The notes below the pieces were generated by a model. The model was not told where the DNA came from. It saw only the letters and a program-made list of their open reading frames with translations, and ran no database searches. Shown here piece by piece: positions 1 through 30,120 of a stretch of DNA of 30,120 nucleotides. The stretch is from IMG/VR virus record IMGVR_UViG_3300045988_111621, positions 1 through 30,120 of that record. One strand, given 5' to 3'. Made by a program: the position numbers and the translations under genes. Every line of letters starts with the position of its first letter. Within the stretch, counting starts at the first letter, position 1. This DNA comes from a virus.

Positions 1-1
1 A

Positions 2-217
2 GTTGGTCTTTTAATTGCATCTTCAATTGTTGCAGGTTTTAGAGTAAATGAAGTCTATCAGGAAAGACAACATAAAATATTTGAATTAAGATTAGAAAGA
101 GCAGAATTAAAACATAAATTAGATTCAGTAATGTGGGTTAATCCAGCAAGTGAAGAAGTATCTAATTTATATGAAGAATATTGTGATTTAACACTTAAAA
201 TTAATAATATAAAATAA
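2..217 (+). CDS. 3' part of a CDS running off the left edge. Small membrane-anchored, coiled-coil-like protein of unknown function
   Basis: Open frame from the window edge to TAA 215-217. Translation starts VGLLIASSIVAGF (hydrophobic helix), then ERQHKIFELRLERAELKHKL. No start codon lies inside the window. Confidence 0.45.
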   Translation, partial: VGLLIASSIVAGFRVNEVYQERQHKIFELRLERAELKHKLDSVMWVNPASEEVSNLYEEYCDLTLKINNIK

Positions 218-417
218 CAGATATAAGAAGTTTAGTCTTTACAAAGAATCTATTTAAAGAGAAATTTAATATAGATATAGAATGATGTAAAGACGATTAT
301 TCCAGATATGATGGAACATTTAATTGGAATGGAATTGATTATATAATTGAAGTTAAAAGGAGGAGATTTAATTCTAATAAATACCCAACCACTATTATTA
401 ATAGGGATAAATTTGAT

Positions 418-645
418 ATGCTATCAAGAAATAATTCTATATTAGTAATAATATTTGATGATGGAGTATATATATTTAAAGATATAAAACAAGCCTTTAT
501 AAAGGATTCTATGAAATATGGTTGTTCTACAACAGATTTTGGAGGAACTTATGGCTATTCATTAAAAACAGAGTTGTCTTTAAAGAAAGCCATTAAGATA
601 GATGTAAATACAGAATTTAGTAACTATATAGCAAATGACGAATAA
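418..645 (+). CDS. Hypothetical protein, tentatively PD-(D/E)XK nuclease fold. The true start is probably upstream of the first ATG
   Basis: ORF track 418-645. The same frame is open back to 208 (TAA at 205-207) with one in-frame TGA at 283-285. That upstream part encodes ...YDGTFNWNGIDYIIEVKRRRF..., a D...E-x-K-like motif. There is no in-frame ATG between 208 and 418, so the start is unresolved. Confidence 0.45.
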   Translation: MLSRNNSILVIIFDDGVYIFKDIKQAFIKDSMKYGCSTTDFGGTYGYSLKTELSLKKAIKIDVNTEFSNYIANDE

Positions 646-943
646 CGAGATTATTACCAAATACTATGACTTCTGCCAAGAGTTAAAACTTAAATTTGGA
701 ATGGATGATGATTGTTTCCAGATGTGTATACTAGACCTTCTGGAAACATCAAATCCAAAATTAAATCAGCTTGATAGCAAAAATGAATTGAAATTTTGGA
801 TTACAAGATTATTTAAGAATTATTGGTTTAGTAAAACAAGTAGATATTACTATACCTATAAGAAATATTATGAGATTGTTAAAGAACCACTTGAACAACA
901 AAATGACGAATTGGAGGATTGATTAAATGAAACGGAAGATTAA
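635..943 (+). CDS. Small protein resembling sigma-70 region 2 (tentative phage transcription factor)
   Basis: ORF 635-922 continues through TGA 920-922 to TAA 941-943. The segment ELKFWITRLFKNYWFSKTSR resembles region 2 of ECF/sigma-70 proteins by eye only. Confidence 0.4.
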
Positions 944-1172
944 TATTGACGATTTACTTACTGAGTATGAAATAGACTATAGTATGTTTACAAATATGGA
1001 TGATAGACTATTAAGTATATATCCAAAATGACTTGAGCTTAATAAGGCAGATAAGACAGTAATCATATTATATGCTGAATATCACAGTTATAGAGAAGTG
1101 GGAAGAATATTAGGAATTAGTCATACCACAATTCAAAGATTTATTAAACAAATAAGAGAGAGATTATGTTAG
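927..1172 (+). CDS. Helix-turn-helix protein resembling sigma-70 region 4 / LuxR-type DNA-binding domain
   Basis: ATG 927 is preceded by an in-frame TAA at 924-926. One in-frame TGA at 1029-1031, stop TAG 1170-1172. Translation ...LYAEYHSYREVGRILGISHTTIQRFIKQIRERLC is a typical region-4 HTH. It overlaps the previous ORF by 17 nt. Confidence 0.5.
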
Positions 1173-1495
1173 AATTATTTATAATAGCAGTAATAATAGT
1201 CTTTATAATTGATTTATCTGGGGCTTTGGATAGTTTTAAACATAGTATTTGAAAAAGACTATTTAAAGGTATGCCTTATAAAGAAGATTGAAGACTAAAA
1301 CCTTTAGATTGCAGTTTATGTATGACTTGGTGAATTGGATTAATATATATTCTTATTACAAGTCAATTTTCAATTTTAATGGTTGGATATATTGCACTAT
1401 TAGCATTTATGACTCCAATTATTAAAGATATTATGATATTATTAAAAGATGCATCTACTAAGCTGATAGATGTTATATACAAACTTATTGATTAA
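1166..1495 (+). CDS. Small integral membrane protein, unknown function
   Basis: ATG 1166 to TAA 1493-1495 with four in-frame TGA codons. Translation MLELFIIAVIIVFIIDLSG...DCSLCMTWWIGLIYILITSQFSILMVGYIALLAF has 2-3 hydrophobic helices. It is invisible in the standard-code track. Confidence 0.55.
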
Positions 1496-1584
1496 AAATT
1501 ATATTTTATGGAAACAGAAGTTATTTATCACTACAAGAATGGAAAGTTAATTTCTATATTTACTTATACTAAAAAGCGCTAATT

Positions 1585-1920
1585 ATGAAACAATTAACAG
1601 AAGAGCAGTTTAAATATTTAAGAGGATTTGAAGATAGATTTGTAACTGCAACTAAGTCTAATTATTGCAGAAATGTACAAAAGCAGGATGTAATTAAGCT
1701 TAAAGAGATTTATGAATGTTTAATTGAACAAGAATATAGAATGAGCGTAGCTTGTGCTACTTGTATACTTAATCTTATAAAGAGGATTGCCCCAATCTAT
1801 TTTGAATATCAAGAAAAACTAAAGGAAAATGAAAGTAAAGAATCAGGAACTTCCGAAGAAAACAGGGAGGCCAAGAAAGGAAGAGGTAAAAGAGAATCAA
1901 ATAGACGAACAAAAAACTAA
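1585..1920 (+). CDS. Hypothetical protein
   Basis: ORF track, 111 aa, no TGA. The Lys/Arg/Glu-rich C-terminal 30 aa overlap the next ORF by 92 nt. Confidence 0.5.
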   Translation: MKQLTEEQFKYLRGFEDRFVTATKSNYCRNVQKQDVIKLKEIYECLIEQEYRMSVACATCILNLIKRIAPIYFEYQEKLKENESKESGTSEENREAKKGRGKRESNRRTKN

Positions 1921-2281
1921 ATATCTTTATGCAGCAAGATTATTTAATAAAGGGTGGTCCAGAAATAAAGTAAGTGAGGAACTTCAAACTAAATATGGAG
2001 TTGGACAAACTACTGCTGCTAAATATATTAGGGAAGCTTATAAGATTATTGCAGATAAAAATGATAATCTTATAAAGAATTTAAGACATATACAATTAAC
2101 AAGATTGGAAACATTATTGGATATTGCTATTAGTAAAAATGATGTAAGATCTGCTACTGAGGTTATTAAAACAATAAATTCTATGTTTGGATTAAATCAA
2201 CCAGAAATTCAAGTTAATATTCAAAATAATGAATGCCAATTTAAATTTGGAGATCCCATTATAAATGACAAGGATATATAA
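1829..2281 (+). CDS. terS: Terminase small subunit candidate (HTH DNA-binding)
   Basis: It sits immediately upstream of terL and overlaps it by 17 nt. It has an AT-hook-like GRPRK and an HTH-like GWSRNKVSEELQTKYGVGQTTAAKYIREAY. The call rests on position plus motif only. Confidence 0.5.
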   Translation: MKVKNQELPKKTGRPRKEEVKENQIDEQKTKYLYAARLFNKGWSRNKVSEELQTKYGVGQTTAAKYIREAYKIIADKNDNLIKNLRHIQLTRLETLLDIAISKNDVRSATEVIKTINSMFGLNQPEIQVNIQNNECQFKFGDPIINDKDI

Positions 2282-3512
2282 AGGATATAGGCCATTTATG
2301 TACCAATATAAGGTTCATATAGCTATGGCAGATGCTTATAGATCTGGAAGGATATTTACAATTAAAGCTAAACGACAAGTAGGTAAATCTTTCTTAGCTG
2401 AAAATGAATTATTACGATTTGCAATTAACTATCCAAAAACAGTCAATTGTATAGTAGAACCTACTCTTGGACAATCAAGAAAAGTGTTTAAAGAAATAGT
2501 TAATGCTATAGCTGAAGCAGATATTCTTAAACGTAAGAATGAAACTTTGCTTGAATTAGAGTTTAATAATGGCAGTTCTATATTATTTAGATCTGGAGAA
2601 CAAATGGATTCGTTACGAGGATTCTCTGTAAGTGGATTACTTGTATTAGATGAAGCTGCTTACTTAAAAGATGAAGTATTTGAAATTATTAAACCTACTA
2701 CTGATGTGTGGTCTGCTCCAATATTAATTATTAGTACTCCAAGGTTCCGAGAGGGTTTCTTTTATGACTGCTTTACTAAAGGGTTAGATCCGAAATATGA
2801 CAAGTTCTATAAATCATTTGATTGAGCTTTAGAAGATACATCTATGCTTTTAGATAAAGAGAAGTTAGAGATGTATCGACTTACAACCTCAAAAAATAAA
2901 TTTAGAACCGAATATTTAGGGGAATTTGCAGATGATGATGGATGTTTATTTAATAATATAGCTAATTGCATAATTGAGAAAAAACCAGATTATCAGAGTC
3001 TTTATATAGGAATAGACTGGGCTACTGGGAGTGGTAAAGACTATACTTGTGTTACTGCTTTAAATGAATCTGGGCAAATGGTCTTTATAAAGTATTTTAA
3101 CGATAAAACTCCAACAGAGCAAGTTGATTTATTAACAAATATACTAACTGAGTATCAAGGATTTATAAAGATTGTACAAGTTGAACAAAACTCAATTGGT
3201 AGTGTCTTCTATGATATGTTAGTTCAGAAGAATCCGAAAATCAGGATTATACGATTCTTAACTACTAATAAGAGTAAGGCAGATATAGTTAATAAGCTTC
3301 AAGCTGCTTTGGAAAATGAAAAGATAGGATTATTAAAAGATGATAAACTTTTAAATGAGTTAAGACTATATGAAGCTTCATATAATCCAAAAACTGGAAA
3401 TATTAGTTATAATGCTCCATCTGGATTTAATGATGATACAGTAATTTCATTAATGTTAGCCTATGACTCATTAAATACAAACAAAGGACATTATAATATT
3501 AAAATTAAATAG
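2265..3512 (+). CDS. terL: Terminase large subunit
   Basis: Track ORFs 2265-2825 and 2844-3512 share a frame and are separated only by TGA 2823-2825. Walker A KAKRQVGKS, Walker B LLVLDEAAY, coupling motif ISTP. A nuclease-like half follows (YIGIDWATGSGKDY ... FNDDTVISL). Confidence 0.85.
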
Positions 3513-3513
3513 T

Positions 3514-4173
3514 ATGAATGTAGCAACTAAATGGGAAGAAGTATCTTTAAAGAAATTCCAAGCTTTAAATACATTTATTATGAGTGATGTAAAAATGACA
3601 GATTTAGATAGGAGTATCGAGATCTACTCATTACTTACAGATAACCCAGATGAAGCAAGGGATGCTTTATTAAATATGACCGTAGATCAATTATCTGCAG
3701 AACTTAGTAAGATTCATTTTATTGTAAATAAATATAAATCCAAAGTTCCAGAAACTGAGTATGATATTGATGGTAATAAATATACAGTTCAATTAAATCT
3801 CAGAAATATGACTGCTGCTCAGTATATTGATTTTCAGAACTTTTATAAAGATTATGAAAAGAATCAGAAGTATATATTCTTATGCTTTTTAATTCCTAAA
3901 GGAAAGAAGTATAATGAGGGTTATGATGTAATGGAATTGGCAGATGAATTATATGATAAAATTCCAATTACTATTGTTACAGACATTATGGTTTTTTTTT
4001 GCAAATTATTAGAGAGCTTAACCATAGCTACCCTAATCTCTTCAATGCGGGAGATGAAGAAATTGATGAAAAAGGAGAAAGATCCAGTAAAGAAACATCA
4101 ATTACGGAAGAGGATAGTTCAAGCGAGACAAACTCTGAATTTAGTCAAAAATGGAACTGGATTTGTTGAATAG
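3514..4173 (+). CDS. Tail assembly chaperone-like protein, frame-0 product
   Basis: ORF track, 219 aa. It contains a T9 run at 3992-4000. See the frameshift product below. Confidence 0.5.
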   Translation: MNVATKWEEVSLKKFQALNTFIMSDVKMTDLDRSIEIYSLLTDNPDEARDALLNMTVDQLSAELSKIHFIVNKYKSKVPETEYDIDGNKYTVQLNLRNMTAAQYIDFQNFYKDYEKNQKYIFLCFLIPKGKKYNEGYDVMELADELYDKIPITIVTDIMVFFCKLLESLTIATLISSMREMKKLMKKEKDPVKKHQLRKRIVQARQTLNLVKNGTGFVE

Positions 4174-4316
4174 ACAGAGTTAGTGAAGTAACAAGGTTAA
4201 ACTGGCATCAAGTATACGATATGCAAATTCAAGAGTTCTTGAATATTATTTGCTACTTACTTGATAAAGGAAAAGAAGAAAAAAGACAAATAGATCTTTG
4301 AAAAGCTAAACACTAA
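3514..4316 (+). CDS. Putative -1 frameshift (G/GT-like) extended product of the chaperone-like gene
   Basis: The -1 frame is open from the T9 run (G GTT TTT TTT TGC, 3991-4002) to TAA 4314-4316, with two TGA=W. It encodes an acidic Ser/Glu linker, then SEFSQKWNWICWIDRVSEVTRLNWHQVYDMQIQEFLNIICYLLDKGKEEKRQIDLWKAKH. Hand translated. Confidence 0.45.
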
Positions 4317-4349
4317 AATGTCTATTTTTATTTATTTTAACTACTAAAA

Positions 4350-4368
4350 GTGAGTAAAAAGTAGACAC
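4350..4368 (+). promoter_or_regulatory. Phage-specific conserved motif, copy A (GTGAGTAAAAAGTAGACAC), followed by a hairpin
   Basis: One of six copies of (G/T)TGAGTAAAA-N1-4-T(T/A)GACA; in copy B the T(T/A) position reads CT. Hairpin AAATAGGGAG-TAAAT-CTCCCTATTT at 4371-4395, then GTGTTT. The ATG of the next gene is at 4438. Confidence 0.5.
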
Positions 4369-4437
4369 TTAAATAGGGAGTAAATCTCCCTATTTGTGTT
4401 TAGATACTCAATATGAGAATGATATATTTTAGTAAAA

Positions 4438-4917
4438 ATGGCAAATCAAGTTTTGGATTTTCCCAATTTAGAAGCTGTCTTAAAACAATATGGAGAACAA
4501 TTACTTTCTATATATAGGCAGAAATTACTACAAACTAGTTCAGATGATACAGGAACTCTTGGTAATACACTTAATTATATAGTTGAAGATCAAGATGAAG
4601 TATATGAAGTTAGTTTGCAAATACAAGATTATTGGAAGTATGTTGAGGATGGCAGAAATGCAGGAAAGTTTCCTCCTATTAGTGATATAAAAAGATGGAT
4701 ACAAACTAAACCTGTATTACCTCGTATATATAACGGATCACTTCCAACTATTGATCAATTAGTATATTTAATAGCAAGAAAGATTTCTAGAAGAGGAATT
4801 GAAGGCAAGCATCTATTAGAGGAATCATTAACTGAATTAGATGCTTATATGTTATTAGATGATGCAATTACAAAAGATTTAGAAACACAAGTTGATAATG
4901 TATTTAAAAACTTTTAA
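4438..4917 (+). CDS. HK97 gp10-like head-tail / tail-completion protein (tentative)
   Basis: ORF track, 159 aa, no TGA. TGTLGNTL and YWKYVEDGRNAGKFPP resemble the gp10-family pattern by eye. Confidence 0.5.
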   Translation: MANQVLDFPNLEAVLKQYGEQLLSIYRQKLLQTSSDDTGTLGNTLNYIVEDQDEVYEVSLQIQDYWKYVEDGRNAGKFPPISDIKRWIQTKPVLPRIYNGSLPTIDQLVYLIARKISRRGIEGKHLLEESLTELDAYMLLDDAITKDLETQVDNVFKNF

Positions 4918-4919
4918 AA

Positions 4920-7100
4920 ATGGCATTTATACCAAGTAAATTAGGAGTATATAACGCATCAAGGAGTTTTCCTGTTAAATGAAATAATCCTGGATGAGGA
5001 ATTACTGGAGAATATGATTATTGGACTTGGGGAGATGATTATACTGAAGAGGGGCCTTTAGAAGTAACTATACAAGATCCAAGTACTTCTGGATGTACAA
5101 TACAATTTTTATCTCCTACAACAATAACTACTGATTCTTCTACTGTATTTCATTTTTATCCTAGAGGTCTTACTACTGCTTTATTAGGGGAAGATTTACC
5201 AATTAATTTACATAGTAAAGCTCCTGGATATTATCCTGCTAATGGCACCATTAAAGTACCAAATACTGGTGGAGAATATACAGTAGAGTATATATTAAAT
5301 AGATCAGATATTATTAAATGAGATGCAGCAGTTGTTAATGCTACAGCTTTAGTTAATATGGAAGTTCTGGATTGAGATTCTTGCTCTATTAAGTTTAAAG
5401 TTACAGTAAGAGCTAATACTCAATGAAATACTGATTTAACTGCAACTATCCAATTAGGAGCTTATTATGATACTAATAAACTTATTAGTTATAGTTATGG
5501 CTTTAAGATTGAAAAGAGTAATACTCCTGAAGATTTAAAGTTAGTAGTAACTCCTTCTTCTGGAACTTATGGAGCAGCAGCTTTTGTTACTGAAGAATTC
5601 CATTTAAGTACGACTAAAGCAGAAGAAACTATTACATCATTTAATGTTACCTGTCCTCAAGCTAGTAATATTAAAAAGGATATTGTTGATAACTATTTTG
5701 TATTAACTGTTCCAGAGAATAAAACTACTAATAATTTGGAGTTTAGTGCAATGGTTACTGCAACAACTTCTGGGGGTTATAACCTTGAAGCTACAGTTCC
5801 AATTAAACAAGCTGCAACGTATTTAGTGATTCCTAATACTAATTATGAAGTAAGTTGGACTGCATCTACATTAAATATTATGGGAACAGGTTCTAATAAC
5901 TTAGATGATGTTGTATTTAGCATTCCTGTAGGTTGGATTAGTGGACAGAAGTTATCTGTAAATTCTCAAGGTGTAGCAACTATTAGCTTAAATATTGCAG
6001 AAAATTCAGGTTTATCTTCTAGACAAGCAACTATTGGAGTATCTGTTATAAAGAATAGTTCAAGTATTATTAATTTATCTATTAATATTACACAATCTGT
6101 TAAATCTGATATATCTCCTATTTGGAAAGATTATGTTTGGAATGAGATAATCAGTTCAGATTTTATTGAATATCATCTAGATTATGCAGGAGATATGGTT
6201 TATGCTGGCAAGGCTTATAAATATCCAGAAACTGATAGAGTAGAGTTTCTATTAAATAATGTAGCTGAGAATTATCTATCTAATGGTATTATATTTAATA
6301 CTTCTAAAACTATAATATCTCCAGAATATTTGAAACCATTTACTTTGATAACATCTAGTGGAAATGAAAAACCAATTACTTTCTTCAATGACTGGAGTTA
6401 TAAAGATAGAGATCTAACTAAAGGCACTATGTTAAGTGATCCTATTACTGGTTTAGTTGATCCAAGGCAGTATTTAGTATCAAGTTGAATTCTACCAACT
6501 GGAACTGGAGTTATTAATAGATTCTTTTATATAGATGGAGTACAATCTGCTATGGATATTAGTTTAAATTCTGGAATTAATGGATATACATATACAGAAG
6601 ATTTAAGTAATAAATTATGGTCTTGTGGAAGCTATTTAATAGTAGGATTTGTAGAAGGTGGAAATATTAGTGATAGACAGATTAGATATGATATAGATAC
6701 TACAGGTAAAGATTATGTGTTGTATTATACTAATTCAGCAGGTGGATGAGATTCATTACTTGTTGAGGGTAATGTTAAAAAGAATGATGAGATTAAATCT
6801 GAAACATATACTCGTAAGGTATTAAATACATCACAAGAGTTTGCAAGAAATAAGTATTTGAATACTATAACTTCAAGCTGGGTTCTTTATACTGGTTATT
6901 TAAATGATATTCAAGCTTCTAAGATGTTTAATCTAATTGAGAGTACCAAAGTATATTTGCATAATCTTAAAGATAATACTATCACTCCAGTATTGATTAC
7001 AGATACAAATTGTGAATATAAAACTTATACTAATCAAGGTAAAAACAAGTTCTATTATACAATTAATGTAGAAGCTTCTCAAGATACTTATCGTAAATAA
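4920..7100 (+). CDS. Large virion (tail/baseplate-associated) protein, 726 aa, with a BACON-like Ig domain
   Basis: ATG 4920. Track ORFs 5736-6488, 6552-6749 and 6858-7100 share the frame. The gaps were hand translated and contain only TGA (e.g. 4980, 4995), no TAA/TAG. The segment VGWISGQKLSVNSQGVATISLNIAENSGLSSRQATIGVSV looks BACON-like. Confidence 0.7.
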
Positions 7101-7102
7101 TT

Positions 7103-10100
7103 ATGAGAAAGAATATAAAACTATTTATTGCAAATAAAGAGGTTGACTGTAGTGAGGGAATTAGTCTTCCTATGACATATACTGTTGAGGATTTCCAAAA
7201 CCCCACTATAGTCAAGAACTCGTTTAGTAAAACGATTTCTATACCTGGCACAAAGAATAATAATAAGATTTTTGGAGAGATTTATAAGTTAGATAGATTT
7301 CTCCATATAAAAGAAGGTAATTTCTCTGGAGTATATTTTGATCCTTCAAAACGAGTTGATTTTGGAATCTATAATAATGACTATTTAGTTGAATCTGGAT
7401 ATATGCAATTAAATAGTATATCTATAAAACAAGCTGTTATTACTTATAATATTACTTTATATGGAGGATTAGGAGATTTCTTCTATGGACTTAAATATAA
7501 AGAAGATGGTACTATTAGGACTCTTGCTGATTTACAATACTTTGTAACTGATGAAGATGGGAATACACTTCCTGCTGATACTGAACTTAATTTTTATATT
7601 AACAAAGATTTTGTAAATACTTGTTTTGACTGAAGTAAAACGAATGAAGGAAGTCAAATATATGATTATTTGACATTTATTCCAGCATATAATGGTTTAT
7701 ATGAAGATTTTGATAATGAAACTTGTTTAATAAATACTAATGAAAATAGTATATTTCCTACTAGTAAGACAGATTCAGGAGTTACATATACACCTTATAA
7801 TGGGTATGGATTAGCTAAATTAAATAGAGCATATACAGAATGGGAGATGAGAGATCTTAGAAGTTATATGCAAAGGCCAGCTTTAAAATTGAGTAAGTTA
7901 ATTGAAACTATCTGTAGAAAAGAGAATTCTGGATATGATGTAGTATTTGATCCTTCATTTTTTAATTGAAATAATCCGTATTGAAGTAAATCCTTTGTAG
8001 CTTTACCTTTATTATCTAATCTAGTAAGTGACGAAGAAGATGTAACAGAATCTGGCTTTTTAGTAGAAGATAGTAAATATAATTATCAGGTAGGTATAAA
8101 TAAAGGAGAATCTACATCAAGTCCTTTAAAATTATCCATTGCATCACCTGATATTGTTTACGATTCTGGAATAATTGATTTAAGTGAGGCTGGATTTAGA
8201 AAAAGCCTTTCTACAACTTTTTATTTTAAGTTAAAGTTTAATCGAACTGCAGGAAATGTTGGGGATAGATATTTTTTTGGATTTAGAAGGTATTTTAGCT
8301 CCTCTGCTCCTCCTTTTTATTCAGCATATAGAGGATACGCTGATGTTTGGCTAACAATTACTAATGAAGTAGATGATACTATTTATACTTCTGAAATACA
8401 TAGATTTACAAATTCAGGAACCTACTCACATCCTATAGCTAATGGGGTTAATCATTTTGGGTATTTTCAAAATAATGTATTTTATGATACTTCTTCATTA
8501 ACTAATGATTTTGTTATTAATATTACAAATTTTAAAATTCCAATTAATAAAATTAAAATTAAACTTAATGTTGTATGATCTACTGGAAATAGTGTTCGCC
8601 CTACTGGATTATTAAGTGAAGTAATAGAAAGAGGAGAGGATTACCAAGCTATTCCAAAAGGAGATCTTATAGTAGATCTTACTTCTCCCATTGAAATTAC
8701 TACTTCTACAGAGGTACTTCAAAGTAATGCATTATTAACTAAAAAATTATTATTAAAAACAGAACAATCTCCTGCTGATTACTTATTGAGTTATGCAAAA
8801 CTATTTGGGTTATATTTTACAAAAGATATTGATAGTAAAACAATTAGAATATATACTAGAAATAATTTCTTTAAGAATATAATCTCTGATTGGAGCAAGA
8901 GAATAGATTATTCTAAAGATTTCAATGTAAATCCAATATTATTTGATAAGAAGTGATATAGAATGAGTTCTGAAGGTCCAGAAACTTATTTTTATAAAAA
9001 ATACAATAAGGAATATTCTATATTATATGGTCAACAAAGATTAAATACTGGTTATAATTTTAATTCTGAAACAACTGAACTGTATAGTGATAATATATAT
9101 GAAAATATAGTTTCTGCAAGATGGAGAAATAAATATTTTAGAAATTTTTACAATTCTTCTTCCCTTGTAGTTCCTGCATTTATGAATGATAATATTACCT
9201 ATACATTATTTAATAATAGCACTACTGAACTTAAGACTATAGATCAAGAGTTATACGGAGCTAATTTTATAGATCCCTCTAAAACCACAGAATGATATAA
9301 AATCGCAGGTAATGATATATTTGCCAAAAATGTATTTTTCTCAATTGATGGTAATGAGGAATCTTTAGAGGATATCTCTCAATCCCTAGTATTCTTTAAC
9401 GGTAATGTTCCTTTAACTGATGTAAAAGGAAATGAAGTAACATATTGAATTACAGATGATCTTACAGAAATGAACATATTAAATGATCAGGAAATGTGTT
9501 ATATATCTACTAAAAGTGAGAAAGATATTAGGGGGAATAAAATTGCTATAAAGAGAACTGTATTACCTCAATTTACAAGGTATACCGTTTCGTCCTCTAA
9601 TGTTACTGCTTCTTGAGATTTTGGATTACCACAAGAGATTTATATTGATGATATAACTTATAATATCGGAAGTACTATTTATAGTAGATTCTGAAGTGAA
9701 TTTTATAATGATCAATTTGATGTAAATACTAAAAAAGTTACCTGCTTTGTAAGATTAGATGATTTAGATGTTAAGTATGATTTACTTAGACAGTTCTATT
9801 ATTTTGAAGATTCTTACTGGATACTTAATAAGATTGATGCTTATGATATTAATTCAGATTCTACAGTTAGATGTGAATTTATTAAAGTTCAAGATATTAA
9901 TAGTTATTTAGCTGGAGTTCAAAATCTAGGTGAATACATATCATTTGATGATTCAGATCCAGTTGTAGATTATAAAGCTGGGACTAAAAAGATTACAGTT
10001 ACTTCTAATATTCCTTGAGAATTAGGATGGTATAGTCCAAATGAAATTGTAAGTATTACACCTGAATCTGGGCAACCTGGAGAAACAGAATTGACAGTTA

Positions 10101-10462
10101 CATATAATGAGAATACTACATATGACCAAAGGAGTTTCTATTTTAGTCTTTATAAACAAGGAAGTATAAATGGCCCTCAATGTATGTTTACTCAAACTCC
10201 AGACCCAAATAAAGCTATTCTTATTACAGGAAAGCTTCAAACTTCTACTGGAGGTATTCCTTCTGGCGTTAATCAGATTCTAACTGAAAATGATAATTTC
10301 TTAAATGTCACTTATATGAGAGATGATGGAAGTTATAGAATATATGCTCAAAATGGAGTTCAATTTTTATTTAGAGTATCTGACGGACCAACAGGAACAA
10401 TTAAATATACAGAGAATTTAACACTAACAGAAGATACTGTTAAAAACGTAACTATAAACTAA
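7103..10462 (+). CDS. Very large virion (tail tip/baseplate) protein, 1119 aa, with a C-terminal BACON-like domain
   Basis: Track ORFs 7103-7633, 7670-7969, 8963-9295 and 10091-10462 all share one frame. Gaps 7634-7669, 7970-8962 and 9296-10090 were hand translated and contain at least 10 TGA but no TAA/TAG. C-terminal KITVTSNIPWELGWYSPNEIVSITPESGQPGETELTVTYNENTTYDQRSFYFSL matches the BACON pattern. Confidence 0.7.
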
Positions 10463-10463
10463 T

Positions 10464-12797
10464 ATGGCTGAAGAAATTAAAAAAGTAATTAGTGTAGATA
10501 CTAAAACCAGTTCAAAGTCGATCAAGCAGCTACGAGAAGAAGTAGCTGGCTTGACGGCTGAACTTGAAGATCTTGAGATTGGTAGTACTGACTATACTAA
10601 AAAGCTTGAAGAACTTGTTAATGTTCAAAATAAGTTAGGTGTTGCTACAGAATCTATGCAAGGTAAAACTGTAAATGCAGTTAAGGCGTTTGACAGTATC
10701 AATCAAGTAGCAGGAGGTTTAGCTGGAGGAGTTTCAGCTGTTAGTGCAGCATTCACTTTATTTGGAAAAGATACAGAGAATCTTCAAAAAACTATGGTTA
10801 AATTGCAAGCAGCAATTGCTATAGTTCAGGGAATTGGAGGATTAAAAGGTTTAGGTGAAGGTATTCTTAATGGAGTAAAATCATTTAAAGCCTTATCTGT
10901 AGCAATGGGTGGTGCTACGGCTGCAACTGGAGGATTATCTGTAGCAATGGGTGTGCTACGGTCTGCAATTATATCTACAGGAATTGGGGCTTTAGTTGTA
11001 GCTCTTGGTATGTTAATAGATTTTGCAATTAAAGCAGCATCAGGAATTGATGATTTAAAAATTAGTATTTCTGGTTTAAAAGATATAACTGATCAATGAG
11101 GAACAAGTTACGCCAGAGCTAATACTGAAATTGCAGAATTGGAGAGACAAAGAGAGAGAGATTTAGCTGCTGGTAAAAAAAATGAAATACAAATTTGGAA
11201 AGATTATGCTGAAGCATTAGGAGATTTAGATGCTGAATTATTTCAACAATTTGGTAGTGTAACTAAAGCATATTCTGATTCATTTACTAATATACTTAAA
11301 AGTAATAAATACTTCAAAAAAGAATTTAAGAAATCTGGATATGAAACTTGGGAAGATTATTCCGAAGCAATACAATGAGGATTAAAGAATAGTTCTAATG
11401 AAGTTGATTTCTTTTTAAGTAAGTTAAATGAGGATCAAAAAGCAGCTTATGATGAAGCTTCTGGTATTTATAATACATATCTTGAGAAGCGAAATGATTT
11501 AATGCAAAAATCTGCTGAAGCTTATGAAAAAGTTAAGTTAATGGAGATTGCTGCAGAACGTAAGCAGAGAGAAGATGCTAAAGCCCAGTATCTAAAGAAT
11601 ATAGAAGATAGAAAGAAACATAATCAAGATCTGCTTAAAGTTATTAACGATTTCTATGAAGAAAATAGGAAACTTCTTTTAGATGATGAAGCAAGAGAAC
11701 TTGATGAATTAAATAGAAACTACCAGAATCAATTAGATGCACTTAAAGAAGCCTACAATCTCAAATTAATAACAGTTAAAGAATATAATGAGAGATTAAA
11801 GCAGGTAAATGATGCATATAATAAAGAGTGACTAGATAATAATAATGAACGTTATAGGGAAGACTTAGAAAATAGATTGTCTGCATTACAAGAAATGCAG
11901 GATAGGGAATCTCAATTATTTGCAAATAAAGAGGCTGCATTATCTGCAGGTAAATCTGGAAGTTATGAAACTAGAGTTCAACAATTTGGTTCAACTGATT
12001 TCTATCAATCTAGAGAAGATGTTCAAAGACAATATCAAGATACATTAGCTTATAATGAACAGTTATATAATCTTACCAAAGATAGAATTACAAGAGAGAA
12101 TGAATTGATGTCTCAACAGCAAGCTATCTTAGATGAGCAATATAACAATAAGCTGATAACTGAACAAGAATATGCTAATCAATCTCAAGCAATCAAATTA
12201 CAGCAAGAAGCTAATGATATAGCTTTATCAGAAGCAGCTAATGCAAGAGAAGAAGCAGATCTTCAAGCATTTAAAGATAGACAAGCTAAAAAGCAACAGG
12301 CTATTCAAGCTACTATGAATGTAGCTTCTTCTTTAAGTGGAGCTTTAGCTAATGTATTTAAACAAGAAGCTAGTGATGACAAGAAGAGTGAGAAACAGAG
12401 GGAGAAATCATTTAAAGTTTATAAAGCATTAGCTACTACTCAAGCTATTATTGATACTATCAGTTCTGCCCAAGGTGCATATAAAGCTATGGTAGGTATT
12501 CCGATTGTAGGTCCTATCCTTGCTCCTATTGCTGCTGCTACTGCTGTTATAGCTGGTATTGCTAATGTAAAAGCTATCCAGAATGAACAATTACCTTCAT
12601 CTGGAGGTTCTGGAAGTGATGCAGGAACTACTGCTCCTGCTGCTTTAAATACTGCTCCTGTAGAATATACTCGAAACTTACTTGGCAATAAAGAGACTGA
12701 TGAATTGAATCAACCTGTTAAATGTTATGTAGTTGAGAGTGATATTACTAACGCTCAAACTAAAGTTGCAGTTACAGAATCAAATGCAAGTTTCTAA
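10464..12797 (+). CDS. Tape-measure-like protein, 777 aa
   Basis: Four same-frame track ORFs are joined by TGA at 11097, 11376 and 11829. The protein has long coiled-coil Glu/Lys/Gln-rich stretches plus Gly/Ala-rich hydrophobic segments (GGLAGGVSAVSAAF, GIGALVVALGML, VGPILAPIAAATAVIAGI). Confidence 0.65.
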
Positions 12798-12798
12798 A

Positions 12799-12818
12799 GT
12801 GAGTAAAATTTCTGACAC
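12799..12818 (+). promoter_or_regulatory. Conserved motif, copy B (GTGAGTAAAATTTCTGACAC)
   Basis: It starts 2 nt after the TAA of the tape-measure-like gene and runs directly into the 12818-12861 palindrome. Confidence 0.45.
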
Positions 12819-12861
12819 ACTACTATGTAAGTTGCTGATTATCAGTGCTTATATAGTAGTG
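12818..12861. repeat. 44-nt near-perfect palindrome / long hairpin
   Basis: CACTACTATGTAAGTTGCTGAT T ATCAGTGCTTATATAGTAGTG. About 18 bp are pairable (9+4+5) with small internal bulges. Confidence 0.6.
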
Positions 12862-12894
12862 CTATGTCAAAATTTATTTATCTTAGATACAAAT

Positions 12895-12913
12895 TTGAGT
12901 AAAAACTTGACAT
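12895..12913 (+). promoter_or_regulatory. Conserved motif, copy C (TTGAGTAAAAACTTGACAT), upstream of the capsid module
   Basis: This is the second tandem copy in the 12798-12991 intergenic region. No hairpin follows it. The ATG of the protease gene is at 12992. Confidence 0.5.
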
Positions 12914-12991
12914 TTGATAGTATATAAATATATAAAAATAAAAGATTGTAACAATATTACATTTTTAAAATAGCTTATATATTAATAAAAA

Positions 12992-13585
12992 ATGGAAAAA
13001 ATGTATAATGATCTTCCATTATATCAAGCAATTATTGCTGATGATTGTGATGGAATAGAGTTCGTAGCATTGACCAGTAAACCTGCAACCCAAGTTAATT
13101 GGCTTGCTTTTGGGGAATCTCAGAAGTTCTCGATGGATGAAGAAAAACATATAGTTACTTCTTGTTTAATGGTATGTGATATACCTATATTTAGACGGGA
13201 TAGTAAAAACGGAGAATATTATATTCAATATGATAAAGAAACTCTCCGTTTAATGGCTGAAAAAATGATGTATGATAAGAGAACTACTGATGTAAATATT
13301 GAACATTTGGAAGATTCGGTAATTCCTGGAATAATTCTTCAAGAGCTATATATTAAAGATATAGATAGAGGAATTAATCCAGTTGAATTTGCTGATTGTC
13401 CAGATGGTTCATTATTTGCTACTTATAAAGTGAATAATCCTGTTATATGGGATGCAATTAAAGCTGGCAAGTTTAAAGGATTCTCTATTGAGGGATTGTT
13501 TACTTTAGAAAGACAATCTGATGAATATGAGGAACTTAAAGAGATTCAAAAAATGTTGAGAAAAATAAAAAGAGTTAAACATTAA
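12992..13585 (+). CDS. Prohead protease candidate (XkdF-like)
   Basis: ORF track, 197 aa. It lies directly upstream of the scaffold and major capsid genes. HIVTSCLMVCDIPIFRRD ... DVNIEH ... WDAIKAGKFKGFSIEG resembles the XkdF-type family by eye. Confidence 0.55.
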   Translation: MEKMYNDLPLYQAIIADDCDGIEFVALTSKPATQVNWLAFGESQKFSMDEEKHIVTSCLMVCDIPIFRRDSKNGEYYIQYDKETLRLMAEKMMYDKRTTDVNIEHLEDSVIPGIILQELYIKDIDRGINPVEFADCPDGSLFATYKVNNPVIWDAIKAGKFKGFSIEGLFTLERQSDEYEELKEIQKMLRKIKRVKH

Positions 13586-13591
13586 TTAATT

Positions 13592-14197
13592 ATGAGTAAA
13601 TTCACAAAAATTAAACTTGAGTTAGCTAAGATGCTTGCAAAGTTCAGTGATGTTAAAACTGACAAGGCTGTGCTTACTTGGGATTCAGATGAGGATCTGA
13701 GAGAAGGTATGGATGTTTATGTAGCTGATGAAAATGGCGAATATGCACCTGCTGCTGATGATGAGTATGTTACCGAAGATGGCAAAACGATTGTTGTTAA
13801 AGACGGTAAAGTAGAGTCCATTACTGATCCTAAAGCTGAAGTTGATCCAGAAGAGGGTATGAGAACTGTTGAGGTTGATGCTGCTTGTGGAACTAAGAGA
13901 GTAAAAGCTGAGGAAGTTGCTGATCCTGCTGTTGAAACAGACGGTGTTAAAGAAACTGAGACTGATGCAATCGACGCTATTCATCGCGAAATTAATGAGC
14001 TTTACGATATTGTAGATAAGCTTGTTAAGAAAGTAGCAGAACTTGAAGGAAAATCAGAAGCTACTGAAAAGACTGTAGAAAAAATGAGTAAGATGAGTGC
14101 TGCTTTTTCAGCAGAGGAAACACTTGAAAATAAAACAACTGCTCCTATAAGTGGGATAGCAGAAATAGATAGAAAGCTTAAAAACTTTATTGGTTAA
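13592..14197 (+). CDS. Scaffolding protein candidate
   Basis: 201 aa, very acidic (Asp/Glu-rich) with coiled-coil-like ends. It sits between the protease and the major capsid gene. Confidence 0.55.
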   Translation: MSKFTKIKLELAKMLAKFSDVKTDKAVLTWDSDEDLREGMDVYVADENGEYAPAADDEYVTEDGKTIVVKDGKVESITDPKAEVDPEEGMRTVEVDAACGTKRVKAEEVADPAVETDGVKETETDAIDAIHREINELYDIVDKLVKKVAELEGKSEATEKTVEKMSKMSAAFSAEETLENKTTAPISGIAEIDRKLKNFIG

Positions 14198-14218
14198 TTT
14201 ATAAAATTTTAAATAATT

Positions 14219-15124
14219 ATGGCAAATAGTCCTGTAATGACAACGCTTCCTGCTTATGTGGAGCAAAGACGTCTCCCTCTTATTAAGGAAGCTGTTTTAA
14301 AAGCTAAGAGTGCAAGTTTATTTAATCTTCAGACAGATATTAAAACTGATGCTGCTCTTAACCTGTTATCTACCGATGTTCAGTTCGGTGATGGTCTTAC
14401 TTGTGGTTGGGATGAGGCTGGAACTCAGACTCTTTCTCAGAGAATTCTTAAGACTGGTAATATTAAGATTAATATGGCATATTGCGATAAGGCTATGCTG
14501 AAATACTGGACTCAGTATGCAGTTAAGGTAGCCGCTGGTCAGAAGACTCTTCCTTTTGAAGAGGATTTCGTAAATGCTGTTGTAGAGAACGTAAAAGAGG
14601 CTATTGAGGTAGCTATCTGGCAGGGTGATACGGCTTCAGAAACTAATAACTTGAAGTATTTTGATGGTCTGCTTAAGATTCTTGCTGCTGATAATGGTAC
14701 TGTAGATGTAGAAATTGCTGGAGAATCTGCCTATACTGATATTATGGCAGTTTATAATGCAATTCCTGAGAAGGTTCTTGATGGTGCTTCGATTCTTGTT
14801 GGTGCCGATATGTTCCGTAAGTTCGTAAATGAACTTGTTGAGAAGAACTATTTCCACTATAGCGGAGAGAGCCTTAATGGTGAGATTTATCTTCCTGGTT
14901 CACAGGTTAAGGTTATTGCTGTTAATGGTCTTAATGGAACTGGTAAGATTGTTGCTGGTCAGTTAGACAAGAACTTCTTCTATGGTGTAGATATGATGAA
15001 CGACGAAGAGAAATTCGAATTGTGGTATTCACAGGATTTCCGCGAGTTCAGATTAGCTATTGAATTTAACGCTGGTGTACAAGTTGCTTTCCCTGACGAA
15101 GTAGTATTAGGTGCCAAGGCTTAA
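14219..15124 (+). CDS. Major capsid protein (HK97-fold type)
   Basis: 301 aa, in the position after the scaffold gene. Codon usage is distinct and GC-richer (GGT/GCT/CTT rich), as expected for a highly expressed gene. No TGA; all four Trp are TGG. Confidence 0.7.
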   Translation: MANSPVMTTLPAYVEQRRLPLIKEAVLKAKSASLFNLQTDIKTDAALNLLSTDVQFGDGLTCGWDEAGTQTLSQRILKTGNIKINMAYCDKAMLKYWTQYAVKVAAGQKTLPFEEDFVNAVVENVKEAIEVAIWQGDTASETNNLKYFDGLLKILAADNGTVDVEIAGESAYTDIMAVYNAIPEKVLDGASILVGADMFRKFVNELVEKNYFHYSGESLNGEIYLPGSQVKVIAVNGLNGTGKIVAGQLDKNFFYGVDMMNDEEKFELWYSQDFREFRLAIEFNAGVQVAFPDEVVLGAKA

Positions 15125-15164
15125 TTTCAATAGATTTTATTAACTTCTAAATGATATTGAAATT

Positions 15165-15689
15165 ATGGCTTGTTTAATAACTATCGCAGGAATCACACTT
15201 GATTGCCAACCTTCGTTAGGTGGTATCAAACAGGTTTGGATTACCCAGTATGCAGATGTTAAAAGTGTAACGGTTGATCCTGAGAGCAATATGATTTCAG
15301 CTATTACTCTTGAGTCTTCAGCTAAATGGTATAACTACCAATTTAGAAAGGCTACTGGTTCTCTAACCTCAACTTTAAATGTAGATGAAAGTGCTGGTGT
15401 TAATTATGTAAGTAATGAGCTTGCTCTTGTATTTACAAAGATGGAAACAGCAAAACGAGTAGAGATTGCAGCTTTATCAATTGGTCAGCTTGCAGTTGTT
15501 GTTGAAGATAGCAATGGTAAGTATTGGTTCTTAGGTAAAGATGATTATGTAAGCGCTTCCGCTGGTACGGGTGTTACTGGTACTGCTAAAGGTGATCAGA
15601 ATGCTTATACTCTGACACTTTCAACAGATTCAGATTCTTATCCTTATGAGTTATCTGCAGAAGCTATCCAAAGCGTTGTAGGTGCTTAA
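15165..15689 (+). CDS. Abundant virion protein, major tail (tube) protein candidate
   Basis: 174 aa with the same GC-richer codon usage as the capsid gene. Gly/Ser/Thr-rich beta-type sequence. A strong terminator follows. Confidence 0.4.
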   Translation: MACLITIAGITLDCQPSLGGIKQVWITQYADVKSVTVDPESNMISAITLESSAKWYNYQFRKATGSLTSTLNVDESAGVNYVSNELALVFTKMETAKRVEIAALSIGQLAVVVEDSNGKYWFLGKDDYVSASAGTGVTGTAKGDQNAYTLTLSTDSDSYPYELSAEAIQSVVGA

Positions 15690-15700
15690 TAACAGAAAGA

Positions 15701-15737
15701 GGGGCGAGTATTAATTTACTTGCCCCTTATTTTGTTT
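15701..15737 (+). terminator. Rho-independent terminator
   Basis: GGGGCGAGTA-TTAATT-TACTTGCCCC (10-bp stem with one G-U pair), followed by TTATTTTGTTT. Confidence 0.75.
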
Positions 15738-15780
15738 ATATACCACATAATGAATAATTTATATTTTATAGAAAAATAAT

Positions 15781-16902
15781 ATGGCAATAGTATTCACATC
15801 AGAACCAGTAGCTAAAAATACTACAACTAAAAATTTAGATTTAATTAAAGCTGCTGAATGTAAGTTACAAGAAAAATCAGTAGAATATACTCAAAATGCA
15901 GAGTTTGAAGTACTGCCAGATGAGGGATATGATGGAATGTCTAAGGTAAATGTATCAGTTGATGTGGTAGTTCCAACAGTTCAAAATAATAAAGATGCTT
16001 CTATTACTTCTAATGGCACTATTGAGATTCTTCCAGATAGTGACTATGATGTTATGGAGAAGGTAACTGCTACTGTAAATATTCCATTACAAGATAAGCA
16101 CATTTCAATAGACAAAAATGTATCAATGACAGAAATAACTCCTGATGAAGGATATTCTGGTTTATCAAGAGTTGAAGTCGATGTAGAAATACCAGTTGAG
16201 GATAATAAACAGGTTACTATTACTGAAAATGGAACTACTACTATCATTCCTGGAGATGGATATGATTATATAGAGATGTGTGACGTAATTGTTAATGTTC
16301 CTACATATAATATAGAAGATAATGTTACTAGAAGTGTTTTTGTAAGCTCAGATGGATCTCAACAATATACTCCTTCATCAGGTTATGATGCAATGAAGAA
16401 ACTAACATTACAAGTTTATATACAATATAGTATTGAAAATCCAGGAGTAAGTTTAGCATATTATCAACAGAATAGTGTTCCTGATAATATTGTAGGATGG
16501 GAATCATTGACTGATGGAAGTTATAAATGTGCTTCTTCAGAATTAAAAACATTTGATAAAACATTATCTTCATTAAATATAGGATCAAATATGTTCTTAT
16601 ATTGTTCAGGATTAGAGGCCTTTTCGTCTGATTTAAGTGCATTGACGGAAGCAGAGAATATGTTTGTCAGTTGCTATAATATTAAAGATATTACATTAAC
16701 TGGAACATTAGATGTTGATTTAAATTTAGGAGGTACTAATAGTAGTAGAATAACAGTAGATTCATTAATGTCAGTAATAAATGCATTAGTAGATTTAACA
16801 GGGCAAGTAGAAAAAACACAAACAATTGGATCTGCAAATCTTGCAAAACTAACAGATGAACAAAAAGCAATTGCAACTAATAAAAATTGGATATTAGCAT
16901 AA
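15781..16902 (+). CDS. Putative receptor-binding protein, BspA/DUF285-like leucine-rich repeat C-terminal half, paralogue 1
   Basis: 373 aa. N-terminal tandem repeats, then MF..C..L-type repeats (NMFLYCSGLEAF, NMFVSCYNIKDI). The C-terminus is ...LTDEQKAIATNKNWILA. Confidence 0.6.
   Translation: MAIVFTSEPVAKNTTTKNLDLIKAAECKLQEKSVEYTQNAEFEVLPDEGYDGMSKVNVSVDVVVPTVQNNKDASITSNGTIEILPDSDYDVMEKVTATVNIPLQDKHISIDKNVSMTEITPDEGYSGLSRVEVDVEIPVEDNKQVTITENGTTTIIPGDGYDYIEMCDVIVNVPTYNIEDNVTRSVFVSSDGSQQYTPSSGYDAMKKLTLQVYIQYSIENPGVSLAYYQQNSVPDNIVGWESLTDGSYKCASSELKTFDKTLSSLNIGSNMFLYCSGLEAFSSDLSALTEAENMFVSCYNIKDITLTGTLDVDLNLGGTNSSRITVDSLMSVINALVDLTGQVEKTQTIGSANLAKLTDEQKAIATNKNWILA
15883..16419 (+). repeat. Five tandem ~35-40 aa coding repeats inside paralogue 1
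   Basis: FEVLPDEGYDGMSKVNVSVDV / IEILPDSDYDVMEKVTATVNIP / TEITPDEGYSGLSRVEVDVEIP / TTIIPGDGYDYIEMCDVIVNVP / QQYTPSSGYDAMKKLTLQV. Confidence 0.7.
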
Positions 16903-17117
16903 TGGAACATTTACATATTAATAAAACTGATAAATTCATTATACTTACATCAGATGAAGGGTATTATATTACAAAGTATGATGGATCTAATATTAAAGAC
17001 TATTGTGCATTTACAATAATGTATTGTCCTTTAACTATTGATGTTAATAAGTATTATATTGTTAATGAATTAACACATAAGTCATACTTAAAAGATAAAG
17101 AATCAATTAAAAAATAA
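16902..17117 (+). CDS. Small companion protein 1 (paralogue of 20462-20698)
   Basis: Start taken at ATG 16902 (TAATG overlap with the upstream stop) rather than the track start 16887. Shares the pattern EGY.[IL]T.Y......K.Y..FT...CPL with 20462-20698. Confidence 0.55.
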   Translation: MEHLHINKTDKFIILTSDEGYYITKYDGSNIKDYCAFTIMYCPLTIDVNKYYIVNELTHKSYLKDKESIKK

Positions 17118-17122
17118 ACAAT

Positions 17123-19336
17123 ATGGAAAATACTATTCTTCCTTACCTAAATGTACTAGAAGTAGATACTGTCGATAAGTCTAATGTTACTAAGGTTATA
17201 GTAATAGATAAAGACGATGAGGTAAAGGTTATGGATGGTTCCCAGTTAGGCTCAAATAACTATCAAGATCTTCAATTTAAACCTGAAATCAATGGGGTTG
17301 AATTAAATGGAAATATTCCTTCTAAAGAATTAGGAATTCCTTCTATTGAAGATGTTGATAATCAAATTACAGAGAAACTTATTGACTATCCAACTAAAGA
17401 AGAAGTTACTGCAGAAATAACTGAAGCTACTTCTGGCAAACAAGATATATTAGTTCAAGGTAATGGTATAGTAATTGAGGATAATACTATTTCAGCAGAT
17501 TATTCTACAATTAATAATAAGCCATCTTTAAATGGGGCAGAGCTTATTAATCCTACAGTAATAGTTCCATCAATTCAGATTAAAGCTATTCCTGATAAAG
17601 TAACAATAGCTTCAATATTTGGAAATCAAACTGGAGATGCTGAAGAACTTCCTGTTTATAATACTGAAACTAATTCTGCAGGTATAATTAATGCTAATTT
17701 ATATGCTCAGTTATCAGATAAATATACAAAGGCTGAGATTGACAATCTAAATGCAGAAATTAATAAAGCTATAAATTCAAAACAGGGAACATTAACAGCA
17801 GGAGCTAATATATCTATTGTTGATAATGTAATATCTGCATTCCAGAATCACTTCTTCTTAAATTTAGATATTAATGATCCAGATAGACAGTTAGAAATAT
17901 ATAACTTCATTAGAAGTGATATGGATTTCTATTTATTTGGGCAAATTACATATAGTGAAGATACAATAGTAGTTCCAATGACTGTAGTAGAGCATACTAA
18001 CACTATTGATTTATATGGATACTATTTTAAAGATAATGGAGTATTAGTAACTATTAATGCTATTATAGTTAATAATGGCCAAATGACTGTTAAGACAACA
18101 GAAGTTGATCTTACTAATAAAGGCTATACTAAAGATGAAGTAGATGAGAAACTTGCAACTAAGCAAGATGTATTTACTCCACAAGCTCCATTAGCTTTTA
18201 ATGAAGATAAATCCCAATTATCTGTAGATTTATCTGGATACCAACCAGTTGGTGATTATGCGACTAACGATTCAGTTAATGAGGAAATTGAGACTCTAAG
18301 ATCTTCTTTACAAAGTAAGATTGATGCAAAACAAGATAAAGGAGATTATGCTTTAAAGAGTGATATTCCAACTAAAGTTAGTGAGCTTACTAATGATTCT
18401 AACTTTGTAACTGAAGCAGAGGTTTCTGGAGATTTAGCAGGTAAAGCAGATAAGACTTATGTTGATGAGCAGCTTGCTACTAAACAGCCTGTAGGAGATT
18501 ATGCAACAAAAACTGAACTTGCTGGTAAAGCTGATTCTTCTGTAGTAGAATCTTTATCTACTCAAGTAGCAACTAATACTTCAGATATATCAATTATTAA
18601 AACAAAGCAAGAAGAAGATGGAGATAAGATTGATTCTCTTGATAAAGAGATGGCTACTAAGCAAGATTTACTTGTAAGTGGAACTAATATCAAAACAATC
18701 AATAGTCAATCTTTACTTGGAGAAGGTAATATAGTAATTGATAGTGGTTCTAATATTCCATATCTATTTATAAATTCCTCAACCCATCTTTCTGGAGATT
18801 TCGCTGCTGTTAAGAATGCTATAGCTAATAAAACACCATTTGAGCTTTATTATGTAAATATTCTAGGTTATGGTGATATAGCAGCTCCAGAAGTATGTTT
18901 TGTTTCAGGAGAAAATATTCAAGCTACTTTCCATTTTGAAAGTACGACAGCTAATCATACTGTAGTTCAAACTACTATTACTCCAACTGGAGTATCTGCT
19001 GATACTAGTTATCATAGTTATCAAGAACAGTTAGTTTCTGGTACTAATATAAAGACTATTAATGGTGAAAGTATTTTAGGAGAAGGTAATCTTGAAATAT
19101 CTGGAGGTGGAGGGACTACTGACTATACTCAGTTAACAAATAAACCTCAGATTAATTCTGTTGAGTTATCTGGCAATAAGAGTTTATCAGATTTAGGTAT
19201 TCAGCCTGCTGGAAACTATATTGAAGCTGGAACTGGAACCCAACCTCAAATAAATACTATTACTGTTCTAACTCAATCAGAGTATGATGGTTTATCAACT
19301 AAAGATCCTAATACACAATATTTAATTGTAGAATAA
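17123..19336 (+). CDS. Long tail fibre protein, 737 aa
   Basis: Repeated fibre motifs: KP.ING.EL.G three times, KQD..-type heptads, and YATK/LAGKAD repeats. There is an internal duplication of LVSGTNIKTIN..S.LGEGN at 18671-18740 and 19031-19100. The protein contains no Trp. Confidence 0.7.
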   Translation: MENTILPYLNVLEVDTVDKSNVTKVIVIDKDDEVKVMDGSQLGSNNYQDLQFKPEINGVELNGNIPSKELGIPSIEDVDNQITEKLIDYPTKEEVTAEITEATSGKQDILVQGNGIVIEDNTISADYSTINNKPSLNGAELINPTVIVPSIQIKAIPDKVTIASIFGNQTGDAEELPVYNTETNSAGIINANLYAQLSDKYTKAEIDNLNAEINKAINSKQGTLTAGANISIVDNVISAFQNHFFLNLDINDPDRQLEIYNFIRSDMDFYLFGQITYSEDTIVVPMTVVEHTNTIDLYGYYFKDNGVLVTINAIIVNNGQMTVKTTEVDLTNKGYTKDEVDEKLATKQDVFTPQAPLAFNEDKSQLSVDLSGYQPVGDYATNDSVNEEIETLRSSLQSKIDAKQDKGDYALKSDIPTKVSELTNDSNFVTEAEVSGDLAGKADKTYVDEQLATKQPVGDYATKTELAGKADSSVVESLSTQVATNTSDISIIKTKQEEDGDKIDSLDKEMATKQDLLVSGTNIKTINSQSLLGEGNIVIDSGSNIPYLFINSSTHLSGDFAAVKNAIANKTPFELYYVNILGYGDIAAPEVCFVSGENIQATFHFESTTANHTVVQTTITPTGVSADTSYHSYQEQLVSGTNIKTINGESILGEGNLEISGGGGTTDYTQLTNKPQINSVELSGNKSLSDLGIQPAGNYIEAGTGTQPQINTITVLTQSEYDGLSTKDPNTQYLIVE

Positions 19337-19337
19337 T

Positions 19338-20459
19338 ATGAATATTAGAGATGATTTAAAAACATTTTATGTAGGTGACAGACAAGGTACTGCTATTTAT
19401 GTTGGCAGTACCAAAGTCTGGCCTATCAATCCTTGTAATCCACAAATAGTTACAGTTGCTAATCCAGTTCCTCAAGGTACTACAATAGTTGATCCTTGCA
19501 GTTATGTATTTAGCAGTTATGATGGAACTATAAATGATATACAAAGGGATTGAATGGGTAGAGGATCTGGCCTTAATTCTACAGTAATTAGTTTTACTGC
19601 CGATTTAAGTGAATTAGCCCTTAATATAGATGGTGTACCTCTTTGTGGTATTATAGGTTCTGCTCAAACATATGCAGATGTAAAGTTAAATAGTGGAGAT
19701 TTAAGTAGAAAAGGAGGGTTTTTTAAAACATCTCATTTTGATCTAAATAACCAGGAGATTACTAATCTTAATGAAGCATATGGAAGATGGGCTAATGAAT
19801 TTCAATTTTATGGTCAAACAATACATAGTGCTACTTTATCTAATGTTAAAATACCTACAACTACTAAAGAAGTAAGCGCAAATTATTTATTTATTGGAGT
19901 AATAATAGATAATAATGATTTCTCTGTAATGAATAATTTTCAAAATCTTGTATTAGTAGATCCAAAATGGGCATTTGCAGAAACAACTGATAGAGCTACT
20001 AATATAGATAATATAACGATTAATATTCCATTTAAAGGAGATTGTAATCATATGTTTCATAGAGCATTATATCTAACAACTATTCCAAGTAATTTTACCT
20101 TTACTGGAATTACAGATATAAGCTATATGTTTAGTACTTGTAGTAGATTAACAGCTACACCAGAAATAGATTGTTATCTTGTTACAGATTGTACTAGTTT
20201 TGCTGTAAATTGTCCAGAATTAGTAACTGTAGGAGCTTTAAATGGATTAGGAGAGAATTTAACTAAAGGAGGAGTTCTTTACTTTGCACAATCTCCAAAT
20301 CTATCTACAGATTCATTACAAACTATAGCAGAATCTATTGGTACAGCAGTAGCTTCTTATACAAGTATATCATTAAAATCTACTGCATATGATAAACTTA
20401 CAGATGAACAGAAATCATTAATAGCTTCAAAGAATTGAAGTATAAATCGAATTGCATAA
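19338..20459 (+). CDS. Putative receptor-binding protein, BspA/DUF285-like, paralogue 2
   Basis: Track ORFs 19338-19553 and 19554-20438 share a frame and are joined by TGA 19551-19553. A second TGA at 20436-20438 lies at the conserved KN-W position. TAA at 20457-20459. The 373-aa product matches paralogue 1 in length. Confidence 0.6.
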
Positions 20460-20461
20460 TT

Positions 20462-20698
20462 ATGAAAATTGAAATTAAAGAAAAATATAAAGTAGTTAGT
20501 CCAGAAGAAGGTTATGTACTTACTAACTATAAAGAAGGAATGGATATTAAAGTGTATAGTTCATTTACTGAATGTATCTGTCCTTTAAGTTGCGATTTAG
20601 AGCATCTATCAGAAGTCTCTTTAGATAAAGATGCTGAATATAAAGAATTAGCTATTAAAGCTTCTAAAGAGTATGAGGAATCAATAAAAGTTAGATAA
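20462..20698 (+). CDS. Small companion protein 2 (paralogue of 16902-17117)
   Basis: Start taken at ATG 20462, after the recoded upstream stop. Sequence MKIEIKEKYKVVSPEEGYVLTNYKEGMDIKVYSSFTECICPL... Confidence 0.55.
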   Translation: MKIEIKEKYKVVSPEEGYVLTNYKEGMDIKVYSSFTECICPLSCDLEHLSEVSLDKDAEYKELAIKASKEYEESIKVR

Positions 20699-20700
20699 TT

Positions 20701-21360
20701 ATGATTATACTTAAGAATACTAAAAATACACAAACTTTCTATGTAAGTAAGAAATGTGGTATTGAATCTGGACAACTTCCTGTTGGTTCTTATACTAAGA
20801 TTGAAGCAGATGAAAGATTCCAACCTAAAGGTAATTACATTTCTGAGGAGAAAGCAGAAGAGTTAATTAATACTAAAGTAACAGAAAGTATTGAAGATCA
20901 AGTTCCTCCTTTAGTAGATCAATCTATAGATGCTAAGCTTGTTCCAATTAATACTGAGATTACTAATCTTAAAGGGGAAGTTGAGGAGTTAGAAACTTCT
21001 AAGATGGAAGTATTCCAAGCTAATCAACCTCTATCTTTACATAGAAATGGAGAAGGTTTGCAACTATCTGTAGATTTAAGTAATTATGCAACTAAAGCAG
21101 AAATTCCTGATACTAGTGATTTTGCTACTAAAGAAGAGCTTACAACTGTAGAGAATAAGATTCCTGATGTATCTGGATTAGCTACTAAAGATGAAGTTGC
21201 ACTTAAAGCAGATAAAAGTGAGTTATCAAACTATGTAACTACAGATGCATATAATACAAAGATGACAGAGTTAGATGGAGAAATCTCAGCAATTCAAGCT
21301 CAGATTGGTAATATTTCAACTACTCTTGATACAATTAATGGTGAAATTCCAAATGAATAG
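20701..21360 (+). CDS. Short tail fibre / fibre-like coiled-coil protein
   Basis: 219 aa. [26 protein letters not shown] parallels APLAFNEDKSQLSVDLSGYQPVGDYAT of the long fibre. It also has ATKAE/ATKEE/ATKDE repeats. Confidence 0.6.
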
Positions 21361-21874
21361 AGTATTAACAAATTATCCTAACTATAGTGTATCTTCTACA
21401 GGAGATGTATATAGTAACCCATTGACTTTTAAAGATTCTATTGGAAGAACCAGAAAACAAATACATAAAAAGCTAAAACAGCATATAGATAAATATGGCT
21501 ATAATTATGTAATTCTAGTATCTGGCTTAGATAAACCTAAAGCTATTAAAGTTCACAGACTAGTAGCAGAAGCATTTATTCCAAATCCTGACAATCTACC
21601 ATATGTTAACCATATAAATGAAAATAAGACAGATAATAGGGTAGAAAATTTAGAATGATGTGATGCAAAGTATAATAATACATATGGAACTAGAATAAAT
21701 AGATGTATTGATAAAATTAGTAAACCTGTAGGGCTATTTATTAATGATTTACTAGTTAAAACATATAAAAATGCAATTGAAACATCAATAGATGGGTATA
21801 CTCATAGTAGAGTTATAGATTGTCTTAAAGGAAGAACAGACACTTATAAAGGGGTAAAATTTAAATATATCTAA
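21353..21874 (+). CDS. HNH homing endonuclease (NUMOD4-like N-terminus, HNH_3-like core)
   Basis: Start taken at ATG 21353 ([21 protein letters not shown]). Core [13 protein letters not shown]...[20 protein letters not shown](21656)-CD, where the family motif is NLEW. The C-terminus YKGVKFKYI is typical of these endonucleases. Confidence 0.75.
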
Positions 21875-21875
21875 T

Positions 21876-22865
21876 ATGACAAATACAATTTCTGATAAAT
21901 TAACGTATCTTGAAGGTACTAAGAGTGCCATTAAAGATGCTATTGTAGCTAAAGGTGTTGCTGTATCAGATTCCGATACCTTTAGAAGCTATGCAGATAA
22001 GATAGGACAGATTTCTGGAGGTGGTGGAGGAAAGATTAATTTAAATGATTATGGATTAACATTTTCAAATTCTAAAATGGATAAAGATCATTATGATAAC
22101 GTTGAATATGAAATTCCACAAGATTGTAGTTATTGATTTCATATGGCTTCATTTCAAGATCCTATTGATATATCTGATCATATTAATCCAGATATATTAT
22201 ATGCTGCGGAAAGAACATTTCAATATGCTAGGAATATACATATTAATGAGATAAAACTGATGGCCGAACTTCCATATACATTTTCTAGTTTTGCAGGCAG
22301 TATTGATACTCTAGAATTTATTAATCCTCAATCCGTTAGTTGAGGATATTGTACGCGCACATTTTATTTATCCTCATCTTTTCCAAAAAATATAACAATA
22401 ACAAATAAGTATGAAACTAGTGTATGTGCATTAGAATATTTTTTTAATCAAGTAACTACTGATTCTGCTGTTCCTATTAGTGTCCCTGAAATTGAAGTTA
22501 TAAATGGGCAAGTAACTTTTATTCAGTATTTTAGCTCAGATTCATCTAGTATCAAATCTATAGGTAAAATAAAATTAACAAATTGTTCTTTATACCGAGA
22601 TCTTAATAAAACAGCACTTTGTGGTATGGGTAGTACTGTTGTAACTTATTTTGGAGGTGTTGAAGGAGCTGATAAAAGTATGAATTTAGCAAATTTTAGA
22701 GCACTAAATAGTCAATCAGTAACTGATATTATTACAAATGTTAGTGATTTAACTGGAAAGGATACCAAAACTTTAACTTTTTATACTAACATTTATAATG
22801 CACTTACTGAAGAACAGAAATCATTAGCTACATCTAAAAACTGAACTTTAGCAAGTTCAAACTAA
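21876..22865 (+). CDS. Putative receptor-binding protein, BspA/DUF285-like, paralogue 3
   Basis: Three same-frame track ORFs are joined by TGA at 22134 and 22341. A third TGA at 22842 lies in the KN-W motif. N-terminal LTYLEGTKSAIKDAIVAKGVAVSDSDTFRSYADKI and a poly-Gly hinge. The C-terminus is LTEEQKSLATSKNWTLASSN. Confidence 0.6.
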
Positions 22866-22896
22866 TTGTCAGTTTTTATTTTTCTTAATACTTTGG

Positions 22897-22916
22897 GTGA
22901 GTAAAAAACTTGACAT
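22897..22916 (+). promoter_or_regulatory. Conserved motif, copy D (GTGAGTAAAAAACTTGACAT), followed by a hairpin
   Basis: Hairpin TTAAAGGAG-GCTTAGGT-CTCCTTTAA at 22916-22941, then TTATTTT. The next ATG is at 23018. Confidence 0.5.
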
Positions 22917-23017
22917 TAAAGGAGGCTTAGGTCTCCTTTAATTATTTTAATACATTAGTAAATTGGTTTATATTTTAAGAAAAAGATATGTAAAACTAAT
23001 GTAAATTGCTGTAAAAT

Positions 23018-23410
23018 ATGAATTATACTTTATTAATGCAAAATACAACTACTAAAGAAGTTTATACATTTGATCTTGAAAATCAGAATTATTCTGAGAA
23101 TATCTACTATAAGTTTGATATTACACTTCAAGAAGGAATGAGAGACGGTGAATATCAATATATTTTATTTACTAATCCAAATAAATTTCAAGTTATAGTT
23201 GATGTAAACAATCCATTTAGATCAGAGTTATATGGCAATCCAGTTATTCTGGTTACATATAATAATACTCTTACTAATGGTACTCAGATATTAGTTGCTG
23301 GTAAACCAATACCTATATTGGGAACAGGATTAATAAGAATTGGAGATTATGAGAATAATAATTATCAATACGACAAACCTAATACATACGTAAGTTATGA
23401 GCGAAAATAA
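23018..23410 (+). CDS. Hypothetical protein
   Basis: ORF track, 130 aa, no TGA. It overlaps the portal start by 14 nt. Confidence 0.55.
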   Translation: MNYTLLMQNTTTKEVYTFDLENQNYSENIYYKFDITLQEGMRDGEYQYILFTNPNKFQVIVDVNNPFRSELYGNPVILVTYNNTLTNGTQILVAGKPIPILGTGLIRIGDYENNNYQYDKPNTYVSYERK

Positions 23411-24479
23411 AACAAAAGTTCAGTTAAGTGCTATTGATCCATTTATTGCAAGTAATATCGTATTACCTACAGAAACTAAAGTGAGGGGAAAAGATTATGT
23501 AATGTGGGGAGAAGATAACAAATATCCATTATATCTATGGGATTTATATTTAAATGTTGCCACTCTCCAATCCATTATTAATGGTTCTGCTGACTTTATT
23601 GTTGGTAACGATGTTAAATGTAATGCTCCAGGATTTGAAGTAGTTGTAAACAAGAAAGGTGAAACAATAGTTGATATAATGAGAAAAATCACTATTGATA
23701 AGATGATATTTGGAGGTTATGCTATCCAAGTAATTAGAGATATGCTCGGAAGAGTTGCAGAGATATATCATATTGATTTTATGAATGTAAGGTCAAGCGA
23801 AAAGAATGATATATTATATTATGCAACTGATTGGACAGCTTGGTCTGTAAAAGCTATAAAATATCCAAAATTTGGAGCTGGGGATGAAAATCCAGCTAGT
23901 ATATTTTATAATAAAGGTTATATAACAAGAGGAGTATATCCTATTCCTGTTTATGGAGCTGCTATTTTATCTTGTGAAACTGAGAAAAATATTAATGAAT
24001 TCCATTTAAATAACATCAATAATGGATTTATGGGTAATCTTATTATTAACTTTAATAATGGGGAACCTACAGATGAAATTAGAGAGGAGATTGAGAGGAA
24101 TATTAATGAGAAGTTCTCTGGTTATCAGAATGCTGGCAGAATATTGATTTCATATAATGCAGATGAGGCAAATAAGACTACTATTGAAAGATTAGATTCT
24201 GATGATTTTGATGAGAAATATCAATCATTATCTGAGAGAACCAGAGATCAAATATTCTGTGCCTTCAGAGCTAATCCTAACTTATTTGGAATTAACTCAG
24301 ATTCAACTGGTTTTAATGAGCAAGAATTTGAATCTTCATTCAAGCTTTATAATAGAACTATGATTAGACCTATTCAGAAAGAGATTTGTGATTCATTTGA
24401 TAAGATCTTTGGAATGCAGAATTCAATCACAATTTCACCATTTAGCCTTAATGAAGCTGATACTAAACAAGTTGAATAA
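23397..24479 (+). CDS. Portal protein
   Basis: 360 aa. The overall pattern resembles small PBSX/HK97-type portals by eye (WGEDNKYP, YAIQVIRD, ...NPNLFGI...). No TGA; all four Trp are TGG. Confidence 0.6.
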   Translation: MSENKTKVQLSAIDPFIASNIVLPTETKVRGKDYVMWGEDNKYPLYLWDLYLNVATLQSIINGSADFIVGNDVKCNAPGFEVVVNKKGETIVDIMRKITIDKMIFGGYAIQVIRDMLGRVAEIYHIDFMNVRSSEKNDILYYATDWTAWSVKAIKYPKFGAGDENPASIFYNKGYITRGVYPIPVYGAAILSCETEKNINEFHLNNINNGFMGNLIINFNNGEPTDEIREEIERNINEKFSGYQNAGRILISYNADEANKTTIERLDSDDFDEKYQSLSERTRDQIFCAFRANPNLFGINSDSTGFNEQEFESSFKLYNRTMIRPIQKEICDSFDKIFGMQNSITISPFSLNEADTKQVE

Positions 24480-25162
24480 TGGAAAATAATTATAGAAATG
24501 TACTATTAATATCTGAAGATTATATAAAATCAGAATCCAATTTAGACAATAATGTTTCTGGTAAATATCTTCAGTCAGCAATTAAACTTGCACAAGATAT
24601 TGAGCTTCAGTCATTAATTGGAACTAAGCTCTTAGAAAAGATTCAGAAATTAGTAATTGATTGAAAAGATCCAAATAAACCAGTTCATCCAATAGAACCT
24701 CCTATTTATGATCCTACTTCAATAGATGACCCAGAAAATCATAGATATAAAGAATTGCTAGATTACTATATTCAGCCTTATTTACTTTATCAAGTATTAA
24801 GTGAGATTACTATACCCATCTCATTTAAGCTGAGTAATTTTGGGGTTATGAGGACTGATGATGAGAAAGATTTAACTTCTGATATTAGCCAAGTTAATCT
24901 TATTAAGAAATATTATAGAGATAAAGCAGATTTCTTTAAAACGAGATTACAAAATTGGGTAATTACATATTATAATGATTTTCCTGAATTGTATTCTTAT
25001 AAACCTCTTAAAGATATGTATCCAAATATGTATTCAAGTTCATCTTGCACTATTTGGTTAGGTGGAGCTAGAGGTAAAGGTTGGAGATATAATTCTTGTG
25101 AAGGTCCTCTGCAAAGAGCTTATGATTTCCCTTCAAGTGATAACAATAAAAAGAGTAAGTAA
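24479..25162 (+). CDS. Hypothetical virion protein (position suggests head completion/connector)
   Basis: Track ORFs 24479-24664 and 24755-25162 share a frame and are joined by TGA 24662-24664. TAATG-type coupling to the portal stop. Confidence 0.55.
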
Positions 25163-25163
25163 G

Positions 25164-25589
25164 ATGACGTATTTTGAATTAATAAACAATTTAAAAGCTT
25201 GTGCTCTTGAAGAACCCAATATTAATTTTGTAGGAAGTAAGGATATATATGAACTTAATAGTATCCCAACTATTGAATATAATGTATTTTATATAACTCC
25301 AAATACATTTAATATGGATGAGGATACTATTACTTACTCTTTAAATCTCTATTTTATAGCAAGATGGGATGAGACTGATAATAATCAGCTTGAAGAGCAA
25401 TCAGCTGGAATATTAGCATTAACTAATATAATTAACCGATTTAATAACCAATATCCAGAAGTTGATATTTCTTATCCTTTAATTTTTACTCCATTTTATC
25501 AGAAGTTCAAAGATATTTGTACTGGAGTATTTGTTAGAGTCGATTTAGCTGTAGACAATATTATTGGAGTATGTGAAGACAGTATGTAA
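25164..25589 (+). CDS. Hypothetical protein
   Basis: Start taken at ATG 25164 (MTYFELINNLKA...), just after the upstream stop 25160-25162, rather than the overlapping track start 25062. Confidence 0.5.
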   Translation: MTYFELINNLKACALEEPNINFVGSKDIYELNSIPTIEYNVFYITPNTFNMDEDTITYSLNLYFIARWDETDNNQLEEQSAGILALTNIINRFNNQYPEVDISYPLIFTPFYQKFKDICTGVFVRVDLAVDNIIGVCEDSM

Positions 25590-26242
25590 TGGAAAATAAA
25601 TTAAACTGGTTTGGAAAGGTATTAGAATGAGTAGATAAATATGGACTGTGGAAAATAATTAAAGGTGGATTTGGATTTATATTTATTTCTTATGTAATAA
25701 TTATAAGTACTAATCCAGGAATAATATATGATAAAGTTGTAAGTTATATAGAAACAGTTCATAATACTAATCAAGTAATACGACAAGAAGCGGATCTTAA
25801 GGTTAGATATATCCTTAAAGACCTTTTAAATGATACGAATGCAGATAGAGCTTGAGTTATTGAGTATCATAATGGCACTTCAGGATTAGGAGGATTACCA
25901 TTCACTTATGGAATTATGAATAGTGAAGAAACAGAACCTGGAGTTGCTCCAGTTTCAAGTCACTATAAAGACTTCCTATTATCTGATTATTTATTTATAT
26001 TGGAAACATCTAAAAAAGGAGGATGATTTGGAGATGTTGAAGATATAAAGGAATTAGATAGAAGAATGTATTATGCATTTAAATCTAATGATGTTAATAA
26101 GATTGCAATATTCTATTTAAAATCAGAAGATAGAGATATTGGAATTTTAGGCTTATCTTATTGTGATAATGAGATGCCAGTTGATACTTGAGTAAAACTA
26201 AGAGATGCAGGAATTAAAGTAAGTATAATTTTAAATAAATAA
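25589..26242 (+). CDS. N-terminally membrane-anchored protein of unknown function at the head of the lysis cassette
   Basis: ATG 25589 overlaps the upstream TAA. Four in-frame TGA (first at 25628-25630), TAA 26240-26242. Sequence MENKLNWFGKVLEWVDKYGLWKIIKGGFGFIFISYVIIISTN..., then a ~170-aa soluble domain. It is absent from the standard-code track. Confidence 0.55.
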
Positions 26243-26245
26243 GTT

Positions 26246-26407
26246 ATGAAATATTGGATGAAATATTTAATAGCAATAGTAATTATAATCTTAGTATTTT
26301 TAATGGTAAAAGTAATTCCATTTTGTATTACATTAGCACTCATAGCACTTGGTGCAGGATGTCATTTATTTTACCGTTATACTATGCTTAAAGATATTAT
26401 TAAATAA
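26246..26407 (+). CDS. Holin candidate (53 aa, two transmembrane helices)
   Basis: MKYWMKYLIAIVIIILVFLMVKVIPFCITLALIALGAGCHLFYRYTMLKDIIK. It lies immediately upstream of the endolysin and is translationally coupled to it (TAATG). Confidence 0.55.
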   Translation: MKYWMKYLIAIVIIILVFLMVKVIPFCITLALIALGAGCHLFYRYTMLKDIIK

Positions 26408-26859
26408 TGAAATATTTTACTATTAGTGAATTAACAAGATCTGATACAGCTTCTATTAAGAAGATAGATAATACTCCAAATAAAGAGATTACTGAACACC
26501 TTATAGAGTTAGTCGAGAAACTTTTAGACCCATTAAGAAGTGCTTGGGCAGAGTATTGTGATGTTAATCGGTTGGGGAATCCAGCAATAAGTGTGAATTC
26601 AGGTTATAGATGTAATGAGCTTAATAAAGCTGTAGGAGGATCTTTGACATCTGCTCACCTAACAGGATATGCAGCAGATATAATTCCAAGTAACGGCCAA
26701 ATGAAAGAATTTCAGGTTTGGATTACTGAAGCTATTGAGAAGTATGATTTTGATCAACTTATTTATGAGAAACCTAGAAATGGAATAGCTAGTTGAATTC
26801 ATTTAGGACTGAAGAATAAAGAGGGTTTGCAGAGAAGACAGAAATTTACTATTATATAA
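26407..26859 (+). CDS. Endolysin, zinc peptidase M15 family (VanY / L-Ala-D-Glu peptidase-like)
   Basis: SGYRCNELNKAVGGSLTSAHLTGYAAD (H-x6-D zinc ligands), then ...GIAS-TGA(26794-26796)-IHLG. The family has W-[VI]-H carrying the third zinc ligand. Stop TAA at 26857-26859. Confidence 0.75.
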
Positions 26860-27428
26860 TGTTTTACTATTGTTATAAAATAATTTTAACTGCAGGTACA
26901 TTAAGAGGCAAGTATTATATTGGGAAAAGGATTTATAGAGGTAAAGACATAAATAAAGATCCATATAAAGGATCAGGAAGGATTATTACTAATTATTACA
27001 AAAGATTCCCTAATGCATACCAAAAGATTATTTTGGCAACTTGCACTAATGCAGATGAATTATCTAAATTAGAATACAAACTAATTGGAGATAAATGGGA
27101 CACTGATCCTATGTGTTTAAATTTGAAACCTGGAGGAGAAGGAGGCAATTACGGAGTCAAATTTAATTCTGAATGAAAGAAGAAACTGTCTAATTCTAAT
27201 AAGGGAAAGAAACATAATTGCCCAGAATCTTGAAGAGTTAAAGTAGATGCTCATAACAAACAAAGATGTCGTAAAGTAGCTCAGTATGATTTAGATGGTA
27301 ATTTTATTCAAGAGTATGAAAGTTGCACAGAAGCAGCCAAATCTGTAGGAACTGATAGAGGAGCTATTAGTAGAGTATGTGGTGGATTAGCAAATACAGC
27401 TAAAGGATTCAAGTGAAGATATGTTTAA
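26859..27428 (+). CDS. GIY-YIG homing endonuclease
   Basis: YCYKII...GKYYIGKR...YKGSG...NLKPGGEG. The ORF continues through TGA 27174, 27231 and 27414 into NUMOD3/IENR1-like KLSNSNKGKKH and AAKSVGTDRGAISRVCGG. TAA at 27426-27428. Confidence 0.7.
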
Positions 27429-27430
27429 TA

Positions 27431-27470
27431 AAAAAGAAATAGGAGGGTATAAACCCTCCTATTTTCATTT
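27431..27470. terminator. Bidirectional terminator between convergent gene blocks
   Basis: AGGAGGG-TATAAA-CCCTCCT at 27441-27460, flanked by an A-rich tract upstream and ATTTTCATTT downstream. Confidence 0.65.
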
Positions 27471-27612
27471 ATTCCATTATTTCAAATAATTTATCATCTT
27501 CTTTAGGTATTAAATCTCCTGTTTGTAAGTCTACTAAAAACTTACTATTTTCTGGTATTACATATACATAATACACTCCATTTATACATACTTTATAGGT
27601 TTGGTATTTCAT
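27469..27612 (-). CDS. Hypothetical small protein (47 aa)
   Basis: Hand translated: MKYQTYKVCINGVYYVYVIPENSKFLVDLQTGDLIPKEDDKLFEIME. Its start lies 1 nt from the upstream stop. Confidence 0.4.
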   Translation of the reverse strand: MKYQTYKVCINGVYYVYVIPENSKFLVDLQTGDLIPKEDDKLFEIME

Positions 27613-27613
27613 A

Positions 27614-27754
27614 TTAATCAGTATATGTTGCATTAGTAATTTCTGGTTTTGGCATTTCTTCTACTTCTTCCCAAACTAAACCTCTATTCTGGTTTTCTAG
27701 TTGAACTATTCTGTATTCTAGTTCTTCAAGCTTTTTAAATAAATGATCATCCAT
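27614..27754 (-). CDS. Hypothetical small protein (46 aa, coiled-coil-like)
   Basis: Hand translated: MDDHLFKKLEELEYRIVQLENQNRGLVWEEVEEMPKPEITNATYTD. Confidence 0.4.
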   Translation of the reverse strand: MDDHLFKKLEELEYRIVQLENQNRGLVWEEVEEMPKPEITNATYTD

Positions 27755-27756
27755 AA

Positions 27757-27918
27757 TTAATCAAATTTAGAAATAAACATATAATCTTTATTTTTTAATA
27801 CTTTGTCTATAATATCACCAAATCTTTTAGTAGCCTCTTTACATTCGAGCATTCATCTATCTAACTCTTTAATATACTCTTCTGTTTGTTTAATTGTTTC
27901 TTTAATATCATTTTCCAT
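27757..27918 (-). CDS. Hypothetical small protein (53 aa)
   Basis: Hand translated: MENDIKETIKQTEEYIKELDRWMLECKEATKRFGDIIDKVLKNKDYMFISKFD, with one TGA=W at 27853-27855. Motif copy F lies about 20 nt upstream. Confidence 0.4.
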
Positions 27919-27935
27919 AATTAAAATATTTTAAT

Positions 27936-27990
27936 AAATGTCTATTTTTTACTCAACTAATGTATATAGATAAAAATAAAAATAGACATA
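27936..27990. repeat. Left arm of an imperfect ~50-bp inverted repeat bracketing the helicase gene
   Basis: AAATGTCTATTTTTTACTCAACTAATGTATATAGATAAAAATAAAAATAGACATA. The reverse complement of 29731-29786 reads AAGGTGTCAAATTTTTACTCACTTGATGTGTATAGATAAAATAAAAATAGACAAT. The core TATAGATAAAA(A)TAAAAATAGACA is identical apart from a 1-nt indel. Confidence 0.65.
27938..27956 (-). promoter_or_regulatory. Conserved motif, copy F (minus strand: TTGAGTAAAAAATAGACAT)
   Basis: This is the reverse complement of 27938-27956. It lies about 20 nt upstream of minus-strand ATG 27918. Confidence 0.5.
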
Positions 27991-29709
27991 CTAATTTTTA
28001 AAGACATACTTTTTACCTATAATAGTATATCCATAAGATCTGTTTCCATTCACTGATTTTTTAGTTACCTTAACTTCATAATATTTTGTAATATCAGTAG
28101 CTTTAGCATTAGTTTTATTAACTAAATCATAAGCTTTTTGTAGTATCTTTTTAATATCAGTATTAGAATACCACATACCTAAAGTTATATCTTTATTAAG
28201 TTTATTTGCTACTTTATTATCTACAGATTTATCTGAAGTTTTAATAAGTTCATCTTTTATTTTAGTAATACAGTATTTTAGAGTGGCCATTTTATTGAAT
28301 CCAAGTTTAGTAATAGCATCCATTAACCAAGGGTATTTAATAAGAGCATCATCTAATTTTGGGGTGTTTACCTTATATAAGGTTTCATATTCCTCTCTTA
28401 CTTCTTTAATTATATCTTTAAATGCTTTTGTTTTAGTATTTAGATCTATTTTTATAGAATTATCATATTGTTCTACCACTTTATTAAATCCTTTATTAAT
28501 ATATTCCTTAGAAAGATTAGCTCTAGCAGAATACAGTCCCCTAGATACTTTAAAATTAAATAAATCAATTTTAGCCATATTAGGGTCAAATTCAAATACA
28601 TCATCCCAATTTAATTTAATGTATGCATCAGAAGTAAATTCTCTAAGTTTCTTTTTAGCTATCTCTGGAAGTTTATTGTATGCTTCTACAGCAATTTTAG
28701 TTTCTTCAATATTCTGGATATTAAGCTTTTTAAATTCTTCATAAGATATATCAGCATATCTTGTTGTAGAATAAATGTGAGTTATCCAATTAATATATTT
28801 ACTATTTCTAATTCTACCAGCAATCTGCTGTATAGAAGTTGATATATCAAGTAATGTATTAGCTTTACTTGGATCAGATATAATTATTATCCTTCCATTT
28901 TCATCATAAATATCTGAACCTTCAAATACAGTTGAAGTTAATAAGTTTATTTTCTTAGGTTCATCTAAGACTGTTGAATTAGGAATTGACAGTTTAGTTT
29001 TATTGTTTTTGGAATATATAACTCTGGTATTATTAGATGTTAATTTGGCTTTCTTAATAAGGTTCTTTATAAAGTCTACTGAATTAACGAATATGTAGGC
29101 GTTACCTTCAACCTGTCCGTTTAAAAATCCATTTATAAGTTTAATAGTAGAAGCTTCTACATTATCACATTTAACAGTTTGCACTTTTACATCTATAACA
29201 TCATCCCATTCCTGCTTTACTAATTCTAAATCTTTTAATTCATCTAATACAAACTCTTCCTCTAAAGGTGTTGCGGTCATAAATGTAAAATTACCAAATA
29301 ATTTATAATATTTAAGCACTGATTGAATAGCAGAGCTTCTAAAGCTATACTGATTAAAGAGAATATGATATTCATCAATTAAAATGCTAAACTCTTTAGG
29401 ATTAATTGCAGAAATAACTTTATAAAGAGAATCATAGGTAACAATGATTTTAGGGCATTTAACACTATCTACATAATCTTTAATCTCTTTAATAGTAACA
29501 CCAGCATAAACTCCAAATATCTTCTCAGTACGTCTTTCATTTGGATATTGTTGAAGTTTATTTTCAACTAAGCTAGTAAATGGAACACAAATAACATAAG
29601 GCTTATTGCATTCAATTGCCATTGAAGTTCCTCCACATCCAACTTTTCCTTTATCAAATAAACAGTTAGTTGGCAACTCATTAATAATTTCATTTAAATA
29701 TGTTTTCAT
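27991..29709 (-). CDS. Superfamily 2 (DEAD/DExH-like) helicase
   Basis: 572 aa. Motif I GKVGCGGTS, motif II LIDEYH, motif III MTATP, motif VI QQIAGRIRN. No TGA; all five Trp are TGG. Confidence 0.7.
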   Translation of the reverse strand: MKTYLNEIINELPTNCLFDKGKVGCGGTSMAIECNKPYVICVPFTSLVENKLQQYPNERRTEKIFGVYAGVTIKEIKDYVDSVKCPKIIVTYDSLYKVISAINPKEFSILIDEYHILFNQYSFRSSAIQSVLKYYKLFGNFTFMTATPLEEEFVLDELKDLELVKQEWDDVIDVKVQTVKCDNVEASTIKLINGFLNGQVEGNAYIFVNSVDFIKNLIKKAKLTSNNTRVIYSKNNKTKLSIPNSTVLDEPKKINLLTSTVFEGSDIYDENGRIIIISDPSKANTLLDISTSIQQIAGRIRNSKYINWITHIYSTTRYADISYEEFKKLNIQNIEETKIAVEAYNKLPEIAKKKLREFTSDAYIKLNWDDVFEFDPNMAKIDLFNFKVSRGLYSARANLSKEYINKGFNKVVEQYDNSIKIDLNTKTKAFKDIIKEVREEYETLYKVNTPKLDDALIKYPWLMDAITKLGFNKMATLKYCITKIKDELIKTSDKSVDNKVANKLNKDITLGMWYSNTDIKKILQKAYDLVNKTNAKATDITKYYEVKVTKKSVNGNRSYGYTIIGKKYVFKN

Positions 29710-29730
29710 AGTTGTAATAATTTTGGTTAT

Positions 29731-29786
29731 TAATTGTCTATTTTTATTTTATCTATACACATCAAGTGAGTAAAAATTTGACACCT
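29731..29786. repeat. Right arm of the inverted repeat bracketing the helicase gene
   Basis: See the left arm. The inner half (minus strand TAAAAATAGACAAT) lies about 25 nt upstream of helicase ATG 29709. The outer half is motif copy E. Confidence 0.65.
29766..29784 (+). promoter_or_regulatory. Conserved motif, copy E (GTGAGTAAAAATTTGACAC), followed by a hairpin
   Basis: Hairpin GGCAGG-ATTTTCA-CCTGCC at 29801-29819. Confidence 0.45.
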
Positions 29787-29856
29787 TAATGTTAAAAAGT
29801 GGCAGGATTTTCACCTGCCTAGAAGTAGTAGAATTACTTGTTTTATTTTGATACTA

Positions 29857-29888
29857 CAAAGATAATACATAAAAATTAAATTTCCAAA
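29857..29888 (-). promoter_or_regulatory. Bacteroides-type promoter (-33 TTTG / -7 TAnnTTTG), leftward, copy 1
   Basis: Minus strand: TTTG (29885-29888), 20-nt spacer, TATCTTTG (29857-29864). It points towards the helicase gene. Confidence 0.55.
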
Positions 29889-29945
29889 TAATTTAGATAT
29901 TATTTTTAATAAAAATTCATTTTTATGATTCTTATTTTGATAGTA

Positions 29946-29977
29946 CAAATATACAATATTATTTTTAAATTTCCAAA
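29946..29977 (-). promoter_or_regulatory. Bacteroides-type promoter, leftward, copy 2 (tandem duplicate)
   Basis: Minus strand: TTTG (29974-29977), 20-nt spacer, TATATTTG (29946-29953). The flanks (TTTGATA[CG]TACAAA ... AAATTTCCAAATAATTT) repeat those of copy 1. Confidence 0.55.
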
Positions 29978-30025
29978 TAATTTTAAGAAAAAAAATAAAA
30001 AAAATATGAAAAAGTTGTCAAAAAA

Positions 30026-30057
30026 TTTGGAAATTGAATAAAAATGTATTATCTTTG
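30026..30057 (+). promoter_or_regulatory. Bacteroides-type promoter, rightward
   Basis: TTTG (30026-30029), 20-nt spacer, TATCTTTG (30050-30057). It is an inverted copy of the leftward cassette. An ATG at 30102 follows. Confidence 0.55.
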
Positions 30058-30101
30058 TAGTACAATAATAAACAAATATTAACTTATTAAATAATAAAAT
30101 T

Positions 30102-30120
30102 ATGAAAAAAATAAATAAAA
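30102..30120 (+). CDS. Possible 5' end of a CDS running off the right edge (MKKINK...)
   Basis: ATG 30102 lies about 45 nt downstream of the rightward promoter. Only 6 codons are visible. Confidence 0.25.

Follow-up and report, generated by a model that had tools for sequence, protein, structure and literature searches.

A common ~30-kb gut phage genome whose in-frame TGA codons appear to be read as tryptophan, with no recognisable decoder gene

Genome organization

The window analyzed here (30,120 nt, positions 1 to 30,120 of IMG/VR virus record IMGVR_UViG_3300045988_111621) is the circularly permuted and essentially complete genome of a phage (~30,124 bp; GC content 29.5%). The bases at its end and start map 4 nt apart in three related loci (L008, L009, and L013), showing that the window lacks just 4 nt of the genome. 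The absent bases, AAAA, belong to a 79-aa gene split between the two ends of the window. When TGA is counted as a sense codon, ~92.6% of the genome is coding. The features are as follows.

635–943, 927–1172, and 1166–1495, plus strand: three small genes with in-frame TGAs at 920, 1029, 1250, 1289, and 1331
927–1172, plus strand: HTH/sigma-r4-like gene (precomputed Pfam matches on relatives)
1166–1495, plus strand: membrane protein with the motif CSLCMTWW
2265–3512, plus strand: large terminase (terL), 415 aa, with Terminase_6N (residues 37–231) and Terminase_6C (248–401) matches; TAG stop
4920–7100, plus strand: structural protein, tail or baseplate-like, 726 aa; TGAs at 4980, 4995, 5319, 5373, 5424, 6486, and 6747
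7103–10462, plus strand: structural protein, 1119 aa, with a stretch weakly similar to viral BACON; TGAs at 7631, 7967, 7982, 8576, 8954, 9293, 9446, 9614, 9692, and 10016
10464–12797, plus strand: tape-measure-like protein, 777 aa, assigned from its composition (coiled-coil, Gly/Ala-rich hydrophobic stretches) and syntenic position; no strong Pfam match
12992–13585, plus strand: S78_2/XkdF-type protease (Pfam/PHROGs)
13592–14197, plus strand: scaffold-like gene
14219–15124, plus strand: major-capsid-like gene, GC 0.396, GC3 0.308
15165–15689, plus strand: gene
15781–16902, plus strand: tail-fibre paralogue
16887–17117, plus strand: gene
17123–19336, plus strand: tail fibre, 737 aa (Phage_tail_C)
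19338–20459, plus strand: tail-fibre paralogue; TGAs at 19551 and 20436
20435–20698 and 20701–21360, plus strand: small genes
21353–21874, plus strand: HNH homing endonuclease (HNH_3 and NUMOD4 matches); TGA at 21656
21876–22865, plus strand: tail-fibre paralogue; TGAs at 22134, 22341, and 22842
23397–24479, plus strand: portal (Pfam Phage_portal, PHROG portal families), TGA-free in the window
24479–25162, plus strand: DUF6712-type gene; TGA at 24662
within 25589–27428 (lysis region), plus strand: membrane-anchored protein, 217 aa; TGAs at 25628, 25853, 26024, and 26189
26407–26859, plus strand: M15 peptidase of the lysis region; TGA at 26794
26859–27428, plus strand: NUMOD1 endonuclease-like gene of the lysis region; TGAs at 27174, 27231, and 27414
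27430–27465: hairpin rich in G+C, with T runs after it, seen in the sequence itself: aaaataggagggtttataccctcctatttctttttt
27991–29709, minus strand: SF2 helicase-like protein, 572 aa, with 5 TGG and 0 TGA codons; TAG stop
27757–27918, 27614–27754, and 27469–27633, minus strand: small ORFs that form, with the helicase gene, a divergent operon (27469–29709) presumed to be early

For the putative capsid module, described as HK97-type in the initial annotation, the matches obtained are to an S78_2/XkdF-type protease and a PHROG "virion structural protein". A structure model of the helicase (pLDDT 84.5) retrieved generic two-RecA SF2 helicases in a fold search. Lying between convergent plus- and minus-strand gene sets, the hairpin is likely a bidirectional terminator.

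TGA interrupts, but does not terminate, the genes

Under the standard code several genes break into same-frame fragments at TGA codons, as the initial annotation reported. All coordinates that we checked hold, and reading TGA as sense fuses the fragments into full-length genes. One in-frame TGA (2823) interrupts terL; three (11097, 11376, and 11829) lie in the tape-measure-like gene; and the genes at 4920–7100 and 7103–10462 are split by TGA only, seven and ten times, respectively. The TGA-carrying genes include those of the terminase, tail, tape-measure, tail-fibre, lysis, and homing-endonuclease classes. With table 11, 65% of the 30,120-nt window lies in ORFs of at least 150 aa; with TGA as sense the figure is 96%, a gain far beyond chance, and in a control with TAG as sense it is 66%.

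The accepted gene models contain 41 in-frame TGA and 59 TGG codons and no internal TAA or TAG. Their terminators (32 modelled genes) are TAA in 27 cases, TAG in five, and TGA in none. The stops already known to be TAG (1170, 4171, and 21358) are joined by those of terL (3510–3512) and of the minus-strand helicase gene, and TAA is dominant, as had been stated. UAA and UAG, the two stop codons that RF1 reads, are the sole terminators, and the phage therefore never needs RF2. TGA codons are spread evenly along genes, and the distribution of the base at +4 resembles that of TGG codons, so that their scatter has neither positional nor context bias. The TGAs at 4414, 4420, and 25574 lie upstream of likely true starts.

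TGA is equivalent to TGG

Four independent tests, namely the Pfam alignment of terL, TGA/TGG exchange among relatives, the residues in distant relatives, and comparisons of the HNH and M15 proteins, support the view that TGA is a sense codon equivalent to TGG and is read as Trp (genetic code 4). Across ~77 related contigs, the TGA sites of the window hold TGA 719 times, TGG 190 times, and other codons 21 times; at its TGG sites the same contigs have TGG 1242 times and TGA 124 times. Exchange is seen at 920, 1029, and 1331, and at 5373, 5424, and 6747 the relatives are mixed. TGG occupies sites 4980 and 4995 in 9/9 relatives, site 24662 in 24/47, and site 26794 in 3/44. Some W sites of the portal gene are TGA in relatives (20/46 at 23505).

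In distant, mostly standard-code relatives, TGA columns contain W 64 times, F 64 times, Y 23 times, and G 3 times, with W in every aligned sequence at 1331 (11/11), 9692 (10/10), and 26794 (2/2). The Terminase_6N match runs across the terL TGA (residue 187), where 120 database homologues have W (53), F (65), or L (2), many of the W calls being code-4 translations of close relatives. The three motifs from which Trp was originally deduced bear this out. The paralogous C-termini KLTDEQKAIATNKNW(TGG 16888)ILA, KLTDEQKSLIASKN-TGA(20436)-SINRIA, and LTEEQKSLATSKN-TGA(22842)-TLASSN align with BLASTP E values of 5e-6 and 2e-5; in the HNH core, NRVENLE-TGA(21656), the solved structure of I-HmuI (1u3e) has W opposite the TGA; and the M15 motif S-TGA(26794)-IHL faces SWIHI in relatives L023 and L026.

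Could TGA instead stand for glycine (code 25), selenocysteine, or cysteine, or mark true stops in decaying pseudogenes or sequencing errors? Code 25 phages do occur in human microbiomes, and four TGAs (920, 20436, 22842, and 27414) lie within eight codons of an annotated stop and could in principle be true stops. However, Gly was found in just 3 of ~200 aligned TGA columns, and no GGN, TGC, or TGT codon stands opposite TGA in relatives. The near-terminal TGAs exchange with TGG (11/21 relatives at 20436, 9/40 at 920), and the paralogue with TGG runs three residues further. Sequencing errors and gene decay are excluded, since dozens of independent assemblies preserve the same TGA positions and homology extends beyond these codons. 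We regard these alternatives as extremely improbable, and the codon-exchange data effectively refute them.

TGA is unevenly used

The initial annotation had Trp-coding TGA "throughout" the phage. The Trp reading stands, but its reach has to be narrowed: TGA occurs in 14/32 modelled genes (44%) and in none of those at 12992–19336 or in the helicase gene at 27991–29709. The 12992–19336 block contains 0 TGA and 12 TGG (p = 9.5e-4 in a Fisher test, the remaining plus-strand genes serving as reference). Genome-wide, TGA accounts for 41% of Trp codons versus 71% A-ending codons (71:29) for Lys/Glu/Gln. The avoidance extends over the clade, whose early helicase and capsid genes hardly use TGA at all: it fills only 2 of ~250 helicase W cells, both at one site in two aligned relatives (one being L113), and 1/104 W positions of the capsid-like gene, 2/80 of 15165–15689, and 0/20 of the scaffold-like gene. 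At W sites of the tail-fibre, HNH, and NUMOD genes the clade-wide fraction is 0.5–1.0. The 53-aa minus-strand ORF at 27757–27918 has an in-frame TGA (27853–27855) that is TGA in 56/56 relatives, with synonymous variation on both sides.

The capsid-like gene prefers G-ending codons and has the highest GC3 of all genes (0.31 versus a mean of 0.16), consistent with adaptation to a more G+C-rich host. The avoidance of TGA in the capsid genes could be ordinary G-ending codon bias of highly expressed genes rather than a cost of decoding.

No decoding gene is recognisable in the genome

ARAGORN found no tRNA or tmRNA in the window, also when the sequence was circularised and the threshold lowered, and an Rfam search of the window gave no tRNA match at E ≤ 1. 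Scanning of 42 further loci revealed no tRNA apart from tRNA-Ser(GCU) in two of them (L005 and L007). Neither a release-factor nor a TrpRS gene was found in the window, and a motif scan of the proteome detected no GGQ, HIGH/KMSKS, PP-loop, or deaminase motifs. That no recoding machinery is visible had been noted before; the absence is now firmer, since all but 4 nt of the genome lie in the window. With no tRNA, release factor, or Trp-tRNA synthetase recognised, the decoder must be external or involve a phage protein that was not recognised.

For instance, a UGA suppressor tRNA could be borrowed from another element in the cell, be it a large TGA-recoded phage infecting at the same time or a prophage already resident there. 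Large TGA-recoded gut phages without Shine-Dalgarno sites and of similar GC are present in the same data sets as contigs of 85–168 kb, and in one IMG/VR contig of 148,631 bp such a phage adjoins a colinear copy of the 30-kb genome. If real, this join, which falls inside a tail-fibre gene, would mean that the large and the 30-kb phages meet in one cell. However, the junction shares only ~8 nt and occurs in a single contig, making an assembly or scaffolding chimera at least as likely, and the ~21-kb pieces of the large phages that were scanned contained no tRNA. The 30-kb lineage is moreover very common (its helicase occurs in 100 indexed blocks of the collection), so that obligate dependence on a helper would be costly. 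We consider such borrowing improbable.

Host and relatives

An SD-like motif precedes 1/30 ORFs, the corresponding values being 3–5% for Bacteroides contigs and 43–46% for Firmicutes controls. Syntenic relatives lie in 189-kb and 587-kb contigs of Bacteroides sp. and in Paludibacteraceae and Rikenellaceae bins. Helicase homologues are found in a Hymenobacter chromosome, where Bacteroidota-type integrases and BACON proteins are encoded next to them, and also in a TAG-recoded prophage adjoining standard-code host genes. MAG bin labels of ~35-kb contigs are unreliable, and some close relatives are labelled Firmicutes. A search for a direct host link yielded neither a CRISPR match nor an integrated copy of the clade. 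Given genes that lack Shine-Dalgarno sites and relatives in Bacteroidota contigs, the host is likely, though unproven, to be a standard-code bacterium, most likely a member of the Bacteroidota.

Megablast of the window against INPHARED phages gave no nucleotide match. TerL has no close match there, the best (24–29% identity) being to Thermus, Meiothermus, and haloarchaeal phages. Sister lineages whose TerL is 35–50% identical are either standard-code or TAG-recoded. For most related contigs, TGA is already treated as sense in the public gene calls.

How might UGA be decoded?

The phage might simply match a host that natively uses code 4, such as an AT-rich gut bacterium, as yet uncultured, that has tRNA-Trp(UCA) but lacks RF2, in which case neither a code switch nor phage machinery would be involved. 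A complete genome without tRNA, release-factor, or aaRS genes has exactly the look expected of such a phage. TGA is present in every plus-strand module outside the capsid-to-tail-fibre block, is invariant in the minus-strand small ORF, and reaches even the helicase in two relatives; the homing endonuclease genes are saturated with it, implying a long stay in a gene pool where TGA is sense. Most phages in culture that use table 4 have Mycoplasma or Spiroplasma as hosts (Cook et al.). Against a native code-4 host stand the minority share of TGA among Trp codons and among genes, its strong clade-wide depletion from helicase and capsid genes, the G-ending codons favoured by the capsid-like gene, and the translation signals and relatives that indicate Bacteroidota. 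We know of no code-4 lineage in Bacteroidota. The differing codes of the sister lineages further argue that the code is labile within this phage family rather than inherited from the host. On balance, a native code-4 host seems rather unlikely.

The genome, nearly complete, is that of a common, uncultured tailed phage of the human gut from a UGA=Trp clade, and we think it rather probable that this phage infects a standard-code bacterium, with a decoder that is not recognisably phage-encoded. Decoding of UGA would be conditional or less efficient than that of UGG, and selection would disfavour the codon in the genes for the early helicase and for the most abundant virion proteins; this would explain both the UGA-poor helicase and virion genes and the modest share of UGA among Trp codons. 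The decoder would come from outside the phage or act via an unrecognised phage protein. As a best guess, we hypothesize that Trp-tRNA reads UGA after RF2 competition has been removed or the host tRNA-Trp altered. The occurrence of TGA in the presumed early operon (the 53-aa ORF and the helicase of two relatives) and the decoder-free look of the complete genome sit less easily with this explanation.

Relation to known recoded phages

Stop-codon recoding in gut phages, including phages of this size, is published (Ivanova et al. 2014, Borges et al. 2021/2022), as the initial annotation noted. TGA-to-Trp recoding of this kind is among the published cases, and the present genome adds another member. 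TGA recoding is much rarer than TAG recoding (46 UHGV vOTUs; 21 contigs versus 5706 TAG-recoded). Gut phage clades of ~34 kb mix codes 11, 15, and 4, and a suppressor tRNA is detected in only 35% or 15% of code-4 genomes; most of these genomes, like the present one, have none detectable.

The closest known phages, likened by description, are those of the small Garnet and Amethyst clades (~34 kb, codes 11/15/4 mixed; a Garnet prophage resides in Prevotella). Shared traits are the human gut, a genome of about 30 kb, a recoded stop in structural and lysis genes, the absence of that stop from an early or replication-type gene, close relatives with the standard code and others TAG-recoded, and a likely standard-code Bacteroidota host. 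In contrast, the published small-clade representatives are TAG-recoded and our lineage is TGA-recoded, no integrase was found in our phage, and its capsid module also avoids the recoded codon, against a simple pattern of "late genes are recoded".

Jade, Agate, and opal crAss-like phages (Borges et al.; Yutin et al. [quoted passage not shown] They are, however, 100–200 kb in size and often carry Sup-TCA tRNAs, Jade also RF1 and TrpRS, none of which was found in the 30-kb phage; we agree with the earlier view that it is not crAss-like. Mycoplasma and Spiroplasma phages, which inherit code 4 from their hosts and need no suppressor tRNA, are similarly AT-rich and suppressor-free with TGA=Trp, but in our phage TGA is the minority Trp codon and is avoided by particular genes, and its relatives and translation signals indicate Bacteroidota. 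Code 25 phages of Absconditabacteria/Gracilibacteria also combine in-frame TGA with the lack of a phage suppressor tRNA; their TGA encodes Gly, whereas the TGA columns here are W/F/Y and the codon exchanges with TGG.

A Complete Phage Genome with TGA as a Sense Codon

Nearly all genes of the window, whose GC content is 29.5% over 30,120 bp, lie on the plus strand, and a short divergent set follows on the minus strand. The recognizable features are as follows.

~217 to 27428, plus strand: nearly all genes of the window
27469-29709, minus strand: short divergent gene set
HTH/sigma-r4-like protein, assigned from precomputed Pfam hits on relatives
2265-3512, plus strand: large terminase (Terminase_6N, Terminase_6C)
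Portal and DUF6712-type gene
4920-7100, plus strand: structural protein, 726 aa
7103-10462, plus strand: structural protein, 1119 aa
Plus strand: tape-measure-like protein gene
Plus strand: S78_2/XkdF-type protease
13592-14197, plus strand: scaffold-like gene
14219-15124, plus strand: major-capsid-like gene
Tail fibres with a Phage_tail_C tip, and three paralogous fibre-like proteins
21353-21874: HNH homing endonuclease
M15 peptidase
26859-27428: NUMOD homing endonuclease
27991-29709, minus strand: SF2 helicase-like protein, 572 aa

When three related contigs (L008, L009, and L013) were aligned with the window, its last and first bases mapped 4 nt apart. A 79-aa gene is interrupted by the window ends, and the sole missing bases are AAAA. 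We therefore conclude that the window is an essentially complete, circularly permuted genome of ~30,124 bp. No integrase was found in it. A megablast comparison of 25 kb of the window with INPHARED phages gave no matches, and searches of the unannotated window proteins against PHROGs and Pfam gave almost none.

The initial annotation described several genes as broken into same-frame pieces by TGA; its coordinates were all correct on re-checking. TGA 2823 is the sole interruption of terL, the tape-measure-like gene is interrupted by TGAs at 11097, 11376, and 11829, and genes 4920-7100 and 7103-10462 contain 7 and 10 TGAs, respectively. With curated starts, there are 41 in-frame TGAs, distributed over 14 of the 32 modelled genes, and 59 TGGs; TAA and TAG never occur internally. 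Gene stops comprise 27 TAA and 5 TAG but no TGA. Gene re-calling, which had been suggested as a check, gave a clear result: coverage of the window by ORFs of 150 aa or more rises from 65% with table 11 to 96% with TGA as sense, whereas a control with TAG as sense gave no comparable gain (66%). The coding fraction with TGA as sense is 92.6%. By our own estimate, a frame of 1119 codons without TAA or TAG would arise by chance with p ~ e^-76, at ~0.066 stops per codon for the composition of the window.

The TGAs are spread evenly along genes, the distribution of bases at the +4 position matches that of TGG codons, and context analysis revealed no readthrough-type surroundings of the TGAs. The even placement and TGG-like +4 bases argue for reassignment rather than context-dependent readthrough. 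Only UAA and UAG terminate genes, so the genome is independent of RF2. A dual-code genome organized in blocks was rejected, since TGA is never a stop, even in TGA-free blocks. Under table 11 a widespread gut phage resembles debris, its terL, tail, and lysis genes all being broken up; such fragmented calls persist in some public assemblies (related contigs L010 and L013), and for most relatives TGA is already read through in the public gene calls.

TGA Encodes Tryptophan

Four independent lines of sequence evidence (domain continuity, codon exchange, distant relatives, and named families) support the reading of TGA as Trp that the initial annotation had proposed. In TerL, the Pfam Terminase_6N alignment covers residues 37-231 and thus spans the TGA at residue 187, with Terminase_6C next to it. 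To follow codon exchange, the window was aligned to ~77 related contigs, drawn from IMG/VR and public gut metagenomes. At window TGA sites these relatives have TGA in 719 cases, TGG in 190, and other codons (TAT, TCT, CTT, and AGA) in 21; the counts at window TGG sites are 1242 for TGG and 124 for TGA. Sites to which the initial annotation had drawn attention conform to this, with TGG instead of TGA in 11 of 21 relatives at 20436, 3 of 44 at 26794, and 1 of 35 at 22842.

Family alignments with distant relatives (35-50% TerL identity), most of which use the standard code, gave the same answer. Columns opposite TGA contain W 64 times, F 64 times, Y 23 times, and G 3 times, a residue profile that is the same as that of TGG columns, and W is found in all aligned distant relatives at 1331 (11/11), 9692 (10/10), and 26794 (2/2). 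The three cases cited in the initial annotation also bear out the Trp assignment: the solved structure of I-HmuI (1u3e) reads NLRW opposite the NLE-TGA of the HNH protein, relatives read SWIHI opposite the S-TGA-IHL of the M15 peptidase, and the three fibre paralogues share KLT[DE]EQK..KNW (BLASTP E = 5e-6 and 2e-5), with TGG at this position in one of them.

Other assignments were rejected. Glycine (code 25) occurs in 3 of ~200 aligned columns, and no GGN codon is found opposite TGA in relatives. Cysteine or selenocysteine, as well as pseudogenes and sequencing errors, are ruled out by codon exchange within the clade together with the distant-relative columns.

Absence of Recognizable Decoding Genes

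The initial annotation saw no recoding machinery, and this holds for the entire genome, not only for a fragment of it. ARAGORN detected no tRNA or tmRNA in the complete genome, including the circularised sequence and a 90% threshold, and an Rfam search of the genome gave no tRNA at E <= 1. When the ARAGORN threshold was lowered to 80% and introns were allowed, 50 calls resulted; the 40 that were listed look like noise, and there was no UCA anticodon among them. Scans were extended to 42 further loci, 32 from relatives and more distant syntenic contigs and 10 pieces of large phages; they contained no UCA anticodon and no tRNA except tRNA-Ser(GCU) in L005 and L007. These two belong to a sister TGA-recoded lineage (57% TerL identity; four loci covered, L004-L007), in which an HTH_36 gene replaces the helicase and no opal suppressor is present; the 88-nt tRNA-Ser(GCU) lies at 6154-6241 in L005 and 1806-1893 in L007 and is missing from L004 and L006.

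Motifs expected of release factors, class I aminoacyl-tRNA synthetases, and TilS (GGQ, HIGH/KMSKS, and PP-loop) were absent from the proteome, as were cytidine-deaminase motifs, and no Pfam domain of any of these kinds was found in the genome. We also considered a code-switch function for the 572-aa helicase-like protein, the only large TGA-free early protein. Structure prediction (pLDDT 84.5) and a PDB fold search returned instead an SF2 helicase of the generic two-RecA type, its C-terminal part helical, and this candidate was dropped; a role in replication or origin handling is likeliest.

In a compact, complete TGA-recoded genome, the missing suppressor tRNA is not attributable to incomplete assembly. 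The genome thereby gives concrete form to the question of how recoded phages that lack tRNAs read their stop codon. Candidates for the decoder are limited to a handful of small TGA-free genes and the host.

Evidence on the Host

Indirect evidence favors a Bacteroidota host. To our knowledge, Bacteroidota use the standard code. An SD-like motif precedes only 1 of 30 window ORFs, which is under background; the share is 0-8% in relatives and 3-5% in Bacteroides contigs, versus 43-46% in two Firmicutes controls. Syntenic relatives (34-50% TerL identity) are present in Bacteroides sp. contigs of 189 kb and 587 kb and in bins of Paludibacteraceae, Rikenellaceae, and "Bacteroidia"; some were binned as Firmicutes, a kind of label that is unreliable for contigs of ~35 kb or less. 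The helicase has homologues in a Hymenobacter chromosome, and homologues also lie next to Bacteroidota-type integrases and BACON proteins. Weak BACON_2 and BspA-LRR matches were obtained as well. The Bacteroidota promoter motif TAnnTTTG was uninformative (37 matches versus 45.6 expected, and none to the full -33/-7 pattern). No CRISPR link or integration site was found for the window phage, and a scan of GTDB genomes with a TerL profile revealed no relative closer than 50% identity, hence no direct host.

A homologue of the helicase (48% identity) was also found in a prophage that extends from ~5900 on in a 132-kb ENA scaffold, LEMO22-1_SAMN17215489_METAG-scaffold_71 (L158). The prophage adjoins standard-code host genes (glutamine synthetase and TerC) and a Phage_int_SAM_5 integrase. 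Its terminase-like ORF contains 13 in-frame TAGs, which, together with the standard-code neighbours, indicates a TAG-recoded prophage in a standard-code host.

Uneven Use of TGA among Genes

TGA accounts for 41% of Trp codons, compared with 71% A-ending codons for Lys, Glu, and Gln, and its distribution among genes is strongly uneven. The plus-strand block 12992-19336 contains no TGA and 12 TGGs (Fisher p = 9.5e-4 versus the other plus-strand genes), and the helicase gene contains no TGA and 5 TGGs, while tail, lysis, and packaging genes carry in-frame TGA. Counts across the clade show how far genes differ.

TGA at Trp sites across the clade (W-site cells, each cell being a single site in a single relative)
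Gene; TGA/W-site cells
Helicase 27991-29709; 2/~250
Capsid-like gene 14219-15124; 1/104
Gene 15165-15689; 2/80
Scaffold-like gene 13592-14197; 0/20
Fibre paralogue 21876-22865; 70/71
HNH endonuclease; 23/23
HTH gene 927-1172; 42/47
NUMOD gene 26859-27428; 84/107
217-aa lysis-region protein; 210/374

The avoidance of TGA in helicase and capsid genes suggests that UGA decoding is conditional or less efficient than that of TGG, and we read it as selection that keeps TGA out of genes for which early or very high expression is important. For the capsid part of the pattern only, ordinary codon bias is an alternative. The capsid-like gene has a GC content of 0.396 and the highest GC3 (0.308 versus a genome mean of 0.157), and it favors G-ending Lys, Glu, and Gln codons (A-ending 0.31 versus 0.71). 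Such codon use could reflect host adaptation in the most expressed gene or foreign origin. Across helicase and capsid genes together, the clade-wide avoidance provides a measurable signature of decoding cost or timing.

There is no clean early/late split in TGA use, as a 53-aa ORF of the presumed early operon, located downstream of the helicase (27757-27918, minus strand), carries a conserved TGA. This codon (27853-27855) is kept in 56 of 56 relatives and is never TGG, with synonymous variation on either side of it; it is followed by ATG in 39 relatives and by ATA or ATT in 17. The arrangement could represent a conserved readthrough or sensor element, or simply an invariant Trp codon.

How UGA Might Be Decoded

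Up to 10 UGAs occur in one gene, yet the complete genome has no tRNA, release factor, or synthetase gene. The simplest account of the missing machinery would be a host that natively uses code 4. This is the main rival explanation, and were it true, the human gut would harbor an unrecognised code-4 lineage; it fits poorly both with the uneven use of TGA and with host evidence that points to Bacteroidota, and we consider it rather unlikely.

We infer instead a standard-code host, with a decoder that is not encoded as a recognisable phage gene. Our preferred guess is that Trp-tRNA reads UGA once competition from RF2 is removed or, alternatively, that a small phage protein alters host tRNA-Trp so that it reads UGA. 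A farther-reaching proposition, that a very common 30-kb phage needs efficient UGA decoding in a standard-code Bacteroidota host and achieves it either by some novel protein-based reprogramming (for example, RF2 neutralised or tRNA-Trp altered) or by means of another recoded element's decoder, is put forward as a distinctly doubtful conjecture.

The last of these routes, a decoder taken from a co-resident recoded element such as one of the large TGA-recoded phages, is our third idea and an unlikely one. In its favor, a single IMG/VR contig of 148,631 bp (3300045988_175865; loci L113, L149, L189, and L199) joins a large TGA-recoded phage to a colinear copy of the 30-kb genome. The ~19 kb upstream of the junction are 99.8% identical to L191 and L202, members of a family of gut contigs of 85-168 kb that are TGA-recoded, SD-less, and encode collagen-like tail fibres. 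The junction, at ~18975-18980 of L199, corresponds to window position 19192, inside a tail-fibre gene, with ~8 nt common to both sides; the contig may be either an assembly chimera or a true recombinant. Since it consists of a large TGA-recoded phage joined to the 30-kb genome, its interpretation as host DNA was rejected.

Relation to Known Recoded Phages

Stop-codon recoding in gut phages is well established (Ivanova 2014; Yutin 2021; Borges 2021/2022). The TGA-to-Trp form is rarer, with 46 UHGV vOTUs and, in Dutch cohorts, 21 TGA-recoded contigs compared with 5706 TAG-recoded ones, and the Sup-TCA tRNA is found in only 15-35% of code-4 genomes. Genes for a suppressor tRNA, RF1, or TrpRS are typical but not universal in code-4 phages; the window genome has none of them. 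The phenomenon is already known, and what is added here is a compact, complete, tRNA-less example with clear gene-by-gene avoidance of TGA. Two observations agree with the model of Borges et al. for an alternatively coded phage in a standard-code host: the helicase is almost TGA-free across the clade, and in-frame TGA is found in tail, lysis, and packaging genes. Two others speak against it, namely the lack of TGA in the capsid block and the conserved TGA in a small ORF of the presumed early operon. Likeness to the Garnet and Amethyst phages of Borges et al. is confined to size (~30 kb versus 34 +/- 5 kb) and to mixed codes among relatives.

The view that the phage is not crAss-like also stood: the Crassvirales are marked by genomes of ~100 kb that encode a giant RNA polymerase besides TerL, portal, and capsid proteins of crAss type, whereas this genome has ~30 kb and a tape-measure-like gene. 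The best matches of TerL in a phage collection were to Thermus and haloarchaeal phages at 24-29% identity, with no crAss-like phage among the 30 matches listed.

The genetic code changes easily within this phage family, a lability of the kind described by Borges et al. Judged by TerL identity, TGA recoding is found in the clade at 57% or above, the standard code in relatives at 45-50%, and TAG recoding in some at 34-37%. Two distant syntenic relatives from GTDB, L026 (JAEEVN010000017.1) and L027 (JAGHSX010000037.1), with 34-37% TerL identity and a GC content of 0.29-0.32, appear to be TAG-recoded: reading TAG as sense raises ORF coverage from 0.33 to 0.81 and from 0.67 to 1.11, respectively. 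One phage family would thus include standard-code, TAG-recoded, and TGA-recoded members. The lineage is abundant; its helicase appears in 100 indexed blocks of the collection, and the relatives include 22 IMG/VR loci.

Additional Features of the Genome

A G+C-rich hairpin with A and T runs at its flanks (27430-27465) lies between the convergent plus- and minus-strand gene sets and is a probable bidirectional intrinsic terminator. At 217-645, relatives encode a 144-aa protein with a PD-(D/E)xK-like D...EVK motif; in the window copy a 6-nt deletion relative to L008 has removed the ATGAAA start, so that the gene either uses a non-ATG start or is shortened to 75 aa (418-645). ORF 3999-4316, which contains TGAs at 4167 and 4299, overlaps the 3' end of gene 3514-4173 in another frame; it is uncalled in the public annotation of every relative and is probably not a gene. 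HNH, GIY-YIG, and NUMOD homing endonuclease genes are plentiful in the lineage and nearly saturated with TGA (window genes 21353-21874 and 26859-27428; relatives L002, L008, L009, L011, and L012), and their presence and position vary among otherwise colinear genomes.

Follow-up and report, generated by a model that had tools for sequence, protein, structure and literature searches.

In a phage that reads TGA as tryptophan, three genes of the capsid region, encoding a scaffold-like protein, the major capsid protein and a conserved 174-aa protein (gene 15165), avoid the reassigned codon, and they do so throughout nearly all of the recoded relatives of the phage. We think it fairly probable that decoding of TGA is costly, so that the virion proteins with the highest copy number avoid it under ordinary selection for efficient translation.

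The window (the whole stretch of DNA analysed, 30,120 nt) is a near-complete phage genome of ~30 kb with low GC content and a monotonic GC skew, and the phage is frequent in human gut metagenomes. Searches of GenBank phages with 25 kb of the DNA and with the capsid protein gave no match. A scan of genome collections returned only two distant binned phage contigs, from an 'Azospirillum sp. CAG:239' MAG and a Bacteroidaceae MAG, which carry no host information. Two phage-bearing contigs of 148 kb and 193 kb were considered as evidence for a prophage and rejected, because walking upstream met the other end of the phage genome; they are probably concatemers or strain-mix assemblies.

The phage reads TGA as Trp (genetic code 4). 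When TGA was treated as sense codon, ORF coverage of the window rose from 0.63 to 0.85, and that of the relatives from 0.6-0.8 to 0.9-0.98; the code-4 ORFs tile the window, whereas those of the standard code are broken up. Each of the 29 called genes is terminated by TAA or TAG, and none by TGA. In alignments, columns with in-frame TGA were paired with Trp 609 times, with Tyr 122 times and with Gly 40 times, and Trp was again the commonest partner (62) among standard-code relatives; many TGA columns align with Tyr, Leu, Phe, Lys or Arg. The excess of Trp over Gly led us to reject a reading of TGA as Gly (code 25), and ORF analysis of the window and its relatives also rejected a reassignment of TAG. 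The exchange of the two Trp codons can be seen in a C-terminal KNW motif with three paralogous copies: as read from the translated repeat sequences, its conserved Trp is TGG in the copy at 16840-16896 and TGA in the other two. The recoded codon occurs in 17 of the 28 longer genes of the window. It accounts for 42% of Trp codons genome-wide and is thus under-used; its share in code-4 bacterial genomes is 80-90% (Mgcod preprint, 10.1101/2022.06.29.495998).

The product of gene 14219 is, on the basis of its predicted fold, an HK97-fold major capsid protein. Its AlphaFold model was of moderate quality (pLDDT 57, with a poor N-terminal third), and Foldseek retrieved 225 PDB matches at E<=1e-3, the best 50 of which were all HK97-type capsids or encapsulins (best E 2.8e-8). 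Two nr homologues with 88% and 92% identity carry the name 'Major capsid protein', and the gene order protease (12992), scaffold-like gene (13592), capsid gene (14219) is that of HK97-fold capsid modules. More than 4,000 homologues of the capsid protein are publicly available. The position of gene 13592 between the protease and the capsid gene suggests a scaffold function for its product, which has weak family matches. Gene 15165 possibly encodes a tail tube protein, or else a decoration protein. Its product matched only PHROG families of unknown function, gave no match in Pfam or PDB sequence searches, and was predicted from its single sequence with a pLDDT of 34; PDB sequence searches with the capsid and gene 15165 proteins returned nothing or noise. 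The features are listed in Table 1.

Table 1. Features of the window, with positions counted from its first nucleotide and Trp codons given as TGA/TGG
Feature	Position	Strand	Characteristics
Two large virion genes, TGA-rich comparators	4920..10462	+	7/9 and 10/6
Intergenic motif GAGTAAAA-N(2-6)-GACA, two copies upstream of capsid genes	12801..12912	+	Sequence repeat
Prohead protease gene	12992..13585	+	Peptidase_S78_2, E=1e-7; GC 0.306; 0/2
Scaffold-like gene	13592..14197	+	201 aa, acidic, helical C-terminus; GC 0.378; 0/1
Major capsid protein gene (predicted)	14219..15124	+	GC 0.396, GC3 0.31; 0/4
Gene for conserved 174-aa beta-rich protein adjoining capsid gene	15165..15689	+	GC 0.381; 0/3
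Intrinsic-terminator-like hairpin just after gene 15165	15699..15728	+	12-bp stem, 6 GC pairs, T-rich tail
Paralogous C-terminal KNW motif, three copies	16840..16896 (+), 20388-20444, 22794-22850		Direct repeat family D1
Helicase-like gene	27991..29709	-	Motifs read by eye; 0/5

An earlier note on this DNA had described the four genes at 12992-15689 as using TGG for every Trp next to TGA-rich giant virion genes, and our recount agreed: 0 TGA and 10 TGG (2+1+4+3) in the four genes, 7 TGA and 9 TGG at 4920-7100, and 10 and 6 at 7103-10462. The portal (0/4) and the helicase-like gene (0/5) likewise use only TGG, and the 737-aa fibre contains no Trp, as had been stated. The stretch free of TGA extends past 15689, with none found within 12992-19336 and 13 consecutive TGG codons between 13100 and 19419. 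From the window alone the gap is modest. The permutation null suggested earlier was run and gave modest significance (p about 0.01-0.04), with p=0.036 for heterogeneity of TGA/TGG among genes and p=0.010 for the longest TGG run after scan correction. Comparing 0/10 with 43/49 (TGA/TGG) by Fisher's test gave p=0.0046 for a region that was picked post hoc.

The gap becomes convincing once the relatives are added. Among ~38 recoded relatives, which are non-independent samples, the capsid gene carried 0 TGA and 151 TGG (38 relatives), the scaffold gene 0 and 25 (37 relatives) and gene 15165 1 and 110, the single TGA belonging to one relative. Of the capsid-region genes, only these three lack TGA consistently. 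The protease, which the earlier note had included in its TGA-free module, does not belong to the set, since it carries TGA in the relatives (9/62). TGA was also found in gene 15781 (12/26), the terminase (one TGA here, 26/31 in relatives) and the large virion genes 4920 (113/239) and 7103 (232/320), and its share was highest in the fibre (43/7) and accessory genes. Tail genes of the relatives swap TGA and TGG freely.

Codon-aligned Trp columns pointed the same way. In the capsid core five columns were all-TGG and one was mixed, compared with six all-TGG and 30 mixed or all-TGA columns in other genes (p=0.003). Conserved Trp columns were TGA/TGG-polymorphic in six of nine cases in gene 4920 and in eight of ten in gene 7103. 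Of 33 conserved Lys/Glu/Gln columns of the capsid gene, 21 were A/G-polymorphic, whereas its Trp columns were all fixed as TGG; this high A/G turnover implies ample chance for TGG to become TGA. Across the core genes 27 of 41 majority-G columns were mixed, while five of six Trp columns were fixed (p=0.03). These column tests remain modest because Trp is rare, and no more than six of its columns in the three core genes are fully conserved. Gene 4920 matches the capsid gene in conservation (median identity 96%) and yet has 32% TGA, so slow protein evolution by itself is insufficient to produce the capsid pattern. A second recoded lineage, whose capsids are 70-72% identical, lacks TGA in five of six capsid genes, and the neighbours of these are TGA-rich. 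One relative, L088, has TGA at the conserved Trp 63 of its capsid protein, which indicates that the avoidance is quantitative and not absolute. Relatives carry a TGA-rich homing endonuclease between the capsid gene and gene 15165; freedom from TGA is thus a property of single genes and not of the region.

The capsid genes had also been described as a GC-richer island. The two hand-counted lines behind this statement were reproduced (GC 0.433 and 0.200), and 13592-15689 is indeed elevated at 0.38-0.40 compared with about 0.30; the protease resembles its surroundings. Computed properly, the drop lies at about 15,700 as expected, and the rise coincides with the beginning of the scaffold gene (about 13,590) instead of lying at 12,992. 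About half of the GC rise is due to amino-acid composition and the remainder to codon optimisation (GGT, CTT, CCT, TTC, AAG, CAG); in the scaffold gene the amino-acid part was +0.055 and the synonymous part +0.026, and the synonymous shift in the protease was +0.003. The suspected shift to GGT, GCT and CTT proved real by comparison of codon usage: the three core genes and the other genes used GGT at 0.78 and 0.29, CTT at 0.58 and 0.22, CCT at 0.93 and 0.48, TTC at 0.64 and 0.20, and CAG at 0.74 and 0.24. Optimisation is confined to the three core genes, with the capsid gene the most codon-optimised of the window; its G-ending Lys/Glu/Gln codons reach 0.69 compared with about 0.25 elsewhere, and in both recoded lineages the capsid genes have 0.6-0.77. 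The synonymous shift is directed to a specific preferred subset that is kept in the orthologues of the core genes. The TGA fraction fell with increasing preferred-codon index (rho=-0.52, p=0.005); without the three core genes the correlation was not significant (rho=-0.34, p=0.11). As a proxy for host codon preference, capsid genes of the Bacteroides phage crAss001 and of Lactococcus phage p2 were used for comparison. In crAss001, too, the capsid gene is richer in GC than other structural genes (0.387 and 0.33; here 0.396 and 0.30), and the capsid genes of both phages prefer AAG, GGT, CTT, CCT and TTC. The bias described here goes beyond this type in that a canonical codon is also preferred to a reassigned stop codon.

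Judging from sequence motifs, the capsid genes seem to be transcribed as a unit of their own. The motif listed ahead of them occurs six times in the window, always intergenic and aligned with transcription (0.01 copies expected by chance), and may be promoter- or operator-like; a sigma-70 promoter scan found 47 sites compared with 49 expected from shuffles. The hairpin after gene 15165, the strongest terminator-like site in 10-20 kb, would close the unit.

On our preferred reading, the scaffold, capsid and 174-aa proteins would be the products made in the largest amounts, from a unit of their own with two promoter-like motifs ahead and a strong terminator behind. Such high expression, and a cost of TGA, are what the codon data suggest. 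Strong selection for fast and accurate translation would act on these core genes, enriching Ala, Gly, Val and Glu together with preferred codons and thereby raising GC. The same selection would purge TGA if this codon is decoded more slowly or more leakily than TGG, probably through competition of release factor 2 with the TGA reader in a standard-code host. Each TGA would then cost some full-length product, and truncated subunits could poison assembly. Genes for low-copy products (tail, fibre, accessory) would tolerate TGA, which would drift in under AT mutation pressure. Release-factor competition might have left a mark on the base after TGA, and none was seen: in these small samples no difference appeared between the bases after sense TGA (n=43) and after TGG (n=59; p=0.57).

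The local GC rise and the absence of TGA had also suggested that the module came recently from a GC-richer phage with the standard code, which we now regard as highly improbable. All relatives, even at 38% capsid identity, keep the order of tail, protease, scaffold, capsid and gene 15165; they include the TGA-free relative L037 and standard-code phages of 60% GC. No standard-code capsid comes closer than 66% identity, and the neighbours of the nearest one are homologous as well. Non-recoded relatives show this GC rise too (0.34, 0.37 and 0.38 for the three genes in L037 compared with 0.25-0.29; 0.40 for the capsid gene of L043 compared with 0.28-0.31), and nucleotide identity with close relatives is unbroken across the borders of the module. 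Of the hallmarks of an island, namely odd placement in relatives, a uniform shift and sharp steps at both borders, none was found: the shift is divided between amino-acid composition and a directed codon set, and the protease inside the claimed module shows no enrichment. History could act differently, without selection, if the ancestor used only TGG, the capsid Trp codons have simply not yet flipped, and TGA enters mainly with new Trp residues in fast-evolving proteins. L037, without any TGA, implies that recoding is recent at the scale of the family; the many TGA columns paired with Tyr, Leu, Phe, Lys and Arg imply new Trp residues, the TGA share peaks in fibre and accessory genes, and there are just six conserved Trp columns to judge by. 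We nevertheless consider such inertia unlikely, given the mixed majority-G columns next to fixed Trp columns in the core genes, the polymorphic Trp columns of the equally conserved gene 4920, and the recurrence of the pattern in a second recoded lineage.

A cost of TGA must also be weighed against explanations that place the cause in timing or in the host. The earlier note had proposed that abundant virion proteins are kept translatable under the standard code, for example before a suppressor is available. Selection against TGA in abundant proteins, conserved in two recoded lineages, upholds part of this proposal; the timing argument was not supported, and we leave it a small chance. It would have the capsid and helicase-like genes translated under the standard code before a TGA switch. 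Among Trp-containing genes, none but the capsid core and the helicase-like gene are (nearly) free of TGA clade-wide. Published models put standard-code or dual-coded genes ahead of a code switch (10.1101/2021.08.26.457843; 10.1101/2022.06.29.495998), and since no code-change machinery was found, a late switch is conceivable. The helicase-like gene, which had no match in Pfam or PHROG searches, is the second gene class without TGA throughout the clade (0 TGA and 54 TGG in 11 distinct relatives). Its preferred-codon index of 0.24 equals that of tail genes and gives no sign of optimisation, so that efficiency is not the sole force. On the other hand, TGA is present in the small genes beside it and in genes 635-1166, as well as in the L088 capsid gene and in gene 15165 of one relative. 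Capsid proteins would be useless without the terminase, the tail and the relatives' portal and protease, all of which bear TGA, and the capsid genes lie on the late strand with no strand switch. The argument from cost and efficiency thus fits better than a strict dual-code requirement. The host itself might read TGA as Trp, the pattern then being a codon preference without release-factor competition, with TGG favoured via an abundant tRNA with CCA anticodon. This would agree with the occurrence of TGA in genes throughout the genome, including the small genes beside the helicase-like gene, and with the lack of tRNAs: ARAGORN found no tRNA in the window, across the genome junction or in 48 related loci, Rfam at E<=1 gave no tRNA and only two sub-threshold chance matches. 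Pfam and PHROG scans of 16 proteins revealed no release factor and no Trp-tRNA synthetase. We find a code-4 host improbable even so. TGA is a minority of the Trp codons, and the poorly optimised helicase-like gene shuns it fully. A search for Shine-Dalgarno motifs gave none, and the codon preferences of the capsid genes are similar to those in crAss001. The phage encodes a Peptidase_M15-type endolysin, and Mycoplasmatales lack a cell wall. The Parks et al. preprint names no code-4 Bacillota other than these, and no abundant code-4 host is known from the human gut (preprint 10.64898/2025.12.01.691617), where this phage is common.

A more elaborate scheme, which we rate as quite unlikely, is that the clade infects a standard-code host (probably of the Bacteroidota) and there converts TGA to Trp without a tRNA of its own, and that the number of TGA codons per gene sets virion stoichiometry. 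A phage protein might, for instance, alter host tRNA-Trp or release factor 2, and it could come from a gene that is always free of TGA, for example the helicase-like gene. Incomplete decoding would let TGA codons attenuate expression, with none in shell proteins and many in low-copy tail proteins.

Stop-codon-recoded gut phages, including the small clades Garnet and Amethyst of ~34 kb, have been described (Borges preprint, 10.1101/2021.08.26.457843), and a suppressor tRNA was found in only 35% of their code-4 members (10.1101/2021.08.26.457843). The phage studied here resembles them in being a low-GC gut phage of ~30 kb with TGA as Trp and monotonic GC skew, with no suppressor tRNA detected and with use of the recoded codon that varies by gene family. 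That work gave prominence to recoding in structural and lysis genes and reported avoidance for integrases only (10.1101/2021.08.26.457843), whereas the avoiders here are core capsid genes within the structural block. Dual-coded blocks in phages with two codes are large, contain early genes and have their border at a strand switch (10.1101/2022.06.29.495998, which also cites Ivanova et al. 2014 for dual-coded phage blocks). In both cases the same proteins result under code 11 and code 4 and the rest of the genome needs code 4. In our phage, however, the block spans 2-6 kb, comprises late capsid genes, shares its strand with recoded genes and is interrupted in relatives by the TGA-rich homing endonuclease; only the separate minus-strand helicase-like gene has the early-gene and strand-switch character.

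In published accounts of recoded phages, reassigned stops pile up in structural and lysis genes, which was read as a timing switch. The pattern in this clade is finer: high-copy structural proteins avoid the reassigned codon, and low-copy ones drift into its use. Such a pattern is the signature expected if decoding of a reassigned codon is costly, and it would provide an indirect read-out of decoding efficiency from sequence data; it speaks for a host in which TGA still ends translation. For annotation it carries the warning that a clean standard-code capsid gene does not prove a standard-code phage. Being small, abundant in the gut and devoid of tRNAs, the clade is a compact test case for how phages change their code.

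Over its 30,120 bases the window had a GC content of 29.5% and a monotonic GC skew. ORF calling under the standard code fragmented several long genes; with TGA as a sense codon, plus-strand ORFs tiled 635 to 27,428, a short minus-strand gene block lay at 27.4-29.7 kb, and all called genes ended in TAA or TAG. In codon-aligned orthologues, TGA-containing columns held Trp 609, Tyr 122 and Gly 40 times, and Trp was the top partner of TGA columns in standard-code relatives too. TGA is tryptophan in this phage. The phage genome is nearly complete in the window, since in relatives its position about 29,900-30,100 is joined to 1-40 via only 200-700 bases. Walking upstream in two very long contigs with the ~30 kb phage (a 148,631-nt contig with loci L030/L087 and a 193,455-nt scaffold with L060) reached the opposite end of the same phage genome, so these contigs are probably not prophages but assemblies of concatemers or mixed strains. 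Gene 21275 as called shares its first 86 nt (21275-21360) with the end of gene 20701, and translation probably starts further downstream.

Features of the window and its relatives, with TGA/TGG codons summed over recoded relatives
Feature	Position	Basis or remark	TGA / TGG
Terminase large subunit	2265-3512	family search	
~55-nt element	4310-4367, 12760-12817, 12860-12912, 22860-22915, 27939-27990 (minus strand), 29730-29783		
Gene 4920			113 / 239
Gene 7103			232 / 320
Tape-measure-like gene, long	10464-12797		
Prohead protease, Peptidase_S78_2 type	12992-13585	family search	9 / 62
Scaffold			0 / 25
Capsid			0 / 151
Gene 15165			1 / 110
Strong terminator-like hairpin	15699-15728	directly 3' of gene 15165	
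Gene 15781			12 / 26
Fibre			43 / 7
Homing endonuclease	21275-21874		
Portal	23397-24479	family search	9 / 103
M15-type endolysin	26407-26859	family search	
Homing endonuclease	26859-27428	family search	
Homing endonucleases in relatives	L060 9212-9979, L062 5602-6369, L088 10933-11652, L089 10951-11670		

The earlier note had described 12992-15689 as a GC-richer, TGA-free capsid module. Every one of its TGA/TGG counts was reproduced, as was the GC of its two hand-counted 60-nt lines (0.433 and 0.200). The GC step down at about 15,700 was also found, but the step up lay at about 13,590, not 12992. GC was only 0.306 in the protease gene, 0.378, 0.396 and 0.381 in the next three genes and then 0.303, so that the rise extends from about 13,590 to about 15,700. 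The TGA-free stretch is real but longer than claimed: 13 TGG codons in a row, at 13,100-19,419, are not broken by a TGA. In the window alone, permutation gave p=0.036 for per-gene TGA/TGG heterogeneity and p=0.010 for the longest TGG run, and Fisher's test (0/10 vs 43/49) gave p=0.0046 for a region picked after looking; this evidence for TGA depletion is modest.

A search with the capsid protein yielded 57 related viral contigs, and further searches enlarged this set; about 38 relatives are recoded like the window. Across them, of the genes counted in the table only those in 13592-15689 stay without TGA (or have one in gene 15165), which defines the consistently TGA-free core. As the sequences are related, alignment columns were counted besides codons. 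In the capsid gene, third positions varied between A and G in 21 of 33 conserved Lys/Glu/Gln columns and in no Trp column. The pooled Trp columns of the core (five fixed TGG, one mixed) differed from those of other genes (6 fixed TGG, and 30 either mixed or fixed for TGA; p=0.003) and from the majority-G Lys/Glu/Gln columns of the same genes (14 fixed, 27 mixed; p=0.03). A second recoded lineage with 70-72% capsid identity (L036, L088, L089, L092, L093 and L095) lacked TGA in the capsid gene in five of six members, and surrounding genes commonly contained it. L088 carries TGA at conserved capsid Trp 63, a position which shows that TGA in this gene can be tolerated. The syntenic relative L037 (IMGVR_UViG_3300029905_000019; capsid identity 66%, GC 28%) has no TGA in use, be it as a sense codon or as a terminator, so either code would suit it. 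The preference of its capsid gene for AAA and TTA is not shared by the window and suggests that the two phages differ in host. More distant relatives use the standard code, some at 60% GC.

The capsid model was of moderate quality (pLDDT 57), with a good C-terminal half, and its best 50 PDB matches were all HK97-type capsid proteins or encapsulins; homologues at 88% and 92% identity are labelled 'Major capsid protein' in nr. Family, Pfam and PDB sequence searches with gene 15165 returned no informative match; given the long tape-measure-like gene, the protein, labelled tube-like in the earlier note, is a plausible candidate tail tube. The motif GAGTAAAA-N(2-6)-GACA occurs six times in the window (0.01 expected by chance), always intergenic and oriented with the downstream genes, and two copies lie upstream of the capsid genes. 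It is set in a conserved ~55-nt element, TGTCTATTTTTA ... GTGAGTAAAAA-N3-GACA, with inverted-repeat ends. These elements are probably phage promoters or operators that would divide the genome into transcription units, and the hairpin and motif copies fit a separately, strongly expressed capsid unit.

We split the GC rise into two parts by recomputing the GC of each gene with the same amino acids at rest-of-genome codon frequencies. The amino-acid part was +0.035 to +0.055 (Ala, Val, Gly and Glu up; Asn, Ile and Tyr down) and the synonymous part +0.026 to +0.063. The synonymous shift is directed: codon shares in the core and the rest were 0.78 and 0.29 for GGT, 0.58 and 0.22 for CTT, 0.93 and 0.48 for CCT, 0.64 and 0.20 for TTC, 0.74 and 0.24 for CAG, and 0.52 and 0.29 for AAG, and ATA, TTA, GGA and AGG were avoided. 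Translational selection typically leaves a directed shift of this kind.

No tRNA gene was found in the window or any relative scanned (within L001-L089), genome junction included, and Pfam/PHROG scans of 16 proteins found no release factor or Trp-tRNA synthetase gene in the recoded clade. In published surveys, too, only about one code-4 phage in three had a suppressor tRNA (10.1101/2021.08.26.457843; PMC7886860). In the 30 nt upstream of the window's genes, a Shine-Dalgarno-like motif at functional distance preceded 0 of 28; two weak matches each preceded a start inside the upstream gene. Starts follow A/T-rich leaders, often TAAnnATG or TAATTATG. Capsid codon preferences resembled those of Bacteroides phage crAss001, unlike Lactococcus phage p2. 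Just 42% of the Trp codons in the window are TGA; the share in code-4 bacteria is 80-90% (10.1101/2022.06.29.495998). Taken together as indirect clues, the lack of Shine-Dalgarno motifs, the capsid codon preferences, the low TGA share and the peptidoglycan endolysin of the phage indicate that the host is probably a bacterium with a cell wall and the standard code, most likely Bacteroidota-like. The fibre-like genes 15781, 19338 and 21876 share a C-terminal motif, LT(D/E)EQK...KNW (16840-16896, 20388-20444 and 22794-22850; repeat family D1), whose Trp is TGG in gene 15781 but TGA in genes 19338 and 21876, further evidence that TGA is read as Trp. The three products resemble paralogous receptor-binding proteins that share an anchoring end.

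Recent import of the capsid module from a standard-code phage, one explanation in the earlier note, is rejected. Every relative, even at 38% capsid identity, has the same gene order (tail genes, tape-measure-like gene, protease, scaffold, capsid, gene 15165), and identity to close relatives is smooth across the module borders. The GC rise recurs in the second recoded lineage and in relatives that are not recoded (L037, 0.34, 0.37 and 0.38 in the three core genes and 0.25-0.29 in their neighbours; L043, 0.40 in the capsid gene vs 0.28-0.31), and therefore owes nothing to recoding or import. The core of several relatives is interrupted after the capsid gene, ahead of gene 15165, by a GIY-YIG homing endonuclease that has 6-7 TGA codons; TGA-freeness is thus a trait of individual genes, not of the region. 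Homing endonucleases (GIY-YIG, HNH/NUMOD) are scattered through the phage group and are among its most TGA-rich genes.

The other explanation, that abundant virion proteins are kept translatable under the standard code, was right in spirit. In its strict form, however, with capsid genes kept standard-code for reasons of timing, it meets the terminase (one TGA in the window, 26/31 in relatives), the relatives' portal and protease with some TGA, all tail genes with many, and the tolerant capsid gene of L088. No virion could be completed in the standard-code state, because terminase, tail and the relatives' portal and protease carry TGA. Probable selection against a presumably costly TGA in the putative highest-copy virion proteins, together with ordinary codon optimisation, is the better statement. 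Efficiency is no explanation for the helicase-like gene, which occupies 27991-29709 on the minus strand and matched no family in Pfam or PHROG. It is TGA-free (0/54 in 11 distinct relatives) and shows no codon optimisation; TGA is present in small genes just downstream and in genes 635-1166. This gene fits the published idea of something made before the code change.

Taken together, TGA avoidance is real and conserved in the clade, with shifted borders. It provides a new, well-sampled case in which a recoded phage uses its reassigned stop codon differently from gene to gene, with the twist that the genes avoiding the codon are the core capsid genes.

Follow-up and report, generated by a model that had tools for sequence, protein, structure and literature searches.

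Borges et al. (10.1101/2021.08.26.457843), in the available portion of their text, describe TGA-to-Trp Agate and Jade phages alongside TAG-to-Gln crAss-like, Lak, Garnet, Amethyst and Topaz phages. According to that portion, 26-71% of the genes are recoded in phages that infect standard-code hosts, a suppressor was detected in only 35% of code-4 genomes, and the small clades measure 22-34 kb and have TAG-recoded representatives; phages on natively recoded hosts are reported there to carry TGA in ~90% of their genes. A published hypothesis, that of Borges et al., treats such recoding as a timer that prevents premature lysis or packaging.

The stretch of DNA analysed here in its full length of 30,120 bp (the window; 29.5% GC) is a complete, circularly permuted tailed-phage genome that uses code 4. 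Its completeness follows from the end/start junction, which is contiguous in relatives. The phage is of the gut type and adds one more case to the stop-codon-recoded phages already known. According to the original prediction, the TGA codons gate its lysis cassette and, in a similar manner, terL. Table 1 lists the features on which this claim was assessed.

Table 1. Positions, TGA content and basis of assignment of the features discussed
Feature	Coordinates	Strand	TGA codons	Basis
Membrane protein, 109 aa, several hydrophobic segments	1166..1495	+	3 of 4 Trp codons	
Large terminase (terL)	2265..3512	+	one, 2823-2825 (codon 187, Trp187)	
Two large tail/baseplate proteins and tape measure	4920..12797	+	7, 10 and 3 in frame	
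Head module: protease, scaffold-like protein, major capsid protein, 174-aa virion protein	12992..15689	+	none	
Clade-specific membrane-anchored protein, 217 aa, predicted GAF fold	25589..26242	+	25628 (codon 14), 25853 (89), 26024 (146), 26189 (201)	AF2 model, Foldseek
Putative holin, 53 aa, two hydrophobic segments, charged C-terminus	26246..26407	+		sequence read
Endolysin, Peptidase_M15_3 / LAS zinc peptidase, 150 aa	26407..26859	+		profile matches
Proposed zinc ligand H84	26656-26658	+		
Proposed zinc ligand D91	26677-26679	+		
Proposed catalytic residue E121	26767-26769	+		
Sole endolysin TGA, codon 130, invariant Trp130 of W-x-H	26794..26796	+	one	
Proposed zinc ligand H132	26800-26802	+		
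Homing endonuclease with NUMOD1 domain, last gene of the operon	26859..27428	+	three	
Bidirectional terminator downstream of the homing endonuclease	27436-27465			
Helicase-like protein, ~572-586 aa, sole large minus-strand gene	27991..29748	-	none	motifs

TGA as a tryptophan codon and the source of its decoding

With TGA taken as a sense codon, long ORFs covered 33.8 kb, compared with 25.4 kb under the standard code. TGA never served as terminator: all 34 called genes end with TAA or TAG. The window contains 42 TGA and 62 TGG codons in total, and ~44% of its genes carry TGA. Tail proteins of 726, 1119 and 777 aa are intact under code 4 only, and the same protein lengths were obtained independently by a public gene call on a nearly identical contig. 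In standard-code homologues, the residues opposite the TGA codons of the window were W (61), Y (12), L (7), G (6) and F (5), and this profile equals that found opposite TGG codons. By these alignments TGA is to be read as tryptophan, and code 25 (TGA = Gly) was rejected because TGA aligns with Trp in standard-code homologues. Full-length endolysin, terL, tail proteins and the protein encoded at 25589 can be made only if UGA is decoded as Trp. Leaky readthrough as the decoding route was ruled out by the ten TGA codons within one 1119-aa protein. The peptide NGIASWIHLGLK is an example of a TGA-spanning sequence of this phage. In the small membrane protein at 1166, for which profile scans gave no family match, TGA is nearly fixed among relatives (TGA/TGG at three columns: 12/0, 12/0 and 10/2).

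Searches of the GenBank phage collection with 25 kb of the window at the nucleotide level, and with the capsid protein, returned no match. A syntenic sister genome, IMGVR_UViG_3300029905_000019 (30,128 bp, 27% GC), encodes a capsid protein that is 66% identical. Its homologous genes contain no in-frame TGA and 39 TGG codons, and TGA is the stop in at least two of its ORFs; the sister genome uses the standard code, which marks the recoding as derived. We also found a 2.26-kb tail-fibre segment in which stand-alone variants of the small phage share 90-97% nucleotide identity with TGA-recoded contigs of 85-171 kb (IMGVR_UViG_3300045988_141593, _156017, _171613, _180998, _159576, _168178, _173136 and _165959), implying a shared host and co-infection of small and large phages. 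A fragment of a large phage gave only trivial matches of 40-55 nt to GenBank phages. Among the gene-sharing phages, the relative L092 (84%) and the 85-171 kb phages (67-73%) use TGA at neutral frequency. A 148.6-kb IMG/VR contig, at first taken for a prophage within a host contig, is probably an assembly chimera of a large TGA-recoded and a small phage, joined via the shared 2.3-kb fibre segment.

ARAGORN predicted no tRNA in the window or in 45 related loci, and an E-value-based Rfam scan for tRNA in the window gave none. Relaxed ARAGORN searches for non-canonical suppressor tRNAs produced only weak matches inside coding sequence. Likewise, Pfam and PHROG scans yielded no match to RF1, another release factor, TrpRS or another aaRS, and 21.5-kb stretches of the large phages yielded no tRNA. 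With no suppressor tRNA and no RF1 or TrpRS match, the proposed timer is one for which no clock has been found, and we infer that the factor decoding UGA has its origin outside this genome. A Shine-Dalgarno sequence is absent in ~29 of 31 genes, which together with the nearest relatives of the endolysin points to a Bacteroidota host. The host would accordingly be a standard-code, Shine-Dalgarno-independent Gram-negative, probably a member of the Bacteroidota. Capsid matches were tried as a further clue and discarded, since they showed 47-48% identity, lay on short MAG contigs (Azospirillum sp. CAG:239; Bacteroidaceae bacterium) and identified no host.

It is conceivable, if on balance doubtful, that a phage with 40-plus essential TGA codons, without its own suppressor tRNA, release factor or synthetase and with a probably standard-code Bacteroidota host, draws on an undescribed source of UGA-to-Trp decoding. 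Candidates are a protein- or host-tRNA-based mechanism from unannotated phage genes, or one borrowed in trans from the large TGA-recoded phages, its partners in the exchange of tail-fibre DNA. If true, the phage and its syntenic standard-code sister would form the smallest tractable system in which to learn how a cell's code is switched by phages, and it could also show whether the code switch times lysis.

The endolysin, its operon and terL

The endolysin matched PF08291 (Peptidase_M15_3) with 53.9 bits (cutoff 23.2), and its residues 1-145 matched phrog_894 'endolysin' at 2.8e-30. Among 15 diverse homologues, H84, D91, E121, W130 and H132 were invariant. H84 and D91 fall opposite H154 and D161 in the Streptomyces albus D-Ala-D-Ala carboxypeptidase 1LBU, to which the profile match (E = 9.5e-11) spans the H...D ligand region. 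The E...H of Sonic hedgehog N-domains (E ~0.004-0.03) is matched by E121 and H132; in these domains the zinc ligands and catalytic Glu correspond to H84, D91, E121 and H132. Kinship to this LAS fold is remote and was deduced from sequence. The homology nevertheless bears out the original prediction that the His next to the TGA is the third M15 zinc ligand, a role that His132 would fill.

The TGA itself is single and stands directly before ATT CAT (I131, H132), as had been noted. A stop at this codon would indeed remove the ligand, but, as His132 is residue 132 of 150, stop reading at any of the three Trp codons would delete it; the other two, W47 (26545) and W105 (26719), are TGG in the window. 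Because the Trp of W-x-H is invariant, a TGA beside His132 is a property of the enzyme family rather than of recoding: all recoded relatives have TGA in the W130 column, and all standard-code homologues TGG, and the placement of TGA loses its value as evidence for gating. Recoded relatives keep the W130 TGA across 4-5 divergent C-terminal types. TGA also occurs in relatives at W105, W114 and a Trp between H84 and D91, and in L092, with 41 TGA versus 8 TGG overall, all four Trp codons of the endolysin are TGA. Across relatives, the endolysin TGA share was 0.50 versus 0.59 for A-ending K/E/Q codons (not significant). At ~40% TGA use, ~78% of genes with three Trp codons should carry one TGA or more, and the per-gene binomial test gave p = 1.

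A TGA kept at W130, and at least one TGA in every homologue of terL, the endolysin and the GAF gene, are patterns that gating predicts. They are also neutral-compatible (0.6-0.75 to the fifth power, or ~0.08-0.24).

Among cultured phages, the nearest endolysins are those of Bacteroides fragilis phages (48-52% identity), followed by crAss-like phages. The B. fragilis siphophages B124-14, Barc2635 and vB_BfrS_UZM3 and the crAss-like phages likewise encode single-domain Peptidase_M15_3 endolysins, which are 44-52% identical over 89-99% of the query and share the H-x6-D ... W-x-H motifs. They differ in that their W-x-H Trp codon is TGG, whereas it is TGA here, and in that W47 is followed by a 9-residue insertion in this clade. 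A further difference is the upstream neighbour, here a GAF-fold membrane protein instead of an annotated holin or spanin.

This neighbouring gene, whose start overlaps the stop of the gene upstream (TAATG), carries the four TGA codons ascribed to it, the first at codon 14, as coordinates confirmed; codons 7 and 21 are TGG. Its product is membrane-anchored, as claimed. The AF2 model (pLDDT 83) comprises an N-terminal TM helix, a long helix and an alpha/beta domain, and the best Foldseek matches were GAF domains (E ~1e-6, target TM-score ≤0.77), so that the protein is predicted to have a GAF fold. A role in lysis, however, gained no support from its family: no recognisable holin, antiholin or spanin relationship was found, Pfam gave no match, and PHROG gave one weak match of unknown function. 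Homologues are confined to this phage group, and the one point in favour of a lysis role is that the gene keeps adjoining an endolysin, even where the latter is of another type (DUF5675 in L093 and the sister genome). The TGA share of the GAF gene in relatives was 0.75 versus 0.80 A-ending at K/E/Q columns (not significant). It ranks with the families richest in TGA (nominal p = 0.014 versus other families, which fails after correction for ~30 families), and the binomial test for the ORF in the window gave p = 0.23. The sequence TGAGTAAAA at 26189 in this gene was considered as an internal promoter that could fix the TGA and was rejected, as the following codons vary in relatives.

Between the two genes lies the putative holin, assigned by size, topology and position; its stop overlaps the endolysin ATG, and it had no match in Pfam or PHROG. 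It has no TGA at two Trp columns in 14 unique relatives, with 0.89 of its K/E/Q codons A-ending. The lysis trio is not TGA-enriched (0.53 versus 0.30 at all other Trp columns, p = 0.23). Together with the TGA-free putative holin, this speaks against a specially gated lysis cassette.

The sole TGA of terL, at 2823, was correctly located after the ATPase motifs (Walker A 35-42, Walker B 125-130, STP motif 157-159) and before the nuclease part (Terminase_6C match, 248-401), although the Pfam Terminase_6N match (37-231) extends beyond codon 187. In relatives, the Trp187 column is TGA in 11 and TGG in 3, the other two Trp codons flip too (TGA/TGG of 4/10 at W149 and 2/12 at W252), and the per-gene binomial test gave p = 1; this placement does not point to a gate. 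Conservation of TGA sites among relatives was thus seen in the endolysin, where W130 is always TGA if recoded, but not at the terL site. At least one TGA is present in all unique homologues of terL (13), the endolysin (16) and the GAF gene (22).

TGA avoidance across genes

The real signal is TGA avoidance, which we determined as the TGA share at conserved Trp columns versus the A-ending share at conserved K/E/Q columns in up to 36 unique relatives per gene. Over all genes, the TGA share was 0.33 compared with 0.67 expected (p = 3e-13); the column-based p-values given here overstate independence, because the sequences are related and the genes mosaic. The TGA share was 0.02 versus 0.74 A-ending in the helicase-like gene (p = 0.002), 0.02 versus 0.54 in the head module (p = 1e-4), 0.16 versus 0.60 in the portal group, and 0.40 versus 0.71 in the large tail proteins. 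At more than half of the conserved K/E/Q columns of the helicase-like and head genes, relatives alternate A- and G-ending codons. Specifically, none of 4 Trp columns of the capsid gene is TGA in 36 sequences, and the K/E/Q codons of this gene are mostly G-ending (A-ending share 0.34), a sign of selection on translation.

The helicase-like protein had no match in Pfam or PHROG and was assigned from GxGGTS, DEYH and TATP motifs read directly in it; its divergent orientation suggests early timing. The first plus-strand ORF also avoids TGA despite A-rich other codons. In contrast to these genes, the sigma-region-4/HTH regulator (927-1172) contains TGA in 7 of 11 relatives, and so do further genes that lie immediately downstream of the divergent control region. 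No bias in TGA position along genes or in adjacent bases was found. Across gene families, A-ending and TGA use correlated weakly (rho = 0.18), and a value of rho = 0.53 (p = 0.009) was reached only with three families excluded post hoc. The avoidance of TGA in the helicase-like gene fits conditional or costly UGA decoding, as in the published model. To this extent the proposed fit to the timer stands, but the TGA positions lend it no support, and the clade gives no positional evidence for the recoding-as-timer hypothesis.

Explanations weighed, and comparison with known recoded phages

We consider it reasonably probable (roughly 60%) that TGA placement reflects Trp sites and a mutation/selection balance, and that the lysis cassette is not specially gated. 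The positions of Trp residues would decide where TGA can fall, AT mutation pressure would drive TGG to TGA, and selection would oppose TGA as a poorly or conditionally decoded codon. Such selection would act strongly on the divergent helicase-like gene, the putative holin and the abundant head proteins, at an intermediate level on terL, portal and tail proteins, and not at all on low-copy or dispensable genes (GAF protein, homing endonucleases, tape measure, fibre-like protein). TGA avoidance may then reflect decoding efficiency or timing, with the expression level and timing of genes judged from gene identity and orientation. Output of endolysin, terL and tail proteins would still depend on UGA decoding, their TGA positions not having been selected for gating. 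As no source of UGA decoding was found, the mechanism of this explanation is incomplete.

A translational gate appears unlikely to us. It would operate in a standard-code host, with early genes free of TGA, and UGA suppression mid-infection would release terL, tail, GAF and endolysin synthesis and so block premature packaging and lysis. Such a gate would account for the avoidance of TGA in two genes that are A-rich elsewhere, the helicase-like one and the first plus-strand ORF, for the TGA in every unique terL, endolysin and GAF homologue, for the W130 TGA of all recoded relatives, and for the nominal TGA richness of the GAF gene. The lysis genes also share one operon with the TGA-poor portal, which leaves translation as the only obvious level for differential control; the host is probably a standard-code member of the Bacteroidota, and the standard-code sister lineage agrees with the published evolutionary path. 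Yet the complete genome and the 45 related loci hold no detected suppressor tRNA, RF1 and TrpRS matches are lacking, and the putative holin, normally the clock of lysis, lacks TGA. TGA-free late head genes are not what a purely temporal gate predicts, and TGA does occur in the HTH regulator and other genes near the divergent control region. The test on the lysis trio was not significant, the p-value of the GAF gene fails correction, TGA use in that gene equals the neutral expectation, and the TGA positions are polymorphic.

We give still less credence to a native code-4 host without RF2, for which TGA would be ordinary and the TGA-free genes a matter of ancestry or of recent acquisition from standard-code phages. 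In the phage neither a tRNA nor another decoding factor was detected, ten TGA codons in one essential protein require efficient decoding, and L092 and the large phages use TGA at neutral frequency, all of which such a host would explain; it would not explain TGA at half of the neutral expectation, or its absence from the helicase-like and head genes. Moreover, a peptidoglycan endolysin excludes wall-less Mollicutes, Trp rather than Gly at TGA excludes the code-25 Absconditabacteria and Gracilibacteria, the nearest relatives of the endolysin come from Bacteroides phages, and the sister genome has TGA stops. We know of no walled, Shine-Dalgarno-independent gut bacterium with code 4. Quite improbable, finally, is the purely inferential idea that the small phage relies on UGA-to-Trp decoding by co-resident large TGA-recoded phages or a prophage, its recombining partners. 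The nearly identical fibre segment and the lack of a tRNA in the small phage would suit it, but the 21.5-kb large-phage pieces yielded no tRNA either, and obligate co-infection would be costly for a phage with a full structural gene set.

Under the preferred reading, a balance of mutation and selection at Trp sites, the locus carries a caution: a TGA beside a catalytic residue can merely mark a conserved tryptophan. In most code-4 phages the UGA-decoding factor is still to be found, and the clade offers a compact test bed, with a 30-kb genome without tRNA, a standard-code sister, a single-domain endolysin with one fixed TGA, and dozens of natural variants that alternate TGA and TGG at the same Trp sites.

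As far as the available portion of Borges et al. (10.1101/2021.08.26.457843) goes, the phage resembles theirs in its low GC content, gut type and recoded stop in structural and lysis genes, and also in that TGA is no terminator, at least one replication-type gene is standard-code and there is a near relative with the standard code. Its ~44% recoded genes fall inside the 26-71% of their standard-code-host phages and well below ~90%. By the same portion of that work, it differs from their small clades, whose representatives are TAG-recoded, in being TGA-recoded at 30 kb, and from their phages in that no suppressor tRNA, RF1 or TrpRS was found, that the head genes are TGA-free and that the lysis genes are not preferentially recoded. 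Phages of code-4 Mycoplasma and Spiroplasma and code-25 phages (PMC10746230) likewise use TGA for an amino acid and need no phage suppressor. In contrast to phages of natively recoded hosts, which in the accessible account have TGA in ~90% of genes, this phage under-uses TGA and lacks it in whole gene classes. The code-25 Absconditabacteria and Gracilibacteria phages (PMC10746230) place Gly at TGA, whereas here it is Trp, and the peptidoglycan endolysin argues against a wall-less host.

Genome, code and control regions

The end and the start of the window, which has 29.5% GC, are contiguous in related phages, many of which are contigs of 29–32 kb; this makes it a complete genome of 30,120 bp, circularly permuted. 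Reading TGA as sense raised long-ORF coverage from 25.4 kb under the standard code to 33.8 kb, nearly all on the plus strand. Under code 4 there are about 34 genes, terminated exclusively by TAA or TAG. They encode small regulators (including a sigma-70 region-4/HTH protein), TerL, portal, head protease, a scaffold-like protein, the major capsid protein, two large tail proteins, the tape measure protein, fibre-like proteins and an HNH endonuclease; the gene run ends with a GAF-like protein, a 53-aa membrane ORF (the putative holin), an M15 endolysin and a NUMOD1-domain homing endonuclease, and the single large minus-strand gene encodes a helicase-like protein.

Opposite the TGA codons, standard-code homologues carry W (61), Y (12), L (7) and G (6), the same residue profile as opposite TGG codons; TGA specifies tryptophan in this phage. 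Code 25 was excluded by the dominance of Trp at these positions. This phage genuinely adds a new member to the known TGA-recoded class; the GenBank phage collection gave zero matches by nucleotide or capsid-protein search.

Several further features were observed. A conserved motif, TGAGTAAAA(A)-N-TTGACA, has seven copies of its exact core TGAGTAAAA where 0.9 are expected; six lie in intergenic gaps directly upstream of operons, most with a GC-rich hairpin within a few bases 3′. As a sigma-70 region-4/HTH protein is among the phage's own gene products, the motif could serve as a promoter or antitermination unit specific to this phage and control late transcription, which would amount to a transcriptional timer independent of TGA. 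The junction ORF is uninterrupted in relatives (e.g. MKKINKILAGLL... in the related locus L017), and its break in the window probably arose artificially when the contig ends were assembled or trimmed. The ORF at the nine-T run resembles the product of programmed frameshifting, as known from tail assembly chaperones; L017 conserves its C-terminal peptide (VSEVTRLNWHQVYDM...).

Features of the window
Feature	Position	Strand	Remarks
Junction ORF	30098–30120 joined to 1–217		MKKINKK / VGLLIASS...; one-base frame break in poly-A run
Small ORF	635–943		Region-2-like segment, conserved in sister genome; with the next, overlapping ORF, like a split ECF-type sigma factor
Small ORF	927–1172		Sigma70_r4 and HTH family matches; in-frame TGA in 7/11 relatives
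109-aa membrane protein	1166–1495
terL	2265–3512
ORF without ATG	3960–4316	+	Overlaps, in another frame, 3′ end of gene 3514–4173 and extends 143 nt beyond its stop; starts at nine-T run (~3988–3997); two in-frame TGA
Head module	12992–15689	+
GAF protein	25589–26242	+	217 aa; TGA at codons 14, 89, 146, 201
Putative holin	26246–26407		53 aa
Endolysin	26407–26859	+	150 aa; TGA at 26794–26796 (codon 130)
Three small ORFs	27470–27925	−	Downstream of helicase-like gene, behind own copy of the intergenic motif; first (MENDIKETIK...) carries in-frame TGA
Helicase-like gene	27991–29748	−
TGAGTAAAA motif	4351–4367, 12800–12816, 12896–12912, 22898–22915, 29767–29783	+
TGAGTAAAA motif	27939–27955	−
Hairpins (examples)	22915–22942, 29801–29819
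Divergent control region	29830–30090		Iteron-like AAATTTCCAAATAATTT ×2, TTTGATA[CG]TACAAA ×2, inverted copies of both; between helicase-like and plus-strand genes; possible origin or operator

TGA codons in the lysis genes and terL

The original prediction held that TGA codons gate the lysis cassette; all its coordinates and codon counts were correct. The single endolysin TGA precedes Ile-His, and His132 is, by homology, the third zinc ligand as proposed: H132 and E121 align with the third zinc-binding His and the catalytic Glu of Sonic hedgehog, whose N-domains were also matched by a profile built from 15 endolysin homologues. The endolysin passed the Peptidase_M15_3 threshold, and its H84 and D91 correspond in the alignment to H154 and D161 of 1LBU, a carboxypeptidase from Streptomyces albus. 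Residues H84, D91, E121, W130 and H132 are invariant among homologues. Column 130 is TGG in all standard-code homologues, where the motif reads W-[IVLMYF]-H, and TGA in all recoded relatives.

The placement of these codons, however, does not serve as evidence for gating. Because the ligand-containing motif includes W130 as an invariant residue, TGA at this site is expected from any Trp-to-TGA drift; moreover, His132 lies 19 residues from the C-terminus, and reading any one of the gene's three Trp codons (47, 105 and 130) as stop would delete it. The prediction had taken scattered TGA positions in relatives as speaking against it. This was borne out in part: some endolysin relatives have further TGA codons, namely at W105, at a new Trp (114) and at one located between H84 and D91 (and at 4/4 Trp codons in the distinct, more fully recoded phage L092), although the constancy of TGA at W130 in recoded relatives stands on the other side. 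In terL, the single TGA at 2823 (codon 187) does fall 3′ of Walker A, Walker B and the STP motif and 5′ of the nuclease domain (Pfam Terminase_6C, residues 248–401), but the site is polymorphic among relatives: unique sequences have TGA (n = 11) or TGG (n = 3) there, and TGA at codon 149 in 4/14 and at codon 252 in 2/14. We found TGA to be unbiased both in where it falls within genes and in its adjacent bases. Likewise, no lysis gene deviates from the genome-wide TGA share of 40% in the window (P = 0.23, 1 and 1), and the cassette is not preferentially recoded (lysis-gene Trp columns versus the rest, P = 0.23).

The GAF protein belongs to a family restricted to this phage group (21 clusters) and without a Pfam domain. 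In its AlphaFold model (19 homologues, pLDDT 83) a transmembrane helix at the N-terminus is followed by a long helix and then by an alpha/beta domain, with GAF domains as top structural matches (E ∼1e-6, target TM-score ≤ 0.77); the protein is thus predicted to be membrane-anchored with a sensor-like fold. With these matches and no Pfam domain, it is not recognizable as a holin, antiholin or spanin. Position ties it to lysis, and the position is conserved: homologues lie directly upstream of the lysin even where this is of another type (DUF5675 in L093, a related locus, and in the sister genome); in L092 the homologue is ∼2 kb from the M15_3 gene, which is on the opposite strand. The 53-aa ORF has holin-like size and topology and no family match in Pfam or PHROG.

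TGA avoidance across gene families

We gathered homologues of every window gene from ∼60 related loci, removed duplicates and measured the TGA share at conserved Trp columns, using the share of A-ending codons at conserved Lys/Glu/Gln columns as a same-gene proxy for mutation pressure. Avoidance of TGA is the real signal.

TGA share and A-ending share by gene family; P-values are optimistic because the sequences are related and the genes mosaic
Family	TGA share	A-ending share	Avoidance
All genes	0.33	0.67	P = 3e-13
Helicase-like gene	0.02	0.74	P = 0.002
Head module	0.02	0.54	P = 1e-4
Portal group	0.16	0.60	P = 0.002
terL group	0.26	0.66	P = 0.006
Large tail proteins	0.40	0.71	P = 2e-4
GAF protein	0.75	0.80	not seen
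109-aa membrane protein	0.94	0.82	not seen
Tape measure	0.69	0.71	not seen
HNH endonuclease	0.80	0.73	not seen
Endolysin	0.50	0.59	not seen

The GAF gene alone gave a nominal P = 0.014, which would not survive correction for ∼30 families and reflects lack of avoidance, not enrichment. The capsid gene prefers G-ending codons generally (A-ending share 0.34), a sign of selection on translation. TGA is absent from the helicase-like gene, the first plus-strand ORF and the putative holin although all three are A-rich (in the putative holin, 0.89 of K/E/Q codons end in A), as fits genes that must be translated while UGA decoding is unavailable or unreliable. A-ending and TGA use correlate weakly across families (rho = 0.18); rho = 0.53 (P = 0.009) was reached only after post hoc removal of these three families.

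Decoding, host and origin of recoding

Synthesis of endolysin, TerL and tail depends on UGA decoding. With ARAGORN, neither the window nor any of 45 related loci yielded a tRNA, and an Rfam E-value scan found none either; a relaxed search gave only weak matches inside coding sequence, and Pfam/PHROG scans gave no release factor or synthetase. The presence of ten TGA codons within a single protein of 1119 aa rules out leaky readthrough. A capsid-protein scan of genome contigs gave no direct host identification. The available hints favour a Gram-negative host with the standard code: a Shine-Dalgarno sequence is missing from ∼29/31 genes, and the endolysin's best cultured-phage matches are Bacteroides fragilis phages, then crAss-like phages, with Prevotella phages also among the matching records.

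The best-supported reading (probability about 0.6) is that AT pressure would drive Trp codons towards TGA, and that selection would filter this drift, the codon being disfavoured for its poor or conditional decoding; we infer the expression level and timing behind the avoidance. A true translational timer (Borges et al., preprint 10.1101/2021.08.26.457843) could draw on the lack of TGA in the A-rich helicase-like gene and first plus-strand ORF and on the endolysin's need for decoding, and is unlikely given the unexceptional TGA share of the lysis genes. That the host itself natively uses code 4 would sit with the lack of a phage-encoded decoder in our scans and is less probable still: about 44% of window genes carry TGA, within the 26–71% that the preprint gives for recoded phages on standard-code hosts and far under its ∼90% for natively recoded hosts. 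Least probable is UGA decoding supplied in trans by co-infecting phages. A 2.26-kb tail-fibre segment (L174, 12086–14344) is common to stand-alone small-phage variants (L018/L059, L064) and contigs L174–L181; between these variants and the 85–171 kb phage contigs, themselves heavily TGA-recoded (TGA share 0.67–0.73), it is 90–97% identical in nucleotides, which implies that two unrelated types of recoded phage share a host, co-infect it and recombine. Contig IMGVR_UViG_3300045988_175865 (148.6 kb) is probably chimeric, with this segment as the point at which the assembly joined the two.

Among relatives, L066 is recoded, and L092 (Logan SRR32105344, 10.4 kb), a different, almost fully recoded phage with homologues of the GAF protein and M15_3 endolysin, uses TGA for 41 Trp codons versus TGG for 8 (84% TGA), with TGA in 16/19 genes; the extent of recoding thus differs widely across the gene-sharing network. 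A distant relative with a 48% identical capsid protein and 30% GC (L089, Bacteroidaceae MAG contig CAVCAD010000156.1) may belong to a lineage with this family of capsid in which TAG is recoded, its ORF coverage being 1.20 with TAG as sense, 1.04 with TGA as sense and 0.92 under the standard code. The sister genome IMGVR_UViG_3300029905_000019 (L067 and L091; 30,128 bp, 27% GC, capsid protein 66% identical) is syntenic; its early region differs, the helicase-like gene is absent, and its GAF-protein homologue is followed by the lysin. It has no tRNA, its homologous genes contain 39 TGG and no in-frame TGA, and TGA is the stop of at least two ORFs, i.e. it uses the standard code; recoding is thus a derived state in the window's lineage. 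This agrees with the route described in the preprint, in which low GC content is followed by the loss of TGA and then by recoding (10.1101/2021.08.26.457843).
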